A stretch of 64,000 bases of DNA, taken from contig CAWJZV010000015.1 of assembly GCA_963847445.1 (NCBI GenBank), positions 1-64,000 of the forward strand, given 5' to 3'. The notes below the pieces were generated by a model. It had not been told where the DNA came from and ran no database searches. It saw nothing but the letters and a program-made list of their open reading frames with translations. Within the stretch, counting starts at the first letter, position 1. Each line of letters starts with the position of its first letter. This stretch comes from an uncultured delta proteobacterium (GTDB lineage: Bacteria > Desulfobacterota > Binatia > UBA9968). Position numbers and translations under genes: made by a program. This document shows, one piece after another, positions 1 to 64,000 of this stretch.

Positions 1-1145
1 CGGCGTAGCGCGCCGCCACCGCCTTCACGCGCGAATCGTCGGCGACCGCGAGCCGCCCGCGGTCATGCAACACGTTGCTGCCGACCTTGAACGTCGCGCC
101 GCGCGCTTCCGCCGCCGTGTGCAGATTAAACGGAAACGAAGCACTCTTGCCCGCCTGCCCGAGGTGCATGTGCACCGCACCGGTGTGGAACGAGGCGACG
201 AATTCGCGATATTCCTCATCCGGACATTGCGCGGCCGACACAATCGCGTGCGGATGCACGCCGCCGTGCGGTCCGCGGATTTCGAACGCGTTCTTCTCCC
301 CGACGCGCCGAGCGAGAGCTTCGAGGAATCCACAAATGGCTGTCGCTTCCGCGGCTCCCTCGATCTTCGTCATCTGATTGTCTTCAACCGAGATGCGCAC
401 CGGCGCAGAGAAACGGACCGGCACCCCGATTTCTTTCGCCCAGACCGGCATCATCTGATCGAACACATAGATGCCGCTCGTCCCGACAGGATTAACCGCC
501 GGATAGATGCCGTCCGGGAACGGGCGATAGTAGCCGTCGCGACGCCAGTAGGCGTAGCCTTCGCCGCCACGCCCCGGCGCCCCGACCTTGCCTTCCAGAT
601 GCGTGCCGTTCGGGTGGGTTAGGCTCCACGTTTCGTCGGGCTTGATCAGCTCCGCCATGCGGTAGCGGATCTCGGCGATGAGATCGTGCGGCGTGCGCGC
701 CCATTCGCTCATGAGCAGACCCGTCGTGGTCGCCATATTGCGGACCATCGGCAGCTTCAGTTCCTTGAGGAGCTCGGGAAATTCCTTGAGGTGTTCTTCG
801 GACGATAGATCGCTGATGTGATTGATCAGCAGATCGGCGCCCTTCATCGCCGCCTTGACGATCGGCGGGAATCTTCCAGGCCGTCTCCGGTGTCGGAATA
901 TCGGGCCAGATCAGATTCGGCCGGCTCGGCATGTCGACCCATACCACGGTAGGATGCGCGCCGCGCGCCTGCACTCCCGATTGAATCCATGCGATCGTCT
1001 GTTCGTCAACGAGATTGCGGCCGCCGTGCAGGCCATCGACGGCCGCGAGAATCAATACGTTCTGGCCCGGCTTCACGACCGCGCAACAATCGAGCATGTC
1101 GTTGATCGCGACTGCGGCGTCCGCCGGCATGTAAGCGCTGGCCAT
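1..1145 (-). CDS. Peptidase M29 / NicX-like metalloprotein (one frameshift near 870, runs off the window)
   Basis: ORF 492..1145 N-terminus (VKPGQNVLIL) continues in another frame as VKAAMKGADLLIN...LTHPNGTHLEG...HGGVHPHA...VHMHLG...LHTAAE, an aminopeptidase T/NicX-type pattern. Confidence 0.6.
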
Positions 1146-1170
1146 GGCATTCCTCCCGAGACTGTCGGCG

Positions 1171-1929
1171 CTATTTGGCGCGCAGTCTTCCTGTCGTTGC
1201 GCCGCCGTCGAGAACGAGCGTCGCGCCCGTCATGTATCGTCCCGCGTTCGACGCGAGAAAGGCGACCATTTCGGCCACGTCACTTGACTTGCCGTGGTAC
1301 CCCATCGGAATGTTCGGAGCCTCCGCGTCAGGATCAGACCCGGCTCGATGACGGATCGATCCGGGTGCGATGCAATTGACGGTGATCCCGTAGCGACCGA
1401 CTTCGAGCGCCAGGGCGCGCGTCAGCATGGCCACTGCCGCTTTCGAAGCCGCATAGGCAGCGCCGGTCGCGTAAGGCGATACGCCACTGACCGAGCCGAT
1501 GTTGACGATCGTGCCATAGCTCTGCTGCCGCATCGCCGGAATGGCCGCGCGGCAGCAGAGCATCGTGCCGTCGACGTTCACCCGGAAGGTCTCGCGCCAC
1601 GTGTCGAGCTTGTGCGTCTCGATCGTCTCCAGCGGATGATAGGCCGCGTTGTTGCACAGAAGATCGAGCGCGCCGAAGGCCTGCAACGCGGCGTCGACGG
1701 CCGACGCAGCGCCCTGCTCGGAACCGATGTCGGCTTCGACGATCCTGACGCGAGAGCCGAATTCCGCCAGCGCAGCCCGCGCGCGTGCGCAGGCTTGCGC
1801 ATCGCGATCGACGGCGACGACTGAGCCGCCGAGCGTGAGAAAATGGCGGACGATCCCAAGACCGATCCCCGAAGCGCCGCCGGTGACGACGCTCGAGCGC
1901 GGATGATCAGGAAGCTCGGCCCGACGCAT
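1171..1929 (-). CDS. Short-chain dehydrogenase/reductase
   Basis: VTGGASGIG, NNA, YAASK motifs. Confidence 0.93.
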   Translation of the reverse strand: MRRAELPDHPRSSVVTGGASGIGLGIVRHFLTLGGSVVAVDRDAQACARARAALAEFGSRVRIVEADIGSEQGAASAVDAALQAFGALDLLCNNAAYHPLETIETHKLDTWRETFRVNVDGTMLCCRAAIPAMRQQSYGTIVNIGSVSGVSPYATGAAYAASKAAVAMLTRALALEVGRYGITVNCIAPGSIRHRAGSDPDAEAPNIPMGYHGKSSDVAEMVAFLASNAGRYMTGATLVLDGGATTGRLRAK

Positions 1930-1935
1930 GGGCGG

Positions 1936-2715
1936 TTACCTCAGGCTCGGCTGCGGCCACTTGAATCGGCCATCGAGCGTCGGTGCGGTGAGGCCAGACG
2001 CCTCGTAGGCCCACACGCCGATCTGGTCAGACCAGATACGATTGACCTCCTGGCGATCGCGGATCGCCTGCAGGCAGGCGTCCTGCTTCTCCTTCGTGTC
2101 GGCGTACTTGGCGAGAATATCGAGCGGCGCGTCGCCGTGACCGCCGTCGGACGAATCCGCCTCGTCGGCCGCATCCCAGTGCGCTAGAGCCTTGTCGTCA
2201 AGCTTCAGCTTGTCCCAGTTCTCGCGAGACGTGCGGGCGCGAGCACCGACCCGCTTGATCATCGCCTTGCCGCGGGCGACCTCGTTGCCGGCGATGCTCG
2301 CGAAGGCTTCGAGCCAGGGGCGATAGCGGCTGACATATTCGCAATAGGTGATGCGCATCTTGGTGATCGGCGCGCCCTGATAGTTGTAGATGTAGTCGCG
2401 ATCGAGGCCGAGCGCGACCGCGAAGTCGACAAGGCTTTCGTAATGGCCGGTGGTGATCGTCGGATCGCGCACTTCCTCCACGAAGGCATTTTCGATCAGA
2501 TACCGCCGCACTTCGAGGATCGGGCAGTTGCCGGTGATATTGGTGAGCCAGCGCGGAAAGTTCGCGGCGAACACGCAATGTTCGAGCGCGTATACGCGCG
2601 CGCCTTCACGCGACATGTGATTGGCGTTGTAGGTCTCGAGCAGGGTCGGGACGGTCCACCGCCCTTCCTCCAATACCTCGAGAATGGCTTCCTTGAACTG
2701 CTCTGCACTACGCAT
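1936..2715 (-). CDS. Heme-oxygenase-like iron redox enzyme (PqqC/CADD/TenA superfamily)
   Basis: FPRWL..I..NCP...R..LIENAFVEE...HYESLVDFAVALG pattern, W.EA.A...E, late D...HG. Confidence 0.75.
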   Translation of the reverse strand: MRSAEQFKEAILEVLEEGRWTVPTLLETYNANHMSREGARVYALEHCVFAANFPRWLTNITGNCPILEVRRYLIENAFVEEVRDPTITTGHYESLVDFAVALGLDRDYIYNYQGAPITKMRITYCEYVSRYRPWLEAFASIAGNEVARGKAMIKRVGARARTSRENWDKLKLDDKALAHWDAADEADSSDGGHGDAPLDILAKYADTKEKQDACLQAIRDRQEVNRIWSDQIGVWAYEASGLTAPTLDGRFKWPQPSLR

Positions 2716-3399
2716 ATAGCTTCCTCCTGGTAGGTATGCGCGGATTTCAAGAGGCGAAATTGCTCCTTTAACGTTCGCGAAACCAGATCGTCAAGACGGG
2801 CGCCTTTTGAGCCGATGATCGGCGCCGCGCCGAACAAGTGGCACATGTTCGTGTCGTGATCGAAGAAATCATCGCGGCGCGACGCGCGTATGTTGAACTA
2901 GGGGTAAGAATCTTAAATCACCTTTTCTATGGTCGGAGCCATATCGCACGACCGCGAGAGTTTGCGCTGTTTACTCTCGCCATTGCGCTTCCTGCTTAAA
3001 GCGCTCCACTTTTATACGAAACTGTATACACTTGCGAATAGAAAAATAGCCCATCGGCAGATCCGCACTGCCACTCCGACCGATGCCAACTAGTCGAGTG
3101 ACTGACCTCTTGAGCATAGACAGCCGGCCCGAGGGGCTGCGGATTTTGCACAAGCGACAAAAACCGATATGCTCAGGCTGGTCAAAGACCACTTCGACCG
3201 CAAGGACTTGTCGCCCCATCGAGCGGCTGCTCGTGCCGTTCGCTCGCGAAACGATTTGGTACGAGCCCGCGCCGCTACAGCGCCGCGCCCCGTATGCATC
3301 GCGACCGCCTCCCGGCCCCGCAGCTCCTCGAGGCCATCGGCGTGGCGTCGCCGGCCAATGGGCTGTGCCGGATGGGCGCGAGGTGATGGACCATAATAG

Positions 3400-4230
3400 A
3401 TGACCGGAACTTTCGTCGTAGTTGCTCTGCTGGTGCTTCTGGCGGGACTCGCCGCCGCACTCTATCGCCAATGGCGGCAGAACCGGACGCTGAAGGCCCA
3501 GCTCGAAGCGATCGCCAGCGACCTCCAACATCTCCAGCAATCCTGCTCGCGCTTTGTTCCAGCCGGTGTGCTGCAGCACCTCATCGCCGACGGCGTGCAG
3601 TCGGCTCTTGAGGCGGCGGCCCCAGAGCGCAAAGTGGTGACCGTTCTGTTCGCCGATCTCGTCGGTTCCACCGCGATGAGCGACCGGCTCGAGCCGGCCG
3701 TCCTGGCGCGTGTGCTCAACGGCTACTTTCAGCGCATGAGCGATGCCATCCACGAGCATCGCGGCCATGTCGCCCACTTCCTGGGCGACGGCATCGTCGC
3801 CTATTTCGGCGCGCTGCAACCGAATCCATGGCAGTGCAACGATGCCGTGCGCGCGGCCCTGGCGATGCGCGCGGCCCTCCGCGAATACAATGTCGAGCTC
3901 GGGCGGGAGGGGCTGCCGTTGCTTGCTCTGGGGATCGGCATCGACCGCGGTTTGGGGCTTGTCGGCCTGGTGGGCTCGCGCGAGCGCATGGAGTATGACT
4001 TCGTCGGACGCACCGTGAACGTGGCCGCGCGCGTGCAGACGCTCACGCGCATCCATCAGGCGGACATCCTCGTGACCGAGGCGCTGAGCGCCGAGCTCGA
4101 CGCGCGCTTCGTGCTCATGCCCATGCCCGCCGAATTCGTAAAAGGCATCGCCGAGCCCGTGGTTACTTACGCCGTGCGTGAAGGGCCATCGGCCGCCGCT
4201 CCATCGGCTGAGGAGGCAGGAGACAGATGA
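3400..4230 (+). CDS. Class III nucleotide cyclase with N-terminal TM helix
   Basis: VLFADLVGST, FLGDGI, VNVAARVQ, VKG motifs. Confidence 0.92.
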   Translation: MTGTFVVVALLVLLAGLAAALYRQWRQNRTLKAQLEAIASDLQHLQQSCSRFVPAGVLQHLIADGVQSALEAAAPERKVVTVLFADLVGSTAMSDRLEPAVLARVLNGYFQRMSDAIHEHRGHVAHFLGDGIVAYFGALQPNPWQCNDAVRAALAMRAALREYNVELGREGLPLLALGIGIDRGLGLVGLVGSRERMEYDFVGRTVNVAARVQTLTRIHQADILVTEALSAELDARFVLMPMPAEFVKGIAEPVVTYAVREGPSAAAPSAEEAGDR

Positions 4231-4245
4231 CCGGAACCGCGGCCT

Positions 4246-4270
4246 TGTCAGACTTGCCTTAGTCTACTAA
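4246..4270 (+). repeat. REP-like motif copy (TGTCAGACTTGCCTTAGTCTACTAA)
   Basis: 23/25 identical to 38100-38124; related to 9687-9708. Confidence 0.7.
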
Positions 4271-4357
4271 GTCTTTTGCAGCGCACCGCTTACGTTGAAG
4301 GGATGGCATTTGAGAAAATGGGTGATCTGAGAAGCCAGATAACCGGGATCCAATACT

Positions 4358-4429
4358 GTCGGCAAGCTCAAAGCGGAGAGTTTTTTTGATTCCACGTTCA
4401 TCGACGAGCTGCGCAAGGAAGGGTACTGA
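4358..4429 (+). pseudogene. C-terminal scrap of an NMT1-type substrate-binding protein
   Basis: Translates VGKLKAESFFDSTFIDELRKEGY*, resembling the C-terminus of 35596..36645. Confidence 0.5.
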
Positions 4430-4784
4430 CCGGCCATTTATGGAATTGAATTGAGATGTCCATACGACCGGCGCGGGGAGAAGGACCGAAGTCTTAGATT
4501 GTAATGAGTGTTATGTCTGATCATCCCGCTGGAATTTTCAAGCGGTGATGACTTCATCGTCCCAACTCGACGCTAAGGTGCATTCCAGAAGATTGTAGTG
4601 AGTACTATGTATGACCCGAATCCTCTTTCGGCATCGACCGTGGCAAAAGATTATTGCCGCCAAATCATTGACTCACAGGCAGTGCGATTGATATGGTCGC
4701 GTCGAAGTAAATCTAGAATGCCCGCGTCAGCGCGACTTCTGCTCCTTTGAAATGATTCGTAGCTCCACCCGGCGTGGACAGCCG

Positions 4785-5718
4785 ATGAAGCGGCGCCTCG
4801 GCGTAATCTTCGCAGCCGTCCTTCAGATCGCGATACAAATTATCGGCGCTGCCGATGTTATGGGCGCGGATGATGCTCTCCAGCCGCTGATTACCACCGC
4901 TGAGCTCATCGTTGGGCAAAATCGTTTCGCCTTTGGAATTGCAAAACAGGGCAAGCTCATCGAACGCGCGGAGGTCCTGGTTCGGGTATTCGACCTGCAA
5001 GGAACCGAAGCGCATCTCACAGCCGAAACCAACGCGCCATTTCGGCCAGTGGCGAACCCCGTTGCGGAAAAAAAAGTTCATCGTCACGCCGATGGCAGCC
5101 TTCATGTGCACGACACGGCGACCGAAGTGCAGGGCGTTTACGTGGCCCATCTCAATTTTTCGCGGTCCGGCAAATGGGGCGTTGAGCTCGTGGCACGGCA
5201 GCCGGACGGATCGTCCGAGACGGCGCGGCTGACGGTCATCATCGCGAAACACCCCGACCACGCCGGGGGTCGGCAACCCCGCGCCTCGAAGCCGCAATCT
5301 CATTGCCAGCGACGTCAAAGATCTGCGCCAGATCTCTACCAGCGAGCGTCCCGACCCTCGCCTGCATCAAACGCGAATCGCCGACGCCATTGCGATGGGC
5401 AAGCCGCAGCTCATCGTGTTCGCGACGCCGCAGTTTTGCACCAGCCGCATGTGCGGGCCGGTGGTGGATATCGTGCGCACCTTGCTGGCGACTTACGGTA
5501 AACGGGTGGTTTTCACACATCAGGAGATTTGGCAGGATTTCGCCACCAAGAAAGTTTTTTCGACCATCGAAGAGTGGCGCCTCCAATCTGAGCCGTGGAT
5601 TTTTATCGTCGATGGCCAAGGGTTGATCCGCGCGAGGTTCGAAGGGTTGGTTACCGCGCGAGAGCTCGAAACGGCGGTGCAAAATGTATTGCTGCCGGAG
5701 ACGGAACCGCACCGATAA
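4785..5718 (+). CDS. Exported thioredoxin-like protein (frameshift near 5255)
   Basis: Signal peptide; C-terminal FATPQFCTSRMCGP...EPWIFIVD.QG.I.ARFEG thioredoxin-fold pattern. Confidence 0.7.
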
Positions 5719-5873
5719 GGAATTGATCGATGTCTGTGTCGCTCATTCATTTGGCCAGCACAGCGCCAAGAGGGCCGCCCTGAGGCGAAGCGTAAGTCTT
5801 GTTTGGCTTGTGGTTATGCGAATCACAGGACGGGTACTCAATTCCGCGAAATTTGGGGGGAAAGGAAAGATAC

Positions 5874-6369
5874 ATGAAACGCTTGAGCACCATATCGATG
5901 ATCACTGCGGTATGCACTTTTAGTTTCGCCATCGCCGCGTCCGCGGTACATGCGGCAGACGATAATAAGCTAAGTATTCCAGTCGCTTTTGGCCGAGGAT
6001 TAAATATTGCGTTCGAACCAAGCAGGCAATCAGGTAATGATTCCTGATACTGTCAAACTGAAACAAAACGGCGTCGTGCATTTTCTAGTGGCTGGATTTC
6101 ACGAAATCGTGATCTATAATCCCGGTAAAACACCTGATGATGTCGCAGTTGTCCAAGGCGAAACGTTTATCAACGACTCGAACAACCGCTTCTATCAAGG
6201 AATCATTCCCGCCGGGGGACCCCTCGGCACTCCAGGTACGACCAATCCTTCCAACGCACAAAATCGCGTCGAATCGGTAGCGTTCCTAGAACGTGGGACC
6301 TACCTGGTGATTTGCGACATTCGTACTCATTTCGAAAATGGCATGTTCGGTTACATTGAAGTAAAGTAG
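5874..6369 (+). CDS. Secreted cupredoxin / blue-copper protein (frameshift near 6015)
   Basis: Signal peptide, AGFHEI, and C-terminal GTYLVICDIRTHFENGM (C-x4-H-x4-M). Confidence 0.75.
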
Positions 6370-6571
6370 CGAAAACGCCGAAATCAGCAGAGACGCAGCC
6401 GACGCCGGAGCGCCCGTTCTTTCGGGCTATCCGGCGCGGCTGTGACGCGCTGTCATTTTCAGTCGCGGATGTCCTGTATGAACCATTCGGTCGAATCTCC
6501 CGTCTCAGGCCGGAGCGCTTGGCGAACTCGTAGACTTTGCCCGCCGCTCGCTGTATGTCAGGGGCCGCATT

Positions 6572-6612
6572 TCTTGCATTGCGACAGATGTGTGCGTGCA
6601 AGACCTGGCCCC
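6572..6612 (-). repeat. REP-like imperfect palindrome GGGGCCAGGTCTTGCA...TGTCGCAATGCAAGA
   Basis: Shares TCTTGCA(T/G)TGCGACA and CAGGTCTTGCA with 43164-43186. Confidence 0.65.
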
Positions 6613-6619
6613 AAGATGC

Positions 6620-6803
6620 GGCTCCGAGCGGATGGAGTTTGCCTTTGTCGGACGCACCGTGAACGTGGCCGCGCGCGTGCAGACGCTCACGCGCATCCAT
6701 CAGGCGGACATCCTCGTGACCGAGGCGCAAAGCGCCGAGTTCGACGCGCGCTTCGTGCTCATGCCCATGCCCGCCGAATTCGTAAAAGGGATCGCCGAGC
6801 CCG
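6620..6803 (+). repeat. Partial duplicate of the cyclase 3' region (~3973-4160)
   Basis: Near-identical DNA (GRTVNVAARVQTLTRIHQADILVTEA...VKGIAEP); no start codon context. Confidence 0.92.
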
Positions 6804-6851
6804 AGGGAAATCAGTGTCTACCATCGGAATTTGCAGGTAGCGGGACAGCGC

Positions 6852-7036
6852 AGAATTTCTTGTAAAGAAAGTTCTGACGAGGGTGTGGCTCTTGGGGTCA
6901 GTGGCCTGTTTATTCAGGCTCACACAGCCTGAAATGCCGCCCTCGTCACCTGCATCATCCGAGGGGTCGACCGGGATGGTGCCATATTCTCACCCGAATA
7001 CGTGGCTCTGTAAGTAGACGAGACCGAAGGATGATG
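6852..7036 (+). ncRNA. Putative IS110 bridge RNA
   Basis: 5' hairpin (6852-6875), stem 6875-6889/6936-6948 with internal loop, stem 6953-6960/7029-7036 with internal loop; loop sequences match the flank and the element end. Confidence 0.75.
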
Positions 7037-7732
7037 AAAACGATCTTGTTTCTACCGAAGGAGGAGCTACGTGTCAGAAGAAAAAGCAATCGAGTTACGA
7101 GTCAGTGTGGACGTGGGGAGTCGTCGTCACAGTGTGGCGATGGGATTATCGAGCGGCGAAGTGCTCGAAGAATTTGAGATCGAGCACCGGCCCGAAGGAT
7201 TTGCGGAGTTTTTCTCCCGCATCGAGAAGCATCAGAAGACCAAGAGCTGCGCGGTGGCAGTGGCCATGGAAGGTTACAACGGCTATGCCCGGCCGTTGGA
7301 CAGCATGGTTCGCCAGCACGGCTATCGGCTCTACAATTTGAACAACCTAAAATTTGCCCGGTTCAAGGAGATCTTCCCGGGAGGAGCCAAGAGCGACCGG
7401 ATCGACGCGCGCAAAGGCTTGGAGCTGTTTCAGCTCAGCGATCATCTACCGCTGGCCAAAGAAGTACTGCAGGAAGTAAAGGGTACGCCCCAGGAGAACG
7501 AAATACTCAAGCGACTGACGCCGGCGTCGGCGCCGGTTAGTCAACGAGCGGGTGCGGGTGGTGAACAGTTTACAGGCCGATCTCCAAGCGGTGTGTCCGG
7601 GATTGTTAGAGATCACGGGGGAAGCGAGCAATCAGTGGTTTTTAAACTTCCTGTTAAGTGCGCAGACCCTAGCGCAGCTTTCCCGACTCCGGCACATCAC
7701 GTTGATGAAGATACCGCAGGTGGGGGTGAAGT

Positions 7733-8553
7733 GTGAGGGGAGCCTGATCGGCAGTTTTGGTTGATTGTATTGCCATCTCATATTCCTCTGGGGACCGGTA
7801 GCCCAGAGCCGAATGCAACCGTTTTTTGTTGTACACCTCCTCGATGAAATGGGGAAGCCTTTGAGCTACATCCTCAAAGGTCTCATAGTTCGACAAATGC
7901 ACTTCCTCGTACTTCAACGTCTTGAAGAACGATTCCATGTGAGCGTTGTCGTATGGATTGCCCGTTCTCGACATACTGATCTTCATGTCGGCTTGTTCAA
8001 GCAGCGCCACATACTCACGGCAGGCATACTGCACGCCGCGATCAGAGTGATGAATACACCCAGCCCCAGGGGTGCGGTTGGCCAGGGCCACTTTCAGAGC
8101 TGCCACGCACAGCTCGGCATCGATGCGCTTGGAGATCGCCCAACCGATCACCTTGCGCGAGTAACGGTCCAGTAGGGCTGCCAGATAGACAAACCCCTTT
8201 GAGATCCGGATGTAGGTGATGTCGGCCACCCAGACTTGATTGATTCCGGTTACCGTCAGTTCTGCTAAAAGGTTCGGATAAACCGGGTGGCCATGATTGG
8301 AGTCGGTGGTGGCGATCTTAAAACTCTGCCAGCGGATGGGAAATAGCTGGTATTTTCGCTGGACACGGCGAATCCGTTTGTCGTTGACACAGATCCCCTC
8401 ACGGCGCAGCTGCTTGCCCAGGCGCCGATAGCCGTAACCAGCAAACTCTCCCTGAATCCGTTCGAGATGATCACGCAGTCAGACGTCGCTGCACGACAGC
8501 TCCGATTGGTCGGTGATCGGCTTGTAGTAATAACTGCTGGCTGCCAGCTTCAT
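7733..8553 (-). CDS. IS3 OrfB DDE integrase (in-frame TGA at 8479-8481)
   Basis: [43 protein letters not shown]. Confidence 0.88.
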
Positions 8554-8903
8554 GATTTCGAGCCCTTGGGCAACCGAGCCAAACTCTCCGCGGTGATTAC
8601 GGAGGTACTCACGCTTTTGTGCCGCCGTAGCCAATCCCCGAGTTTTTTTAACTGCGTGTTCTCCAGGTACAGCTCGGCTAGCTTTTCCTTGAGTTCACGA
8701 TTCTCCCGCTCCAGGTTCTTTTCTCGTACCGAGGGCGATCCCTCCAGAGCACCTTGTCGGGCTTGATGGCGCCACCGATCGATCACGCTGCCCGAGATCT
8801 GATACTTGCGGCTGGCGGCGCTGACCGTCAGCAGACCCGATTCCACTTCGCTGACGATCTGCTGCTTGAACCCTGTTTCAAACTTACGTCGCTGTTTTCC
8901 CAT
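8550..8903 (-). CDS. IS3 OrfA HTH protein
   Basis: RRKFETGFKQQIV...W, followed by a coiled coil; ATGA overlap with orfB. Confidence 0.88.
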   Translation of the reverse strand: MGKQRRKFETGFKQQIVSEVESGLLTVSAASRKYQISGSVIDRWRHQARQGALEGSPSVREKNLERENRELKEKLAELYLENTQLKKLGDWLRRHKSVSTSVITAESLARLPKGSKS

Positions 8904-10199
8904 CGACCGACTCCTCCTGGCGGACCATTCTACCCGCCGGTTGAGCCGATCTCACTCCCCTCTAATCCCTACTGTTTCCCTCCAGTCAATGGGGCGCACT
9001 GCGAAGATCGAGGACTGGCAGAAGCGAGCCCACTTCAGTGACGAAGTAGAGTGGGTAGGCGAGATGATCCAAGAGGACGCCCGGCGATGTCTGGAACTCG
9101 ATGAGAAGATTAAGCGGCTACGCAACAAGATTGCAGAGATTGCCAAAGACTCCAAGATCGCCAAGACCTTACGATCGATACCGGGGTTCGGAGCGGTGTG
9201 CACTTCGGAATTGGCTGGCGAGATCGGCACCGTCGAGAGATTTACTTCCGAGGGGAGCCTTGCCTTGTATCTCGGCATGGCAACGTTGGACGACAGTTCG
9301 GGCACGTATCAGGGCACCAAAGCGCCCAAGCAAGTTAACACAAGGGCTAAAGCGGCGATGATGATCGGCCTGGATCGACATCGAAAATACGTTCCAGAGT
9401 CGCAGAGATACTATGAAAAGAAACGAGCAGAGGGAAAGAAACACAACCAGGCGATTCGGGCGCTAGGACGACACCTGTGTCGGATCATTTACCGGATGCT
9501 CAAGGATGAACGTGAGTACGAGGTGCGTCCCGAAAAAGTGAATGCTAAGACCAAGGTCGTTCCGCTAGCGTGCGTTAAAACGCAAATACGGAGGTCGAAA
9601 AGATCAGGCATAGAAACAAAATAACAAAATCTACAAATAGAGCGCGAAAAAACATCATCACCGCTTGAAATTCCCAGCGGGATGTTCAGGCTTGAATAAG
9701 TTAACTTATCTGACGAAGCACAAGATTAATATATTCAAGCCTGACACCTTTGCGCCCACCTTTGCGCCCACAAGCATCACCGCGACGATCAGGATTGATA
9801 AGACAGCAGCTCTCTTCATTGCCCACCTCGTTCGTGAGCAGGCTTATCACGAACATTGCAGTTGCGAAAAGTGTTATTAACGGGAGAAGCGGAACCAGAT
9901 TCGCCGAGGAGGAAAGGCGAAATTCGAGGTTGCATTGAACTGAACGACGCTTCAGTTCAATACAACGCGATTTGCCGGCAGTCGACATAGCGCGGAGCAG
10001 TTAGTCAGCGGTGCGCTAGGTCGCGAACAGGCCGTTCGTCGGTTCTGAGCAGAATCAGCTCTGGCTGAGCTGGAGCCCCCACTCATCAGACGACCGATGA
10101 TGCACTGCTGAAGCGCTCTTCGCAGGACTACTTCTCTCGTTCAAGTTGCGACCATTTTAACGGATAACGCCCATAGAATTTTAGTTAAATAGAGAGTGC

Positions 10200-11243
10200 C
10201 TACATTCCCGATTTTGCGTCCCGAACCAAAGTGGGAACGTAACAACTTACATCTCTCGTAGTGTACGGGTTCTGCCCACAGGTAACTGTTCCAGCCAGGT
10301 ATTTGTCTTTGCCGTTTGTCACGACTGGAGCTGTCGCGTCGGGACAAAATTTAGCGAAGTCGACGATCTTCTCGGTTTGATTCCATTTTGAGCCGTCTCG
10401 CACTACCGGGATTAGGTAACAATCACCCGGATGTGCCTTAAAGACGTCCTCAAAATCGTCGTATACGCTGGTAATTTGCCCGTTGTTCAACTGGGTAGGA
10501 AATCCAACCCCCACCGCAGGCATGCCACCGCCGCAAGTACTGGCACTTTTCAATAGGGCTTTAATCTCCGCCGCACTGGTGTTTTCGATCCAGTAGGTTG
10601 TATAGCCTGAGTTATCTGCGTTACTGCTCGATTGAAGAAGTTTTTGCGGATTGGGCGCACTGCATCGCGCTTCTTCGATGGCGATCGGAAGCCCGGCTGC
10701 TGCCTTTACGACCGCAGTCGCGCTCACGCTTAGATTCGCTGTGTCATTGAAGTTTTGCCCGCCGAACAAATTCAACAAAGGCATCAAAAACAGCTGGGAG
10801 ATCATCGCCGTTGCCGGGCTGGTTCCGGTGTGAGGATTAGTGGTTTCCAGCGCGACACGAACGCCGTTGGCATTGGCGATGGTGACTCCCGACGTCGTAA
10901 TGCTCCCGTCGGTCGGAGAGTACTGGACGTAATTGACGTTACTACCCGTGATCACGTTTTGAGAACTGCCAACATAATTGTTTTTCGAGTTAAAGGCGGC
11001 CGCTCGGCTATCCACTTCAGTGGCGCTTCCTGTCGGAATCGCCGACGCCGCCGAAAGGGCGGCCGCATCCACCGCCGCTTGTCCCTGTGCCCGGACGTAA
11101 ACTAGATGGCCGGTATCCAGGCCCATGCCGACCATGATTAATAGTAAAACGATCGACAGGGTTACAAAGATTAAAACCGTACCTCGCTCGTTATCAGTGG
11201 CGTGCATAATGGCTCCTAAGTTAACTAGCGTAAGCTTTTTCAA
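10200..11243 (-). CDS. tadG: TadG-like pilus assembly protein
   Basis: ERG + hydrophobic helix, GLDTGH...QAAVDAAALSAA. Confidence 0.8.
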   Translation of the reverse strand: MKKLTLVNLGAIMHATDNERGTVLIFVTLSIVLLLIMVGMGLDTGHLVYVRAQGQAAVDAAALSAASAIPTGSATEVDSRAAAFNSKNNYVGSSQNVITGSNVNYVQYSPTDGSITTSGVTIANANGVRVALETTNPHTGTSPATAMISQLFLMPLLNLFGGQNFNDTANLSVSATAVVKAAAGLPIAIEEARCSAPNPQKLLQSSSNADNSGYTTYWIENTSAAEIKALLKSASTCGGGMPAVGVGFPTQLNNGQITSVYDDFEDVFKAHPGDCYLIPVVRDGSKWNQTEKIVDFAKFCPDATAPVVTNGKDKYLAGTVTCGQNPYTTRDVSCYVPTLVRDAKSGM

Positions 11244-11745
11244 AACCGATCGCAGCGCAAATCGGCGTACTGTTATCCGCTCGCTGGTAGGAATAACGCA
11301 TTTGCGTCGTGCGAGTTATCGGCTCCGCTGCTGGAGCCGTTACGCCAAACAGTCCCATCGCTCGATACAAACCATAGTTATAACTACCCGTTGTCGTCAC
11401 CTCCACGACCTGCATGCAAGTCGCCTTTTCGTCCTCAAAATAGAACTTCACGCTCACGCTCGGATTAGATAAACGATTCGGCAGTCTGGCAAATACCTCA
11501 TTCTTAATCGTTGTTGCCTGACCAGCGTCTATCGGCTTATCCGGGTCACCTGAGGTTAATCCAGAGCCGATCCGTACGCCCTCACGGACCGCGTTCTGGA
11601 CAAGATGGGCTGTGAGAAACGCCACACCAAAATCCGCCGGGACATACAATGCCATCAGCACCAGCGGAGTAATCAGGGATATTTCGACAACAGTCTGGCC
11701 CCTCTGCTTTATTCGGCTCAAATTCTCTTTGATCGTGTTTTGCAT
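11221..11745 (-). CDS. tadE: TadE-like pseudopilin
   Basis: RGQTVVEISLITP...DFG...NAVREGVR. Confidence 0.85.
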   Translation of the reverse strand: MQNTIKENLSRIKQRGQTVVEISLITPLVLMALYVPADFGVAFLTAHLVQNAVREGVRIGSGLTSGDPDKPIDAGQATTIKNEVFARLPNRLSNPSVSVKFYFEDEKATCMQVVEVTTTGSYNYGLYRAMGLFGVTAPAAEPITRTTQMRYSYQRADNSTPICAAIGFEKAYAS

Positions 11746-11785
11746 TCTTTTAACTCCAATCCGTCGTGCCGACTTTGCCTTGAGT

Positions 11786-12496
11786 TCAAGCCTGGCAACC
11801 CGGCTGGTGCTCCCATCTCATTTTGGTAGTGCGCTGAATATTGACCGGATCATTGATGGAGGAAGGGGCTACGCCGACACTCTGCAACAATCGATAGAAA
11901 AAAAACTTGTAGTTTCCGGAGATCGAGACTTCCGCAAGACGGTTGCAATTGGTCCCACCCGCAGGTTGTAGGGTCACGGCGATCGCCGCTCCGGGTAAGA
12001 GCGCTCGGGACATTCTGTCAGCCGCGGCCTTTAAAGCACTCCCTGCGGGCGCTGACGAACATGGCATGTTGCAGCTACCACTGACAAGATTAGGATCCGC
12101 CGCTGCAATACGCGCAGCTTCACGCGATGAGTTCTGCGCCAATTGACCTGTATAAAATGCCAACCCAAAGTCGGCTGGTATCCAAACGATGACCAGGAAA
12201 AGCAAAAACGCTAGCGTGAACTCGACAACAGCCTGTCCCGAGGAGAGTCGAAAACGAGTGAAAAGATTACGGTTACCAAACCATGATCCTGCCTGAAGAG
12301 TGAAAAATGACGTCGACGACTGAGATAGTAGAGATCCCTTATCGCATCCGTCTCTCATCTCTTTGGAATAAAGCAAAGACGCCGCGATAATGGAATTGTT
12401 TGTTCCCATGATGTCATCCGATGGAGCAAACCAAGTACCGCGGAAGACCTGACAACAATATGCGGGAATCGTCGCAAAAGAACGATAAGTTTCCAA
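11786..12496 (-). CDS. tadE: TadE-like pseudopilin (true start probably internal to this ORF)
   Basis: SGQAVVEFTL...DFG...SREAARIAA. Confidence 0.8.
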   Translation of the reverse strand: METYRSFATIPAYCCQVFRGTWFAPSDDIMGTNNSIIAASLLYSKEMRDGCDKGSLLSQSSTSFFTLQAGSWFGNRNLFTRFRLSSGQAVVEFTLAFLLFLVIVWIPADFGLAFYTGQLAQNSSREAARIAAADPNLVSGSCNMPCSSAPAGSALKAAADRMSRALLPGAAIAVTLQPAGGTNCNRLAEVSISGNYKFFFYRLLQSVGVAPSSINDPVNIQRTTKMRWEHQPGCQA

Positions 12497-12642
12497 TGTC
12501 AGGGGATTTAAGAAACCCGACGCCGCTTCTGGGAAATGAACTCGGGCGATTTAGCCCTAGGAAGCCGGTGATCCATTCGAGAATTACTTTGTGCATGTAA
12601 TCTGTTTTATTTGGCGTAAATCTCTTGCTTCGTACGGCCCTG

Positions 12643-13239
12643 TCATTCCGGACGAGAGCGATCAGACCTATTCATGTACATATGTATGCCAAAATCGTAG
12701 AGATCCCGCAGCGTGAAGCATTCCGAGATCTGATCGTACCGAACCTTTATCAAGTCCGGAGCAGGCGCCCACGAAATTGTGAAGTCCCCGGGTAATTTTC
12801 GGTCCAAATAGTCACCCAAACCACGCAATTCGAGGGACAAATTGCGAAAGTCCGACCGGCTACGCGATATGTTGCGTCTGGATTGGCGCTCCATATCTGC
12901 CGCGAGAATTTCTCGGCTCGTAAAATTTTTATAATGCGGCGTCTCTCTAGGGGAATCCATGCGTCCGAAAATCACTTGGTTAATTTTGTCGAGGACAGTT
13001 CCCTTAGCTGAGGACACTTGTTGTGACGCGCGTTGATTCATCGAAACGCTAAAGTCATCACCCAATTTTGCCAACTCGAAGGCATTGACGCCAAGCGGTT
13101 CCAGGTCCTGACCGATCACTCTAAGAATGCGCGAGTAGGAGAGAAGCACGCCTGCGACATACGCAAGTGCAGGCCGGCCTGTATTAATTGGGCTGATTTC
13201 CCCTTTGCTCAAGTCTGGTAGTTTTTTTGTGACTAACAT
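12643..13239 (-). CDS. Hypothetical protein, paralog of 13908..14405
   Basis: LSYSRILRVIGQDLE ... LSLELRGLGDYLD internal repeat. Confidence 0.65.
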   Translation of the reverse strand: MLVTKKLPDLSKGEISPINTGRPALAYVAGVLLSYSRILRVIGQDLEPLGVNAFELAKLGDDFSVSMNQRASQQVSSAKGTVLDKINQVIFGRMDSPRETPHYKNFTSREILAADMERQSRRNISRSRSDFRNLSLELRGLGDYLDRKLPGDFTISWAPAPDLIKVRYDQISECFTLRDLYDFGIHMYMNRSDRSRPE

Positions 13240-13353
13240 CTACCCTTCATGCTACGACCATTGTCGTCATGCCTTGTCGAGGGATTTCTGGATGTACCGG
13301 TCAAAAGTAACAGGCATTAACTTGTCGCGTTCAGCAAAATTATTAATACCAAG

Positions 13354-13370
13354 AGCAACTGGTGTTCCAG
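13354..13370 (-). promoter_or_regulatory. Putative sigma-54 promoter
   Basis: CTGGAAC-ACCAG-TTGCT, GG-N10-GC spacing, upstream of 12643..13239. Confidence 0.55.
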
Positions 13371-13907
13371 ATTTGCGCCCTGAAACGCGGCACTTGAAAC
13401 GTAGCTAACTCTGTGAAAACACCAGGGAAAACCTTAAGCGTGGCAGGATAGCAATTAGAAAAACGTCCTAATACTGGGACTCAATCTTTCAAGTGTTCCA
13501 TCATTGAGAATTATTAAGCCCTATTCGCTTGTAGGGGAATTAGATCGCGAAGGCCAAACGGGTGAGAAAAATAGCGGCGGGCAATCCGTTGGCTAGGGCC
13601 TCGGCGCGTACTCTTCCGGTGGAGCCTATGCTGGCACCGTGTGCCAAAGGGCCGGATACCATACGGGGAAAGTCGCGGACCTGGTTCTGTATCTGACGCA
13701 AATAACACAATTCTCAACTGTCCCCGCGTGATAGCTTCCAATTAAACCTAAAGTGATAGGACCGAGTCATCACCGCGATATGTATCGCGGGTAATCACCG
13801 GAGACAGAACCGGGAGCCCGAGCAAATCGGAGTAACGCCGATAGCTGCGCGACGACAAGTAGAGTGAGTAAGCTCCCTTTTCGTGAACGGGGCACTAAGC
13901 GCTGAAT

Positions 13908-14405
13908 ATGTTTCATGGGTTGTCGTATTCGCAAACGTTTCGCGCCATCGGACAGTCTTTAGAAGAGCGCGGCGTCCAGGACTTTTCGCTAGCATTACAG
14001 GGCGACGAGTTCGTCGTGCGCACGCAAGGCATCGCCCAGGTGGAGACGCGCTGGGTCGACAAGGTGCTTGGCAAAAAAGCCGCGCCCACCGAGCGGTCGG
14101 TGGAAATTCATTACAGCTTGAAGGGCGTTCTCTGGCTGCAGATTCGCGGCGAAACGTCACGCAAGAATCCGGATCAAATTCCTGAGTTTTGTCGCCTTTC
14201 GCAGACTTTGCGCACTGTCGGCCATTACCTCGATAAGCGGGTCATGCCGTTGTTATCCCTGCGGCGCACCGGCGAGACCTTGTATTTAGAATTCCAAGAC
14301 AGTGGCAAAAAACGTCTGGAAGAGCATGGCGTCGGGTCGTTTGAAAATTACTTTCTTCGCACCTATTTGCGTCGGCTCAAGGAGCGCCGTCCTCAAGACT
14401 TCTAA
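13908..14405 (+). CDS. Hypothetical protein, paralog of 12643..13239
   Basis: LSYSQTFRAIGQSLE ... LSQTLRTVGHYLD internal repeat. Confidence 0.75.
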   Translation: MFHGLSYSQTFRAIGQSLEERGVQDFSLALQGDEFVVRTQGIAQVETRWVDKVLGKKAAPTERSVEIHYSLKGVLWLQIRGETSRKNPDQIPEFCRLSQTLRTVGHYLDKRVMPLLSLRRTGETLYLEFQDSGKKRLEEHGVGSFENYFLRTYLRRLKERRPQDF

Positions 14406-14549
14406 CTCCATCGTCCGCTGAGTAAAGATAGTTGCGTTATAAAAGTCCGACCCTGGCTCGGCGTGAAAATTCATCGTCCCCTTGTCCCGCGAGTCCGTGT
14501 TGTGCATCAAAATCGAACTCGCCAGATTCGACCGAGCATCGATCTCGCC

Positions 14550-14727
14550 GACCAGCCCCCATTTGGAATAGCTCCGCGCGGTTCGCGCCGCCACGGTTCG
14601 CTATCACCGGCGCATGTTGAGTCGGCGCGATGTTGTAACGGGGCTTGAACAGCGGAATCTCTTCAAGGTTGAAGCGTTTTTTGAGATCGGAAAATTCAAC
14701 TGGGGTAACTTTGTATCGTCCCCCCAT
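14550..14727 (-). pseudogene. Truncated SOS response-associated peptidase (SRAP/YedK) remnant
   Basis: MGGRY...PRYNIAPTQ...(frameshift)WGLV; the catalytic Cys2 of MCGR is replaced by Gly. Confidence 0.75.
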
Positions 14728-14803
14728 GAAAGCTTCGACAACCTGTCCCGCCTCAATACCTTGCGGCCGCCGAGCCCGAAGACCCGGGGTTTCGATGGCG
14801 GAC

Positions 14804-15109
14804 TCAAAAAATTGTTACGCCCGAGAGTCTTAAGCCGCTTTCAATTTTTTCAACAGCCTCAGGGCAGTACATACGAGCGATGGACAATAGCGCGCGCGCA
14901 TCGCCTTCGTTGCAGTCAATTGTGGTGGAGGATTCAACAAGTCGTTTCTTGGGCAACCTGGAAGTCAAATACGAGTACCTAAGTTTCCGCCTGAGAGTAC
15001 TGGGCAATGAATGACAACGTATGCAGTCAACATCGGCCGGAGATAGTTCAATACGTATACCCACAGGATGCCACCTGAGAAAAATGTGAAGGTCAAGGAC
15101 GATTCTCAC
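14804..15109 (-). CDS. Hypothetical small protein
   Basis: Open frame with protein-like C-terminus LLSIARMYCPEAVEKIE; start uncertain. Confidence 0.35.
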   Translation of the reverse strand: MRIVLDLHIFLRWHPVGIRIELSPADVDCIRCHSLPSTLRRKLRYSYLTSRLPKKRLVESSTTIDCNEGDARALLSIARMYCPEAVEKIESGLRLSGVTIF

Positions 15110-16002
15110 GCGTTGTCGATCGCGGGTTTCATTTAAACTGTGAACCCACGCTCCGATTTGACTCCGACAACTTCACAGATCGACGCCTTATTTCGCGCTC
15201 AGTTACCTACCACCGTTCATAGTTTGTCTAAAAATAAAAAGTGATTCATGAAACGTATGACCAATGGACAAGGTGAAGAAGGATCAGACGAAACGTGGTA
15301 ACGTGTATAAGAAGCTGTTGCTTCAGTTGGAAATGTTCAATGAAGAAAAAGGTTCCGTCCAAAGCGATTTCCGCGTGCAGGTTTTATGTCAACTGCATTT
15401 CTAAAACGCGAGTGGAACTTCTAAACTACCGATGGAATTGATGCTCATGCCTAAACAATCTTCTAAGAGCAGCCCCACATACGCACCCAAAACTTCGAAC
15501 TCCATCACCAAGCAACCCATATACTCGCACCCGTCAAATTCTATTGTTAAGAATATTACGCGACTGTTATACGAATAGCACTGCACTTTGCGCAACAGCG
15601 CCAAGTTCTCCTTTAGGGGTTGCTTCGCTTGGCCCCTGATAATCTACCCATGTCGGTGGCCAACGGTAAAAGCCTAGCAGAGTTGGATGATCCCGAAGAT
15701 GCATGGTGGAAGACGATCAGCAAAAGTGATGCCTGCTTGGTGGGCCACGTAAAGTCAATGCTTTCAAGTAATTATCGAATTAGCCCAGGAATTTTTGCGT
15801 TAGTCTTGTCCTGAAATTGGGATTTGTCGCAGCAATGAGACGTTGCCGTAGTAACAAACAATCGGCGTATTTTCCCTCCGCTGGGTAATTGAAGATGAGT
15901 ATTGAGTAGGAAGGTCAACAATCAACCGTCGACTCGGTTGACAACGGCGATTATTGAGCAGGCGCTTAAAGCTGGATTTGTGCGTAACTTTCAGCAGACA
16001 AT

Positions 16003-16030
16003 AAAAAGGCGCCCCGGGAGGCAGGACGCC
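16003..16030 (-). terminator. Rho-independent terminator
   Basis: 9-bp GC-rich stem followed by T5. Confidence 0.7.
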
Positions 16031-16135
16031 TGAGTCAGCGGTAGATTGCAGTACCACGTAAGCTGTGAACGCAACTACTGCTCTGCTTGGGGAGGCAGTT
16101 CCAAGAAGCAAAGCATCTCGAACGAGCCGCCAACT
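16003..16135 (-). ncRNA. Candidate small RNA with two CCUCC loops and an intrinsic terminator
   Basis: TATGCT -10-like box (16143-16148), three hairpins, the last GGCGTCCTG-CCTCC-CGGGGCGCC-TTTTT. Confidence 0.5.
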
Positions 16136-16285
16136 TCATTTAAGCATAGCGCTGGAAAAGTTGAATATAAGACCTTGCCTAATTTATTTTTGTGAAGTTG
16201 CCAAGCATAAAAAAAAGTCGGACACCTTTCGATCCCGGCTTCCCAACGGCGTGTGAGCACTAAATCCACCCTTTGGTCATATCAA

Positions 16286-16756
16286 CTATCCCTTGTTGAC
16301 CTTCTGCGCCTCCGCCAACAGTTCCTTGGGATTGCGTTCGCCTGCGGGGGTCACCGAATTCGCATAACGGACGATGCCTTGCTTGTCGATAATGACGGTA
16401 GCGCGATCGGTAATCCCCTTGTCTTCGAGAAACACGCCATACTTTTTAGCCACGTCGCCCTTGGGATGGAAATCCTGCAAGAGCGGGAAAGAAATCCCAC
16501 CGCACGATTTCGCCCAATTGTCGTGAGAGAATCTGCTATCGACGCTCACACCCAGAACTTGGGTGTCACAGGCCTTGAACTCTTCCTTGAGAGCTTCCAG
16601 ACCCGGTATCTCCTTGGTTCAGGTCGGTGTCCAATCGAGCGGATAAAACACTAACATGACGTTTTTTTGGCCTTTGAATTGGTTCAGCGTGAATTTGGTT
16701 CCAGCCAAATGGCTCGCCAGTTCGAAGTCCGGCGCTTGTTTGCCGACCTCAATCAT
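16286..16756 (-). CDS. Selenocysteine-containing peroxiredoxin (AhpC/TSA, AhpE-like)
   Basis: FYPLDWTPT-TGA-TKEIPG in frame with GVSVDS...LLQDFHPKG...RATVIID; UGA at 16619-16621 occupies the peroxidatic Cys position. Confidence 0.88.
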
Positions 16757-16837
16757 GATCTTTCTCCCTCTCAAAAAATTTGAGCCGCCGGTTGGACTAT
16801 AGACCAAGCTGCGCCCACTCTACCCTTAGAAGACCAG

Positions 16838-16853
16838 AGCAACTGGCGTGCCG
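16838..16853 (-). promoter_or_regulatory. Putative sigma-54 promoter of the peroxiredoxin
   Basis: CGGCAC-GCCAG-TTGCT. Confidence 0.65.
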
Positions 16854-17117
16854 CACGCACGCCCTAATGAATTCCGGGTGGTCGCGCTATACGGTCACTT
16901 GTATTTCATTTGGCAGGTAAACACGGAAAGGCGCGACCTTGCATTAACTCGCGACGATACAGATTCTTCTTATCAAAATCGAATACGCCTCGTTTTAAGT
17001 CTCACTGCTGGCACAATTTTTAGCCATGTGTCCCGGTAGTGCGAAGCTTTCGGGATATTTTCTTTAACGCAATACAAATTTACCAGGCGTCGCAAAACCC
17101 GTCACGGCGCGGGGGTA

Positions 17118-17134
17118 TTGGTACAACGCTTGCT
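17118..17134 (+). promoter_or_regulatory. Putative sigma-54 promoter of nuoB
   Basis: TTGGTAC-AACGC-TTGCT. Confidence 0.6.
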
Positions 17135-17219
17135 CGTGTATTGATTTGCGCCGGGCTCAAGGTGATTGAACCGGGTGAAGAAGGTCAAGGCTTAATCGGC
17201 CGGGCGTCGGAGTCATTGC

Positions 17220-17762
17220 ATGAAACCGCTGATCAATACATTGCCTGAAACGGTTTTTACCACCAAGGTCGACGATCTGCTCAACTGGGGCCGAGCCTCT
17301 TCGCAATGGTACATGCTGTTCGGTTTGGCCTGCTGCGCCATCGAGCTCATGCAGACCGGCGGGCCGCGCGCTGATCTGGATCGTTTCGGCGCGGTGCCGC
17401 GGGCGACGCCAAGGCAATCGGATCTGATGATCGTAGCCGGCACGCTCACTTATAAGATGGCCAAGCGCACCAAGCTGCTCTATGACCAGATGCCCGATCC
17501 TAAATATGTCATCTCCATGGGCAGTTGCTCGAACTGCGGCGGGCTGTTTCAGCTCGCTTATTCGGTCTGCAAAGGCGTCGACAAGATTATTCCCGTCGAC
17601 GTTTACGTTCCCGGTTGCCCGCCCCGTCCGGAAGCGCTTACCGAAGGGTTGCTGCGAATTCAGGACAAGATGATGCGCGAACGCTGGCTGGTGAAGGCGC
17701 CAGAGAGTGATAGTATCGAAGCGTCGCGTCCAGGCTTTTCAAACGAGGGATCAGTTCGATAA
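17220..17762 (+). CDS. nuoB: NADH-quinone oxidoreductase subunit B
   Basis: [39 protein letters not shown]. Confidence 0.95.
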
Positions 17763-17820
17763 AAGCCCTCGTATTTCTATTTATCATCGGAAATTAGCCT
17801 CAGCATGCCAGTCCGAATTT

Positions 17821-17991
17821 ATGAAATTTGAAAATGATAAGGGCGAGCAGGTTGAAATAAACTTTCAGAATTTCCAGCAGATTCTGACTGGAGCCAAACC
17901 TGGCTTAACTCCCGTAAAGTTTAAAAACGGTAAAGACGAATGGGTACGCGCAGAAGCGGATGAGATTCTTGAGGCCACCGTCGAAGAATAG
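17821..17991 (+). CDS. Small hypothetical protein
   Basis: 56-aa ORF with coding-like composition. Confidence 0.45.
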   Translation: MKFENDKGEQVEINFQNFQQILTGAKPGLTPVKFKNGKDEWVRAEADEILEATVEE

Positions 17992-18157
17992 TTGGGTGGC
18001 AAGGAGCGGCGGCAATATGCCTAAGTAGCCGTTCGATTGAGCAGGCAACGATGACGTACTCCTGTCAGTCTCTATGGAACTTGATCATGAATAACTCCAC
18101 TCACTGGTGGGTGTAGAGTTCGCATAATTGGTTAAACTCTTTTTTGAGGGAAAAGTT

Positions 18158-18367
18158 ATGGATACAAATACTCGTGGCGACGATTTCGGAACAAAGTGCG
18201 GGCATCCATGTAAAAGACTAGAAGGCCGCATTAAAGAAGACTTCGCTTGCTGTATTTGCATGGGCGAGACGCACTTGTGCTCATTGTGCGAAAAAAGAAG
18301 CCTCTCGGAAGATCCTGTTGGGGAGAAGGACGAAAGCGTCAACACACCTGGAAGCCGAAAACATTAA
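18158..18367 (+). CDS. Small Cys-rich hypothetical protein
   Basis: CGHPC, CCIC, CSLC; upstream GAGGGA. Confidence 0.4.
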   Translation: MDTNTRGDDFGTKCGHPCKRLEGRIKEDFACCICMGETHLCSLCEKRSLSEDPVGEKDESVNTPGSRKH

Positions 18368-18610
18368 CGCCGGGATATCCGGGGTGGCATGGCCAGAAAA
18401 ATCCAAAGGTCTTTGTATTGTTCCATGCGATCCTCAGATTGCCGTATATGCAAGAAAAGCCGCCAGCATCCAGAGGCTAACCGCAATCGCGTAGTAAGCC
18501 TTTTTTGATATTCCATCCGCGCCGTTTCCAGCCATAACAAACAGGGCGCCAAGAATTACCAAGACAGAGAGGAAACTCTGCATCGAAGTCACGCCTCACG
18601 GAGCGTTCTT

Positions 18611-18886
18611 CTACCGCACGTCGCAGAGATAAAGCAACCAAGGCGCCGGGCCTAACGCCTGCAAATGCGCAGTGACAGCTGCTTTGAACTTACTAATTCG
18701 CCGCACTATCAGCTCTTGCTGCGGGCGAGGTAAGAGATCAGCCAGCCGACCAAGATCATGACGATGCCGGTCCACAACACGTATAGCGGCGCTGGGGTTC
18801 ACCGTCGGTACCATGGAACCACCGAGGACACAGATAATCCCCAGTGCCACGAATGCCACGCCGATAAGTTGCACGAGCCGGCGCAT
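18611..18886 (-). CDS. Small membrane protein (possibly degraded)
   Basis: GGAGGA RBS, N-terminal hydrophobic helix. Confidence 0.35.
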   Translation of the reverse strand: MRRLVQLIGVAFVALGIICVLGGSMVPTVNPSAAIRVVDRHRHDLGRLADLLPRPQQELIVRRISKFKAAVTAHLQALGPAPWLLYLCDVR

Positions 18887-19088
18887 GAATCATTTCCTCC
18901 CACTATCGCTTCAATGAATTTGAATAGGCGCTGAGGCGGCAAGCGCGGTCGAATTGTTGGCAATGGCTGTGAGGCTTACGCCACGACACAATAGCTGTGT
19001 CTCCCATCCTAGTACGCGTGCACAGCTGAACTTTAACACGCATTTACTCACGACAGCGGGGGCAGTCGCGGAACCAAGTAGCGGTCCA

Positions 19089-19295
19089 TCATCGGAAGCC
19101 ATTTAGGATTCTGTCTAGATGGGCAATGCGTGGCGGCTTATACCCTATGACCAGTCGCCATCCGTCCAAACGATAACCGCATTGAGCACAATATGAGTTG
19201 ATCGGATACTCCCCATTGGAACGTGGCATCTGGCTTACCACGACGCAAAAATCGTCGCTGCATCGGGGGCAGGATCGAGCGATATACTTGGACAT
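19089..19295 (-). CDS. Small zinc-ribbon protein
   Basis: CPRC...CAQCG. Confidence 0.6.
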   Translation of the reverse strand: MSKYIARSCPRCSDDFCVVVSQMPRSNGEYPINSYCAQCGYRLDGWRLVIGYKPPRIAHLDRILNGFR

Positions 19296-19361
19296 GGTGG
19301 CGGACTCAATCTAAAGGTCTAAGCGCCAATTCCCAATACGCTACGTGGCGAGCCATGACAT

Positions 19362-19634
19362 TTATTTCTTTTGGTCCTGCTTGGGTGAGCCTTCCAACTT
19401 GCCGGTTGACCGCGGGCTGCTGCTCTCCTGGACTTGTTGCATTTGAGCATCGCGAAATTCCGGTAGATCGAGTTTGCGTAGAATGGTGCTTCCGGCCGGC
19501 GGCTTTTGGTTTGAGATCACCAGCCTGCCTTGGGCATCTTTGTAGATGTAATGCTCTTCGGCTTGGCCGTGTGCCGTTAAGAAAAACAAAGACGCAAATA
19601 TCAGTGCTGCAATCGTGGTGATTTTCACAGGCAA
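19362..19634 (-). CDS. DUF4124-like exported small protein
   Basis: Signal peptide then YIYKDAQGRLVISNQKPP. Confidence 0.7.
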   Translation of the reverse strand: MPVKITTIAALIFASLFFLTAHGQAEEHYIYKDAQGRLVISNQKPPAGSTILRKLDLPEFRDAQMQQVQESSSPRSTGKLEGSPKQDQKK

Positions 19635-19658
19635 CTCCGTTCTTACGGTGTTGGCAAG

Positions 19659-19674
19659 TGCAGCATGCGTGCCG
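19659..19674 (-). promoter_or_regulatory. Putative sigma-54 promoter
   Basis: CGGCAC-GCATG-CTGCA, about 25 bp upstream of the DUF4124-like gene. Confidence 0.5.
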
Positions 19675-20039
19675 CGGGCAAGCTTGACAGTGAATAGGGA
19701 TCCAGGCTCCTAAAATGCCAGTGAAGAGAGGTGCAAGTGCGCCCGGAGAATCCGCGAAGCTTTATCGCCGGGCAGGTTTCGCCCGATAAGGTTTCTGGTT
19801 ACGTGACACCGAGAAGTCTGTTTCAAGATTTTGATGACGCTTTTCGGAATGAAAAACGGTGGCGGGAAGCCGGTACGTTAATTGCTCAGCCGAAAAGAGC
19901 CTAAGAAAACATTTTGACGGGCACGGCTTCGCATGCGATAAGCAATGCAATTGAGACCCGGACGCTGCGCGGCACCCGCTAAGCTCCCTGCGAGCCGTGC
20001 CCGTCGCCAAAATTACATGCTCCAAGCGTCTAACATCAA

Positions 20040-20196
20040 ACCTGTCTTACCCCACGCTGAGCGCAATGCCGTCAGTGCGGCTTACAACTTCACAGAGCAT
20101 CTGCCGAAGCGGCGCAAAATGATGCAGGCTTGGGCGGATTAACTAGATGCTTTCAAGGTAGGAGCGCAAGTGGTTTCGCTATTCAAAAAGGCGTAG
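20040..20196 (+). pseudogene. C-terminal remnant of a P4-like tyrosine integrase
   Basis: LPHAERNAVSAAYNFTEHLPKRRKMMQAWAD*LD. Confidence 0.8.
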
Positions 20197-20208
20197 TGGT
20201 GCTGGACT

Positions 20209-20340
20209 TTAAACTTCTTTAACCACGATGACTTCCTCCCCTAGCATGTCGGTGATCTTGATTGCGACCGTGGTCTTGCCGGGAGGAGCGCCCGGTCGTC
20301 CGTCAAAAGCTAAACGTAGACATGACCCATTTGGTCGTTC
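20209..20340 (-). pseudogene. Probable C-terminal remnant of a site-specific DNA methyltransferase
   Basis: PPGKTTVAIKITDMLGEEVIVVKEV resembles C-termini of Mod-type MTases. Confidence 0.45.
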
Positions 20341-20387
20341 CAGCGCCTCTTCGCTCCAGACTGCATCTTTCAGCGGAGAGGTCCAAG

Positions 20388-20879
20388 CTACCCTTTCGTC
20401 CGAGCCAATGAAATTAAGGTTAGCAGCGAGAACAGTAGTCCCAGGCCGCCGGAAGCCTTCGGCGAAGTGAGGTCTTCGATGACCCACTCAAAGGCCTTTT
20501 CGCCGATACTCGCCTGCTTGATCTGTCTGACTTCTCCGCCGTTCCACCGCGCGCTTTTCATCTCGAAGACCTTTCCCGTTGGGTAAAGAAAAAAACAGAA
20601 CAGTGCGATGGCCGCAAAGCCGCGGGTCAATACGCTCGCCACCCGCTTGGTTTCGGCGACGAAAAGAACGGCCAAAACAGCCCAACAAACAAACCAGGGA
20701 ACAATTGACAGACGGCGCGGGAACAGCAATACGGTTTCGAAATATAGAACCGCGCCCGCGATCGCCGCGAGCATCAAGCCGAGAATCACTCTTCGGGACA
20801 AAGCAATCATTTTCCCAAGACTAAATTTCAGAATTTCCCCGCTTGTCTCCAGGTAACCATGCCCTTGTCGTTGGGACAC
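20388..20879 (-). CDS. Hypothetical membrane protein
   Basis: Four hydrophobic segments. Confidence 0.55.
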   Translation of the reverse strand: MSQRQGHGYLETSGEILKFSLGKMIALSRRVILGLMLAAIAGAVLYFETVLLFPRRLSIVPWFVCWAVLAVLFVAETKRVASVLTRGFAAIALFCFFLYPTGKVFEMKSARWNGGEVRQIKQASIGEKAFEWVIEDLTSPKASGGLGLLFSLLTLISLARTKG

Positions 20880-21141
20880 GAACCGACTCTCGCCTCTCTA
20901 ACTCGGAGGCTGAAAGGACGAGACCAGCGAGCGAAGCGAGCGAGTCCGAAGATCTGTGTCAAACCGCAGCTTGTGTGGTCCCTGTTGGGTGCGGGAAAAC
21001 TCTCCCGCTCCTTTGAAGTAGTTCTCATAGAACTTCAGGCCAAGATCTGCCCTCAATGGGCCCAAGTTCAAGTCATCAGCACTAAGCGCGGCGATAACGA
21101 ACCCGCTCTGGCCTATGTACGCGGCGGATTGAAAAAAAATC

Positions 21142-21744
21142 TCACCTGGTATGGGCAAGCATTTTTACAACCTCGTCAGAATTCATCACATAGCCCAGGA
21201 AATCGTCGATGTTGGCGAGGCTTGCCGCTTGCGCTTCGTCGGTTGCCGAATAGGTGCAGTCGCGCAGCGCGACCGTGACGAGATCGCGGGATTTCGCGTC
21301 TCGCGCCAGCCATTCCACGCCCCAATTCGTCGAGCCTCCGGCGACAATCAGAATCCACACGTCTTTTACGCGCAGAAGAGTTTCCAATTTGGTTTCGTGA
21401 AAGGCGCTCGATCTTACTTTGGTTACGACATAGTCGTCGCTAGCAGGCTTGAGCTCGTCAATCACATCCGCTCCGTCTGTGCCCTTGACGCAAATTGGCG
21501 GGCCCGACCGGCGCAGATAAGGCGCACGCTCAACTGGAAAGCCCAGGGCTGGATCGGTCTCCACCCTGGTGTAGATCACGGGAATCGGCAAGCTGTGCGC
21601 GAGATCAATGAGGGCTCTCGTCCGCTTCACGACGGCTTGCATTGCGGGTTTGGAGAGCGACGCTTTAATGAAATCATTTTGCATGTCGTGCAACACCAAG
21701 GCGGTGTTTGACCGACCGATCGGCGGCAACGGTGCACCTTTCAT
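21142..21744 (-). CDS. Isochorismatase / cysteine hydrolase family protein
   Basis: TALVLHDMQNDF, KVRSSAF; STNWGVE has Gly where the catalytic Cys usually lies. Confidence 0.85.
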   Translation of the reverse strand: MKGAPLPPIGRSNTALVLHDMQNDFIKASLSKPAMQAVVKRTRALIDLAHSLPIPVIYTRVETDPALGFPVERAPYLRRSGPPICVKGTDGADVIDELKPASDDYVVTKVRSSAFHETKLETLLRVKDVWILIVAGGSTNWGVEWLARDAKSRDLVTVALRDCTYSATDEAQAASLANIDDFLGYVMNSDEVVKMLAHTR

Positions 21745-21781
21745 TGTAGTTCCTTTCTTACAGCAAGTGGCCAGCGAGAAA

Positions 21782-21816
21782 AAATCCGAAATCCGAATTT
21801 CGAAATCCGAAACAAA
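21782..21816. repeat. Heptamer tandem repeat (AAATCCG)n
   Basis: aaatccg aaatccg aatttcg aaatccg aaacaaa. Confidence 0.7.
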
Positions 21817-21901
21817 CTAAGCTACTCAAAACGAAAGCCAAAAGGACGAAATCTAAAACGAGTTGGTTTGGAACTTTATGCTTTCTAATCCTTTATATTT
21901 G

Positions 21902-22471
21902 TCAGCTTGCCTTTGCTTTCGCCTGGGCCCATTGCGCCTGGACCCCGAGCTTCTCGGCCCAATGCTCGATGTAGGCTGTGTCGAGGTCGTGTCCCTGAGT
22001 TCGGACGATTCCGGCAGCATCCTCGATCTGACGTTCCGATCCGGCAAGTTTCGCCCACTCTAGCTTGGATATCAGAACATCTTCGGGCGAGGCGACGAAT
22101 ACGGTTGTTCCCAAAATGTTAGCCGGCGTGCGGCGATCGAATTCAAGCCGGCTAAAGTCGCGTGGTTTCCTCACGATGAAATCGATTTTCCACCCAGAGG
22201 CAAAGTCAATGACATTAAAAAGAGAAGATCGCCGGTAGGCGTCGAATGCTGCGTCGCGGCTAACATAATACTGATCTTCGGGAAAGTTTTTTAGAAGTGC
22301 TTCAAGACTCGTTGGATTTGGAGCGATTACCAAGTCGATATCTTGGGTCGCACGGGGCATGCCATGTAGCGAGCTGGCGAAAGAGCCCGTCAGCATGTAA
22401 GGGATGCTCGCCGCATCGAGGAAGCTAATAATCCGACGAATTACGTCATCAACCGTTTCGCCGGGCGCCAT
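21902..22471 (-). CDS. Nucleotidyltransferase (DUF6036/AbiEii-like)
   Basis: YMLTGSFA...G.PRATQDIDLV...SPEDVLISKL. Confidence 0.75.
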   Translation of the reverse strand: MAPGETVDDVIRRIISFLDAASIPYMLTGSFASSLHGMPRATQDIDLVIAPNPTSLEALLKNFPEDQYYVSRDAAFDAYRRSSLFNVIDFASGWKIDFIVRKPRDFSRLEFDRRTPANILGTTVFVASPEDVLISKLEWAKLAGSERQIEDAAGIVRTQGHDLDTAYIEHWAEKLGVQAQWAQAKAKAS

Positions 22472-22664
22472 ACAATTCCCAGGTAAGCCAGTCGCGAGTT
22501 GCCGACTCGTCGAACTCAGGATGCTTGGAACGAATACGAGCGCGGGCCAGGTCTCGAACGGTCTCGCTCATCTGACACGCGAGTTGCAGGCGGCGCGGTC
22601 CGCGGAGCGCGCGATGTATCTCGGTTTGAACGCGGGCGGCTTCGGCTGACGTGTCTAGCGGCAT
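22449..22664 (-). CDS. Small helical partner protein (possible antitoxin)
   Basis: DTSAEA...RLQLACQMS...IRSKHPE; overlaps the nucleotidyltransferase start. Confidence 0.65.
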   Translation of the reverse strand: MPLDTSAEAARVQTEIHRALRGPRRLQLACQMSETVRDLARARIRSKHPEFDESATRDWLTWELYGARRNG

Positions 22665-22711
22665 GATTTCGTCACGCTAGCATGCTGAGCACGCCAAGAC
22701 TAGGGAATCGG

Positions 22712-22872
22712 TTCTGGGGACATAATATTAATTTTCAGGAAGCCCCTTCCATCGAGGCTCCTCGCTTGCCTAAGCTGAGAGGACGTATCGCTGCTGAAGA
22801 TGGGAATTGAGCGTACGCCCCTCTGCGTTACATGATGTGGATAACCAGGCGCCACGATGTCCAGTCTCGCGA
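22712..22872 (-). mobile_element. Internally deleted REP-associated (Y1/RAYT) transposase remnant
   Basis: ARLDIVAPGYPHHVTQRGVRSIPIF is a RAYT N-terminus; ends at AATATTATGTCCCCAGAA. Confidence 0.7.
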
Positions 22873-23118
22873 ACAATACCAAGACGACGGTAATACCCTG
22901 CTTGCCCCGGCAATCGAGTCGCTGTGCCAAGCATTCGGCTTTGAGAAGCATCTCGTCTTACAGCAGGTCCCTACGACCACTCCGGGCATGCACCGAAGAA
23001 CCGTGGCAGGGTCACCGCCGTGGAGCGATCCGATCAGCGGGATGAGTAGTGAGCAGATGAAGCAATCTGCATCTGCTGAGCTGTGTCGCGAACGATTTTT
23101 GGATACTCGGAGGAAAAA

Positions 23119-23556
23119 ATGTCGCTGTTCATGACTAAACAAGAGCGCGAGGCGTTTCTGGCCGATGTTCACGTTGGCGTAATCAGCATTGCCGAGATAG
23201 GACGAGGACCGCTCACGGTGCCGATCTGGTATACCTATGAACCGGGAGGAGAGCTGCGAATCATGACCGGTAGGGAATCGCGAAAGGGAAGTCTGCTCGC
23301 ACGCGCCGGCAGATTCAGTCTATGTGCGCAGACCGAAAGTCCGCCGTACAAGTACGTCAGTGTAGAGGGTCCGATTGTTTCCACCGAGGCGGCGGATATC
23401 GAGCGCGATCTGCGCCCGCTCGCGCGCCGTTATCTCGGCAAAGAAGGGGGCGACCGCTATGTCGAGGAGACGCGAAACTTGCCGACGCATACCGACAACG
23501 TGCTTATCCGCATGAGACCCGAACGATGGCTAACCACCGACTACTCCAAGGAATAG
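23119..23556 (+). CDS. Pyridoxamine 5'-phosphate oxidase-like (PPOX class) protein
   Basis: MTKQEREAFLA.VHVGVISI...PLTVPIWY...YKYVSVEGP. Confidence 0.85.
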   Translation: MSLFMTKQEREAFLADVHVGVISIAEIGRGPLTVPIWYTYEPGGELRIMTGRESRKGSLLARAGRFSLCAQTESPPYKYVSVEGPIVSTEAADIERDLRPLARRYLGKEGGDRYVEETRNLPTHTDNVLIRMRPERWLTTDYSKE

Positions 23557-23670
23557 CGGTCATTGATGTAGCAAAGTCCTTTGACGAGCTTAACCGCCGC
23601 GCTTACTCCAAAAAATACGTTGACCAAGAGCAATCGGTATGCGCGCTCAAAATCACTGAAAGGACATCCC

Positions 23671-24579
23671 ATGCAAACAATCATTCCACATTTATGGTTC
23701 GATAAAGAGGCCAAAGAAGCGGCTGAGTTCTACACTGCTACCTTTCCGGAGTCAAAACTAACGAACATAACCACAATCCATGACACGCCATCCGGAGATT
23801 GCGATGTCGTCTCATTTGAGCTGTGGGGCTATTCCTTTATGGCAATAAGCGCGGGCCCCCTATTTACGTTCAATCCGTCAGTATCCTTCATGGTCAATTT
23901 CGATCCTTCGCGCGGCAAGGATGCCACAGCGCGGATCGACGAGGTGTGGGGCAAACTGTCGGCGGGCGGGAATATATTGATGCCGCTCGATAAATATCCA
24001 TTCAGCGAGCGCTACGGCTGGGTACAGGATAAATATGGCCTGTCCTGGCAGCTCATCCTGACAAGTCCCGAAGGCGAGGAGCGACCAATCATTATTCCGT
24101 TTCTTCTGTTCGTCGGAGATGTTTACGCCAAAGCAGAAGAAGCTTCTGACTTCTATCTCTCGATATTCACGCACTCAAAACGCGGCGCTATTGTCCGCTA
24201 CGGCGCTGGACAGGCGCCCGACAAAGAAGGGGCCGTCATGTTCACTGATTTCATGCTTGAAGGTCAGTGGTTCGCGGCGATGGACAGCGCGCACGAACAC
24301 AATTTCAAATTCAACGAGGCTGTCTCATTAATGGTGAATTGTGACACCCAGAAAGACATTGATTATTACTGGAAGAAGTTATCGGCCGTTCCTGAAGCCG
24401 AGCAGTGCGGCTGGCTCAAAGACAAATTTGGCCTCTCATGGCAGATTGTTCCGACCGAATTGGATGCAATGATGCGCAATGGCACGTCCGAGCAAATCGC
24501 GCGTGTAACGCAGGCGTTCCTCAAAATGAAAAAGTTCGATCTCGCTGAGTTGCGCAGAGCGTACGAAGGTGATCGATGA
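23671..24579 (+). CDS. VOC family (PhnB / 3-demethylubiquinone-9 3-methyltransferase-like) protein
   Basis: [16 protein letters not shown]; duplicated GW.xDKxG.SWQ. Confidence 0.9.
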
Positions 24580-24733
24580 GGCCGAAAAGTCTATGGAGAA
24601 AAAAACTTTCTTTCTGGTTATGGGGTCAGAGAAGTATTTTGCTAGATTGACGAAAGCAAGTTTAAACGCATATCGGCCTAGTGGCTCGATGACTGTTCGA
24701 TCGGGAATCAACGTTCTGTATAAAAAAAGAGGA

Positions 24734-25234
24734 ATGGAGCATTTAATGAAAAGACAAACAGTAACGGCTCTTTTAAATTTTTATGGACTTCTATGCCTAT
24801 TTGTTTCCCCGGCCTTTTCTGCCGACGCTACACAGTCGAAGGAGGCCAAGGGGATTGTCGCTCTGGTCGACAAGGCGGCAGCCTTAACCGAGAGCAAAGG
24901 AAAAGCCGCATTCGCGGAATTCAAGAAGAAAGGCAGCGAGTGGCTCAAGGGGGAAAATTACGTCTTCATTGCCGATATGAACGGCGTCATCCTAATGCAT
25001 CCCGCCAACCCGGAACTTGAGACAAAAAGTATTCTTGACTTGAAGGATGCCAATGGCAAGGCTTTCATGCGGGAGTTCGTAGAGACAGCCAAGACCAAAG
25101 GCTCGGGATGGGTGGAGTATATGTGGCCTAAACCGGGTGAAAAAACTCCTTCCAAGAAGCTGAGCTATATCAAGAGGGCGAAATTGCCGACAGGAGAAAC
25201 TGTGCTCGTAGGGGCTGGAATTTATTTTAAGTAA
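24734..25234 (+). CDS. Secreted single Cache-domain protein
   Basis: Signal peptide; YVFIAD.NG...HP...DLKDANGK...GSGWVEY.WPKPG. Confidence 0.85.
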   Translation: MEHLMKRQTVTALLNFYGLLCLFVSPAFSADATQSKEAKGIVALVDKAAALTESKGKAAFAEFKKKGSEWLKGENYVFIADMNGVILMHPANPELETKSILDLKDANGKAFMREFVETAKTKGSGWVEYMWPKPGEKTPSKKLSYIKRAKLPTGETVLVGAGIYFK

Positions 25235-25356
25235 AAAGATCAGCTGCTGTGAAAGGCCAGTGTCGATTAATTTAACCGTCGGTGAATTCCGGGCTAACTT
25301 TAGTCAATTTTATTGTCTATGCTTCTAAACAGCACAAATTAATAAAGGAGATCGCC

Positions 25357-25755
25357 ATGGGATTCTTCAGCGATATACTCGAGAAACTGGGCATCGGCAG
25401 CAAGGACGCCACCTCTGCTACTCCTCCTCCTCCGGTTCCGGCGGCAAGCCCGGCTGCGGTTCCAACCGCACCGCCGCCGACCAAGCCGGTCGCGGTCGTC
25501 GATGTCGTCGCGCAACTGGAGCAGCGCTCGGCAGCTAACCCGCAGAAGCTGAACTGGCGCACTTCCATCGTCGATCTGCTAAAGCTGCTCGAGATCGATA
25601 GCAGCTTTGCGGCGCGCAAGGAGCTGGCTACGGAGCTGGGCTGCCCGGCGGATCTGATGGGGGACTCGGCGAAGATGAATATTTGGCTGCACAAGACCGT
25701 GCTCGCGCAAATCGCCGCCAACGGCGGCAATGTGCCTAAGGATCTGCTCGACTGA
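25357..25755 (+). CDS. DUF3597-family protein
   Basis: LNWRTSIVDLLKLL.IDSS..ARKELA.EL...N.WLHK.VL...AANGG. Confidence 0.85.
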   Translation: MGFFSDILEKLGIGSKDATSATPPPPVPAASPAAVPTAPPPTKPVAVVDVVAQLEQRSAANPQKLNWRTSIVDLLKLLEIDSSFAARKELATELGCPADLMGDSAKMNIWLHKTVLAQIAANGGNVPKDLLD

Positions 25756-26159
25756 GCAGGCAATGAAATCCTCGCTCACATGGGCGGCATTCAATCGATG
25801 GCACAGGAGCTGGGCCCAGCGAGACCCAAGCGGCGAATAGCGCGAAGCGCTTATTCCCGCGATCCTCGGCGGATTCACTGGTATGAATTTAATGGCTCAG
25901 CGCGATGGATCTGGGTCAGAACTTTTATTTCCAGGCTTCTTCTTTAATCCTCATTGAACGACGGACGGCTCAAAGGATACTTAGGCCCCGCAGGTGCACT
26001 CGCGAGTATCCTGCTCGGTGACAAGTTGTTGCTCGCGAGGCTGTTCGGAGCGCGTGGCCGATGTGGGCCGGTAGTCTCGAAAAGTCGACTAATAAGTTTA
26101 ACCGCGACTTGACGGCATTATCCTATTTGCTATCGAGGTGAACGGAGGAGGGCTGATCG

Positions 26160-27014
26160 ATGCCGTTGAACATTCAAGCTTTATCGAACAAGTTCGGTGT
26201 CGCGATTACGGGCGTCGACTTGTCAAAAGAGCTGGACGAGAAGCTCTTCAATGAGATTGTCGATATCTTCGTGAAGAAGCAGGTCGTGGTTTTCCGCGAT
26301 CAACATATCGAGCCGCAACATCAAGTGGCCTTCAGCCGAAGGTTTGGCCCTTTCGAAATGTTGTTTGACGAGGATCAGCGGGTGCCGGGCTTTCCGGAAG
26401 TTGCCATTCTCTCCAATGAGAAGGTCGACGGTAAATTTATCGGCGTCGTCGCGGCTGGCGATTTCTGGCATTCGGACCAGTCCTACAGACGGGAGACCTC
26501 GCTCGCGACTCTGCTCTACGCCCATAAACTGCCCAAGCAGGGCGGTGATACTGAATTCGCCGACATGCATGGCGCCTACGAAAGTCTGCCCGACGATATC
26601 AAAAAGCGCATCGAGGGGCGCATGGGTATCCACCAGCGCAGCAAGTTGGGCAATCCGCGTGTCGCGGTGACCCGGGAGGGTGGCGAGGAATATTACAGGA
26701 GGCAGGCCACTAAGAATCAGCTCCATCCGATCGTCCGCACCCATCCGGTATCGGGTCGCAAGGGTCTTTATGTCTCGCCGCGTTTTACCGTCGGCATACA
26801 GGACATGGACGACGCCGAGGCGCAGCCGCTGCTCGACACGTTATTCGCTTATCAGACGGCGCCGGGGAACGTGTATCGTCATAAATGGACCCTGGGCGAT
26901 TTCGTGATGTGGGATAATCGTAGCGTCAATCACCAGGCCTGCGGCGGTTATGCGATGGACGACATCCGCTTGCTTCATCGCACATCGGTAAAAGGGGACC
27001 AGCCGTTCGCCTGA
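26160..27014 (+). CDS. TauD/TfdA Fe(II)/2-oxoglutarate dioxygenase
   Basis: WHSD, GGDTEFAD, HPIVRTHP, WDNR...H. Confidence 0.93.
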   Translation: MPLNIQALSNKFGVAITGVDLSKELDEKLFNEIVDIFVKKQVVVFRDQHIEPQHQVAFSRRFGPFEMLFDEDQRVPGFPEVAILSNEKVDGKFIGVVAAGDFWHSDQSYRRETSLATLLYAHKLPKQGGDTEFADMHGAYESLPDDIKKRIEGRMGIHQRSKLGNPRVAVTREGGEEYYRRQATKNQLHPIVRTHPVSGRKGLYVSPRFTVGIQDMDDAEAQPLLDTLFAYQTAPGNVYRHKWTLGDFVMWDNRSVNHQACGGYAMDDIRLLHRTSVKGDQPFA

Positions 27015-27112
27015 CCAGGTAACCGCTAGGGAGTAATCGTGCGTGAAAGCAAATTTGTGCTCGACCTAATTAAATCTCCAGACTATCCCGTCGATACCCC
27101 GTAAGCGTCGCC

Positions 27113-27394
27113 ATGAAATACGGCCGAATCAAGCGCAAACACGGCCGCGTTGGCGGACTGGATCAAGTGCTCAGCCGCATCGTTCGTGACTGCTCGTATG
27201 TCGCACGGATTGTGCCCGGTCGAATCTCCCGTCGAAGCGGCAGAACCGCGCCGAGTTTCAAAGTACAATATGCCACCGGGGCCGGCGTAAAGTGCATTTA
27301 CGTTGGCCCCAACACTGTGCAGGAAGTCTTCCTTATCTGTTCCGACGCAGAAAAAACCATCGAATGGGTGAATGAACAATTCACCTCTCCCTAG
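27113..27394 (+). CDS. DUF2103-like small protein
   Basis: K.KH..VGGL...IVPGRI...G.K......TVQEVF. Confidence 0.6.
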   Translation: MKYGRIKRKHGRVGGLDQVLSRIVRDCSYVARIVPGRISRRSGRTAPSFKVQYATGAGVKCIYVGPNTVQEVFLICSDAEKTIEWVNEQFTSP

Positions 27395-27496
27395 AACTCA
27401 ACCGGCATATGTTCGCTCGACGAGAGCCGGAAGGGTCGCCAGCTTGCGTTCCCGATGGGCGGCGAACGCCAGCCGCGCACGAATGAGCGGGGCGCC

Positions 27497-27770
27497 GGGG
27501 TCAGCCATTTCAATCTGTACAATGCCGAAACTAACGAAGGCCCAAAGCGTCTGGAGAATCATGACCCTGTCCTTCCGCGTTCCCGGAGGCAAGCGTTAGG
27601 CACGCCCACAAGTCTCAAGGTTCGGTACATGGTGAGGAGCCCGCCTCGTTTTCTATCCGTGATGGAATACGGCTTCCACGATCCGCCCATCGCGCTTCGC
27701 CTTCCCGTCGCTCTCTTCCTCGCCCGCAGACCGCGCGATCAAACAAACCAGCTCACGATAGGAAAGGCCC
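27497..27770 (-). mobile_element. Possible RAYT C-terminal remnant ending at a CTGACCCC motif
   Basis: Minus-strand KRDGRIVEAVFHHG resembles a RAYT C-terminal HTH; GGGGTCAG at 27497. Confidence 0.4.
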
Positions 27771-27814
27771 GGGAGATGGCCTCACCTCGGCAGTGTCACC
27801 AAGAATTACCGGGA

Positions 27815-28864
27815 CTATTTGTTGCCGATCTGCTTCAGCAGCTTCTCCCAGTGCTCGACGTCCTTTTCGTACTTCTCGGTGGCGACCCCGTGCTCCGGCC
27901 GCCAGCGTTTAAACGGCTGCTCTTTCGTTGCGCTGCCATAGTGAAACTTTTCCAGGACCTTTTGGCCGTCCGGACTTAGGAGAAAATCAGCCATGAGAAC
28001 TGCACCATGGGGATTGGGGGGCCTGAGCGCGATGGCCGCGCTGCCGACGTTGTTGGGGACAAAATCCATTGGCAGCCATTCGACCGGCGCACCTTTTGTC
28101 GCCGCGAGCCATGTATGGCTCTGAAAAATCGCCGGCGAGGCAACGACTTCGCCCGAGGCAATCACGTTGACTAGCGCCGGCGCATCGAAATTGTAAAGCT
28201 TGATCTGCTGCTCCTTCAGTTTCCTGACGAACTCTTCCCCTTTGGCCTTGATCATCGCGCCGATGGCCTTGTTGCCTGACGTTCCTCCCAACGGCATCCC
28301 CATCTTTCCTTTGAGATCCGGGTGGAGAAGACCATCGAAATTCTTGGGCACGGCTGCGGTCGGCAGGAGATTTTTGTTGTAAGTAAAGCCGATGTACGAC
28401 TCACGGGCGAGGGCCCAATAGTAGAGCCCTTTTCCCGCCGCCTCCTTGGCGTCGTCGGGATAAGCTTTGAGCATCGGCGAATTGTAGGGCTGGAGCAGCC
28501 GAGAGTCGCGCATGAACATGAGATTGCCCTCGGTGGTTTCGATCGTGTCCACAAGATTTCGCCCGGCTTTGTACTCTTCGGTTATCCGGACGTACAAGTC
28601 GGCGCCGCCGGCGCGGTAGACATCGACTCTGACCCCGGGGTATTTCGCCTCGAAGGCTGCGATGAGCGCTTTGTAAGAGCCGCCCGCCAGTGAGGTGTAC
28701 CACATCATCTTTCCTTCGGCCTTGGCGCCGGCGTAAAGTATCTGTTCGCGGTCCGCGCCCATATAGCTCACCAGCTCGTTCAGGCTTGCCGGCTTGCGCG
28801 TCTGCACCCAGGCCAGAGACGGGGAAACGAACAGGGCGAAAAGGATCAGTGCGACAACTCTCAT
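27815..28864 (-). CDS. ABC transporter extracellular solute-binding protein (iron/thiamine-like class)
   Basis: Signal peptide, AKAEGK..WYTS, FE.KYP, PNP..A.L..DF.LS.DGQ. Confidence 0.88.
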   Translation of the reverse strand: MRVVALILFALFVSPSLAWVQTRKPASLNELVSYMGADREQILYAGAKAEGKMMWYTSLAGGSYKALIAAFEAKYPGVRVDVYRAGGADLYVRITEEYKAGRNLVDTIETTEGNLMFMRDSRLLQPYNSPMLKAYPDDAKEAAGKGLYYWALARESYIGFTYNKNLLPTAAVPKNFDGLLHPDLKGKMGMPLGGTSGNKAIGAMIKAKGEEFVRKLKEQQIKLYNFDAPALVNVIASGEVVASPAIFQSHTWLAATKGAPVEWLPMDFVPNNVGSAAIALRPPNPHGAVLMADFLLSPDGQKVLEKFHYGSATKEQPFKRWRPEHGVATEKYEKDVEHWEKLLKQIGNK

Positions 28865-29626
28865 TTCAAAGCCCTCCCGGATTTGTGTGTTTTTCGCGGT
28901 GGTTGCCCCTATATCGCCCTCAAAGGTTTCAGTCAATGCGGTCCCGCGAATTTCCAGGTCGACTCTGTGTAGGGGCGAACCTGGAGCAAGAAGCCGAGAG
29001 AAGCCGAGGGTCAGGTCTATTTTCAAAGTACAAGGAGGAATCGGGGTTTCGTTTCTCAACAATTTCGTAGGGCGTTCGCTCCTCTTGGACTTTTTTGTTT
29101 TCGTTCGTTCATCCCGCACAGGCAGCTTTGAATTCCTCCATAACTTCTTGCTCGCGAGCACCGCGCCCTAAGTCGATTCAAAAGCAAAATTAAAGATGTG
29201 ATGGAGCCCGGATTTGACGGACACCATACAAGGGCTTAAAAGTTCGGGAGAGGTGTTCGATAGGAAAGCGGAAGCAAATTAGCGCTGAGTCTAAACACTA
29301 AGCCGTGCGGCAAAATTGAAAATTTATCGGTTGGGTCGAAATCGGAGGGGCGAAAATGGAAGAAGGTGTGACAATTGCGAAGGTGCCGGATTGGATGGAG
29401 CTCAAGCCCGAGATGATGGGGCATCTGATCAGGGAGCACGAGAAACTTGGGCGCACCCTGACCGAACAAGAGACGGTCACGTTGCTACGCAGCTTGGGAT
29501 TCGAAATCAGTGAAGGGAAGTGATGCGGTCGTTTCCGTTGAAAGGCGCTGCTGCTGCACTAGAACTAGAACGCAAACCCCGGGGGGTTGCCCCGGCGCTT
29601 TCAATTGCGCGTAACCGATTTGAAGG

Positions 29627-30178
29627 TTAGGCGGCACCGCGAAAGTTGGGGCGTTTCTCTATCACCATGGTACCGGCCTCGCTGTTGTAGCGGCCGCGCG
29701 CGATGTTCTCTAGATTTGTCCCAGTGACGCGGATGAAACGCCCGCCGGCGGGGTAGGCGATGGAGTGGATGGCGCGGTTCTGGAAGATACCGGCCTGGCC
29801 GCGCTCCATGCGATAGGTCTTCGCCTTTTCTATTGTCGCTTTGCCGGGAACGGAGCCGTCATCCGTACGCTTCCACTCGGTCATTTCGGTATGTTTGACC
29901 GCCTGGCCATAAATTGCCCAGGAATCACCATGATCGTGGGGTCCCCCGGCATAGTCCCGGTCCATGATATGCGCCAGGATCTGGAAGCCTAACTCCGGGT
30001 CCTCATATAGTAGATTGGTGCCGACGCTGGCGCTCGGCCCGCAATTGGCGGCGACGAAATCCTCGTTCATGAGCAAGTCCTGCAATCTTGTTCGCACCGT
30101 TTCGCGCCCCGCCGGACCCGGGTCGGCCTTGAGGATGCGACCGCAGTCGGTGGCGAACTCATCGAGCGTGTAAGCCAT
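29627..30178 (-). CDS. Cupin-fold (cysteine dioxygenase-like) protein
   Basis: PHDHGDSWAIYGQA...IHSI. Confidence 0.75.
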   Translation of the reverse strand: MAYTLDEFATDCGRILKADPGPAGRETVRTRLQDLLMNEDFVAANCGPSASVGTNLLYEDPELGFQILAHIMDRDYAGGPHDHGDSWAIYGQAVKHTEMTEWKRTDDGSVPGKATIEKAKTYRMERGQAGIFQNRAIHSIAYPAGGRFIRVTGTNLENIARGRYNSEAGTMVIEKRPNFRGAA

Positions 30179-30244
30179 GTTATTTCTCCTGACCTATCGG
30201 AAATTCAATCAATTTTTTTCTGACACGAGCTTTTAGTGATTTAC

Positions 30245-31767
30245 CTAGCCTCTGATTTTCATTTCCGAGGCAAGAATCTTGCCGTCCGGCGAGCCCTTCC
30301 AGATAACGTTTCGCGCCACACCGTAAAGCTCCGCGAGCGTGTAGAGCGGCGCGAACGGCACGTCTTCCATGAGAATGCGGCCGGCCTGATGTAGAATCGC
30401 CATGCGCTTCTTGTGATCGCCGGTTCGTTGTTCCTCGTCGATGAGCTTGTCGAATTCCGGATTGTTGTAGTTGATGCGCTTGGAACCGCCGGTGCGAAAG
30501 TATTGTTCGAAATAGACATCGGCATCGCTGCCATTGCTGCCGGCGTAGTAGAACGGCAGCTTGCCGCCGTTGACGCCGTCCTTGCCCCAGTAGATGGCGT
30601 ACTCTTGCGCCACCGGCTCGGCTTTGATGCCTGACCTTGCTCAACTGGTCGGCGATCACTTCGCAAACCTCTTTGCCTTTGAGGTGGCGGTCCGGCGCGA
30701 AATAGAGCTTGGTCTCGAGGCCGTTCGGATAACCGGCTTTGGCCAGCAGCTCACGCGCTTTGTTCGGGTCGTAGGGATAGCGCTTGATCTTCGGGTCGAA
30801 GCCAACCCAATTCGAGCCCAGCGGGCCGTTCACCACCGCGCCGTGGCCGTCGTAGATGTGCTTCAACATGACGTGGGGATTGAGCGCGTAGTTGATCGCC
30901 TGGCGCACGAGCTTGTTGTCGAAAGGTTTCATCGTCACATTCATGCCGAGAAAATACATGCGAAAGCCGATCACTTTCTCGATCCGATTGCGCGTATGCT
31001 TGGCGACGCGGTCGATCTCTTCGATGGGCACATTGCTGATCAGATCCGCCTGGCCCGCCAGCAGTCCCGCCACGCGCGCCGATTCTTCCCTGACGCCTCT
31101 GATAATCACCTCGCGGATTTGCGGTTTCGCGCCCCAGTAATCGTCATTGCGCCGCAGCACCAAGTTGCCGCCGCGCTGCCAGCTGACGTATTTGTACGGA
31201 CCGGTACCGGCGGTGGCGTTGTCGAGATCGTCGCCGTACTCCTTCGAGAGAATAAACCGAGTCTCCAGCCTGGAGAGCAACAGCGCATTGGGACTCTTGG
31301 TCGTAAGCAACCACCGTGTAGTCGTCGGGCGTTTCCACCTCGACGCCTTGCACGTAGGCGCCCTGCAAGCTGCGCTTGTCGTTTTGCAGCTTGTCGATGG
31401 AGTAGGCTACGTCCTTCGAGGTAAACGGCGCGCCGTTGTGAAAACGCACACCTTTGCGCAAATGAAAAGTCCACTTGCGCCCCTGAAACTCCCACGACTG
31501 AGCCAGCACGCCGACATATTCGTTGCGGTCATAATCCATTTGAATCAGCGGCTCGATGACGTGGCGCCAGATGCCGGTGATGCCGCCGCCGCTGTAGCCG
31601 TAGGGATGGAGCGAGTCCAGGCTGACGCCTTGATAAATGACGAGGCGATCTCTAGATGCCGCCCATGCCCTTGAAGCCAAGGTCGGCGCGAAGACGGTTC
31701 CCAGTCCTAGAGCCGCGCTCTGTCGCAAGAATTGGCGCCGATCGAGCGCTGTGTCATGTTTACGCAT
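30245..31767 (-). CDS. ABC peptide/nickel-type substrate-binding protein with Tat signal (two frameshifts)
   Basis: DRRQFL Tat motif, LRKGVRFHNG.PFT..DV, GTGPYK, VRQAINYA. Confidence 0.85.
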
Positions 31768-31902
31768 TGGAGTTCTCGCGCGCTGAAATAACGCCCTTAT
31801 ATTCAGCCTACGACGAACCTGTCAATGAAATTTACCAAGGTATGTAGCAGCAACGCGATTCTGACAGGGGTTAACGGCAACGTATTGTGTCAGGCTGGAA
31901 GT

Positions 31903-32012
31903 ATGACAACCCTGACAATGAACGACGAGGAACGACTCGATGCAATCCAACGAGTGTATCGCAGCGAGCTGAAGCTGCGCTGGTGATCGGAGAGTGAATG
32001 GCAATGTTATCG
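31903..32012 (+). pseudogene. N-terminal scrap of an ISNCY-like transposase
   Basis: MTTLTMNDEERLDAIQRV...SE.QCYR, cut at GGGTCAG. Confidence 0.5.
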
Positions 32013-32102
32013 GGTCAGATCACGGGTCGGTAGCCCGAGGCCGACCGTTTCAAATTCGGCTGTGCCATTGAACGCGGGTCAAAGCCTACTGCAAGCGGGC
32101 GA

Positions 32103-32876
32103 TTATCGCGATGCGACGATGAACAAGCGCGGGAACCGAAGCAGGACCTTGCCATCGTAGCGGCTCGGATAGGCCGCGGCGATCCGGGCGGTGTAGTCGG
32201 TCAGGAAAGCTCCTCGCGCCCGGTCATCGAGCGCGTCGAGGAATGGCCGCAACGCCGAGCCCTTGAACCACTCGACGATCGCCTCCGGCCCCGCCATTAC
32301 GTGATTGTAGACGATGTGCCAGACGTCGAGATGGCGGGCGAGCGGCCGCAACAAATCGTAGTAGGCTCCCGGAGTCGGCAGGTCGCCGCGCGTAGCATGC
32401 TCGAGTGCCGGGTGGCCCGCGTAGGGCCCGCGCGCCGTCACCTGTCGCATTAGCGCGAGTGCCGGCTCGTTGGTATTGTCCGGCATCTGTACGGCAAGCA
32501 CGCCGGCGGACGGCAGCGCGTTGAGCAGTCGCGCTAGCACCGCCGGATGGTCAGGCACCCACTGAAACACGGCATTGGCGAACAAAAGATCGGTCCGCTC
32601 CGGCGGGTTCCAAGTCGAAAGATCACCGTGCACGAAGGCGCGGCCGGGTAACCGCTCGCGCGCCTGGCGCAGCATGTCGAATGAAGAATCGAGCCCGATC
32701 ACTTCGGCATCGGGAAATCGCTCGATCAGAAGCTCGGTGGAATTGCCCGGCCCACAGCCAAGATCGAAGACGCGCGCGGCGTGATCCAGCGGCACCTGGG
32801 CGAGAAGATCGCGCGAGGGCCGAGTGCGATCGTCTTCAAACTTGAGATATTGCCGGGCGGACCAGTCGTTCATCAC
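32103..32876 (-). CDS. tam: Trans-aconitate 2-methyltransferase
   Basis: [44 protein letters not shown]. Confidence 0.93.
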
Positions 32877-33017
32877 CGGATGTATAGAAATTTAAAAAAC
32901 CTTTTCCGACAATGATATACCCCCGCATCGCCGAGCGCGTCAAATCGAACAGAATGAATATAATAGAAGAGTGTCACGGCCAAAGTGCAGCCAACCGGGT
33001 CAGACCCCAATCCCGCT

Positions 33018-33148
33018 TCGCGTCAGACCGTGAACGTCCGATGCGTAATGTTGGCGAGAGGGGTTCGAGCGCCATCGGTTTTGGAAGCAGTCCTTGCTCG
33101 TGCATGTAGCGCGCGAATGTCTCGAGCGTGCGCCGATTGGCTCTCGAG
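33018..33148 (-). repeat. Diverged duplicate of the 3' end of 36913..37896
   Basis: Aligns by eye with 36908-37038, including the stop codon; adjacent to GGGTCAGACCCC. Confidence 0.85.
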
Positions 33149-33260
33149 GACAAAGTCCCCTTTTAGGCATTCAGAAATCCGCTTTGCTCGATCTCTCTGA
33201 CAAATTGCAAGTCCTCCAAACATTTCGTGTCGCAATCGCGTGTCTGGTGGGGCGGCTACA

Positions 33261-34637
33261 TCAACGGTAGCCGAACACAGGCGGAAAAACGACGACCACA
33301 AACGCCGCCCACATGGAGTACACCGGCAGGTAGGCGATCTGCCATCGCTCCAGGGCGGCAAACGAGCCGCTACCAAGTAGGAAGCGGGCATAGAGCCACG
33401 CCGACCACGTCAGATTGATCAGCAAGATGAAATTCTCACCGAGCGCCGCCACTCGGTTCGGAGTGAAACCGAACTCGGAGATTCGTGCCGCGATTGCCGC
33501 TAGCGCCAGCGCATCGACCACCAGGGCGCTTACCACCAGCAGTAGCTGCAAGCCGTCGAAGAAATCGGGCGGTCTTTGCGGGTCGCGCGCCGAGGCTGCG
33601 TAGAGCACCAAGCCGACGACGCATACCAACAGCAGGTCGAACGCGATCAGCACTTCCCGCTTTACGTCGATGGGGCTACCCGTCCACGCCATTGTCGCCA
33701 GAAACGCCAGCAGCACGACGGTGAACAGGGGCGTGAATAGCCGCGTCAGCACCGGCGCCATGTTCTCGATGACGCTCTGCTTCGCCTCCACCAGCCAGGA
33801 TCCGACGATAACCGCCCCCATCGCTCCGCACGGTATCAACCAGCCCGCAACCAGCCACTCGGCGTCAATCTCGATGGCGTTGAACATTAACATCGTGAAG
33901 CCGGCGACAACGCCGCCGCCGAGCGCGATGAGCACGTAGTAGATGAACAACTCGCCGGAGAAGCGCACGAAATTCATGCGCCCGCCGCCGGCGAACCAGC
34001 GGCCGCCGACGTAGGCAATGCCGATGACCAGCCACAGGGCGATCGGCAGATGCAGCGCGGTTAGCACCTCGGTATCGCTGGCCGTGCCGAAGTGGAAGAG
34101 ATTCGCGAAGACAGCCGCGGCCGCGAAGGGCAGCGCCAGCCAGACGCAGGTCACGACGGCGAGCCCGCGCTTCCAGGCGAAGTAGGCCGCGAGCTGCGGC
34201 AGCACGAACAGGCTGGCATTGCGGGCGTAGAACGGCTGCAGTTCACCGCCGCCAAGCTGAAGACCGAAAAGCGCCGGCACCTTGATGGCCACGGCCGCGG
34301 CGACGGCAAGGCTCAGGACGACGAGCATTTCGGCGCGCGTGCCCGTCCCCGACTCACCGGCAGCTTCGGGAGCGATGACCAGCTGCTTCCATAGCCGCTC
34401 CGAGTGCTCGCGCGCGAATTCGCGGGACAGCGCATCGAGGCTGCCGATGCGTTTGACGGCGATGAGGAAGGCTTCCTCCGCCGCCAAACCTGCCTCGGTG
34501 AGCACCGCCATCTGGTCGCGCAGGTGGCCCTCCAGTTCCTCCACGTCCGGGCCATGGATCGCCCGCCGGCGGCTCAGATAGAGTCGCCATTGCGCGATCT
34601 GCTCTTCGAGCGGCGAGCGGTCGGCGGGTGCAGTCAT
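33261..34637 (-). CDS. Permease-prefix-domain membrane protein
   Basis: ELEGHLRD...GL..EEAF..AV.R.G N-terminal domain plus about 10 TM helices. Confidence 0.85.
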   Translation of the reverse strand: MTAPADRSPLEEQIAQWRLYLSRRRAIHGPDVEELEGHLRDQMAVLTEAGLAAEEAFLIAVKRIGSLDALSREFAREHSERLWKQLVIAPEAAGESGTGTRAEMLVVLSLAVAAAVAIKVPALFGLQLGGGELQPFYARNASLFVLPQLAAYFAWKRGLAVVTCVWLALPFAAAAVFANLFHFGTASDTEVLTALHLPIALWLVIGIAYVGGRWFAGGGRMNFVRFSGELFIYYVLIALGGGVVAGFTMLMFNAIEIDAEWLVAGWLIPCGAMGAVIVGSWLVEAKQSVIENMAPVLTRLFTPLFTVVLLAFLATMAWTGSPIDVKREVLIAFDLLLVCVVGLVLYAASARDPQRPPDFFDGLQLLLVVSALVVDALALAAIAARISEFGFTPNRVAALGENFILLINLTWSAWLYARFLLGSGSFAALERWQIAYLPVYSMWAAFVVVVFPPVFGYR

Positions 34638-34972
34638 GCCGTGCGCGCCTTCATCCAGATATGCCGCAGTGTGCTGTCGACAACTTGCCACTGCTGCCGC
34701 TGGAGGGCGAGCTGCGCCCGGCCCTCTTTGGTGATGCGGTAGTACTTGCGCCTGCGGCCGCTCTCAGACGAGCTCCACTTGGCCGCGACAAGACCGTGCC
34801 GCTCGAGCCGGTGCAGCACCGGGTAGAGCATGCCGTCGGTCCACTGCAGGTGGCCGCCCGACAGCTCTGTGACGCGCTTGATGATCCCGTAGCCATAACT
34901 GTCACCCTCGGCCAGGATGGCCAGCACAAGGGGCGTGGCGGATGCGGCGACCAAGTCTTTGCCAAGCTCCAT
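34634..34972 (-). CDS. PadR-family transcriptional regulator
   Basis: SYGY.II, G.LYPVLHRLE, RRKYYRIT.EG. Confidence 0.93.
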   Translation of the reverse strand: MELGKDLVAASATPLVLAILAEGDSYGYGIIKRVTELSGGHLQWTDGMLYPVLHRLERHGLVAAKWSSSESGRRRKYYRITKEGRAQLALQRQQWQVVDSTLRHIWMKARTA

Positions 34973-35595
34973 ACGTAGATGAATCAATACATTGCTGTTC
35001 TATGTATTTCAAAACGGATTTAACCTATCGACGGAAATCGCGCATTCTCGATCGGCTGCCGATTGACGAGACTCCATGCCTGGCGCACCGTGTCGCAATG
35101 AAACACGCGGTATGTTTCCTGCCGATTCAAGAGCGCGGTGCTTTTTGCGCTGCCGATCAGCAGGATCTTTTTCATTTTGTCGATTCTTCTTATTCCATCG
35201 CCGCTCTTCGCGAGCGTATTTTCAAAATGGTCCATTGCCTTTGCTCCGACTGTTGAGTCCGATGGCTCCATGCTGCCCGCAGACGCATGAAGGCCCAAAC
35301 CCGGTTACCGAGACTCGGTCACCGGACTTTTACGTCGATCAAGACAGGCGGAGAATCAAAGATTCAGCACTGACAGGAGAAAATACGGAGGCGATTTCGA
35401 GGAAGTGTTGGTTTCGAACCGAGGCAGGTGCAAGGAATCGGAAAAAAGGCCGACCCGGGTTTGAAAAGAAGTCGGCACAAGCTTTTGCAGATTGAACTCA
35501 TCCTGCAGTGCTTCCGGCACGGGTGAGATTTTTCGGCAACTTGGCGGTCCGACCCAGCGCACCGCTTAGACAAGAGGAAAGCCACGTTCGCCGGA

Positions 35596-36645
35596 CTAAT
35601 TCCCTTTTAGACTTTTCAGAAAGCCGCTTTGCTCGAGCTCTCTGATAAACTGCAAGTCCACCACAGATTTCGTGTCGAAATCGCGCAGCTTCGGATTGCG
35701 CTGGGCAAGTTCCTTGGCAACGAGATCGAATCCTTCGGTTGGCGGCGCAGGGATGTCGGCGTACAGACGCCGGGCGGCATCGAAAGCGGCTCCCATCACT
35801 TCGTGATTCTGGAAACGCGCGTAGCGCGAGATAATCGCCATCGAGCCTTCTCGGTTCGTCTTCAAATAGTGTAAGGCCTGAGCCAGGGCTTTTACGTAGC
35901 GCAGCACGGTGTCACGCTTCTCTCTCACGTAGTTCTGAGTTGTCACGGCGCCGCCCATCGGGAAGGGGGTTTTGGTGGCCACGTAATCCACGAGAAGCTT
36001 GAAACCGAGGCGCTTCGCCTGCTGAAGCTCGAGATCCTGAGCGACCATAAACTGAGCGACGCCCGCCGACATTGCCTGCAAACGCATCGGCGTGTTGCCG
36101 ATAGCGCGCAGCGACACGTCCCGATCCGGATCCAACCCGAGCGCTTTGAGGCCGATGCGAATAACCGTGTCGGCCGCGGTTCCGGGCATATGATTGGCGC
36201 CGACTTTGCCTTTCAGGTCCGCCGGGGAATTAATCGAGCTGTCGACGATCAGATAGTACGGCATCACGTTGACATAGCCGGCGACGATGACCACGGGAGA
36301 CCCGGCCGCGCGGGCGTTGAGCACTGCCGGACCTGTGGATTCGACGATCTGCGCTTCACCAGCGATGAGCGTCTGCATGGTGCGAGGGCTGCCCTCGACG
36401 AACACGATCTTCACGTCGAGTCCTTGGCGCTGAAAAAACCCCGCGTCCTTAGCGATCCACAGCGGAGTGGAGCTCCCGATGGTCACCGATTGATAGGTAG
36501 TCGTTAGCTGATCGGCGGCACGTGCGGCCACAGCGGTAGCGGTGAAAAAAATCAGCGTGATAACAATCAAGCTGAATCGAGCGTTTGCGCCGCGCCATTT
36601 GGCCGGCTTCAAGCGGAATGCTAATTGGCTGCTGTTTTTTCGCAT
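35596..36645 (-). CDS. NMT1/SsuA-type ABC substrate-binding protein
   Basis: PLWIAKDAGFF...GLDV, DLKGK. Confidence 0.88.
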   Translation of the reverse strand: MRKNSSQLAFRLKPAKWRGANARFSLIVITLIFFTATAVAARAADQLTTTYQSVTIGSSTPLWIAKDAGFFQRQGLDVKIVFVEGSPRTMQTLIAGEAQIVESTGPAVLNARAAGSPVVIVAGYVNVMPYYLIVDSSINSPADLKGKVGANHMPGTAADTVIRIGLKALGLDPDRDVSLRAIGNTPMRLQAMSAGVAQFMVAQDLELQQAKRLGFKLLVDYVATKTPFPMGGAVTTQNYVREKRDTVLRYVKALAQALHYLKTNREGSMAIISRYARFQNHEVMGAAFDAARRLYADIPAPPTEGFDLVAKELAQRNPKLRDFDTKSVVDLQFIRELEQSGFLKSLKGN

Positions 36646-36912
36646 CGGTGTATGAGCCCGATTACTCCAATACCAAAGAAAAGTCTACGCCCGCCCCCGA
36701 CTTGAACTCCCGGGCGGTGCTTCCGGCCACCAGCACCTCCAGGCGCCGTGTGGTCGAATCTTTAGCTTTGCGGTTTCGCAGAACCAGCGGGGACGGCGCG
36801 GCCGGCTCATCTGGGGCAACAACGAATCGCATCTCAGCGCCTTTGACTTCCGTAGCCGTAAGGTGGAAAGGGACTCTAGAAAAGCCGAAAGCGGCCGCCA
36901 CGGCTGCTCGCG

Positions 36913-37896
36913 TCATACCCTGAACGTCCGCTGTGTACTGTCGGGGAACAGGGTTTCGAGCGCCATCGGTTTTGGGATTAATCCTTGCTCGTGCATGTAG
37001 CGCACGAACGTCTCGAGCGTGTGTCGATTGCTCTCAAGTCCGTATGGCCAGAAGTCCTCGCCCATCAGGTCCGTGGTCTGGTAGGCGTGCTCGACGAGGA
37101 ACGGTAGACTGAGTGGCAGCGCGCTTGTCTGGGTCAGATCGGCCATCGCCAGATCCTTGGCTTCCGAGAACGCCTTAAACAGCGTAAACGCGACCCAGGG
37201 ATTGGCCTCGAGGATCTCTTTCTTGACCACCAGCGTGTGCATGATGGGAAAAATGCCGGTTCGGCGGAAATAGTCGCGCTCGACCTCGAACGGCTGCTCG
37301 AAGAGCCGCCGCACCACCCTACCACCGCGCCGAAATGTCGAGGGCGTCCTGGCCGTGACCAGCGCGTCGATCTCTCCACTCTCCAGCATTTGCGCCAGCG
37401 AGCGGTCCGCGGGCGCGAAGCCCACGGTGACTCCCGCCGGCTCGGCGGGCTCGAATGGAAGGCGACCGGGCTCCTCGAGCCCGCCTTGCACCCATTCAAC
37501 GTCGGCGGCGCGCACCCCGTAGTCGTCTGCCAGGATGCCGCGCGCCCACACCGCGGCCGTCATCTGGTACTCGGGTACGCCGACGCGCTTGCCACGAAGG
37601 TCCTCCGGCCTGCGGACGCCCGAGCCCTCGTGGACGAAGATGCACGACTGTCGGAAGAAGCGCGATGGAAAAACCGGGATCGCGACGAGGTCGTCGGCGC
37701 CACGACCGCGGCGCACGACATACCCGCCCAGGGAGAACTCCGAGGCGTCGAACTCGCGGTGCTGAGCCATGCGCCAGAAGATTTCCTCCACGCGCAGCAT
37801 GATGTAAGTTAAGTCGATGCCCTCTGCACGGACCCGACCGTCACGGAGCGCCTCCGTCCGATCATAGTGGCCCGCGGCCAGCGTCAAGCGTAGCAT
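36913..37896 (-). CDS. 4,5-dihydroxyphthalate decarboxylase-like protein
   Basis: YDRT.AL.DG.V, FD.SEFS, AIPVFPSR.FR, GVPEYQMTAAVW.RG, FPIMH, WPYG...N. Confidence 0.85.
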   Translation of the reverse strand: MLRLTLAAGHYDRTEALRDGRVRAEGIDLTYIMLRVEEIFWRMAQHREFDASEFSLGGYVVRRGRGADDLVAIPVFPSRFFRQSCIFVHEGSGVRRPEDLRGKRVGVPEYQMTAAVWARGILADDYGVRAADVEWVQGGLEEPGRLPFEPAEPAGVTVGFAPADRSLAQMLESGEIDALVTARTPSTFRRGGRVVRRLFEQPFEVERDYFRRTGIFPIMHTLVVKKEILEANPWVAFTLFKAFSEAKDLAMADLTQTSALPLSLPFLVEHAYQTTDLMGEDFWPYGLESNRHTLETFVRYMHEQGLIPKPMALETLFPDSTQRTFRV

Positions 37897-37933
37897 GCCC
37901 ACCTCCGGGTGCGGATAACCCTGCTTTAATCTA

Positions 37934-38040
37934 ATATTCCCCGCAGCTTGCTGCGGGGACAAAATTGCTGGGGGTTTCCAAAGGGGGTTGAACATCCCCT
38001 TTGGTCGCGAGCGGGGTTCATACCCCGATCGCGAAATGCC
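37934..38040. repeat. Hairpin-rich MITE/IS200-like end remnant
   Basis: CCCCGCAGC-TT-GCTGCGGGG plus two further hairpins. Confidence 0.45.
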
Positions 38041-38099
38041 CGGTTGATCGTTTCGTTAGGCGAGCACGCTACTTCCCCGGCTCAGCATGTTCTGTCAGG

Positions 38100-38124
38100 T
38101 GTCAGACTTGCCTAAGTTTACTAA
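38100..38124 (+). repeat. REP-like motif copy
   Basis: 23/25 identical to 4246-4270. Confidence 0.7.
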
Positions 38125-38305
38125 CGCTTGATGGGAAAAGATGATGCCGCGCCATCAGCGAGTCGTGCCGAAGGACTGCTCTATCAACGTGATGCCCCGT
38201 GGCAATGACGGGCAGAAGTAAGAGTCGGTCAAGCTGTCACTTAACTAACTGTCCGTGAATCCTGGGTTAGCTCAATTCGACCCCGTTCTCCGCCCTGCGC
38301 GAGGA

Positions 38306-39331
38306 TTACGCGGCGACGGTTTCGCGCTGCGCGACCTTGGCGAGCCGCGACATCATCGCTGCGGCATTGTCGTGCAGGATCTTCTCGCGCGCATCCTCGC
38401 CGATCTGCGCGTCCGCAAGCGCCTTGCTGGTCCACTCGCAGCCGAATTCGGTGCCGTCGGTGCCGCACACGATGCGCTCGGCGCCGTACAACCGCACCGC
38501 GGCCTCGATCGCGCGCGGGCCGAAGGAGTTGCAATCCACGTACACCTTGGCGCGGCGGAAGCGCGCCGACGGCAGTTCCTCGTTCGGCGTATCCAGCAGG
38601 CAGCGGTGATCCATGCGCTCGATCTCGTAGGGAATATTGCCGCCGAGATTGTGCACCAGGACCATCGCATCGGGGTACGGCGCGAGGTAGTCGGTGAGGC
38701 ACAGCGTCACCATCACCGAGGACAGGCTCGCCTGCATGTCGAGCGTGCCGTTGCGGCGGCGCGCGTTGTCGGTGTCGCCGGCTACCTTGGGAAACGCGTC
38801 GCCAGGCCGCGGACCGTGGTGAATGAACACGATCGCATGGTGCCGGTTCGCCACCTCCAACAGCGGGCGCATGTTCTCGGCGTCCTTCTTCGTGAGAAAG
38901 CCGTTGCCCGGCACTTGCGCGCCGACCACGCCCGGCAGCGCCAGCGCGCGCTCGAACTCGGCGGCGGCGGCAGACATATCCACGAGCGGCAGCGCGGCAA
39001 ACGCACTGAAGCGCCCCTCGTATTTCTGGCAAAGCCCCGACAGTGCGTCGTTGACCATCCGGCACAGCGGCAGCGAGACCTCGACCGGCTGCGACTCGAT
39101 CCAGCAGTAGGCACCGAGCAGCGACAGCACGCTGGTGCTCACGCCCTGGCGATCCATCCTGGCGAGATGGAATCCGACGTCGTCGAACGCCTTGGACAGC
39201 GGCTCCTCGCCGATCCGGCTCTTCACCACTTCCACGCCGTCCTGATTGCGCACGATGCGCGGTTCCTTGGTGCGGGCGCGCAGGGCGTCGATCAGCTCGG
39301 CGGGCCTCCAATGGGCATGCATGTCGATCAT
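38306..39331 (-). CDS. Amidohydrolase family protein (ACMSD-like)
   Basis: IDMHAH, FIHHG, VHNLGG, GTD. Confidence 0.88.
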   Translation of the reverse strand: MIDMHAHWRPAELIDALRARTKEPRIVRNQDGVEVVKSRIGEEPLSKAFDDVGFHLARMDRQGVSTSVLSLLGAYCWIESQPVEVSLPLCRMVNDALSGLCQKYEGRFSAFAALPLVDMSAAAAEFERALALPGVVGAQVPGNGFLTKKDAENMRPLLEVANRHHAIVFIHHGPRPGDAFPKVAGDTDNARRRNGTLDMQASLSSVMVTLCLTDYLAPYPDAMVLVHNLGGNIPYEIERMDHRCLLDTPNEELPSARFRRAKVYVDCNSFGPRAIEAAVRLYGAERIVCGTDGTEFGCEWTSKALADAQIGEDAREKILHDNAAAMMSRLAKVAQRETVAA

Positions 39332-39586
39332 GGCTATCTCCTTTGGTTATCGTCCAACAGATTAACCCCGAAAGTTCCAGTGTGTGCGAGGTTGTTTGCC
39401 AACTGTGGTGCAATCTATTGCAACCGCCACAGTGAAGCAAGGGTTTTCCCGCACCCTTGCTGTTGGGCCGGGGTCTGAGTTTTGACTGGTTCTGCGAATT
39501 TGGGATTTTCGCTCAGACTCTTATTTTCAGACTATCTTCTCTAATCCTCATCGAACGACGAACGGCCAAAGTGCTATTCAATTCGC

Positions 39587-41054
39587 TTACGCACTCGCCG
39601 TCGGCAACGGCGTCTTCAGTCCCAGCTCATCGGCCACCGCTTGCTCGACTACGGTGCCCTTGAAGAAGTCCGGGTTGTTGCGCGTGTGCAGCGTTGCCGC
39701 GTTGGCGAAGGTGAACTCGCGAAAATCCTGCTCGGTGACGAAGCCCTTCTCGACCATCTCGAACGCTTCAGGAATTACCTCGCGGAAATCAGGCACATCG
39801 AAATGGCGTGAAGTCGGAGCTGAAGACCGGCCGCAGGCGAAAGCCCATGCGGGGATCGAAGGCCCACATGGTCGTTCGGTCGTCGGCCTCGCAACCGAAA
39901 TAGAAGTTGCCGGAGAAGGCCGCCCGGATGTCTTCTTTTGCCTTGATCCCAGCGGCGGCAAAATCGTCGGCGACAAACTCAGGCCGCGCCAGTTCCTCGA
40001 CGCTGCATTCCGGCCGCAAGAAGTCCAGGTTGTTCATGATCGCGTCGGCATTGGCTTTCAGCCTCGCGTCGCCATACTTGGCGATAAAATTATGCATCTC
40101 GGCGATGTTGGTGGCGTTGGGGTTTTGTAAGCCGGCGGGGCGGCGCTTCTCCCAGTGCTCGATCAGATCGGCGCACAACTGACAGGCCCAGCTGACGCCG
40201 CCTTCCATGAAACCGAAATTGAGGCTCGGGTAGCGGCGCACCAAGCCGCCGAGGAAAACGCCCCGGGCGAAGGCGTGGTTCGATGCGGCGAAGTGGCCGA
40301 TATGGTTGTAGGTGAAGTTGCTGATGGAGCCGCGATCCGGCCAGCGGCCGCTGCCCGAGTGCTGGGTGACGGCGACGCCAAGGTCGACACAGCGCTGCCA
40401 GAATGGGTCGTAATTATAGGGGCTGTCGAGGGCGAGAGTGTCGACATACCAGGCGGCTTTATTGGCATCGACGCCTTCCGCCGCGCTTGGGATCGGCCGC
40501 TCCTGGTTTCCCTTGAGCATGATCGCTCGGTAAGCGAGCTTGCCGACGGCGTAGTCGAGCTCTTCGATGGCTTCCTCCGGCGTATGGACGGGAATGATCG
40601 CTACCGGCGCAAATCTCGCGGCATAGGGCGCGAACAGGTCTGCCGTCATCCTGTTGTAGGCGCGGGCCGCAGCCCGGCGCAGGTCATCCTCGGCGATGCC
40701 GTTGAGGGCGAGCCCAAGGCTCGGATAGATCAGCGCGAAGTCGATGCCCAACTCGGGCAGGCGTTGGTTGAGCAAGGCCGGCAGCAGCGCCGTTGCCTTG
40801 TCGAGGGTATTACTGGTGACGCCCCACCAGTTGCTGCGCCGCGTGCGATTGTGCTGGCGCTGCTCCGAGTCGGCGCGGTACCAGGCGTGATTGCGCTGCC
40901 ACAGCGCTCTGATCTGGTCGACAGATTTCGCGCCGCCCACTTCGCTCAAGTACTCGAGGAAGACCGGCACCGGCTCCAACCAGTGGCCGTCGCCATCGAT
41001 CACTGGGTGTTTCAGGCTGTCGTGTATCTCCGCGGCGCGATTCTTCATGGACAA
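39587..41054 (-). CDS. Amidohydrolase family protein (frameshift near 39810)
   Basis: IDGDGH, FMEGG..W, YFGCEADD, FSSD..HFDV. Confidence 0.85.
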
Positions 41055-41259
41055 GGCTCCAGTCGGATTTGCCGATGCGGGTGCATGCCGCTCGCTCAGC
41101 GAACCGGTGGCGGGCTACGGCTCTTTCGTCAGGAACACCAAGGCCGAAATTCACCAGGCGTTGGAAAATTTCCGCGCTGGTCGGTTCTGGATTCCGGTTT
41201 CGGATAGAGCGTGTGAGGGACGGTTGCTACCGTCGGAACAACCGCGCCTTCCGTGTCGT

Positions 41260-42946
41260 CTATGTAACGATCACGTCGATGATCGCCGTCTTGCCGCTCT
41301 GGTTGGCTTGCAGGCCGCGCTTCAGCGCGTCCTGAAGTTTTTCCGGATCGGTTACCTGCTCGCCGTAGCCGCCGACGGATTCGGCGACCTTCACGAAATC
41401 CGGCGCGTTGATATGCGTGCCGTGGTAGACGTCGGTCTCTGCCGCGATCCCGTCCGGATACATCTTCTGATGCATGCCCTGCATTGCGGCGTATTTCTTG
41501 TTGTTGAAGATCACCACCATGATCGGCAGGTTGTAATCGCGCGCCGCGCCGAGGCTGCCGAGCGCCGGGTTGTACAGGAACGCGCCGTCGCCGATCAGCG
41601 TCACGACCTGCCGTTCCGGATTCGCCAGCTTGATCCCCAGCGAAAGGCCCAGTCCCTGTCCGAGACCGCCCTGGCGGGTGAACAGGCTCTGTGGCTTGTT
41701 CCATACCAGGTGCTGACGCAGCACTGCCGTGTGGGTGGTAACCTCGTCGATATAGATCGTGTCGTCCGGCATGACCGCGTTCAGTGAGGCGCACAGCCAG
41801 ACCGGATCGATCGGTGTTTTCTTGCGCGCCGCCGCCTGTGCTGCGCTATTTTTCTCGACCAGCGCAGCGTGCGCCGCGGCGAGCTCCTTGCGTCTTGCCT
41901 CCACCGCAGCCTTATCGACAGTGGCGGCGTTGGCCAGATCGCGCAGCGTCTGCGCGACGTTGCCTTCCAGGTACATGTCGGCCTGATGGCTCTGGTAGGC
42001 CATGGCCGAGTTGTGCGGCGCTTCGTCCACCATGGCGACCACGGCCTTGGGCGGGCGGTTGCTCGGCGGATACCAGGGCACGCGCGCGCGGACGACGATC
42101 GCAAGATCCATGTCGTTCCAGAACGGTTTGATGTCGGTTCCCTGATAGAGCGGATGATCCTTGGGGAAGTTGGCGAACAGAGCGCCGGCCTTCTCGACCA
42201 CGGGAACAGCGAACTTCTCGCACAGCGCGATCAGCGCCTCGTAGGTCTCGACCTCCTGGCCGGCGCCCTCGGTGAGCACGACCGGATGCTTCGCCTTGGA
42301 AAGCGCGGCGGCGAGCTTTTCGATGTCCTCCGGCGCGGTCAGCATGCGCGGCGCGGCCGGAACCTTGCGCGGATTGGCCGGCGGCGTCCAGCCATCCATC
42401 AACGTTTCCGTCGAGACGGACAGATACGTGGGTCCGGTCGGTTGCCGCTGCGCCAGCTCGCCGGCGCGGATGATGCTTTCATAGAGCGTGTGGACGCTGC
42501 CCGCGACCGAAGTGTATTTGACGATGCGCGTTGACCAGGTGGGTCGTGCCGCCTGGGATGCTGAGGTTGCCTATCCACTGGGCGCCCGGATCGAACTCCG
42601 GCTGCTCGCCGTAGGTCATCGACTCTCCGGAGATCACCACCATCGGCACGCCGGTGACAAAGGCGCCGTGGATGCCCATGGCGCCCTGCAGCAGGCCGGC
42701 GCCTGCATGCAGCAACACGGCCTGCATTTTGCCGGTGGCCAGCGTGTAGCCCGCGGCCATGTCGACGGCGAGCGTTTCGTGCCACACATCGAGAAGCTTC
42801 GGCCCTTCTTTCTTCCGGTGGATCTGGTCGGCCATGGCTTCCCACACGGGCGCCCATTCGGTGCCCGGCGAGGACAGGATGTATTCGACTCCGAGCTTGC
42901 GGAATGCATCGACTATGGCTTCGCCGCCATCGAACTGGTTTTTCAT
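41260..42946 (-). CDS. Thiamine-pyrophosphate-dependent enzyme (frameshift near 42525)
   Basis: GGEAIV, PGTE, HE..A..MA.GY, GDGAF...NN. Confidence 0.88.
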
Positions 42947-43163
42947 GGTTGGTCTCCCTGAACGGCTATTTGTGCGCGCGCACTATCTCACGCCTGAACG
43001 CGCAAGCATCGCTGAGAGCTGCTGATATCAATTCTGGAGTTGCTCTGTCAACCGACGAAGGGTCATTTTACTTACATGATTCTACTGATCTGATACGGTT
43101 GAGTCTGAGAGCGAGCGGGTGAGGATCGGGCGAGAAAAGTCAGGTTCAGCAGGGGTAAGCGTT

Positions 43164-43186
43164 GTGTCAGGTCTTGCAGTGCGACA
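43164..43186 (+). repeat. REP-like motif copy GTGTCAGGTCTTGCAGTGCGACA
   Basis: Matches 6572-6612. Confidence 0.6.
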
Positions 43187-43306
43187 AAACCGCATGATCC
43201 AGACGCCAGTCCGTCAAACCGCGTCTAGCGCAGACGTGTATGGCTGCTGTTCGCCAGCAACCTGCGCTCGTGACTGTCACTAATCAGCGGAAACTGTATG
43301 TCGAAT

Positions 43307-43777
43307 TCACGGATGCGGGTGCAGGGGATCGACCCAGTAGACTTCCTCCGGCGGCTCGGCGGGCTCGATATCCAGGTTGATGACGATGGGATCTTGACCG
43401 CTGCGGACGAGGACGCAACTGAGAACCTCGGTTTTGCTCGCGTTGATCTCTTGATGGGGCACGAACGGCGGAACGAAAATGAAATCGCCGGGCCCCGCCT
43501 CCGCGACAAACTCCAGCTGTTCGCCCCAGCGCATGCGCGCCCGGCCGTTGACGACGTAGATAACGCTTTCCAACTCGCCATGATGGTGCGCGCCGGTTTT
43601 GGCGTTGGCATCGACCATGACCGTGCCTGCCCAAAGTTTGCCGGCCCCCGTCCGGGCATGGGTGATGGCCGCCGCTCTCGTCATCCCGGGCGTCTGCGGC
43701 GTATTGAGATCGAGTTGCGAGCTCGTAATGATTTTGACTCCGTGCTCGCGCCAATTTGGCTGTGACTCGGAACTCAT
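43307..43777 (-). CDS. Cupin-domain protein
   Basis: TGAHHHGELES...GPGDFIFVPP.VPHQE. Confidence 0.9.
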   Translation of the reverse strand: MSSESQPNWREHGVKIITSSQLDLNTPQTPGMTRAAAITHARTGAGKLWAGTVMVDANAKTGAHHHGELESVIYVVNGRARMRWGEQLEFVAEAGPGDFIFVPPFVPHQEINASKTEVLSCVLVRSGQDPIVINLDIEPAEPPEEVYWVDPLHPHP

Positions 43778-43861
43778 TCCATCCTCCTGTTCTGTTCCCA
43801 ACTACCTTCGCTGGTTGTGCATCGAACGAGGAATGCCATCGCGCCACAGACAGTTATGGAA

Positions 43862-44599
43862 TCATTTATCGAGCGGGTGGCGCGTCGCCGCGGCGGCGAG
43901 TTCCGTTTCGTTGGTCAGGTCCAGACGCAGCGGCGTCATCGAGACGTAGCCATGTTCGATGGCCCAGCGGTCGGTTCCCTCCTCGGCGCCTTCGATCGGG
44001 ATGACGCTAAACCAAAAATGTTTGCGGCCCAGCGGGTCTTCGCCCGGCACCACCCGGCCATCGTAGTGCCGCACCGATTGCCGTGTCCAGCGCAGACCTT
44101 GCGGCGTTTCCTCGGGAAAATTCACGTTGACGAGAGTCAGATTTGCGTCCTTGAGCAAAATCTCAAGGACTTTTTCGGCCGACGGCTTGATGATGTCGAA
44201 GTTCGGCTCATCGTTGTTTGCGGGCATGCTCAAGGCGATACCGCGCAGTCCCAACAGCGTCGCCTGTTTTGCCGCCGCCACGGTGCCGGAGTGCCAGAGG
44301 GAGTTTCCTAGATTAGCGCCGAAATTAATTCCCGAAATCACCACGTCCACTTTCTCCCAGTTGTGCGCGCCGATCACGACGCAATCCGCCGGGGTTCCAT
44401 TGACGCGAAAAGCTTCAAAGCTCTGGATCGGCGTGCGTTTGTAGGTAAGCGGCCGCAGGGCCGTGATCGAATGTCCCGCCGAAGACTGCTCGACATCCGG
44501 CGCCACGATCCGCACGTCGCCGAACTTCGCAGCGACTTCCGCCAGCGCGAGAATGCCGGGGCTATAGATTCCGTCGTCATTGGTAATTAAAATACGCAT
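43862..44599 (-). CDS. surE: 5'/3'-nucleotidase SurE
   Basis: ILITNDDG, GTPADCV, SGIN.G.N.G, SGTV. Confidence 0.95.
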   Translation of the reverse strand: MRILITNDDGIYSPGILALAEVAAKFGDVRIVAPDVEQSSAGHSITALRPLTYKRTPIQSFEAFRVNGTPADCVVIGAHNWEKVDVVISGINFGANLGNSLWHSGTVAAAKQATLLGLRGIALSMPANNDEPNFDIIKPSAEKVLEILLKDANLTLVNVNFPEETPQGLRWTRQSVRHYDGRVVPGEDPLGRKHFWFSVIPIEGAEEGTDRWAIEHGYVSMTPLRLDLTNETELAAAATRHPLDK

Positions 44600-44704
44600 C
44601 GGCCTGGACCTCCTTGAATCAAGCTGCCGCGACTGTCAATCTGACAAGCGCACCATGATCAGTATTTCATATTTAATCGACCGATCTACCCGGACTGGAA
44701 AAGA

Positions 44705-45636
44705 ATGAATGTAACCCTCATACACAATCCTGACGCAGGCGGCGACAACCAACTCTCCGGCGACGACATTTTAGAACTGATTGACAAGGCCGGACATTCA
44801 GCAACGTTGCAGTCGTCCAAGGACGTTGGCTGGGATAAGGCGCTGCAAGAGGCCCGCCGATATCGTCGCCGTGGCCGGAGGCGACGGCATCGTCGGTCAA
44901 GTCGCCAAGCGGATGATCGGCAGGCGGATTCCTATCGCCATCCTGCCCATGGGCACCGCCAACAATGTCGCCACGACTCTCGGTGTGAAGCACCTGGCCA
45001 TCGATGAGTTGATTTTCGGCTGGACCTCCGCCCGGCGCGTAAAGTTCGACGTCGGCAACGCCAAGGGACCGTGGGGATCCATCCGCTTTCATCGAAGGCT
45101 TGGGCATGGGACTATTTACCGACACCATGTCGCGGCTGGACGCCAGGGACAATATCCAACTTGCTCACCTCAGCGATACTGACGAGAAGTTGATTTCCGT
45201 TTTGCAGATGCTAAGAAGCCGCGTCGAAAGCTGCCACTCGCAGGAGATGAAGATCACATTCGATGACCGCGATCTGTCGGGAAAATATATTTTGTTGGAA
45301 GCGATGAATATTCATTACGTCGGGCCCAATTTCCACCTCGCTCCGCCCGCGGACCCTGGGGATGGTTTGCTCGATCTGGTTATCGCCTCGTATGACGAGA
45401 GAGAACGGATACATCAATATCTTTCAGACCGTATCGATAATAAATCAAACTATCCGGGATTGACGATTCACAAAGGCAAATATTTGCGCATCGAATGCGC
45501 AGGCTTGACGGTGCACATCGACGATGATCTCTGGCCCGAAATCGGCGCGCCTCCTGCGCCTGACTCGATCGTTATCGAGGTAACGTGTCGTTGCCGAAGC
45601 ACTGGAAATGCTCGCGCCGGCTTGAAGCAACGGTAA
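44705..45636 (+). CDS. Diacylglycerol kinase-family lipid kinase (two frameshifts)
   Basis: HNP.AG, AGGDG, LPMGTANN, ADPGDGLLD. Confidence 0.8.
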
Positions 45637-45885
45637 AAGATGGGAAAGGGGTCGATCCGCTTTTCGCTAATCGGCATTGTGCGAGTAACTAATCGATCAG
45701 TATGGCTCGACCGTTGCGATCGAATATCCCGCCGTGCGGGCGTAGATCTTGCGGGGCTTGTCGTCAGGGGGAGTGGCATTTTCATTACCTGCGCTTTGGA
45801 TGCCCCGCCAATTGCAATTATCAGCGGTGAGCTGGTTTCGGCTTTGTGTAAGCACAGAAAAATAACCATCCATTCCAGTGAGTCT

Positions 45886-47013
45886 TTACCTTTGCGGTAG
45901 CGGGTCGGGGCCGGTGAGCTTCTTGAATAGCTCTACGGCTTCGCGGTCGCGCGGCATGTCTCTGATTGTTTGCTCCAGTTCCTCCGGCATTTGCGGCTCG
46001 GCCTTTAGGCCGGTGAGCTTGGTATACTCCTTGGAAAATTCGGGGTCTCTATAGGTCTTGCGCATCGCTTCCTGCAGGATGAGGACCCGGTCTTTAGGCG
46101 TGCCGGGAGTCAGGATAAACGGATTGCCGCTGCCCACGAAGGCCCGGTACAGCGCGACAACTTTCCGATCCATGGCCGACTTGGCAAAGGTCTCGATGTC
46201 AGGGAGTTCGGCAAAGCGGGGATGGCTGTGTTTCCGTCCCTTCGGAATCTCGATGATGCCGTGGAAGTCCATGAGACCTTTATCGACCCATTGAGGTTTT
46301 TCGTGCAGGAGAGCGTCCGCCACGGTTGACCTGGTGTCTATTTCACCCTGCTCGATGGCGACATCGAGTTCGGGTGAGGTGTATCCGGTGACGAATCTGG
46401 GTTGTTTCAGGCCCATCAGGTACGCGAACATTCGGCCGGAGATGTAGATCAAGTGTCCCACTGACTGGGAGCCGATTCTCGTACCTGAAACCGCGCGGAG
46501 CTTCTCCATGTTGTCGAGGCCCGCCTCCCTGCGCGTAAAAAAAACATGGTAGCCGCCGCTATAGCTGGTTCCCAGATAGCTCACTTTATCGATGTCATAG
46601 AGAACCCCGCTCTCTCCGAGCATGGGATGCATCACGAATGGCGTCGACATACGGCCGATGGTCAGGCCGTCCGGACGGACCGAATTGAACATGTGGTTCG
46701 CCGCCTTGCGCCCGCCGCCGCCGTCCATGTACTGCATCACAATGGTAGGATTTCCCGGAATATACTTTTGCAGAAAAGGCACAACGGCTTTGGTCCGCAT
46801 GCTGCCGACTCCGCCGGGCGCGCTGCTCTCAAGGATGGTAACGGTTTTCCCTTGGAAGAAAGAAGTTTGCGGAAAAGCGACGCCGCCCATGAAGAGATCA
46901 AAGCAAAGACCGAGCAGCAGCGCGCCAAGAGAGATTTGGCGAAACACCACCGATTGGGATTTGTCGCGTTTCATAGGCACCCCCGTAAGTATGGGAACTG
47001 CGGTTTTCGTCAA
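45886..47013 (-). CDS. Tripartite tricarboxylate transporter (Bug/TctC-like) substrate-binding protein
   Basis: FFQGKTV, PGG, YIPGNPTIV, PDGLTIG, PGTPKDRV. Confidence 0.85.
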   Translation of the reverse strand: MTKTAVPILTGVPMKRDKSQSVVFRQISLGALLLGLCFDLFMGGVAFPQTSFFQGKTVTILESSAPGGVGSMRTKAVVPFLQKYIPGNPTIVMQYMDGGGGRKAANHMFNSVRPDGLTIGRMSTPFVMHPMLGESGVLYDIDKVSYLGTSYSGGYHVFFTRREAGLDNMEKLRAVSGTRIGSQSVGHLIYISGRMFAYLMGLKQPRFVTGYTSPELDVAIEQGEIDTRSTVADALLHEKPQWVDKGLMDFHGIIEIPKGRKHSHPRFAELPDIETFAKSAMDRKVVALYRAFVGSGNPFILTPGTPKDRVLILQEAMRKTYRDPEFSKEYTKLTGLKAEPQMPEELEQTIRDMPRDREAVELFKKLTGPDPLPQR

Positions 47014-47338
47014 CTCTCTTGCCGTGATCCTCCCGGTGAACCGTAATGACTCGAAGCCCGACTAACACCTCTGAAAAGTCGTGTCAATGAGACATTCTTG
47101 GCCTGCCGTATGAAACGGGCCGCTGCGTGGCCTGGTGGAAGCGGCAAATTCCACCCGTGGCCGGGAGTCATCGCATCCAGGCGCCGGGCGGACCCGGTTC
47201 AATTGCTTCAACCGTTTTTTTTTGCTCCGTTCGATGTCTGATGGCGTTGCAATAGTTCAAGCGTTCAAGGTCAGATTCGGAGAGGGCTTCCAGGTTTCTG
47301 GCATTCCGCAACAGTCTAAATAAAGTTTAGTAACGAGC

Positions 47339-49112
47339 CTACTGACTGGAGGTAACGAAAAGATAAGACATGAACCGGCAAAGATCATTTAAAAAACGGA
47401 CCGGCAAGGAGATATCTCGTCGATGTCTGGACTTGGCAGCGAGGTTGCGCTCGCGGGGACGGCTGGGGAGTGAAAAGAACTGCCTGCGTGCCGGTGCACG
47501 GGTTGGGATCTCGGTTCTCAATGGGCGTTGGGCGCTTTTGGGCGGCTCGTTGTTTAGGACGACGTTTTCGAAAGGTGCATCGGGCCGGGTGGTCAGCTCG
47601 GCGGCGGCGTCTTTCATGGCCGGGTGCTCGACGGCGCGCGACAGCACTTCGTTCTTGGTCGGCCCCTGCTTGTTGCCGAGGAATGGCTTGATGATGAGAT
47701 GGATCACGTCGCGAAGCGGCATGTAGCGGGTAAAGCGGCGGAGCAAGCGAAACGTCTGCACCGGGTAGTGCAACAGCTTGTACAGAAACAGCCGTCGCAG
47801 ACCGGCGGTGCGCTCGGCATTGATCATCGGGCCGCTGAGACAGGTCGGATCGATCTCCGAACATTTAAAATATTTGAACCAATCGTCGTCGTCGTCCACC
47901 AAACCGCGCTGGACGTACTCCTTCCAGAGCGGCGTGCCGCGATAGACGCATAAGCGGTTGAAGCCGAAGGTGTCGAGCCGGAGCTTGGCGGCGAAGGAGA
48001 ATGTGGCGCGCATATCTTCTACGGTTTCATCCGGGCTGCCGACGACGAAAAAACCGTGGACGATCTCGATGCCGGCCGCTTTGGCGCGCGTCACCGAACT
48101 CGCGACTTCCTCCAGTGTCTGCTCTTTTTTCAAACGGTCGAGCACTTTCTGGCTGCCGCTTTCCACGCCGAACATCGAGCGTGCGGCAATGGGCCTTGGC
48201 CATGGCCGGAAAGAGATGCTGGGCCACCGAGTCGACCCGCCCTTCGCAACCCCACTGGATGGCGATTTGGTTGTCGTTGATGCCTCGGCAGATCGCTTCG
48301 ATGCGTTTGGGCTGCAGGAGAAAATGGTCGTCGACGAAATACACCGCGCCATAACCCTGGGACTGCAAATGCTTGAACTCCTCGACCACGTGCTGCGCGC
48401 TGCGCGAGCGCCATTTACCTTCGTTGAAGATCGGGATATCGCAGAAAACGCAGGGCCACGGACAGCCGCGCGAAGTCTGCATGGTCGTGAAGCGCTCCAT
48501 GGACAGCACACAGGGAACGTCGAGCGGCATGGACTCGACGAAATCGAGGGGCAGGCTTTCCCGGTCGGGAAAGGGCCATTGATCTAAATTGCGGTCGAGA
48601 GGACGATTGATGTTGCTGATGATCTGGCCGTCTTTTTCCCAGGTCAGGCCCGCCACGCTGCCGGGATCGTCCAACCGCTCGAGCAGATCGAGCAGCAACT
48701 GCTCGCCGTCGCCGCGGCAGACAAAGTCAACTTCGGGACACTGGCGTTTGACGCGCTCGGCGTTCAAGGTGGCAAACACGCCGCCGAAGGCGAGGCGCAC
48801 GCGGGCGTCCGAGGCGCGGATCTGGCGCGCGAGAATTTTGGCATGGGGATAACTCGTCGTGCTCAGGAAACTCAAGCCGACGAGATCGGGGCGCTGCTTG
48901 CGAATCTCTTCGATGATCGTTTCGTTGGGTGTTTCGGGATTGGCCTGGTCGAACATGACGCATTCGTGACCGGCGCGTTTGACGACGGCGGAGAGGGACA
49001 TAATGCCGATCGGAGGAAAACCCATGACGCGGATATTGCCATTGGCGGCGCGCTTGGCGGCGGGCAGCGCATAAAACTGCGGATCGCGAACGTGGATCAA
49101 GAACACGCGCAT
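47339..49112 (-). CDS. B12-binding radical SAM enzyme (frameshift near 48180)
   Basis: PPIG, GGVFAT, RGDGE, SRGCPWPCVFC (CxxxCxxC), GVESGSQ. Confidence 0.88.
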
Positions 49113-49388
49113 ACAAAACAGACTATCATGCTGGGACTTTTCCACAATCCCGCGCTCTAGAAGTTTCCCGTGCCGAACTTCGGATGGTTCAAGATGAATG
49201 CCGGGACCCTTATGAATGGATTGTCCGACTCGGTGAGTCTCCGGATCAATTGAAAAGAATAGGTCACATTCTAAATTTCCATTTTTTTCTCGCTCGGCTT
49301 TCGGACTTAGGCTGACATCCTTGCAGCATGCACTCGTGACGCTTGTCGCGGTTGTCTGCCGGTATAACCGAACTCTCGGAAGATAATT

Positions 49389-49685
49389 TTACCGATCTAC
49401 GCGACTCAAGCGTACGCGCCGGCTTTGCGCGTCGTATTCGCAGCGGAGTCGAACTTCGCGTCCGGTTCTGTCTCTAGCCTGGATTGTCACGTCCCAATCA
49501 TTACGTCCCTGCGCTCGCACGGACTGCACATCGATTCTGCGGTACCCCTCGTCGTGCGCTTCTTCCGTGCACTGGCTTCGCGCGCGCTCGCGCGGCCGAT
49601 AGTCATCCTCATCATAGTCTACCGGAATGACACAGCTCGAAAGTGCAAGAACAGCAACTCCTAAACCTAGCCATTTATCGTTCAT
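49389..49685 (-). CDS. Small lipoprotein
   Basis: Lipobox LSSC, AGGAGG RBS. Confidence 0.75.
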   Translation of the reverse strand: MNDKWLGLGVAVLALSSCVIPVDYDEDDYRPRERARSQCTEEAHDEGYRRIDVQSVRAQGRNDWDVTIQARDRTGREVRLRCEYDAQSRRVRLSRVDR

Positions 49686-50294
49686 ATATGCCTCCTTGAT
49701 GATTCATCGATACACGCTTAACCGGTCTTGTTTCGCCATCCGATCCGATGGCTTCACAGTCGATGATATATCACTGGCAGAGCACTGCAAGTGACCTTTG
49801 ACCGTAGGAGCAGATCCGATCATGGTCAAATTAATCGCCGGTGGTTCGAGTCGCCGGTTGACGCAGATCTTATTTTCAAGTTTCCAAAGGGGGAGATACG
49901 GCCGTGATGCTGTTTTCAAAACTCTTTCCCTTGGTGAATCGATGTAAAATGTAAGTTAAGCTCTAGTCTACTACGGTTCCTGTGAGCAAAGAACGTAAAG
50001 CTGTCGTCAAATGACACTGCAGGACCATGCCCTGAATTGTCCTGATGAATCGAAGGACTCCGCGACAATTCACGTAGGCGTTGCAAAACGCCGAAACGCA
50101 AAAAGACGGCGAACAGGCGTCTGAATTCTGAAAGCGATCTCAGAAAATAGCTGCCCTATCGTTGCTGGCCGCGAAATTGAATTACTGTTGGCTGCTAGTC
50201 CGGAAGTCTTGGTGCGGGACCCATTAGGACCCTGCCCACTAACGTGGCTCGAAAAACCCATTCGTGCAGGGTATGTTCGCCCAAGTGCTATTGG

Positions 50295-50822
50295 CTATTT
50301 CCCTACGCTCTCCAACAGATCCGCCGCTCTTTCTCTCACTTCTTCGTTGGGATCGGAGCTGGCTCTGCGCAAAGACTCGCGATCTCCCCGTAGGGCCAGC
50401 ACTTCAAGCACCTCGATGCGAAACTCTGGATCGGCATCGGCTAAGCCTTGTCCGATCATTGCCGTAACCGTGGCGCCCTTTCTTTCGGAGAGAGCCTGAA
50501 GCGCCGCGTCCTTTACTTCCCGGTTGGGGTCGGCGAGGGCGTTTGCCAGAGTGGCGAGAGTCGTCACATCGCTAAACTTTTCCATCGCCTCGATGGTCTC
50601 GATGCGCGCCGCCACTCGGCGCTCTTCAAATTCTTTGTCTGAAACGCCCGACCCGCTTCCTGTGCTCCGCGGCTGGCTCGGCTCATCTGCGGACTTAACC
50701 GGAGCCGACGCGGATTGCGGCTCCGATACCCTGTTGCCGTCCGCAGTCTTTCTCAGTGAAAAATAAACCGCGGCGACGACCAGACAGAGTAAAACCAACG
50801 CCGCAACATAATTGAAATTCAT
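50295..50822 (-). CDS. Membrane-anchored HEAT-repeat protein
   Basis: TM helix, then LADPNREVK / LADADPEFR / SDPNEEVR repeats. Confidence 0.8.
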   Translation of the reverse strand: MNFNYVAALVLLCLVVAAVYFSLRKTADGNRVSEPQSASAPVKSADEPSQPRSTGSGSGVSDKEFEERRVAARIETIEAMEKFSDVTTLATLANALADPNREVKDAALQALSERKGATVTAMIGQGLADADPEFRIEVLEVLALRGDRESLRRASSDPNEEVRERAADLLESVGK

Positions 50823-50919
50823 GGGACCGTGGCTCGACCGGTAACGTCTATCTGTCGCGTTACGGGATGGCCGGCCGGCGCGCAACTTTTTTACTCGAGC
50901 GGTCATGTAACCGGCCTAG

Positions 50920-50936
50920 CGCAAAGCGCGGACCAA
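50920..50936 (-). promoter_or_regulatory. Putative sigma-54 promoter
   Basis: TTGGTCC-GCGCT-TTGCG upstream of the HEAT-repeat gene. Confidence 0.45.
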
Positions 50937-51412
50937 TGGCCGAAATGGATGTACTGAATGAAAAGCGATGTCATGTCAGGATTTCAAATCCCTCCAATGA
51001 GAGGAGGATGGGGCTAGAAAGCCTGAAGAGTTATTTAACGATTTAAAAATCTAGCGTTCATGCCTGATGGGGTGTCAGCGATCATGGTCGTGCATGAGAC
51101 TGTTGGAATCGTGTTGGAATTGAAGTCGTGCGCGGAGCAAATAGGACAGAAATAGGACCGGGTTAAATTTTATTCCTTGATTCGACAAGGGCTGGCTATC
51201 ACGGCAGCAAGCTGGGAGAATAAATCGCTATGGTTACGAAGCGGGCGATCACAAGAAAATCAAAGCAATAGCAATAAGGCCTGCGTTGCAGATTTGCCGC
51301 CGATTACAAGCTGCGGCCTTGCGAGTAAAACCCGATGAGGAAAGCACCGACTTGAGAGCCGTTATAGCCGCCACGGTGGATCGGTGTGTGCTATCAAGGT
51401 TGAAGACCGCGA

Positions 51413-52060
51413 ATGGTTGAGTCGATCTCAATAAAAAGACTCTCAGGTGACACCGACCCAAGCGGCTCGCATTGGGCGGCGGTGCGCGAACTATGTGGTC
51501 GCACGGCGAACGATGGCGCAGCGATCGCAGCCGAGCGTTGGCCATTGTTTGGCGAGATCTGGATCGAGCCCTATCGAAAATTGCTACCGGATTGGACCTA
51601 TGTGGCGTTGGTGGAGGAGAGAGTAGTCGGTTATCTGACCGGTTGCCCCGATACCGCGGGCTTTGCCCACCGGCAATTCGTCCGTTGTACGCTGCCGCTG
51701 TTGCGCCACATAGTCTTTGGCCGTTTTCGTGGGGATTCCTATGGTAAGCGCTTCGTGCGCCAGCAACTAGGGCTGGAAAAAAGCGTCGTGCGGCGCTTTC
51801 CCAGGCCGGTGCGCCGGCAGATCGCGGCGGCATTCCCGGCCCACCTGCATATGAACGTCGACGCCGATTACCGCCATGGCGGTGTCGGAACGCGGTTGAT
51901 GATGCAGTACGTCGACGATTTGCGACGAGTGCAGATTCCCGGCGTGCATCTGTTCTGCGGGGGAGTTCCCGTGCCATTCTACACCCGTATGGGATATTGC
52001 GAACTTTCGGTTGCCCCGGTGCGCGGCCATAACGTGCATGCGATGGGGTTACGTTTGTAA
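51413..52060 (+). CDS. GNAT-family acetyltransferase
   Basis: VVGYLTG..D, PAHLHMNV...YRHGGVG, FY.RMG. Confidence 0.85.
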   Translation: MVESISIKRLSGDTDPSGSHWAAVRELCGRTANDGAAIAAERWPLFGEIWIEPYRKLLPDWTYVALVEERVVGYLTGCPDTAGFAHRQFVRCTLPLLRHIVFGRFRGDSYGKRFVRQQLGLEKSVVRRFPRPVRRQIAAAFPAHLHMNVDADYRHGGVGTRLMMQYVDDLRRVQIPGVHLFCGGVPVPFYTRMGYCELSVAPVRGHNVHAMGLRL

Positions 52061-52144
52061 TCGCTGCGGGGCATTCGCTTGACGTGACGACAACGCTTCA
52101 ATAGAGTTCATTGCCTAACTCAATTACCCCGTTGATTCGCAACT

Positions 52145-53537
52145 ATGGCCGATGCCAACAAGAAAAAAATCCGCCTGTCGTTAAAACTGAAACTAAGTCT
52201 GCTGATCACGTTGCTGATCGTGCTGTCGGTGGTCATGGTCGGCGATTATTTATTGGACCAGGCCAAGGATAGTCTGCGCGGCGAGATCACCAAGCGTGGC
52301 AGCACCATCGCCCAGCATCTTGCGGCCAGCGGCAAAAACCCTCTGGTCACTCGAGACGAACTGACGCTTAGCCTGCTGGTTCGCGACGCGCTTAAAGATC
52401 CCGATGTCGCCTACGTGATCGTGGTCGACGAGGACAGTAAGATCGTCGCCCATGGCGATTTGAATTCCATCGGCAAAAAGTATCAGCGCCCCGGCGCTTT
52501 GAAACCCCTCGGCAACGACACCCTTGTGCAGAGTTACGACGACTCCGGCGGGCGGCGAGATCATCGACTTCGCGGTGCCTCTGGAGTTTAGCAAGGTGCG
52601 CGTCGGCGCGCTTTATCTTGGTTTTAGCGACCGCTCGATCCGCCAAACCATCGAGCGTGCGCGCGGCCAGACGATCTGGATCACCGGCTTGATGATCGTC
52701 GGCGGTGTGCTCGGCGCCGTCGCTCTGTCGATCGTATTGACCCGGCCGCTTCTCACACTCGCCCAGGGGACCAAGACCATCGCGGCGGGCAGTTTTGACG
52801 TTGTCCTGCCGGTGTCTTCGCGCGATGAAATCGGCGATCTCACCGTGTCTTTTAATGAGATGGCGAAAAACTTGAAGGAGAAGGAAAAGATCAAGCACGC
52901 GTTTAGCAGCTATGTGGCACGCCAGGTGGTCGACGAGATTCTGAAAAACCCGGACGGCATCATGCTCACCGGCGAACGCCGCGACGTGACCGTGATATTT
53001 TGCGATCTGCGCGGCTTTACCCCGCTGGCGGAGAAGCTTCCTCCTGAAGAAGTCGTCGCCGCGCTCAATGACTTTTATAGCTTGATGATCGACACGACCA
53101 TTAAGAACGATGGCAGCATCAATAAATTCCTTGGCGACGCGGTGATGGCGATCTTCGGCGCGCCGGTGCACTATGCGGATCATTCGCTGCGTGCCATCAA
53201 AACCGCGGTGGATATGCAAACCCAAGTCGCGGCACTGAGCGCGCGAAGGGTGAGTAACGGCAAGCCGCCCATCGCCATCGGCATCGGCGTCAGCGCCGGT
53301 GAGGCGGTGGCCGGCACCGTCGGCACTGAAAGCCAGATGGAATACACGGTCATCGGCGACCGGGTCAACTTGGCCGCGCGGCTGGAGTCTAATGCCAAGC
53401 CTGGGCAGATCCTCATCAGCCAAGAAACCTACGACCATGTGGCTGATCAAGTCAAAGCGCGATGTCTTGGTCCCATGAGCGTCAAGGGCAGGGAAGAGGC
53501 GGTCACGGTATTTGAAATTCTCGGCATGGCGGATTAG
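52145..53537 (+). CDS. Membrane adenylate cyclase (periplasmic domain, HAMP, class III; frameshift near 52550)
   Basis: Two TM helices, RDEIGDL..SFNEM, FCDLRGFT, KFLGDA, YTVIGDRVNLAARLE. Confidence 0.9.
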
Positions 53538-53577
53538 ACATTTGACAGATAGAGACAGGGAATTGAGACAAAGACTT

Positions 53578-54582
53578 ATGAAATCGAGTGGGTTGCTGCT
53601 ATTTTGTTTAATGCTCGCCGGCTGCGGCGCGACTACTTCAACCCCTACATCGGTCCAAGCCGACCGGCCGGCGGGGGAGTTTTTCGAATCCGCGGATTAT
53701 TTTGTCGTCGTCGCCGGAAGCGGCGCTACGGCGCAGAATCTCGCCGCCAAATACCTCGGCGATGCCGATAAAGACTGGATGATCGAAGATTTTAACGGCT
53801 CGGCGACTTTCGCGGCGGGACAGCAGGTGGCGATTCCCAAGCGCCCGTGGAATCTTTCCGGTGTGACGCTCGACCGGCTACCAGTTGGTGCCGATCCTGG
53901 TCTACCACGATCTCGCGCCTCAGGCGCAAGGGACGCATGGTGATGGGCGCCAAAGGTTTCGAAGAGCAGATGCGCTATCTCAAGGCCAACGGCTATCGCG
54001 TCATTACGCTGAAAGAGTATGTCGAGTTTGTTTCGTTACAGCGCCAGTTGCCCAAGAAAAGCGTGTTGATCACCTTCGACGACGGCTACCGGTCGTTTCT
54101 TGCGCCACGCCTATCCGGTGCTCAAAGAGTTGGGTTTCTCGGCGACGCTGTTTATTTATACGGATTATGTCGCCGCCGGCGGCAACGCTTTTACCTGGGC
54201 CGAATTGAAAAAATTATCTGACGAGGGCTTTGCCATCCAGGCGCATTCAAAGAGCCATGGCGACATGGTGCGCGCCAATGCCGAAGGTGCCGCGGAATAT
54301 GACAGGCGTTTGGAAGCAGAACTGGTCCAGCCCAAGGCGCTGTTCCAAAAAAATCTCGGTTACGCTCCCGACATCATCGCCTATCCCTACGGCCGGCAGG
54401 ACGACGCGGTGGTGCGGCGCGCCAAGGAACGCGGTTACGTCGCGGCATTCACGGTGCGGCGCCAGGGCAGCCAGTCGTTTGTCGATCCCCATCGCATCCA
54501 CCGGATTCAAATCTATCCGGAAATGCGCATGGACGATTTCGTTAAAAGTCTCAGCGTCTTTAGCCAGGAAAGCATTAAGTGA
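53578..54582 (+). CDS. Polysaccharide deacetylase lipoprotein with a LysM-like N-terminus (frameshifted)
   Basis: Lipobox LAGC; LAAKYLGD...IEDFN...GQQVAIP; VPILVYH, TFDDGY, HSKSH, AYPYG. Confidence 0.82.
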
Positions 54583-55708
54583 TCAATTCCCGACGAACAC
54601 GGACGATTGGACTGATTGCCGGCGTGTGGTTGCTCGCCGGATGTGCCGCCGGGCCGGGTGGCAGCGGGCCAGCGACCTATGAAGCTTTGGTCGCGCCGCA
54701 ACGAGAGCGAGCCGCGGCATTGGCGGCGCAGGGAAATCTGCGTGGCGCGAGCGACGCCTGGAAAGTCGCGCTGACCATCGATCCGCAGGATGCCGTTGCT
54801 TTGGCGGAAAGCCGAAAGCTCGACGAGCAAATCAAGCAATCTGTCGGCGATCGTTTGAGCCGCGGCCGCGACGCACTCAAGCGCAATGTGCATCTCGAAG
54901 CGCGCAGCCATTTTCTCGCCGTGCTCGCCTTGGAGCCGGGCAATCGCGAAGCCTTCGAAGCCTTGCAGACTCAGGTGCGCGAGGTGCGCCAAGTCAATCA
55001 CACGGTGCGCGCCGGCGACTCGTTGACGTCGATCGCGCAGCTGTACTACGGCGACCGCACCCGTTCCGAAGTGATCTGGGAAACCAACCAGCTGCCGCCC
55101 AATCCGAAACTGGCGCCCGGTATGGTTTTAAGAATCCCCGAGATTCCCGGGCTTGCCGTTCGGAAGACCGGAGCCAGCGCCGACAGCGAAAACTCCGCCG
55201 AGTGGCGGCGCTCCGGCGACTCCCGCCAAGACGGAACCGTCGGAAGAGGGGCTATACGCCAACCCGGCGCTGGGGGCGGCGCGCGAAGCGCTCGAGCGCG
55301 GGGAATTGGTTTTGGCGCTAACGACCGTCGACCGCTTCCTCGGGCAGAACCCGCGCAACAGCGAAGCCACCGATTTGCGCCGCACGGTTTTGCTGCAACA
55401 GGGCCGCACGCTGATGGAGCAGAACAAATTGCTGGACGCTTACAGCGGCGGTCAACCAACTGGTTAAAGCCAATCCGAAAGATTCGGCAGCGACATCGTT
55501 ATTAAGCCAGGTGCGCGGTCGCTTGGTGCAGCAGCACTACAACCAAGGCATGCAACTATTCCGCGACGAAAAACTCCCCGCCGCAGTCGCCGAATGGCGC
55601 ACGGTTTTGCAATACGATCCGGCCCACGACGGTGCCAAAAGAAACATCGATCAAGCCCAAAGGCTGCTCAAAGGCTTACAGGAGCGGCAGCAGAAGCAGG
55701 GGAAGTAG
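54579..55708 (+). CDS. LysM plus TPR lipoprotein (frameshifted)
   Basis: Lipobox LAGC; HTVRAGDSLTSIAQLYYGD...LAPG.VL.IP; TPR-like helices. Confidence 0.82.
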
Positions 55709-55932
55709 CAATTTAAGCAAGTTGTGCCTGCCACACTTCGAACCTTACTTTGCATTTGAACGCTTTTCTTGAGTTGGGACAATTTCTGACACGCGGGAGG
55801 TAAAGTTTCACGTCATAGTCGAGCGGGAACTTACCGGCTCGGACGTTTCCAGTGAACGAATTAAAACGCCCTCGGCGTGGCACCGAAGGCGTTCGCTTTA
55901 GGTGGGATTGGCGGCAACGTTGATCGCTTTCT

Positions 55933-56499
55933 TTATCCCAGCTTGGACTGCTTGAAATCTCCAGGCGCACCCAAAGTCAGCTGGCTGTTGACCAAGTCGA
56001 TCGCGCCTTCGGCGTCGGCTCGATGCTCGCCGGCGCGGGCACCGCCGCTCGGATGATGCGGGACTTCTACTAGCGGCAGTTTACCTAAGCCGAAGAACTT
56101 CGATTCGGTGCGCGCCAGTGCCATGAATATCGACTGGCATAGGGTCACCGTCGGCTTGCCTTTCTCTTGCAGTTCGATGGCGTCGTGGACACTCCACGAC
56201 GTGCACGACCCTCAAGCGCCGAGACCGGTAATGACCGCGTCGCAGCGGTTGACGATCTCCTCCATGATCGGTTTGGGCGCGCCCTGCATATGGGTCGGCT
56301 TGGTCTTGAACAACACTTCTTTGACGTGAAGCCGTTCTTGAAGCAGCTCGGCGAGTTCCTTGAACATATCCGTCGAATTGGATTGGCCGTTGTCGATGAT
56401 GCCGATAACTTTATTTTCGAGCGAGTCCAAGCCCGGCACCAAAGCCCGTTCTTTGGGATTCACCACCGCTCGTGGATCGAGAAACTTCAAAGTCGCCAT
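55933..56499 (-). CDS. UGSC-family selenoprotein
   Basis: DAVITGLGA-TGA-GSCTSWSVHD in frame, joining ORFs 56212..56499 and 55933..56148. Confidence 0.9.
56181..56201 (-). promoter_or_regulatory. Putative SECIS hairpin
   Basis: CGTCGTGGA-GTG-TCCACGACG perfect 9-bp stem, 10 nt downstream of the UGA. Confidence 0.65.
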
Positions 56500-56643
56500 C
56501 TAGTGCTAGCCTCCTGAATAAATTCCCGCGAGCTATTCTTGCGGTTCCAGCCTATATACGCAAACTGGCGCCGGGCCTGCAACCACCGGCGGCAAAGATT
56601 CACATTGACAGGCGCATGGGTTTGCTTTAGCTCTAATCACGTT

Positions 56644-57630
56644 ATGACCGTTCCTAGAAACCGCCGCGTTGCGGCGACGCTGAAGGGGCCGCTCGGCCTG
56701 CTGGCGCTGGCGATCGCCAGCGGCGTATTGCCGTCGGCGCTAGGGGCGCAGCCGACCACGCTTCGGGTCGGCACTAATTCGCCGGCGAGCGCTGAGTCGG
56801 TGCTGTTCAGCATCGCCAGGGAGGCTGGCGTGCTCAAGCAAAATCAGCTCGATGTGGAAGTGATCTTTATCGCCGGCGGCACGTTGTCGATGCAGGCGCT
56901 GATCGGCAGGAGCTTGGATTTTCTCTGCACCGGCGGCACGCCGTATATTGTCGCCCATCTCGAAGGCGCGCAAACGAAAATGATCGCCGGCGTGAACAAC
57001 AAACTGCCCTACGGCTTCGTCTCGCTGGCCAACATCAAGAGTCCGGCCCAGCTCAAAGGCAAACGAATCGGCATCAGCCGTTTCGGCAGCACCGACGATT
57101 TCGCGGTCAAACTTGCCTTGTCACAATTCGGTTTGAATCCGAAAAGCGATGTCAGCATCACCCAAGTGGGCAGCGCCGCCACTCGTTTAACCGCGCTCCA
57201 AGCGGGCAGCATCGATGCCGCGGTGCTCACTCTCGGACTGGTCCAGATCGGTCAGAAGAGCGGCCTCAACTTGCTGCTCGATTTCATTGAAAAAGACATC
57301 GAGTACCAGCAAGTCGCGATCATCGCGCGCGACGATCTGCTCAAAAGCCGCGCCGACCTAGTGCGCCGCTTCATGAAAAGTTACCTCGAAAGCGTGCGTT
57401 TTTATAAGACCCAAAAAGAAATCGCCATCCGCGAGACCATGAAACGACTGCGTACCACCGACCGCGCCATCGGCGAGTTCGACTATCATCAGCGCGCCCG
57501 CTCCCTGCCCGACGACGGCAAGCCGAGCATCAAAGGCATGCAGCTCGCTCTCGACGATATCGCCAAGGATAATCCGAAGGCGAAGAACTTGACCGTACAA
57601 CAGTTAATTGACTTGAGTTTTTTGCCGTAG
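56644..57630 (+). CDS. NMT1/SsuA-type ABC substrate-binding protein
   Basis: QLKGKRIGISRFGS, LTALQAGSIDA. Confidence 0.88.
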   Translation: MTVPRNRRVAATLKGPLGLLALAIASGVLPSALGAQPTTLRVGTNSPASAESVLFSIAREAGVLKQNQLDVEVIFIAGGTLSMQALIGRSLDFLCTGGTPYIVAHLEGAQTKMIAGVNNKLPYGFVSLANIKSPAQLKGKRIGISRFGSTDDFAVKLALSQFGLNPKSDVSITQVGSAATRLTALQAGSIDAAVLTLGLVQIGQKSGLNLLLDFIEKDIEYQQVAIIARDDLLKSRADLVRRFMKSYLESVRFYKTQKEIAIRETMKRLRTTDRAIGEFDYHQRARSLPDDGKPSIKGMQLALDDIAKDNPKAKNLTVQQLIDLSFLP

Positions 57631-57701
57631 GGAAATCGTCTGGCGTCTGGCGTTTTGGCTTGCAACCCCAGACGCCGAAGCCAAATTCACCGGAGGTTTT
57701 C

Positions 57702-58799
57702 ATGCAACCGATCATCGACGCCGACACCCATATTTCCGAATCCGCAGAGATGTGGGCCATGTTCGACAAAGAAATGTATGGCCGCCGCCCGGTGTTGCTA
57801 TCGCTGCCGGACGACACTCTGTACGGCAATTGGAACAAGACCTGGCTCATCGACGGCAATATTTTCCCCAAGCCGGCCGGCAAGGGCGGCTTCCGCTTGA
57901 TCACACCGTCGGCGTCGACGGTTCAGTTTAACCGCAAAGACCTCAGCGTCGCCTGCCGCGACATGACCGATATCCCCAGTCGCTTGGCCGACATGGACCG
58001 TCTCGGCATCGCTAGTCAGGTCGTCTATCCGACTTTGTTTCTGGTCTACCTCACCGATGACCCCGCGCTCGATGTCGCGTTGAGCCGTGCCTACAACCGA
58101 TTTATCGCCCAGGCCTGTGCCCAAAGTAACGGCCGCATTCATTGGGTGGCGATCCCGCCGTTGCGCGATATCGCCGAGTCGGTGAAGGAATTGCAATGGG
58201 CCAAGCAAAACGGCGCCGTCGGCGTGTTCTTCCGCGGCATGGAAGGCAATTACACGCTCGACAATCCGCGTTTTCATCCGGTCTACCAAGCCGCCAGCGA
58301 TCTCGACCTGCCGATCTGCGTTCATACCGGGTCGAGCACTCCGGCGATCAGCGAGATGTTCGACCTCGAGCGCAACCGCCAGTGGTCGCACTCGGCATTC
58401 CCGCCGCTGCACGCCTTCCGCGATTTGGTGTTGAACCGGATCCCCGACATGTTTCCCAAGCTGCGCTTCGGTTTTCTCGAAGCCTCGGCGAGCTGGATTC
58501 CATTTCTGATTCACAAACTTAAACGTGACAACACCAAGCGCTGGAAGTCGTCGTGGAAGTCGCCGCGGGATTTGTTCGAAGACTGTCGTTTCTATGTCGC
58601 CTGCGAAGCCGACGAAGATTTGAATTATTTGATCGAATACGCCGGCGCAGATCATCTCATCAGCGGCTCAGACTACGGCCACAACGACCCCGCCGAACAG
58701 GCTCATCTGGTCAAGCAAATGCAGTCGCGCGAAGATGTCGCACCGGCAATGATCGAAAAAATTCTCTGCGACAATCCGAAACAGTTTTATCAGATCTGA
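57702..58799 (+). CDS. Amidohydrolase family protein
   Basis: IDADTH, VHTG, FLEA..SW, GSDYGH. Confidence 0.9.
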   Translation: MQPIIDADTHISESAEMWAMFDKEMYGRRPVLLSLPDDTLYGNWNKTWLIDGNIFPKPAGKGGFRLITPSASTVQFNRKDLSVACRDMTDIPSRLADMDRLGIASQVVYPTLFLVYLTDDPALDVALSRAYNRFIAQACAQSNGRIHWVAIPPLRDIAESVKELQWAKQNGAVGVFFRGMEGNYTLDNPRFHPVYQAASDLDLPICVHTGSSTPAISEMFDLERNRQWSHSAFPPLHAFRDLVLNRIPDMFPKLRFGFLEASASWIPFLIHKLKRDNTKRWKSSWKSPRDLFEDCRFYVACEADEDLNYLIEYAGADHLISGSDYGHNDPAEQAHLVKQMQSREDVAPAMIEKILCDNPKQFYQI

Positions 58800-58918
58800 A
58801 GCTACGCATCGGAGATTGCCCCGCACAGGACTCGGAGGTTTTGCTGCTAATTTTTCTCTGCGTGGCTCTGCGTCCCTGCGCTGAATAATCCGAACTAACT
58901 ATCTCCTCAGGATGTTTC

Positions 58919-60349
58919 TTGGCAAAAGATAGTCGCTCGCTACTCGGTCAAAGTTCAGTCGCGATCGCATGCCTGAGCGCACTATTGGGTTCCCTCGATA
59001 GCGCCATCAATATCGGCTTTCCAGCGATTACCGCGGCGTTTTCTCTCGAAGTCACGGCGATCCAATGGGTCATCGTCGGCTATGTGTTGACTCACGCGAG
59101 CTTGCTGCCTGGCTGCGGCGGGCTGGCGGATATCTGGGGTCATGGGCGGGTACTTATCTGCGGCTTGCTTGTCAGCGCCCTTGGTTTCACCGCCTGCGGT
59201 TTAGCGACCAACTATGCTTGGCTCGTCGGCGGACGGATAGGACAGGGCATGGGCGCGGCGCTGGTTTTCGCCACCGCTCCCGCGCTTGTGACCTTGGCGG
59301 TCCCCGCTGAAAACCGCGGCCGTGCTCTCGGCATTTACCAGATGAGCAACGCCGTGGGCTATGCCATCGGTCCGTTGATCGGTGGTATCCTCATCGACAA
59401 CTTGGGTTGGCGGGCGACTTTCATGTTCAGGGTCGCACCCGCTCTGGTGCTCGCCGGCTTCGCGGCCGTAAAGCTGCCGGTGCGACGCGAGCGCAGAGCC
59501 GGCCAAGGCTTCAATTTTTTTGGCGTGTTGTCTTTAGCAGCGAGCCTCGCCGGTTGCTTGCTCACTCTAAGCCAGGGCCGCGCCTTGGGCTGGTCATCGC
59601 CTCGAGTCTCCATTCTCGCTGCCGCTTCGATCGCAAGTTTTGCCGGCTTCATCGTCGTCAAAGCTCGTGCGAAATCGCCGATGGTCGATCTGACGGTAAT
59701 TCGGCTGGCACCATTTATTATCGCTAATGTTCTCTCCGTTATGGCCAATTGCGCGCGATTCGCCATTGGCTTGCTCCTGCCGTTCTACGTGATCAATGTG
59801 TTGAAGTATCCGGCCACCACCGGCGGCACACTGATGCTGGCTACTTATTTACCGACGATCGTAGCTGCACCACTGGCGGGGAAATTGTCCGAGCGCATCG
59901 GCACTGCGCGACTAAGTTCGTTGGGGCTGGCTGTGCAAGGGCTCGGTCTCTGCATGCTCAGCCGTTTGAATGGGCAAACCGATTATCTATCCCTAGCCTT
60001 TACCCTTGGCGTCGTCGGCTTGGGCCTGGGCATATTCGAAGCGCCGAACATGAGCTTTATCATGGGCTCGATCCCGCGTACCCAACAAGGCGTCGCCGGC
60101 GGCATCGCCAACATGATGCGGCCCATTGGCATCGTCTTCGGCGCCGCCGGCTGGAGTCTGCTCTTCGACCAACGCCAGCAATCCTATGCGCCAGCATCTG
60201 CCGTCGCATCGTCGGTGGCCGCCAGCGGCATGTTAGCGGCGCTGCAGGATGTTTTCCTCAGTGCCGCCGGACTCTGTTTTGTCGCCTGTGTCTTGTCACT
60301 GTTCCGCAAAGGGGAAGCCAGTGAATCGAATGTCCATGCAGTGAGCTGA
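58919..60349 (+). CDS. MFS transporter (DHA2-like)
   Basis: About 14 TM helices, G.LAD..G, R..QG.G, GPLIGG..I...GWR. Confidence 0.9.
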   Translation: MAKDSRSLLGQSSVAIACLSALLGSLDSAINIGFPAITAAFSLEVTAIQWVIVGYVLTHASLLPGCGGLADIWGHGRVLICGLLVSALGFTACGLATNYAWLVGGRIGQGMGAALVFATAPALVTLAVPAENRGRALGIYQMSNAVGYAIGPLIGGILIDNLGWRATFMFRVAPALVLAGFAAVKLPVRRERRAGQGFNFFGVLSLAASLAGCLLTLSQGRALGWSSPRVSILAAASIASFAGFIVVKARAKSPMVDLTVIRLAPFIIANVLSVMANCARFAIGLLLPFYVINVLKYPATTGGTLMLATYLPTIVAAPLAGKLSERIGTARLSSLGLAVQGLGLCMLSRLNGQTDYLSLAFTLGVVGLGLGIFEAPNMSFIMGSIPRTQQGVAGGIANMMRPIGIVFGAAGWSLLFDQRQQSYAPASAVASSVAASGMLAALQDVFLSAAGLCFVACVLSLFRKGEASESNVHAVS

Positions 60350-60893
60350 AGCGAAGAAAAGCAAAGCGCCGTCGAACCCGATCAGGGCTTCAGTCATGTG
60401 AAACATTTCTGAGAGATTCAAGTTAAAGCGCAGGCTACCGATTTATTCATCACGAAAGCCGATATAGCCTAAATTTAGGAACCGACGATGAATTCAGCTT
60501 GCTGCTCAAACGCCACCAGGGCAGAGCCACGGCACGGACGCCACAGCGACGGACAAACACGACAACTTAGTTGAGCCACTCCAAACAGACTTTTCGCAGG
60601 GTCAAATGGGGGAGCCGTTGTCTGAGGTGCCGAGCAGTTCGGGTTGTAAGGGTTTCTGACAAAACGTCACGTCCGATTTGCCCATTGCCGTGATCCGATG
60701 GCCGAGCGGTTGTTTAAAACCGCTAAGATTGCGCGATTCATTACCGGGTCTCAGCGCCTTATTCCCCGTTAGGTAAATTCAATTCTCTCATTCGTTCCAG
60801 GCGTTATCTCACTTTTTTAGGACTCCACCGTAGGACTTGGCAGTTTTTAGACCAACAGTGACGTGGTCTTGGGCTTGCTCTATCAGGGTTCCC

Positions 60894-61559
60894 ATGAGCA
60901 CTCACGAAAAGAAAACTGAAGCCGCAGTTGCCCCAGAAAGCAGTCTCGATACCGAAGGCCTGTTGCTGCAACGGCTAAACAACACGACCACTGAAGCAGA
61001 ATACTTTCGTTGGATGCTTTTCGTCGTGGGTTTTTACCGCGGTATCGATAAGATCAGCGAGGCGATCAAACTGCTCGAAGCTTATATCAACTCCAATCGC
61101 AACGCCGAAAATAAGGCGCATTGCCATTTGGCCTTGGGACAAATCGCGACGGATGAAAAACGCTTTGCCGCCGCGCTCGAGCATTTCGATGCGGCGCTGG
61201 CGCTGCGGCCGGAGAAGTCTAAGGTCAAATATGTGTTGCACAACAACATCGCTTTTTGTCTCAACCAACTGAACCGCCATGTCGAGGCGGAAAAATATTG
61301 CCGCGCAGCCATCGACCTCGACTGGACGCGGGCCAGCGCGTTTCGCAATCTCGGCATCAGTCTTAAGGGCCAAGGCAACTTGATCGGTGCGGCGTGGGTG
61401 CTGGTAGAGGCGATCAATGCCGACCCCGGCGATACCCGGGCGCGCCAGATCGTCGAGCAAGTGGTTAAGGCCGATCCTAGTCTGAGCGTGCAATGTCCGT
61501 GGCTCAACGGGGCGCTCGACGGCGACAACAAGTCAGTGGTGGACTCGCCGTTGATGTAG
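60894..61559 (+). CDS. TPR-repeat protein
   Basis: HLALGQ, HNNIAFCL, FRNLGISL repeats. Confidence 0.85.
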   Translation: MSTHEKKTEAAVAPESSLDTEGLLLQRLNNTTTEAEYFRWMLFVVGFYRGIDKISEAIKLLEAYINSNRNAENKAHCHLALGQIATDEKRFAAALEHFDAALALRPEKSKVKYVLHNNIAFCLNQLNRHVEAEKYCRAAIDLDWTRASAFRNLGISLKGQGNLIGAAWVLVEAINADPGDTRARQIVEQVVKADPSLSVQCPWLNGALDGDNKSVVDSPLM

Positions 61560-61742
61560 CGTGACCTCATGAGTGCGATAGTGGCGGCAGTTTGCGGACA
61601 ATTACTCACCGCGAAACTGTCCGGCGGCCGTACCAGAGTTTATCGAAGAGCGGATGCGTCGAGGATCAGCCGGTTCTTGGGCTGGTATCAGAGCATCGAG
61701 ATAAGCTAACGGAGGAAAAGCTGGCCCGCGTACTGGCTAAAT

Positions 61743-61765
61743 AATCAACACTCATGCCTGACCCG
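61743..61765 (-). repeat. REP-like motif copy CGGGTCAGGCATGAGTGTTGATT
   Basis: Matches the GGGGTCAGGCTTG core. Confidence 0.5.
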
Positions 61766-61802
61766 ATTCATCTTCCTGTTCATCCATTTCATCTGTTCAT
61801 TA

Positions 61803-62036
61803 CTCGAAGCGGCGCTCATCGGCGTGCTCGATCCGCAGTGGGGCGAGGCATTGAAAGCGGTGATCGTGCTCGGGCCCGGCGCAAAGCAAGACAGTGTCGA
61901 GTTGCTGAGATTTTGCCAGGAACCGCTGCCGGCTTACAGAGTGCCGAAGTCGGTGGATTTCGTCGAGTCGCTGCCACACACGGAAGTGGGCAAGGTGAAC
62001 AAGGTCCAGGTACGCGAGATGTTCTTGCGGCTGTAA
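61803..62036 (+). pseudogene. C-terminal scrap of an AMP-binding (acyl-CoA ligase) enzyme
   Basis: EAALIGV.D..WGE..KA.IV...YRVPK.V.F...LP.T..GKV.K. Confidence 0.8.
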
Positions 62037-62056
62037 TCTAAACTCATGGAGTTTGC

Positions 62057-63949
62057 TTGAATCCGAAACTTTGGTCACGCGTTTTCGGCACAAGGCGGCT
62101 GCTCTGGCTCGGCTTTGGCGTGCTGACATTGGTAATGGTGTCGATCGGCATCATCGCTATCGTTCGAGTTCAATCGATCACGACGAGTTTCGAGAACGAT
62201 AATAACGTCGCGAAACCTCGCGCCTCGGCTGGGCATGAATTGGAAATCAACATCATCGGCTATTCGTTGAACGTATGGCGATACCTGAGCGGCATCGATG
62301 CGGCGCGCCAAGGAGCGGCCAAGTACGCAGCGGACGTGGCGCTGCAGCTCGATGGGTATACGGCGCTGGCCGAAACCGCGCGGCAACGGGAACTGGCGGG
62401 GCGGCTGCGCACCGGCTGGCAGGAGGTTTACGCGTTGGGCGAGGCGCTGATGGCGGCGCGCACGGCGAATCGCGCGGAGGTGGCACGGTTCACGGAAACA
62501 GCTGTACGGCTGGAGCGGTTTTTGGACACCGAGTTGCAGCCGGACGCGGAAATCATCTTTAACGCACTCAGCGCCGAAACTCATGGCAGCCTTCAGAAAT
62601 CGGAGATCGTTACGTTGTCTCTGCTGTTTCTTGGACTGACGATCGCGCTGTTAACGGGCTGGGCGGTGGTGCGCGCGGTGCTCGCGGGCGAGGCTCAACT
62701 GCGCGACAGCGAGGAGCGGCTGACCCGGCTCAATACGACGTTGGAGCAGAAGGTGGAGGAGCACACGCGCGAGTTGCGCGAGCTCAACGCCGATCTCGAT
62801 CAACGGGTCGTCCAACGGACCCGAGCGCTGGGCGATTCGCAAAAGAAGCTCCGTGCTTTCGTCGAGCAATTGACCCACGCCGAAGAGCAGGAGCGGCATC
62901 GGTTGGCGACCGAGTTGCACGACTACCTGGGGCAATTGCTGGCTCTCAGTCAAATCAATCTCGGCCGCGCCGAAAAATTCGCCGTGTCGGAGGATGCCAA
63001 GAATGCCTTCACCGACGCCCGGCAATCGCTGGACGATTCGATCGCCTACACGCGCACGCTCATAGCGCAGTTGAGCCCGCAGGTGCTCTACGATCTCGGC
63101 CTGCCGGCGGCGCTCGTTTGGCTCGGCGAACAGATGGAGCAGCAGCATGAGTTGCGGGTCGAGGTCGTCGGCGATCCCGCCGGCTTTGTGCTGGACGAGG
63201 CGCGGGCGATTTTGGCCTTTCAGTGCGCCCGTGAACTCTTATGGAACGTGGTCAAGCATGGCGCGACCAAAGAAGCGAAGGTTTCCTATGAGTTGAAAAA
63301 TGGCGAGCTGACGCTTGAGGTCGCGGACCGAGGCCGGGGCTTCGATCTAGCGAACGTCGAAAGTCGGGCCGCCGGAAGCGAGAAGTTCGGACTGTTCGGC
63401 ATGCGCCAACGTGTGGAACTTCATCAAGGTCGGCTGGTCGTCGAATCGGCGCCGGGGCAAGGAACTTCAGTGAAAGTGATCTTGCCGGCGGCCGTTGTGC
63501 CGGTGTCGCCGGCAGCTTCGTTTGAGCCCGCGTTCGAAGAGTTTAGGGTCACGGCGAAGAAGCCTCTGCGCATCGCCTTGGTGGACGATCACGAGATGGT
63601 GCGCCAGGGACTGCGCTGGCTCCTCGAAGACCACCAAGACATCCGGGTCGTCGGCGAAGCCAAAGATGGCCGGGAGGCGATCGCCATGGCCCATGAGCTT
63701 AAGCCCGACGTCATCGTCATGGACGTTAACATGCCGGGGATGAATGGCATCGAGGCGACCCGGCGCATCGTTCAGGACCAGCCCGGCGTGATCGTCATCG
63801 GGCTATCGTTTGCCGCCAGCGATCGGTCCGTCCAAGCGGCGATGAAAAATGCCGGCGCCTATGCTTGCTTGACCAAGGAGCGGGCGGCGGAGGATATCTA
63901 TCGAGCGATCGTCGATGCCGTGAATCAACGGCCGCCAGGTAAGACATGA
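62057..63949 (+). CDS. Hybrid sensor histidine kinase (HisKA_3, HATPase, receiver)
   Basis: [22 protein letters not shown]...MDVNMPG. Confidence 0.92.
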
Positions 63950-64000
63950 TCGGCACCACGACATAAAAAGTTTTCACGACGAAGGTGCTAGCGCGGCGTG

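What the first reader, a model, noticed from the sequence alone, without database searches (positions are those of the whole stretch)
4246..61765. Dispersed GGGTCAG(A/G)-type motif marks junctions with gene scraps and RAYT remnants
Seen: related copies at about 4246, 6572-6612(-), 9687, 14441(-), 25912, 27497, 29008, 32011, 32997, 38100, 43164 and 61743(-), all outside the called genes. Several lie beside truncated genes: SBP C-terminus (4358), cyclase duplicate (6620), SRAP N-terminus (14550), DUF937-like scrap (~25780-25880), ISNCY N-terminus cut at the motif (32011), decarboxylase duplicate (33018) and acyl-CoA ligase C-terminus (61803). RAYT remnants lie at 22712-22872 and possibly 27497-27770. 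Inference: these are cleavage/joining sites of an HUH (Y1) transposase that captures and shuffles DNA, acting as a distributed gene-acquisition system. Several copies are short and degenerate.
Basis: partly seen in the sequence, partly recalled or inferred. Interest (0 to 1): 0.72.

Follow-up and report, generated by a model that had tools for sequence, protein, structure and literature searches.

The report
Relic ends of tyrosine-transposase units
The scattered GGGTCAG motif is the conserved tip of the inverted repeats that flank a known kind of bacterial tyrosine-transposase gene, and this stretch of genome is a graveyard of such units rather than a gene-capturing system.

Summary
The motif is real but loosely drawn. 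Exact GGGTCAGR occurs 8 times in the window against about 2.6 expected. With one mismatch allowed it is at background: 93 against 77.

It is the conserved head of the terminal inverted repeats (TIRs) that bracket about 300-aa Y1 HUH transposase genes. These are the published TIRtron/TIRYT units, whose TIR consensus is GGGGWSAS (PMC3733652, PMC6006769). A relaxed head, G[GT]GTCA[AG], lies 28-76 nt upstream in 16 of 19 such genes of this genome and its relatives.

One site (32011) is chance and four are head-only.

The window is the densest TIR cluster in the genome. It is also the richest bin for gene scraps.

Across 866 scrap edges genome-wide, the motif is no nearer than at random positions in the same non-coding segments.

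Verdict: new members of a known kind, in a decaying, fast-rearranging region.

Two side observations may be new:
- Tandem duplications that include the head occur at transposase-unit ends.
- An IS110-family element's right end is joined to truncated TIR heads.

The parts
4246..4272 (-). Terminal inverted repeat (3' TIR, L020 type); on the + strand it reads TGTCAGACTTGCCTTAGTCTACTAAG
   Evidence: 3 mismatches in 22 to the TIR of the relative's intact unit L020, with 0.0 such hits expected per 64 kb. TGTCAGACTTGCC occurs only twice in the genome, both times in the window.
4273..4359 (-). C-terminal remnant of a TIRYT transposase gene (aa 255-283 of 287)
   Evidence: tblastn with the L020 protein: 65.5% identity, E=5e-7. 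It ends where the SBP scrap 4358-4451 begins.
4496..4552 (-). L013/L014-type TIR with a truncated head (4496-4521), joined to a relic of the IS110 right end (4522-4552)
   Evidence: 5 mismatches in 22, 0.019 expected. The same IS110 end sequence as at 9661-9684.
4598..4619 (-). L014-type TIR copy (GGGTCATACATAGTACTCAC)
   Evidence: 5 mismatches in 22, 0.019 expected; sequence shown.
6554..6614 (-). TIR dimer forming a hairpin (L002 type, cognate to the intact transposase on contig C7)
   Evidence: nhmmer E=6.9e-7. The DNA fold has z=-3.07, and 0 of 200 shuffles fold as well.
6625..6806 (+). Duplicate of the 3' part of the cyclase gene (3981-4162)
   Evidence: 95% identity over 182 nt. The duplicate is also present in relatives G004 and G003.
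6813..9684 (+). IS110-family element, interrupted at 7736-8998 by an IS3-family element
   Evidence: Pfam DEDD_Tnp_IS110, Transposase_20, rve and HTH_Tnp_1. An uninterrupted copy lies on G004:C4. Ends are shown.
9685..9747 (.). L011-type TIR dimer (hairpin); its left head is truncated by the IS110 right end
   Evidence: 3 mismatches in 20 to the L011 TIR, 0.0 expected. Fold z=-5.46, 0 of 200 shuffles. Junction shown.
14434..14455 (-). Weak head-like copy (GGGTCGGACTTTTATAACGC), uncertain
   Evidence: 6 mismatches in 22 to the L001 TIR, 0.25 expected. It lies 7 nt from a scrap edge at 14460.
20309..20330 (-).
   Evidence: 3 mismatches in 22, 0.009 expected.
22781..22864 (-). Possible TIRYT N-terminal remnant, weak
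   Evidence: Top hit of my transposase HMM on the window's six frames but E=0.46. tblastn E=1.4. No Pfam or NCBIfam hit.
24621..24652 (+). TIR head (TGGGGTCAGAG..., L026-like) lying exactly at a synteny boundary
   Evidence: Homology with G004:C5 starts at the first base of the head, and the left flanks are unrelated. The library match is weak: 6 mismatches, 0.45 expected.
25913..25940 (+). Head-only copy resembling C3:3998, uncertain
   Evidence: Gapped alignment score 15 to C3:3998. No transposase remnant beside it.
27496..27517 (+). Head GGGGTCAGCCAT (L026/L014-like), uncertain; the adjoining 27551-27639(-) is an SBP scrap, not RAYT
29008..29030 (+). Head preceded by a 10-nt tandem duplication, uncertain
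   Evidence: TRF array at 28989-29008. Weak match to the TIR library.
32012..32019 (+). Chance copy inside an IS-like element's coding end
   Evidence: Other copies read GGGTCAAAG at this place and stay aligned past it.
32991..33264 (+). Insert specific to this genome: a head-like GGGTCAGACCCC plus two abutting 3'-end scraps of nearby SBP genes
   Evidence: It replaces 58 nt of G004. 33018-33148 matches 36908-37038, and 33148-33240 matches 35593-35685.
36748..36769 (+). L021-like TIR copy, moderately supported
   Evidence: 5 mismatches in 22, 0.028 expected.
38097..38125 (+). 5' TIR (L020 type)
   Evidence: 3 mismatches in 22, 0.0 expected.
38144..38218 (+). N-terminal remnant of a TIRYT gene (aa 1-25)
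   Evidence: tblastn with L020: 56% identity, E=0.002. The same relic lies at the orthologous site in G004, G007 and G022.
43162..43183 (+). Solo TIR (L002 type)
   Evidence: nhmmer E=5.6e-7. 5 mismatches in 22, 0.093 expected. It does not form a stable hairpin.
61653..61741 (+). C-terminal remnant of a TIRYT gene (aa 281-310 of 310, L016/L017 type)
   Evidence: tblastn E=0.007 in two pieces. A homologous relic lies at C7:175300-175479.
61742..61766 (-). 3' TIR (L016 type); head GGGTCAGG on the - strand
   Evidence: 3 mismatches in 22, 0.019 expected.

Best explanation
GGGTCAG(A/G) is the conserved outer head (published consensus GGGGWSAS) of the terminal inverted repeats that bracket TIRYT genes. 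These encode Y1 HUH transposases of about 300 aa with a C-terminal helix-turn-helix, and gene plus repeats form a 'TIRtron'. In this genus a unit reads: 5' TIR (head plus 15-22 type-specific bases), about 35-45 nt, the gene, then the inverted 3' TIR right after the stop codon.

The window holds no intact unit. It holds relics of at least five TIR sequence types:
- two ends with adjoining C-terminal gene remnants (4246-4359, 61653-61766);
- one end with an N-terminal remnant (38097-38218);
- two TIR dimers that fold as hairpins (6554-6614, 9685-9747);
- solo TIRs (43162, 20309, 4496, 4598, and probably 24621 and 36748).

The relics have accumulated, together with IS110 and IS3 elements, a 125-bp miniature repeat and many dead gene fragments, in a gene-poor stretch at about 4-33 kb. 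That stretch has lower G+C and rearranges quickly.

Shown here: the gene-TIR association, the remnants, the clustering, and the lack of enrichment at scrap edges.

Inferred: the transposase binds the type-specific part of the TIR and cuts single-stranded DNA at or beside the conserved head. Homology often ends at a head simply because the head is the end of a once-mobile unit.
For: Both intact genes of this genome are bracketed by inverted head-bearing repeats.

Among 19 TIRYT loci (2 own, 17 from relatives; G005 not used):
- GGGTCAGR lies within 120 nt upstream on the gene strand in 8 of 19, and G[GT]GTCA[AG] in 16 of 19. Background in the same loci is 0.6% and 1.5%.
- Clear TIR pairs appear in 7 of 19 by automatic alignment; an eighth, L002, was seen by eye. 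The 3' TIR starts 1-2 nt after the stop in 6 of these 7 (13 nt in L013).

Window TIR copies match specific relatives' TIRs at 3-5 mismatches in 20-22. The ten listed hits (each expected <=0.1) have a summed expectation of about 0.26.

Transposase remnants adjoin three TIRs (E=5e-7, 0.002, 0.007).

Protein family: the C2 protein passes NCBIfam 'REP-associated tyrosine transposase' (88.3 bits, cut-off 80). It also has PF01797 and a weak Bac_DnaA_C match. The C7 protein has PF01797 plus HTH_23. Both show the HUH and Tyr motifs in the sequences printed.

Literature, read as passages:
- PMC3733652 defines TIRtrons/TIRYTs and the GGGGWSAS motif, and notes single, dimeric and clustered TIR copies.
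- PMC6006769 equates TIRYT with its subclass 2.1, which carries Bac_DnaA_C or HTH_23.

Clustering: the window holds 10 of 124 genome-wide TIR-library hits and is the top 64-kb bin. C7:128-192 kb, where an intact gene lies, has 8. All other bins have 3 or fewer.

Of the 8 exact motif copies, three are explained as chance: 28628 and 37131 lie inside genes, and 32012 lies inside an IS. That matches the roughly 2.5 expected.
Against: - About half of the genome-wide TIR-library hits at <=5 mismatches are noise: the reversed-pattern control gave 67 raw hits against 132.
- 43162 does not fold as a hairpin.
- Gene calls behind the 'intergenic' statistics are my own crude ORF model.
- No intact TIRYT gene lies in the window.
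- The C7 protein is below the NCBIfam cut-off: 64.8 bits against 80.
- Nobody has shown biochemically that a TIRYT cuts its TIR; only two works in the searched library use the term.
Confidence: 0.8

Rival explanations
1. One reading: the heads are cleavage and joining sites at which the Y1 transposase picks up flanking host DNA and pastes it elsewhere, one-ended and in a rolling-circle-like way. This would generate the gene scraps and act as a distributed gene-acquisition system.
For: - The window is the top bin both for scraps (10) and for heads and TIRs.
- Two differences from relative G004 start within 6 nt of a head: 24617-24620, and the 274-nt scrap-bearing insert at 32991.
- 6 of 19 TIRYT loci carry a tandem duplication that abuts or includes the head, against 36 of 8830 control positions.
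- The cyclase 3' fragment next to the 4246 TIR is duplicated once in this genome and in G004, and twice in G003.
- GTCAGR lies within 25 nt of 12 of 125 strong intergenic tandem arrays, against 1.9% of controls.
Against: - Genome-wide there is no enrichment at 866 scrap edges: 4 against 2.5 +/- 1.5 within 20 nt (47 of 200 random sets reach 4), and 6 against 5.8 within 50 nt.
- Segments holding scraps are not richer in the motif (P=0.2).
- Scraps are short dead fragments of housekeeping-type genes, not acquired functional genes.
- Several abutting scrap junctions (14550/14551, 33148) carry no head.
- Both relics and scraps survive only in dispensable DNA, which alone explains why they occur together.
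Confidence: 0.1
2. The motif is a chance pattern: a short G+C-rich word that a reader picked out of non-coding DNA after the fact.
For: - With one mismatch the count is background: 93 against 77, with 4 of 100 shuffles reaching 93.
- GTCAGR(N)CTT is not over-represented genome-wide: 137 copies against about 200 by base composition, my arithmetic.
- The motif is not among the genome's top k-mers.
- At least 3 of the 8 exact copies are chance.
Against: - The exact motif occurs 8 times against 2.6 expected.
- Window copies match 20-22 nt of specific TIRs from other genomes.
- Transposase remnants adjoin three copies.
- The head lies upstream of 16 of 19 TIRYT genes.
Confidence: 0.05
3. The copies are chiefly regulatory: solo 5' TIRs carry the transposase promoter (a TTGAC-like -35 lies about 20-25 nt inside the head) and are kept because they drive or terminate neighbouring genes.
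For: - TTGACA-like hexamers follow the head in L001, L014, L015, L019, L029 and L030.
- The 38.1-kb relic is conserved at about 86-91% identity in G004, G007 and G022.
Against: - Orientation relative to neighbouring genes is inconsistent. For example, the 38.1-kb relic lies downstream of a convergent gene.
- Dimers and 3' TIRs lack the promoter part.
- No expression data were examined.
Confidence: 0.05

Closest known systems
TIRtrons / TIRYT (Di Nocera et al. 2013, PMC3733652; subclass 2.1 TnpA_REP of Quentin et al. 2018, PMC6006769)
   Same: - A Y1 HUH gene with a C-terminal Bac_DnaA_C or HTH_23 domain.
- Flanking terminal inverted repeats with a GGGGWSAS head at a similar distance from the gene.
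- Low to moderate numbers of single and dimeric TIR copies.
- Several different units per genome.
   Different: - Here most copies are relics in one dense cluster.
- At least five TIR types lie side by side with no intact gene in the window.
- Tandem duplications that include the head, and IS110 ends joined to truncated heads, are not mentioned in the passages I read.
REPtrons: RAYT genes with REP/REPIN populations (Bertels and Rainey 2011, PMC3116915 and PMC3337134, abstracts only)
   Same: - A single-copy-like Y1 transposase flanked by inverted short repeats.
- Hairpin-forming dimers dispersed in intergenic DNA.
- The C2 protein passes the NCBIfam 'REP-associated tyrosine transposase' model.
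   Different: - No GTAG or CGTC tag.
- Copy numbers are about 10-20 per type, not hundreds.
- The repeats are TIR-like, not 20-40-nt palindromes.
- There are several paralogous genes and many dead copies per genome.
IS200/IS605 family (TnpA Y1; IS608, ISDra2)
   Same: The same catalytic fold family (PF01797) and single-strand chemistry. A short conserved sequence next to the element end may play the part of the IS608 target and cleavage tetranucleotide; this is my inference.
   Different: IS200/IS605 have subterminal hairpins and no TIRs, and their transposase is about 130-150 aa without the HTH tail. The weak NF033573 match is far below its cut-off.
IS91 / ISCR / Helitron-type rolling-circle elements that transduce flanking DNA (recalled, not looked up)
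   Different: Those enzymes belong to other HUH families. No such gene or end was found here, and the genome-wide junction test was negative.
IS110/IS1111 elements that insert into REPs or transposon TIRs (ISPpu9 in REPs, abstract of PMC12288879; seekRNA and bridge RNA papers PMC11187229 and PMC11208160, abstracts only)
   Same: The IS110-family element here has its right end joined to repeat heads in 3 of 3 cases seen. That fits sequence-specific, RNA-guided targeting of a dispersed repeat.
   Different: The apparent target is a TIRtron TIR head of three different TIR types. The left flanks do not carry the missing part of the head. No bridge RNA was modelled.

Membership tests
TIRtron / TIRYT | Y1 HUH transposase domain (PF01797) with HUH and catalytic Tyr | tested here: met
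   Genome copies C2 (E=4.6e-17) and C7 (E=6.2e-11). HVH/HYH and the Y of RYIxLNP are visible. The window holds only remnants; no PF01797 hit in the window at E<=0.01.
TIRtron / TIRYT | C-terminal helix-turn-helix (Bac_DnaA_C, HTH_23 or HTH_28) | tested here: met
   C7 has HTH_23 at E=9.4e-8. C2 has Bac_DnaA_C only weakly, at E=0.024. The window remnants at 4273-4359 and 61653-61741 are pieces of this tail.
TIRtron / TIRYT | Gene flanked by terminal inverted repeats | tested here: met
   Clear pairs in 7 of 19 loci by alignment, plus C7 (L002) by eye. The other 11 show at most a head on one side.
TIRtron / TIRYT | GGGGWSAS motif at the outer end of the TIR | tested here: met
   Strict GGGGWSAS upstream in 6 of 19 loci. 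GGGTCAGR in 8 of 19 and G[GT]GTCA[AG] in 16 of 19. The consensus is taken from passages of PMC3733652 and PMC6006769.
TIRtron / TIRYT | The transposase binds and cleaves its TIR | not testable with these tools
   No biochemical data were found. Only two works in the library use the term.
REPtron (RAYT + REP/REPIN) | Flanking repeats are GTAG- or CGTC-tagged short palindromes | tested here: not met
   Heads read GGGGTCAG or GTGTCAG, with no GTAG tag.
REPtron (RAYT + REP/REPIN) | Abundant dispersed population (tens to hundreds) of the flanking repeat | tested here: not met
   About 12-18 copies of the best family. 124 library hits for 17 TIR patterns, about half of them noise.
IS200/IS605 | Short TnpA (about 130-150 aa), subterminal hairpins, no TIRs | tested here: not met
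   Proteins are 275-307 aa. NF033573 scores 24.5 and 13.6 bits against a cut-off of 55. TIRs are present.
   4 of 866 edges against 2.5 +/- 1.5 expected within 20 nt; 6 against 5.8 within 50 nt; P=0.2 at segment level. Single cases exist.

The most novel reading that the evidence does not exclude
The conserved 8-nt head may not be part of the mobile unit. It may instead be its cleavage and target word, as TTAC is for IS608. TIRYT action at that word would then repeatedly duplicate the head together with adjacent host DNA. That would explain three things:
- tandem [flank+head] duplications at 6 of 19 transposase units, against 0.4% of control positions;
- heads at the ends of short tandem arrays;
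- local re-copying of neighbouring gene ends, as with the cyclase 3' fragment.

It would make these enzymes a source of the thousands of short tandem arrays and some of the scrap mosaics in this lineage. A second layer would be an RNA-guided IS110 element that homes to the same head.
Probability: 0.12. Interest if true: 0.6.

Novelty: new member of a known kind. Interest (0 to 1): 0.35.

Why it matters
TIRtrons have been described only by sequence comparison, in two works in the searched library. Nothing is known of how, or whether, their transposases move DNA.

This window shows what their decay looks like in an uncultured lineage: many TIR types, split genes, dimers and solo ends packed into one fast-changing region.

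It also gives three concrete handles for experiments:
- matched TIR and gene pairs from relatives;
- a head that sits exactly at a synteny boundary;
- head-including tandem duplications.

For annotation, it warns that short 'GGGTCAG' words alone are not diagnostic. Only copies that share the 15-22 type-specific bases are.

Tried and rejected
- K-mer census of the genome: the motif is not among the abundant words. The top ones are short tandem repeats and a CGTCATTCCCGCG-type palindrome (one search timed out).
- Rfam and tRNA scans of the window found nothing.
- A repeat search around the two intact genes with default seeds did not report the imperfect TIRs. They were found by eye and by local alignment.
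- The idea that the motif is a general promoter or operator was dropped. GTCAGR(N)CTT is not enriched, and its position relative to the -35 varies.
- A strict search for head-including tandem duplication in this genome found only 2 of 133 inter-ORF GGGTCAG copies, so the feature is tied to real unit ends, not to the word.
- A single inversion of 4360-38218 would rejoin the two L020-type halves, but codons 26-254 are missing. The same split, on opposite strands, already exists in G004. It stays a conjecture.
- A Tn3-family TIR reading of GGGGTCTGAC at 32997 was considered from memory and dropped: nothing matches beyond 10 nt.
- The earlier-findings look-up returned two unrelated notes.
- One verbose script output was redone with a filter.

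Full report
**1. What is at the coordinates**

The window is contig C15:1-64000 of a 7.19-Mb, 48-contig genome with 57.5% G+C.

Exact GGGTCAGR occurs 8 times. Shuffles give 2.62 +/- 1.56, and 0 of 100 reach 8. Genome-wide there are 274 copies, 76 of them outside my crude ORF calls. At that rate about 2.4 are expected per 64 kb. The first 40 kb of the window is the richest 40-kb bin of the genome, with 7 copies against 6 in the next bin.

At one mismatch the word is at background: 93 against 77.3 +/- 8.5, with 4 of 100 shuffles reaching 93. It is not among the genome's abundant k-mers. So there is a small real excess of about five copies, buried in a loosely drawn family.

**2. What the motif is**

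I listed all 76 inter-ORF copies. Both intact PF01797 genes of the genome have the word 45 and 64 nt upstream of their start codons, and an inverted copy just after the stop.

I then took PF01797 loci from relatives. Matches occurred in 16 of 21 genomes including this one.

In 19 loci with genes of about 240-380 aa (2 own, 17 from relatives):
- GGGTCAGR lies within 120 nt upstream on the gene strand in 8.
- G[GT]GTCA[AG] does so in 16, mostly at -44 to -64.
- Background in the same loci is 0.6% and 1.5% per 120 nt.

Local alignment found clear inverted-repeat pairs in 7 of 19 loci, and the C7 pair (L002) was seen by eye. The 5' repeat lies at -65 to -33. The 3' repeat begins 1-2 nt after the stop in 6 of the 7 aligned pairs (13 nt in L013). 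The repeats share only the head; the next 15-22 bases differ between units.

The proteins carry PF01797 plus a C-terminal helix-turn-helix. C7 has HTH_23, and C2 has a weak Bac_DnaA_C match. The C2 protein passes NCBIfam 'REP-associated tyrosine transposase' (88.3 bits, cut-off 80). The C7 protein does not (64.8 bits).

**3. This is a described kind**

Passages of PMC3733652 define RAYT-like genes flanked by TIRs as TIRYTs, and the units as TIRtrons. They state that many such TIRs share GGGGWSAS at a similar distance from the gene. They also report moderately abundant single, dimeric and clustered TIR copies in some genomes.

Passages of PMC6006769 equate TIRYT with TnpA_REP subclass 2.1, which carries Bac_DnaA_C, HTH_23 or HTH_28. 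They give the consensus GGGG[AT][CG]A[CG].

GGGGTCAG fits both. Only these two works in the searched library use the term.

**4. The window copies, one by one**

I scanned the window with 22-nt TIR patterns taken from the relatives, and calibrated the scan on the rest of the genome. I also used nhmmer with a hairpin model, tblastn with relatives' transposases and DNA folds.

Well supported:
- 4246-4272: L020-type 3' TIR. It follows a C-terminal gene remnant at 4359-4273(-), E=5e-7.
- 38097-38125: the matching 5' TIR. It is followed by an N-terminal remnant at 38144-38218, E=0.002.
- 61742-61766: L016-type 3' TIR. It follows a C-terminal remnant at 61653-61741, E=0.007.
- 6554-6614: TIR dimer hairpin, z=-3.07.
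- 9685-9747: TIR dimer hairpin, z=-5.46.
- 43162-43183: solo TIR.

- 20309-20330(-), 4496-4521(-), 4598-4619(-) and 36748-36769.
- A TIR-like hit at 2900 that starts a 55-nt repeat.

Sites sharing only the head or a weak match:
- 24621. Its head lies exactly where homology with relative G004 begins, and the left flanks are unrelated.
- 27496, 29008, 25913, 14434 and 32997.

Chance copies:
- 32012. Other copies of that IS-like element read GGGTCAAAG there and stay aligned beyond it.
- 28628 and 37131, which lie inside genes.

Three chance copies out of eight matches the expected background.

27497-27770 is wrong: 27551-27639(-) is a 93%-identical scrap of an SBP gene.

**5. Clustering**

With the TIR library at up to 5 mismatches the genome gives 124 collapsed hits. 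A reversed-pattern control gave 67 raw hits against 132, so about half are noise.

The window holds 10 and is the top 64-kb bin. C7:128-192 kb, which holds an intact gene, three remnants and several hairpins, holds 8. No other bin exceeds 3.

The genome also holds at least seven further transposase fragments. One lies just past the window end at 64103-64422.

**6. The scraps and the junction claim**

The region at about 4-33 kb has lower G+C and many split or truncated genes. It is the top bin for low-copy gene scraps in my genome-wide screen: 10 of 433.

The 'decarboxylase' parent is an NMT1-like SBP.

GGGTCAGR lies within 20 nt of 4 of 866 scrap edges. Random positions in the same non-coding segments give 2.5 +/- 1.5, and 47 of 200 random sets reach 4. 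Within 50 nt it is 6 against 5.8. Shorter versions of the word behave alike. Segments with scraps are not significantly richer in the motif: 0.060 against 0.049 per kb, P=0.2.

So the motif is not a general marker of scrap junctions.

Single cases do exist:
- the boundary at 24617-24620;
- the 274-nt insert at 32991-33264, which starts 6 nt before a head-like word and carries two abutting SBP 3' ends;
- edges within 0-14 nt of the TIRs at 61758, 14460 and 6625.

For true TIRs this is expected, because a TIR is the end of a unit.

**7. Comparison with relatives**

G004:C5 is collinear with window 4564-6806, 24621-32990 and 33265-43800. The stretch 9.7-24.6 kb matches only scattered pieces elsewhere.

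The split L020-type unit, the cyclase duplicate and the 6.6-kb hairpin are shared with G004. The 38.1-kb relic is also shared with G007 and G022. Much of the relic set therefore predates these genomes' divergence.

**8. Mechanism**

Shown: the association of head-bearing TIRs with TIRYT genes, the relics, their clustering, and the absence of junction enrichment.

Inferred, by analogy with the IS200/IS605 and REP-RAYT systems named in PMC6006769: the enzyme recognises the type-specific part of its TIR as single-stranded DNA and cuts at or beside the conserved head.

**9. Side observations that may be new**

- 6 of 19 TIRYT loci carry a tandem duplication (period 12-23, at least 85% identity) that abuts or includes the head. 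The same test is positive at 36 of 8830 control positions in the same loci.
- In this genome GTCAGR lies within 25 nt of 12 of 125 strong intergenic tandem arrays, against 1.9% of controls. Only 2 of 133 inter-ORF GGGTCAG copies show the strict pattern.
- The right end of the IS110-family element is joined to truncated heads of three different TIR types: at window 9684/9685, at the relic 4522/4521(-), and in G004:C4. This suggests it targets TIR heads, as other IS110 members target REPs (abstract of PMC12288879).

**10. Verdict**

The transposase link is supported and already in print as the TIRtron head. The capture-and-shuffle mechanism is not supported. The window holds new members of a known kind. 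It is of modest interest, with two small leads worth a follow-up.

Noticed in passing
window 37925-38048: A 125-bp element with three internal hairpins has about 50 copies in this genome at 92-99% identity. Relatives hold many copies at 80-97%. G007 lacks it at the orthologous site. It looks like a miniature mobile element and has no Rfam match.
   Followed up: partly
window 9661-9685; window 4521-4552(-); L048 (G004:C4 about 13080-13200): The right end of the IS110-family element (hairpin CCGCTTGAAA..AGCGG followed by GATG) is joined to truncated TIR heads, (T/A)TCAG(G/A)C, of three different TIR types. This suggests the element targets TIRtron heads.
   Followed up: partly
loci L014, L016, L017, L027, L029, L001: Tandem duplications of 12-23 nt abut or include the TIR head at transposase-unit ends: 6 of 19 loci against 0.4% of control positions.
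   Followed up: partly
whole genome (G000): TRF lists about 2,500 short tandem arrays after merging overlaps (2,770 raw), mostly of period 7-9. They supply the genome's most frequent 12-16-mers. Their origin is unexplained.
   Followed up: partly
window 4246-4359(-) and 38097-38218(+): The two halves of one L020-type unit lie on opposite strands 34 kb apart. Its head-bearing 13-mer (TGTCAGACTTGCC) occurs only at these two places in the genome. An inversion of 4360-38218 would rejoin them, though codons 26-254 are missing. G004 has the same split.
   Followed up: partly
window 14460-14728 and 33018-33240: Scraps from different parent genes abut to the base. A TctC-like internal piece joins an SRAP N-terminus at 14550/14551. 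Two SBP 3' ends join at 33148, each ending 3-5 nt past its parent's stop codon. No head lies at either joint.
   Followed up: partly
window 16286-16807 and 17140-17762: A split AhpC-like gene copy and a near-full duplicate of a NuoB-like gene (97% protein identity to the C45 copy) lie in the decaying region.
   Followed up: no
window 2905-2960: A roughly 55-nt stretch recurs in G004, G022, G007 and G003, once beside G004's transposase relic. A TIR-like hit starts at 2900.
   Followed up: no
C15:64103-64422, just beyond the window: A further TIRYT gene fragment (aa 22-129) lies about 100 nt past the window end.
   Followed up: no
L051 (G003:C2:6000-10000): The cyclase 3' region is present three times within 3.7 kb in G003. 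Only the last copy runs into the TIR.
   Followed up: partly

Follow-up and report, generated by a model that had tools for sequence, protein, structure and literature searches.

IS621, from Escherichia coli, belongs to the IS110 group and uses a bridge RNA (Durrant et al. 2024, PMC11208160; Hiraizumi et al. 2024, PMC11208158). [quoted passage not shown] Also alike, by the same portions, are target guides of which the left (LTG) reads as the top strand and the right (RTG) as its complement, each guide spanning the 2-nt core, a donor loop that matches the RE-core-LE junction, and a donor more conserved than the target. ISPpu10 of Pseudomonas putida is, in the available part of its preprint (bioRxiv 10.64898/2026.03.19.712850), a bridge-RNA element of IS110 type that in nature targets sites next to a stem-loop. 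The IS1111 group, with its seekRNA, belongs to the same recombinase family and likewise has RNA-guided target choice, according to the part of Siddiquee et al. 2024 (PMC11187229) used here, which gives its elements a long RE that carries the RNA, and long subterminal inverted repeats.

In the window (the whole stretch of 64,000 nucleotides that was analyzed), positions 6817–9687 of the plus strand very probably hold a decayed IS110-group insertion sequence (DEDD/Ser recombinase) whose left end is predicted to encode an IS621-type bridge RNA. The anatomy, boundaries, covariation, and family membership of this element were obtained in the present analysis. It adds another, dead representative to the already known RNA-guided IS110 family, and the bridge RNA predictions that Durrant et al. 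made per ISfinder element may already hold relatives of its lineage. The features are as follows.

4517–4551, minus: solo 35-nt remnant of the right end of another copy from this family, ...CCAGCGGGATGA-TC-AGAC
6817–6818, plus: left core copy TC; the target left arm (LT) ends at G6816 (junction comparison)
6819–7070, plus: LE, 252 nt, predicted to encode the bridge RNA, begins TACCAT (6819–6824), −10 half of the candidate circle-junction promoter (copy homology)
6841–6875, plus: predicted 5' stem-loop of the bridge RNA; exact pairs ambiguous in the window copy (minimum free energy [MFE] fold)
6876–6947, plus: predicted target-binding module; outer stem 6876–6889/6936–6947, inner hairpin 6901–6923
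6892–6899 and 6926–6932, plus: predicted target guides; LTG UUGGGG (6892–6897) with core-binding UC (6898–6899), RTG AGCCU (6926–6930) with GA (6931–6932)
6933, plus: putative handshake base A of the target-binding module
6953–7036, plus: predicted donor-binding module; outer stem 6953–6960/7029–7036, inner hairpin 6981–7006
6972–6978 and 7014–7018, plus: predicted donor guides LDG (CGGGAUG) and RDG (GUAGA), which match the element ends
7019, plus: putative handshake base C of the donor-binding module
7071–7735, plus: N-terminal pieces of the recombinase, DEDD RuvC-like domain; GTG start at 7071, frameshift near 7519 (PF01548, alignment to L007)
7736–8998, minus: IS3-family element inside the recombinase gene, its own open reading frames fragmented (domains; absent from L007)
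8999–9624, plus: C-terminal piece of the recombinase, Tnp domain with Ser-Gly motif (PF02371)
9625–9685, plus: RE, 61 nt; TTGAAA (9665–9670, −35-like) and left donor arm CGGGATG-T (9678–9685)
9686–9687, plus: right core copy TC (junction comparison)
9688–9748, no strand: right flank, with the right target arm (RT) AGGCT at 9688–9692 (sequence)

Recombinase gene and family membership

The recombinase pieces match the DEDD RuvC-like domain PF01548 (E 1.5e-15 for window 7071–7520; E 2.6e-21 for an intact relative) and the Tnp domain PF02371 (E 4.7e-13 for window 8995–9624), the latter also matching the intact 429-aa relative. The NCBIfam model NF033542, "IS110 family RNA-guided transposase," was scored on that relative (locus L007) rather than on the whole window protein because the window copy is broken, and returned 174.7 bits, above its curated cut-off of 140. 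Both domains and the NF033542 score are accompanied by an LE longer than the RE, an IS621-like RNA architecture, guide matches, and a double core, as expected of the IS110 group. The RNA module lies in the LE and the RE is only 61 nt, unlike the RNA-bearing long RE of the IS1111 group in the partial account above, and the window element is not placed in that group.

Among solved structures, the IS621 and ISCro4 transposases are the closest (phmmer against the PDB at E ≤ 10), with zero matches at E ≤ 0.001. Similarity to the IS621 protein is remote (E 0.0019) and confined to the C-terminal domain, as it is for the second-best relative, ISCro4 (E 0.0028), compared as PDB entry 9t56 only. The SSG of the intact relative aligns with the ESG of IS621 transposase chain 8wt6, and the E and D..D motif also align with IS621, in a weak stretch. 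The present family is larger than IS621 (429 versus 326 aa) and, relative to the portions of the IS621 papers cited, differs in its core (TC versus CT) and its target (TTGGGG-TC-AGGCT versus ATCAGGC-CT-AC). The lineage, only remotely related to IS621, occurs in records labelled as many phyla.

Two inactivating lesions were found in the window copy, as an earlier sequence-only reading of this DNA had recognized. A 1-nt insertion near 7519 was read from the alignment against L007, a 96% identical intact copy in a relative, and the IS3-family element at 7736–8998, absent from L007, carries HTH_Tnp_1, rve, rve_3, and rve_2 domains on the minus strand. A tblastn search recovered the recombinase pieces 7071–7511 and 7570–7734 and, in the assembly, no intact recombinase of the family. 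The window copy cannot complete the cycle because its gene carries both the frameshift and the IS3 insertion and the assembly holds no intact paralogue; the naturally programmed recombinase proposed in the sequence-only reading is therefore not an active one here.

Element boundaries and predicted bridge RNA

The left end had been placed at 6846. However, sequence shared among copies begins at 6816/6817, putting the true left end at G-TC-TACCATCGG, 30 nt upstream, with the core at 6817–6818, so the left flank had been misplaced by that distance. Homologues begin at 6813–6816 in 21 of 61 related genomes, a tally which, like the same-genus flank search below, includes the unpublished genomes G005, G085, and G088. 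Eleven oriented copies have the common ends GTCTACC... and ...GGGATG(T/A)TC between unrelated flanks; L011, from unpublished G005, is shown in these copy alignments, and no claim depends on unpublished genomes alone. TC stands at 6817–6818 and 9686–9687, every full-length copy examined has it at either end, and no other dinucleotide is common to left and right junctions in every copy; the CA core proposed earlier does not survive this comparison. Since left boundary and core had been misassigned, the left half of the empty site reconstructed in the sequence-only reading is wrong.

The MFE fold of the LE (z = −3.28) shows a 5' hairpin followed by two loops, the first assigned to target binding and the second to donor binding. 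The first loop had been described from the letters alone, and both its outer stem (6876–6889/6936–6947) and its inner stem (6901–6908/6915–6923) appear in the MFE fold; its strands read as described, TTGGGGTCA at 6892–6900 on the left and AGCCTGA at 6926–6932 on the right. Across the 5' hairpin region, 23 distinct homologues each form a hairpin (mean z −1.57) although their sequences differ. Pairing holds for 99.2% of alignment cells in the close set, as compared to 30–46% with partners slid. Removal of six duplicates (L087, L089, L092, L106, L147, and L164) from 80 distant loci left 74 to be searched with model R1, which matches 65 of them, just upstream of the gene. In the R1 alignment of distant loci, 91.1% of cells pair (32–58% in slid controls) and compensatory changes occur in 30 of 42 pairs (8–15 pairs in slid controls); because alignment A4 was fitted to the model and the shuffle tests ignore relatedness of copies, both lean towards structure. 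Loci L011 and L031, from unpublished G005, were left out of the junction, pairing, alignment, and subfamily counts.

Helices 4 and 5, midway along the donor loop, are weak (61–67% paired) and probably not real. On the close set, RNAalifold preferred another donor-module pairing, CAUCAUC with GAUGGUG; the IS621-like fold was kept because the wider alignment backs the outer and inner stems. The donor-loop strands scarcely vary, in contrast to the variable RTG. An Rfam scan of 6500–10,000 at E ≤ 1 returned no bridge-RNA family. A CRISPR-DR57 match inside the IS3 element was set aside as chance.

Guides, flanks, and element ends

The predicted bridge RNA spells its own insertion site, TTGGGG-TC-AGGCT. 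From 59 junction rows, those with no readable guide or no 12-nt flank were dropped, leaving 47 LT and 14 RT rows, the RT count also excluding a second LE match of L013. All 47 left junctions have G at −1, 42 have it at −3, and 36 have it at −2. Cognate guide/flank identity reaches 197 of 282, as compared to 186.4 ± 3.6 after shuffling, with 197 attained in 42 of 10,000 shuffles. Position −4 tends to follow its guide, with flank A in 7 of 11 cases where the guide has A and in 6 of 35 where it has G. The 14 right junctions form 57 of 70 Watson-Crick pairs (48.3 ± 2.6 shuffled, with 57 attained in 8 of 10,000 shuffles), and 66 of 70 positions pair when wobble is counted. Distant subfamilies score 4.22 of 5 for LT (2.93 ± 0.19) and 3.21 of 5 for RT (2.33 ± 0.17), values that 0 of 10,000 shuffles reach. 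Examples are a right arm, AGAGTAAGT, that matches its guide at 9 of 9 positions, and left arms in which guide CUCUG accompanies LT CTCTG and guide GCCCU accompanies LT ACCCT. Some Gallionella-like subfamilies match just two RT bases beyond the core. The window copy's own left flank pairs with the LTG at 3 of 7 positions by Watson-Crick rules and at 5 of 7 with wobble (hand count).

This covariation supports the earlier assignment of an IS621-type bridge RNA to the left end, with loop 1 reading the target and loop 2 the element's own ends, and the target string proposed then, TTGGGGTCAGGCT, was right. The junction comparison upheld the guides as covarying with the flanks and replaced the CA core by TC. 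An orthologous empty site, sought via both flanks in 31 same-genus genomes, was not recovered, because two sequences, a left-flank orthologue found in G004 and a paralogue located at 3981–4270 of the window, diverge from the window after 6806. The right flank (9688–9748) is palindromic (TCAGGCTTGAATA ... TATTCAAGCCTGA), the minus strand of its second arm reading GGTG-TC-AGGCTTGAATA.

In the donor loop, the LDG equals the right end at 9678–9684 (CGGGATG), a match already noticed in the sequence-only reading, and the RDG GUAGA is complementary to TCTAC at 6817–6821. Donor-loop changes covary with the element ends of relatives in three LDG cases (GGAAUG with RE GGAATG; CUGGG with RE GTGGG at two loci) and two RDG cases (AUAGA with LE TCTAT in two groups). 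In a Chlamydiae group, handshake base A accompanies T at LT −1. Pairing of the LDG strand with the second core base and the core-adjacent base is not evident.

TTGNNN lies exactly 17 nt before the core end in 58 of 59 distinct right ends, and TACCAT follows, the commonest post-core hexamer (100 regex hits). Judged by sequence, TTGNNN-N17-TACCAT is a candidate promoter that is complete only across the circle junction; for IS621, the portions of its literature cited describe a promoter rebuilt at that junction. Contigs from RNA libraries (four runs, three studies), aligned to 6700–7735, cover 6816–7078 in X15 and 6814–7078 in X18 and the rest of that interval patchily; being 88–99% alike, they come from relatives. 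They do not show strand, ends, or level, DNA can occur in RNA libraries, and no inference on expression is drawn. No joint was found among the contigs aligned to this interval.

The target had further been held to be a dispersed REP-like family of the host, GGGGTCAGGCT. The 17 of 22 match on which this drew, between 9687–9708 and 38103–38124, was confirmed by hand count. However, no exact copy of GGGGTCAGGCT is present in the 7.19-Mb genome; at ≤1 mismatch it has one match in the window, a result equalled in 50 of 100 shuffles. With ≤2 mismatches allowed, the 13-mer has 109 matches versus 153 for a reversed control, and the longer motif TCAGRCTTGNNTWAGT has only three copies, all inside the window. 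By these four tests the dispersed-repeat idea was rejected. The motif is not enriched in four same-genus genomes, and G041 alone gave 186 matches versus 86 in the control. With the right flank and the 38100 repeat as queries, BLAST on the genome returned only a 25-nt match at 4246–4270 and short chance words. Unlike IS621, as described in the portions cited, the present element does not target an abundant dispersed REP of its host, and its window copy is inactivated.

Alternative readings and proposed life cycle

The version with start at 6846, a CA core, and aim at the dispersed GGGGTCAGGCT family is now exceedingly improbable. CA does come after GCGGGA at 6846 and before GGCT at 9687, and the right flank is similar to two other window sites, but the 30 nt upstream of 6846 are common to all copies, with unrelated sequence before them; the copy alignments, with their TC junctions, and the genome motif count together refute it. 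Scarcely more credible is that the structured left end is a mere leader for translation of the recombinase or for mRNA stability, with the loop/flank matches arising from a protein-determined site preference. Such a leader would suit a structured region directly upstream of a start codon and Shine-Dalgarno sequence, but it does not predict that loop letters covary position by position with flanks and element ends, and the element agrees in both architecture and family with IS621, for which RNA guidance was demonstrated (in the cited portions of its two papers).

A rather unlikely alternative, though less so than these two, is that target choice is partly RNA-coded, a near-fixed GGGG left arm and hairpin context being read by protein or DNA structure, with free reprogramming confined to the right arm. 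In most distant subfamilies the LTG is (U/A)UGGGG-UC while the RTG varies widely; palindrome arms occur in the window right flank, in an empty site in G008, and in two Nitrospirota flanks; and an inverted copy of the core plus nine bases lies within 200 nt at 9 of 61 right junctions, versus 3 and 0 in controls. The "dual-match" logic reported for ISPpu10 (bioRxiv 10.64898/2026.03.19.712850, available part) resembles this reading, and some targets of the present family are palindrome arms as in ISPpu10, yet, unlike there, at only those nine right junctions is such context seen. The other 52 right junctions are without an inverted copy, and the left flank follows deviant LTGs (CUCUG, GCCCU, AGCGG, and GAGGG), as pure RNA coding predicts.

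For the preferred reading, a bridge RNA that specifies both target and donor, transcription, RNA–DNA pairing, and recombination are modeled by homology. In active relatives the element would excise as a circle, joining the RE to the LE across the TC core; this would create the promoter TTGAAA-N17-TACCAT, from which the LE would be transcribed and would fold into the 5' hairpin and two stem/internal-loop modules. The guides of the target-binding loop would jointly specify TTGGGG-TC-AGGCT, and the donor loop would specify the donor through pairing of CGGGAUG with the right end and of GUAGA with the core and left end (TC-TAC). Beside each core-binding stretch lies one base that accords with the IS621 handshake rule, in which, by the partial sources cited, handshake bases pair with non-cognate DNA: C7019 is predicted to pair with the target's invariant G at −1, and A6933 with the donor's T9685. 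Recombination at TC would leave the inserted element bordered by TC on both sides.

For the host genome, the outcome is ordinary annotation: a dead insertion sequence nested with an IS3 element, with neither an active copy nor a REP family. For the IS110 family, the bridge-RNA reading of a left end proves recoverable from raw sequence and passes a covariation test once the boundaries are correct. The roughly 100 junctions form a well-sampled natural data set for a family of current genome-engineering interest, featuring a TC core, handshake-type covariation, and a conserved candidate junction promoter. On a wider view, to which only a small chance is given, the copies would represent an uncharacterized lineage, spread across phyla, of bridge recombinases that are larger (about 429 aa), with almost frozen donor ends, donor loop, and GGGG-TC arm, and with drift in the right guide alone. 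Here RNA pairing and a palindromic or hairpin context may both contribute to target choice, and a handshake role may fall to position −2. If a frozen left arm and context reading were true, the bridge system would be "half-programmable" by nature, with a structural gate built in.

Element boundaries, core and recombinase gene

The sequence-only reading proved right in its central inference, namely that TTGGGGTCAGGCT is written in the target loop of a bridge RNA, with guides that covary with the flanks once the element boundaries are corrected. That reading had placed the left end at 6846 and taken CA as the core. However, another copy, itself incomplete, on contig 7 of this genome can be aligned 30 nt farther upstream, and homologues start at the equivalent of window 6813-6816 in 21 of 61 related genomes (the unpublished genomes G005, G085 and G088 enter only some tallies, including this one, and two displays). 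Eleven oriented copies have left GTCTACCATCGG... and right ...CCAGCGGGATG(T/A)TC in common, the DNA outside being unrelated. TC is the sole dinucleotide present at both junctions in every copy (left ...G-TC-TACC, right ...GATG(T/A)-TC-(A/G/T)G), and the core is therefore TC rather than CA. Solo left-end remnants are short and vary in length, so that there is no fixed repeat unit.

Features of the element and a neighbouring remnant (window positions)
4517-4551, minus strand: isolated remnant (35 nt) of a right end from this IS family, terminating in ...GGGATGA-TC-AGAC
6817-6818 and 9686-9687, plus strand: TC core copies, from junction comparison
6819-7070, plus strand: left non-coding end (LE), from boundary comparison
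7071 (GTG start), plus strand: recombinase N-terminal part (PF01548, E 1.5e-15)
7736-8998, minus strand: IS3-family element nested in the recombinase gene (HTH_Tnp_1, rve, rve_3, rve_2)
9624 (end), plus strand: recombinase C-terminal part (PF02371, E 4.7e-13)
9625-9685, plus strand: right non-coding end (RE), from boundary comparison

The IS110-type recombinase gene is split into three pieces on the plus strand (window 6600-9900). Alignment to L007, an undamaged copy (96% identical) carried by a genome of the same genus, confirmed the claimed IS3 interruption and frameshift, the window having 1,263 additional bases at 7736-8998 and one near 7519. The reading frames of the nested element are themselves broken up (ORFs 8550-8903, 8265-8474, 7669-8229); its junctions showed no clear target duplication. 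The L007 recombinase (429 aa) scores 174.7 bits against NCBIfam NF033542, "IS110 family RNA-guided transposase" (cut-off 140); its closest solved structures, both remote, are the IS621 (E 0.0019) and ISCro4 (E 0.0028) transposases, with Ser-Gly aligned. When the whole window genome was searched with this protein by tblastn, the only matches were the pieces in the window and, on contig 7, a remnant of 37 aa, and the 91.8%-complete assembly thus holds no working copy.

The right-end remnant at 4517-4551 indicates that a second copy once sat ~2.3 kb upstream. A ~180-nt segment is duplicated in the window (3981-4162, 6625-6806) and repeated in related genomes (G003:C2, 3 copies; G004:C5; G019; G027). 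We take it to be the 3' terminus of a gene resembling adenylate/guanylate cyclases; the 6590-6865 ORF matched no Pfam family. Compared with its paralogue and the G004 orthologue, the IS-adjacent copy stops at 6806.

Bridge RNA structure and donor loop

Folding of 6846-7070 recovered the proposed hairpin and two stem/internal-loop modules (z -3.28). Across 27 close copies, 99.2% of the IS621-like structure is paired, versus 30-46% with slid partners; compensatory pairs number two, each belonging to the first module's outer stem, and the 5' region forms a hairpin of differing letters in 23/23 distinct close sequences. A covariance model, as the earlier reading had proposed, was built from the 27 close copies (R1) and matched over its full length immediately 5' of the recombinase gene at 65 of 74 distant loci (proteins 44-85% identical; records labelled with many different phyla). 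In the distant alignment 91.1% of cells pair and 30/42 pairs show compensatory changes, as compared to 32-58% paired and 8-15 compensatory pairs in slid controls, figures that favour the structure because the alignment was fitted to R1. In both modules, the outer stem and the inner stem are upheld. Two short helices drawn at the centre of the second loop were not (61-67% paired). Contigs from relatives in RNA libraries span the LE but cannot demonstrate transcription. One such contig (run X16), with a loose end at 6921, contains the first half of a relative's target loop followed by target-like ...TGTGTCAGGCTTGACAG; the contig may be chimeric, or its sequence a rearranged remnant.

In the second loop, CGGGAUG (6972-6978) equals 9678-9684 at the right end, as claimed, and GUAGA (7014-7018) is complementary to TC-TAC (6817-6821). 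The donor-loop strands and both element ends are nearly invariant over the whole lineage, resembling IS621, whose donor is reported to be more conserved than its target (PMC11208160, PMC11208158). Where altered, loop and ends alter together: GGAAUG with GGAATG (1 locus), CUGGG with GTGGG (2 loci) and AUAGA with TCTAT (2 groups). C7019, the base after the right donor guide, is complementary to the invariant G at -1 of the target (counted leftward from the core) but not to the donor's T9685; for A6933, the base after the right target guide, T9685 is the complementary base and the target's G is not. This is the handshake pattern described for IS621. In a Chlamydiae-labelled group the donor-binding loop base is A and the target -1 base T. 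In 58/59 distinct right ends a -35-like TTGNNN precedes the core end by exactly 17 nt, the 59th likewise carrying TTGAAA at 17-nt spacing, and the LE starts with TACCAT. With these elements on opposite ends, a promoter predicted here from sequence would exist across the circle junction only, again as in IS621.

Target guides and insertion sites

The target-loop strands UUGGGG-UC (6892-6899) and AGCCU-GA (6926-6932) together specify TTGGGG-TC-AGGCT. Of 47 left junctions, all have G at -1, 42 at -3 and 36 at -2; at -4, 32 have G and 13 A, and T is most frequent at -5 (21). Left guide/flank identity is 197/282 versus 186.4 +/- 3.6 for shuffled guides (42/10,000 as high), and flank A at -4 occurs in 7/11 with guide A versus 6/35 with guide G. 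At 14 right junctions, 57/70 positions form Watson-Crick pairs versus 48.3 +/- 2.6 shuffled (8/10,000 as high), or 66/70 with wobble, as in AGUCU at AGACT, GGCCU at GGGCC and, via two wobbles, GGCUU at AGGTC. The signal is stronger across distant subfamilies than in the close set: 4.22/5 versus 2.93 +/- 0.19 for the left arm (15 guides, 46 junctions) and 3.21/5 versus 2.33 +/- 0.17 for the right arm (26 guides, 46 junctions), with 0/10,000 shuffles as high in either. Loops that did not covary with flanks across homologues had been proposed as evidence against a bridge RNA; covariation was found in the close and distant sets alike.

A right arm, AGAGTAAGT, was predicted from its guide and then found at 9/9 positions. 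Guide CUCUG pairs with flanks CTCTG (right arm AAGTT), and the Chlamydiae-labelled group has guide GCCCU, left arm ACCCT and right arm GGGCC. The right-arm match is two bases only in a Gallionella-like group, and in a group labelled Methylococcales 6/9 sites carry T at -2 against a guide base G. At the window copy's own site the right side is 7/7 paired, core included, and the left side 3/7, or 5/7 with wobble (hand count). By analogy with published work, this copy is possibly a tolerated or "half-match" insertion.

The sequence-only reading regarded the target as a dispersed, REP-like repeat. GGGGTCAGGCT has one window match at <=1 mismatch, which half of shuffles equal, and 0 exact copies in the whole genome; its 13-mer is not enriched there (109 matches versus 153 in the control), nor is the motif in four same-genus genomes. 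It is ~two-fold enriched in one genome of another family (G041), where CGGGTCAGGCT / GGGGTGAGGCT pairs recur inverted on several contigs, ~700 nt apart; the pairs probably represent a different repeated element, with its ends producing the excess. The claimed 17/22 match of the right flank to 38100 is correct and belongs to a three-member motif, TCAGRCTTGNNTWAGT, at 4247, 9685 and 38101, all three genome copies lying within the window and one downstream of the duplicated cyclase fragment. TTGTCA inside it resembles a -35 box. The window's right flank is a palindrome (second arm GGTG-TC-AGGCTTGAATA), and some targets in relatives are arms of small palindromes. An inverted copy lies near only 9/61 right junctions, versus 3 and 0 in controls; the REP-like reading therefore fails here and holds elsewhere for a minority of sites.

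Unusual copies and classification

Among copies in relatives (L008, L027, L036, L039, L043, L044, L046, L048-L050, L015, L016, L032, L035, L052-L057), many retain the left end and bridge RNA but are shortened from the 3' side by varying amounts, with no common breakpoint seen, and short left ends of 30-50 nt standing alone are frequent. L038 (G077:C160; ~443 nt), at ATTGGGG-TC-AGGCTTCC, lacks its interior through deletion but retains the two ends together with the bridge RNA and ~70 nt of gene sequence; this single example is possibly a non-autonomous element. L130, in a Burkholderiales-labelled MAG, has three bridge-RNA modules in tandem (660-1500), truncated nested copies of which one lies inside the gene and one inside the preceding copy's donor loop. 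Nine identical copies in a Methylococcales-labelled MAG (L114-L122; left arms AGGTG-TC) have an LE that is ~110 nt longer towards its 5' side; the added stretch includes a palindrome containing DnaA-box-like TTATCCAC words.

All defining features of the IS110 group that are readable from sequence were found. We consider it unlikely that the lineage is half-frozen, possibly structure-gated. The window element is a remote, locally dead member of the IS110 group.
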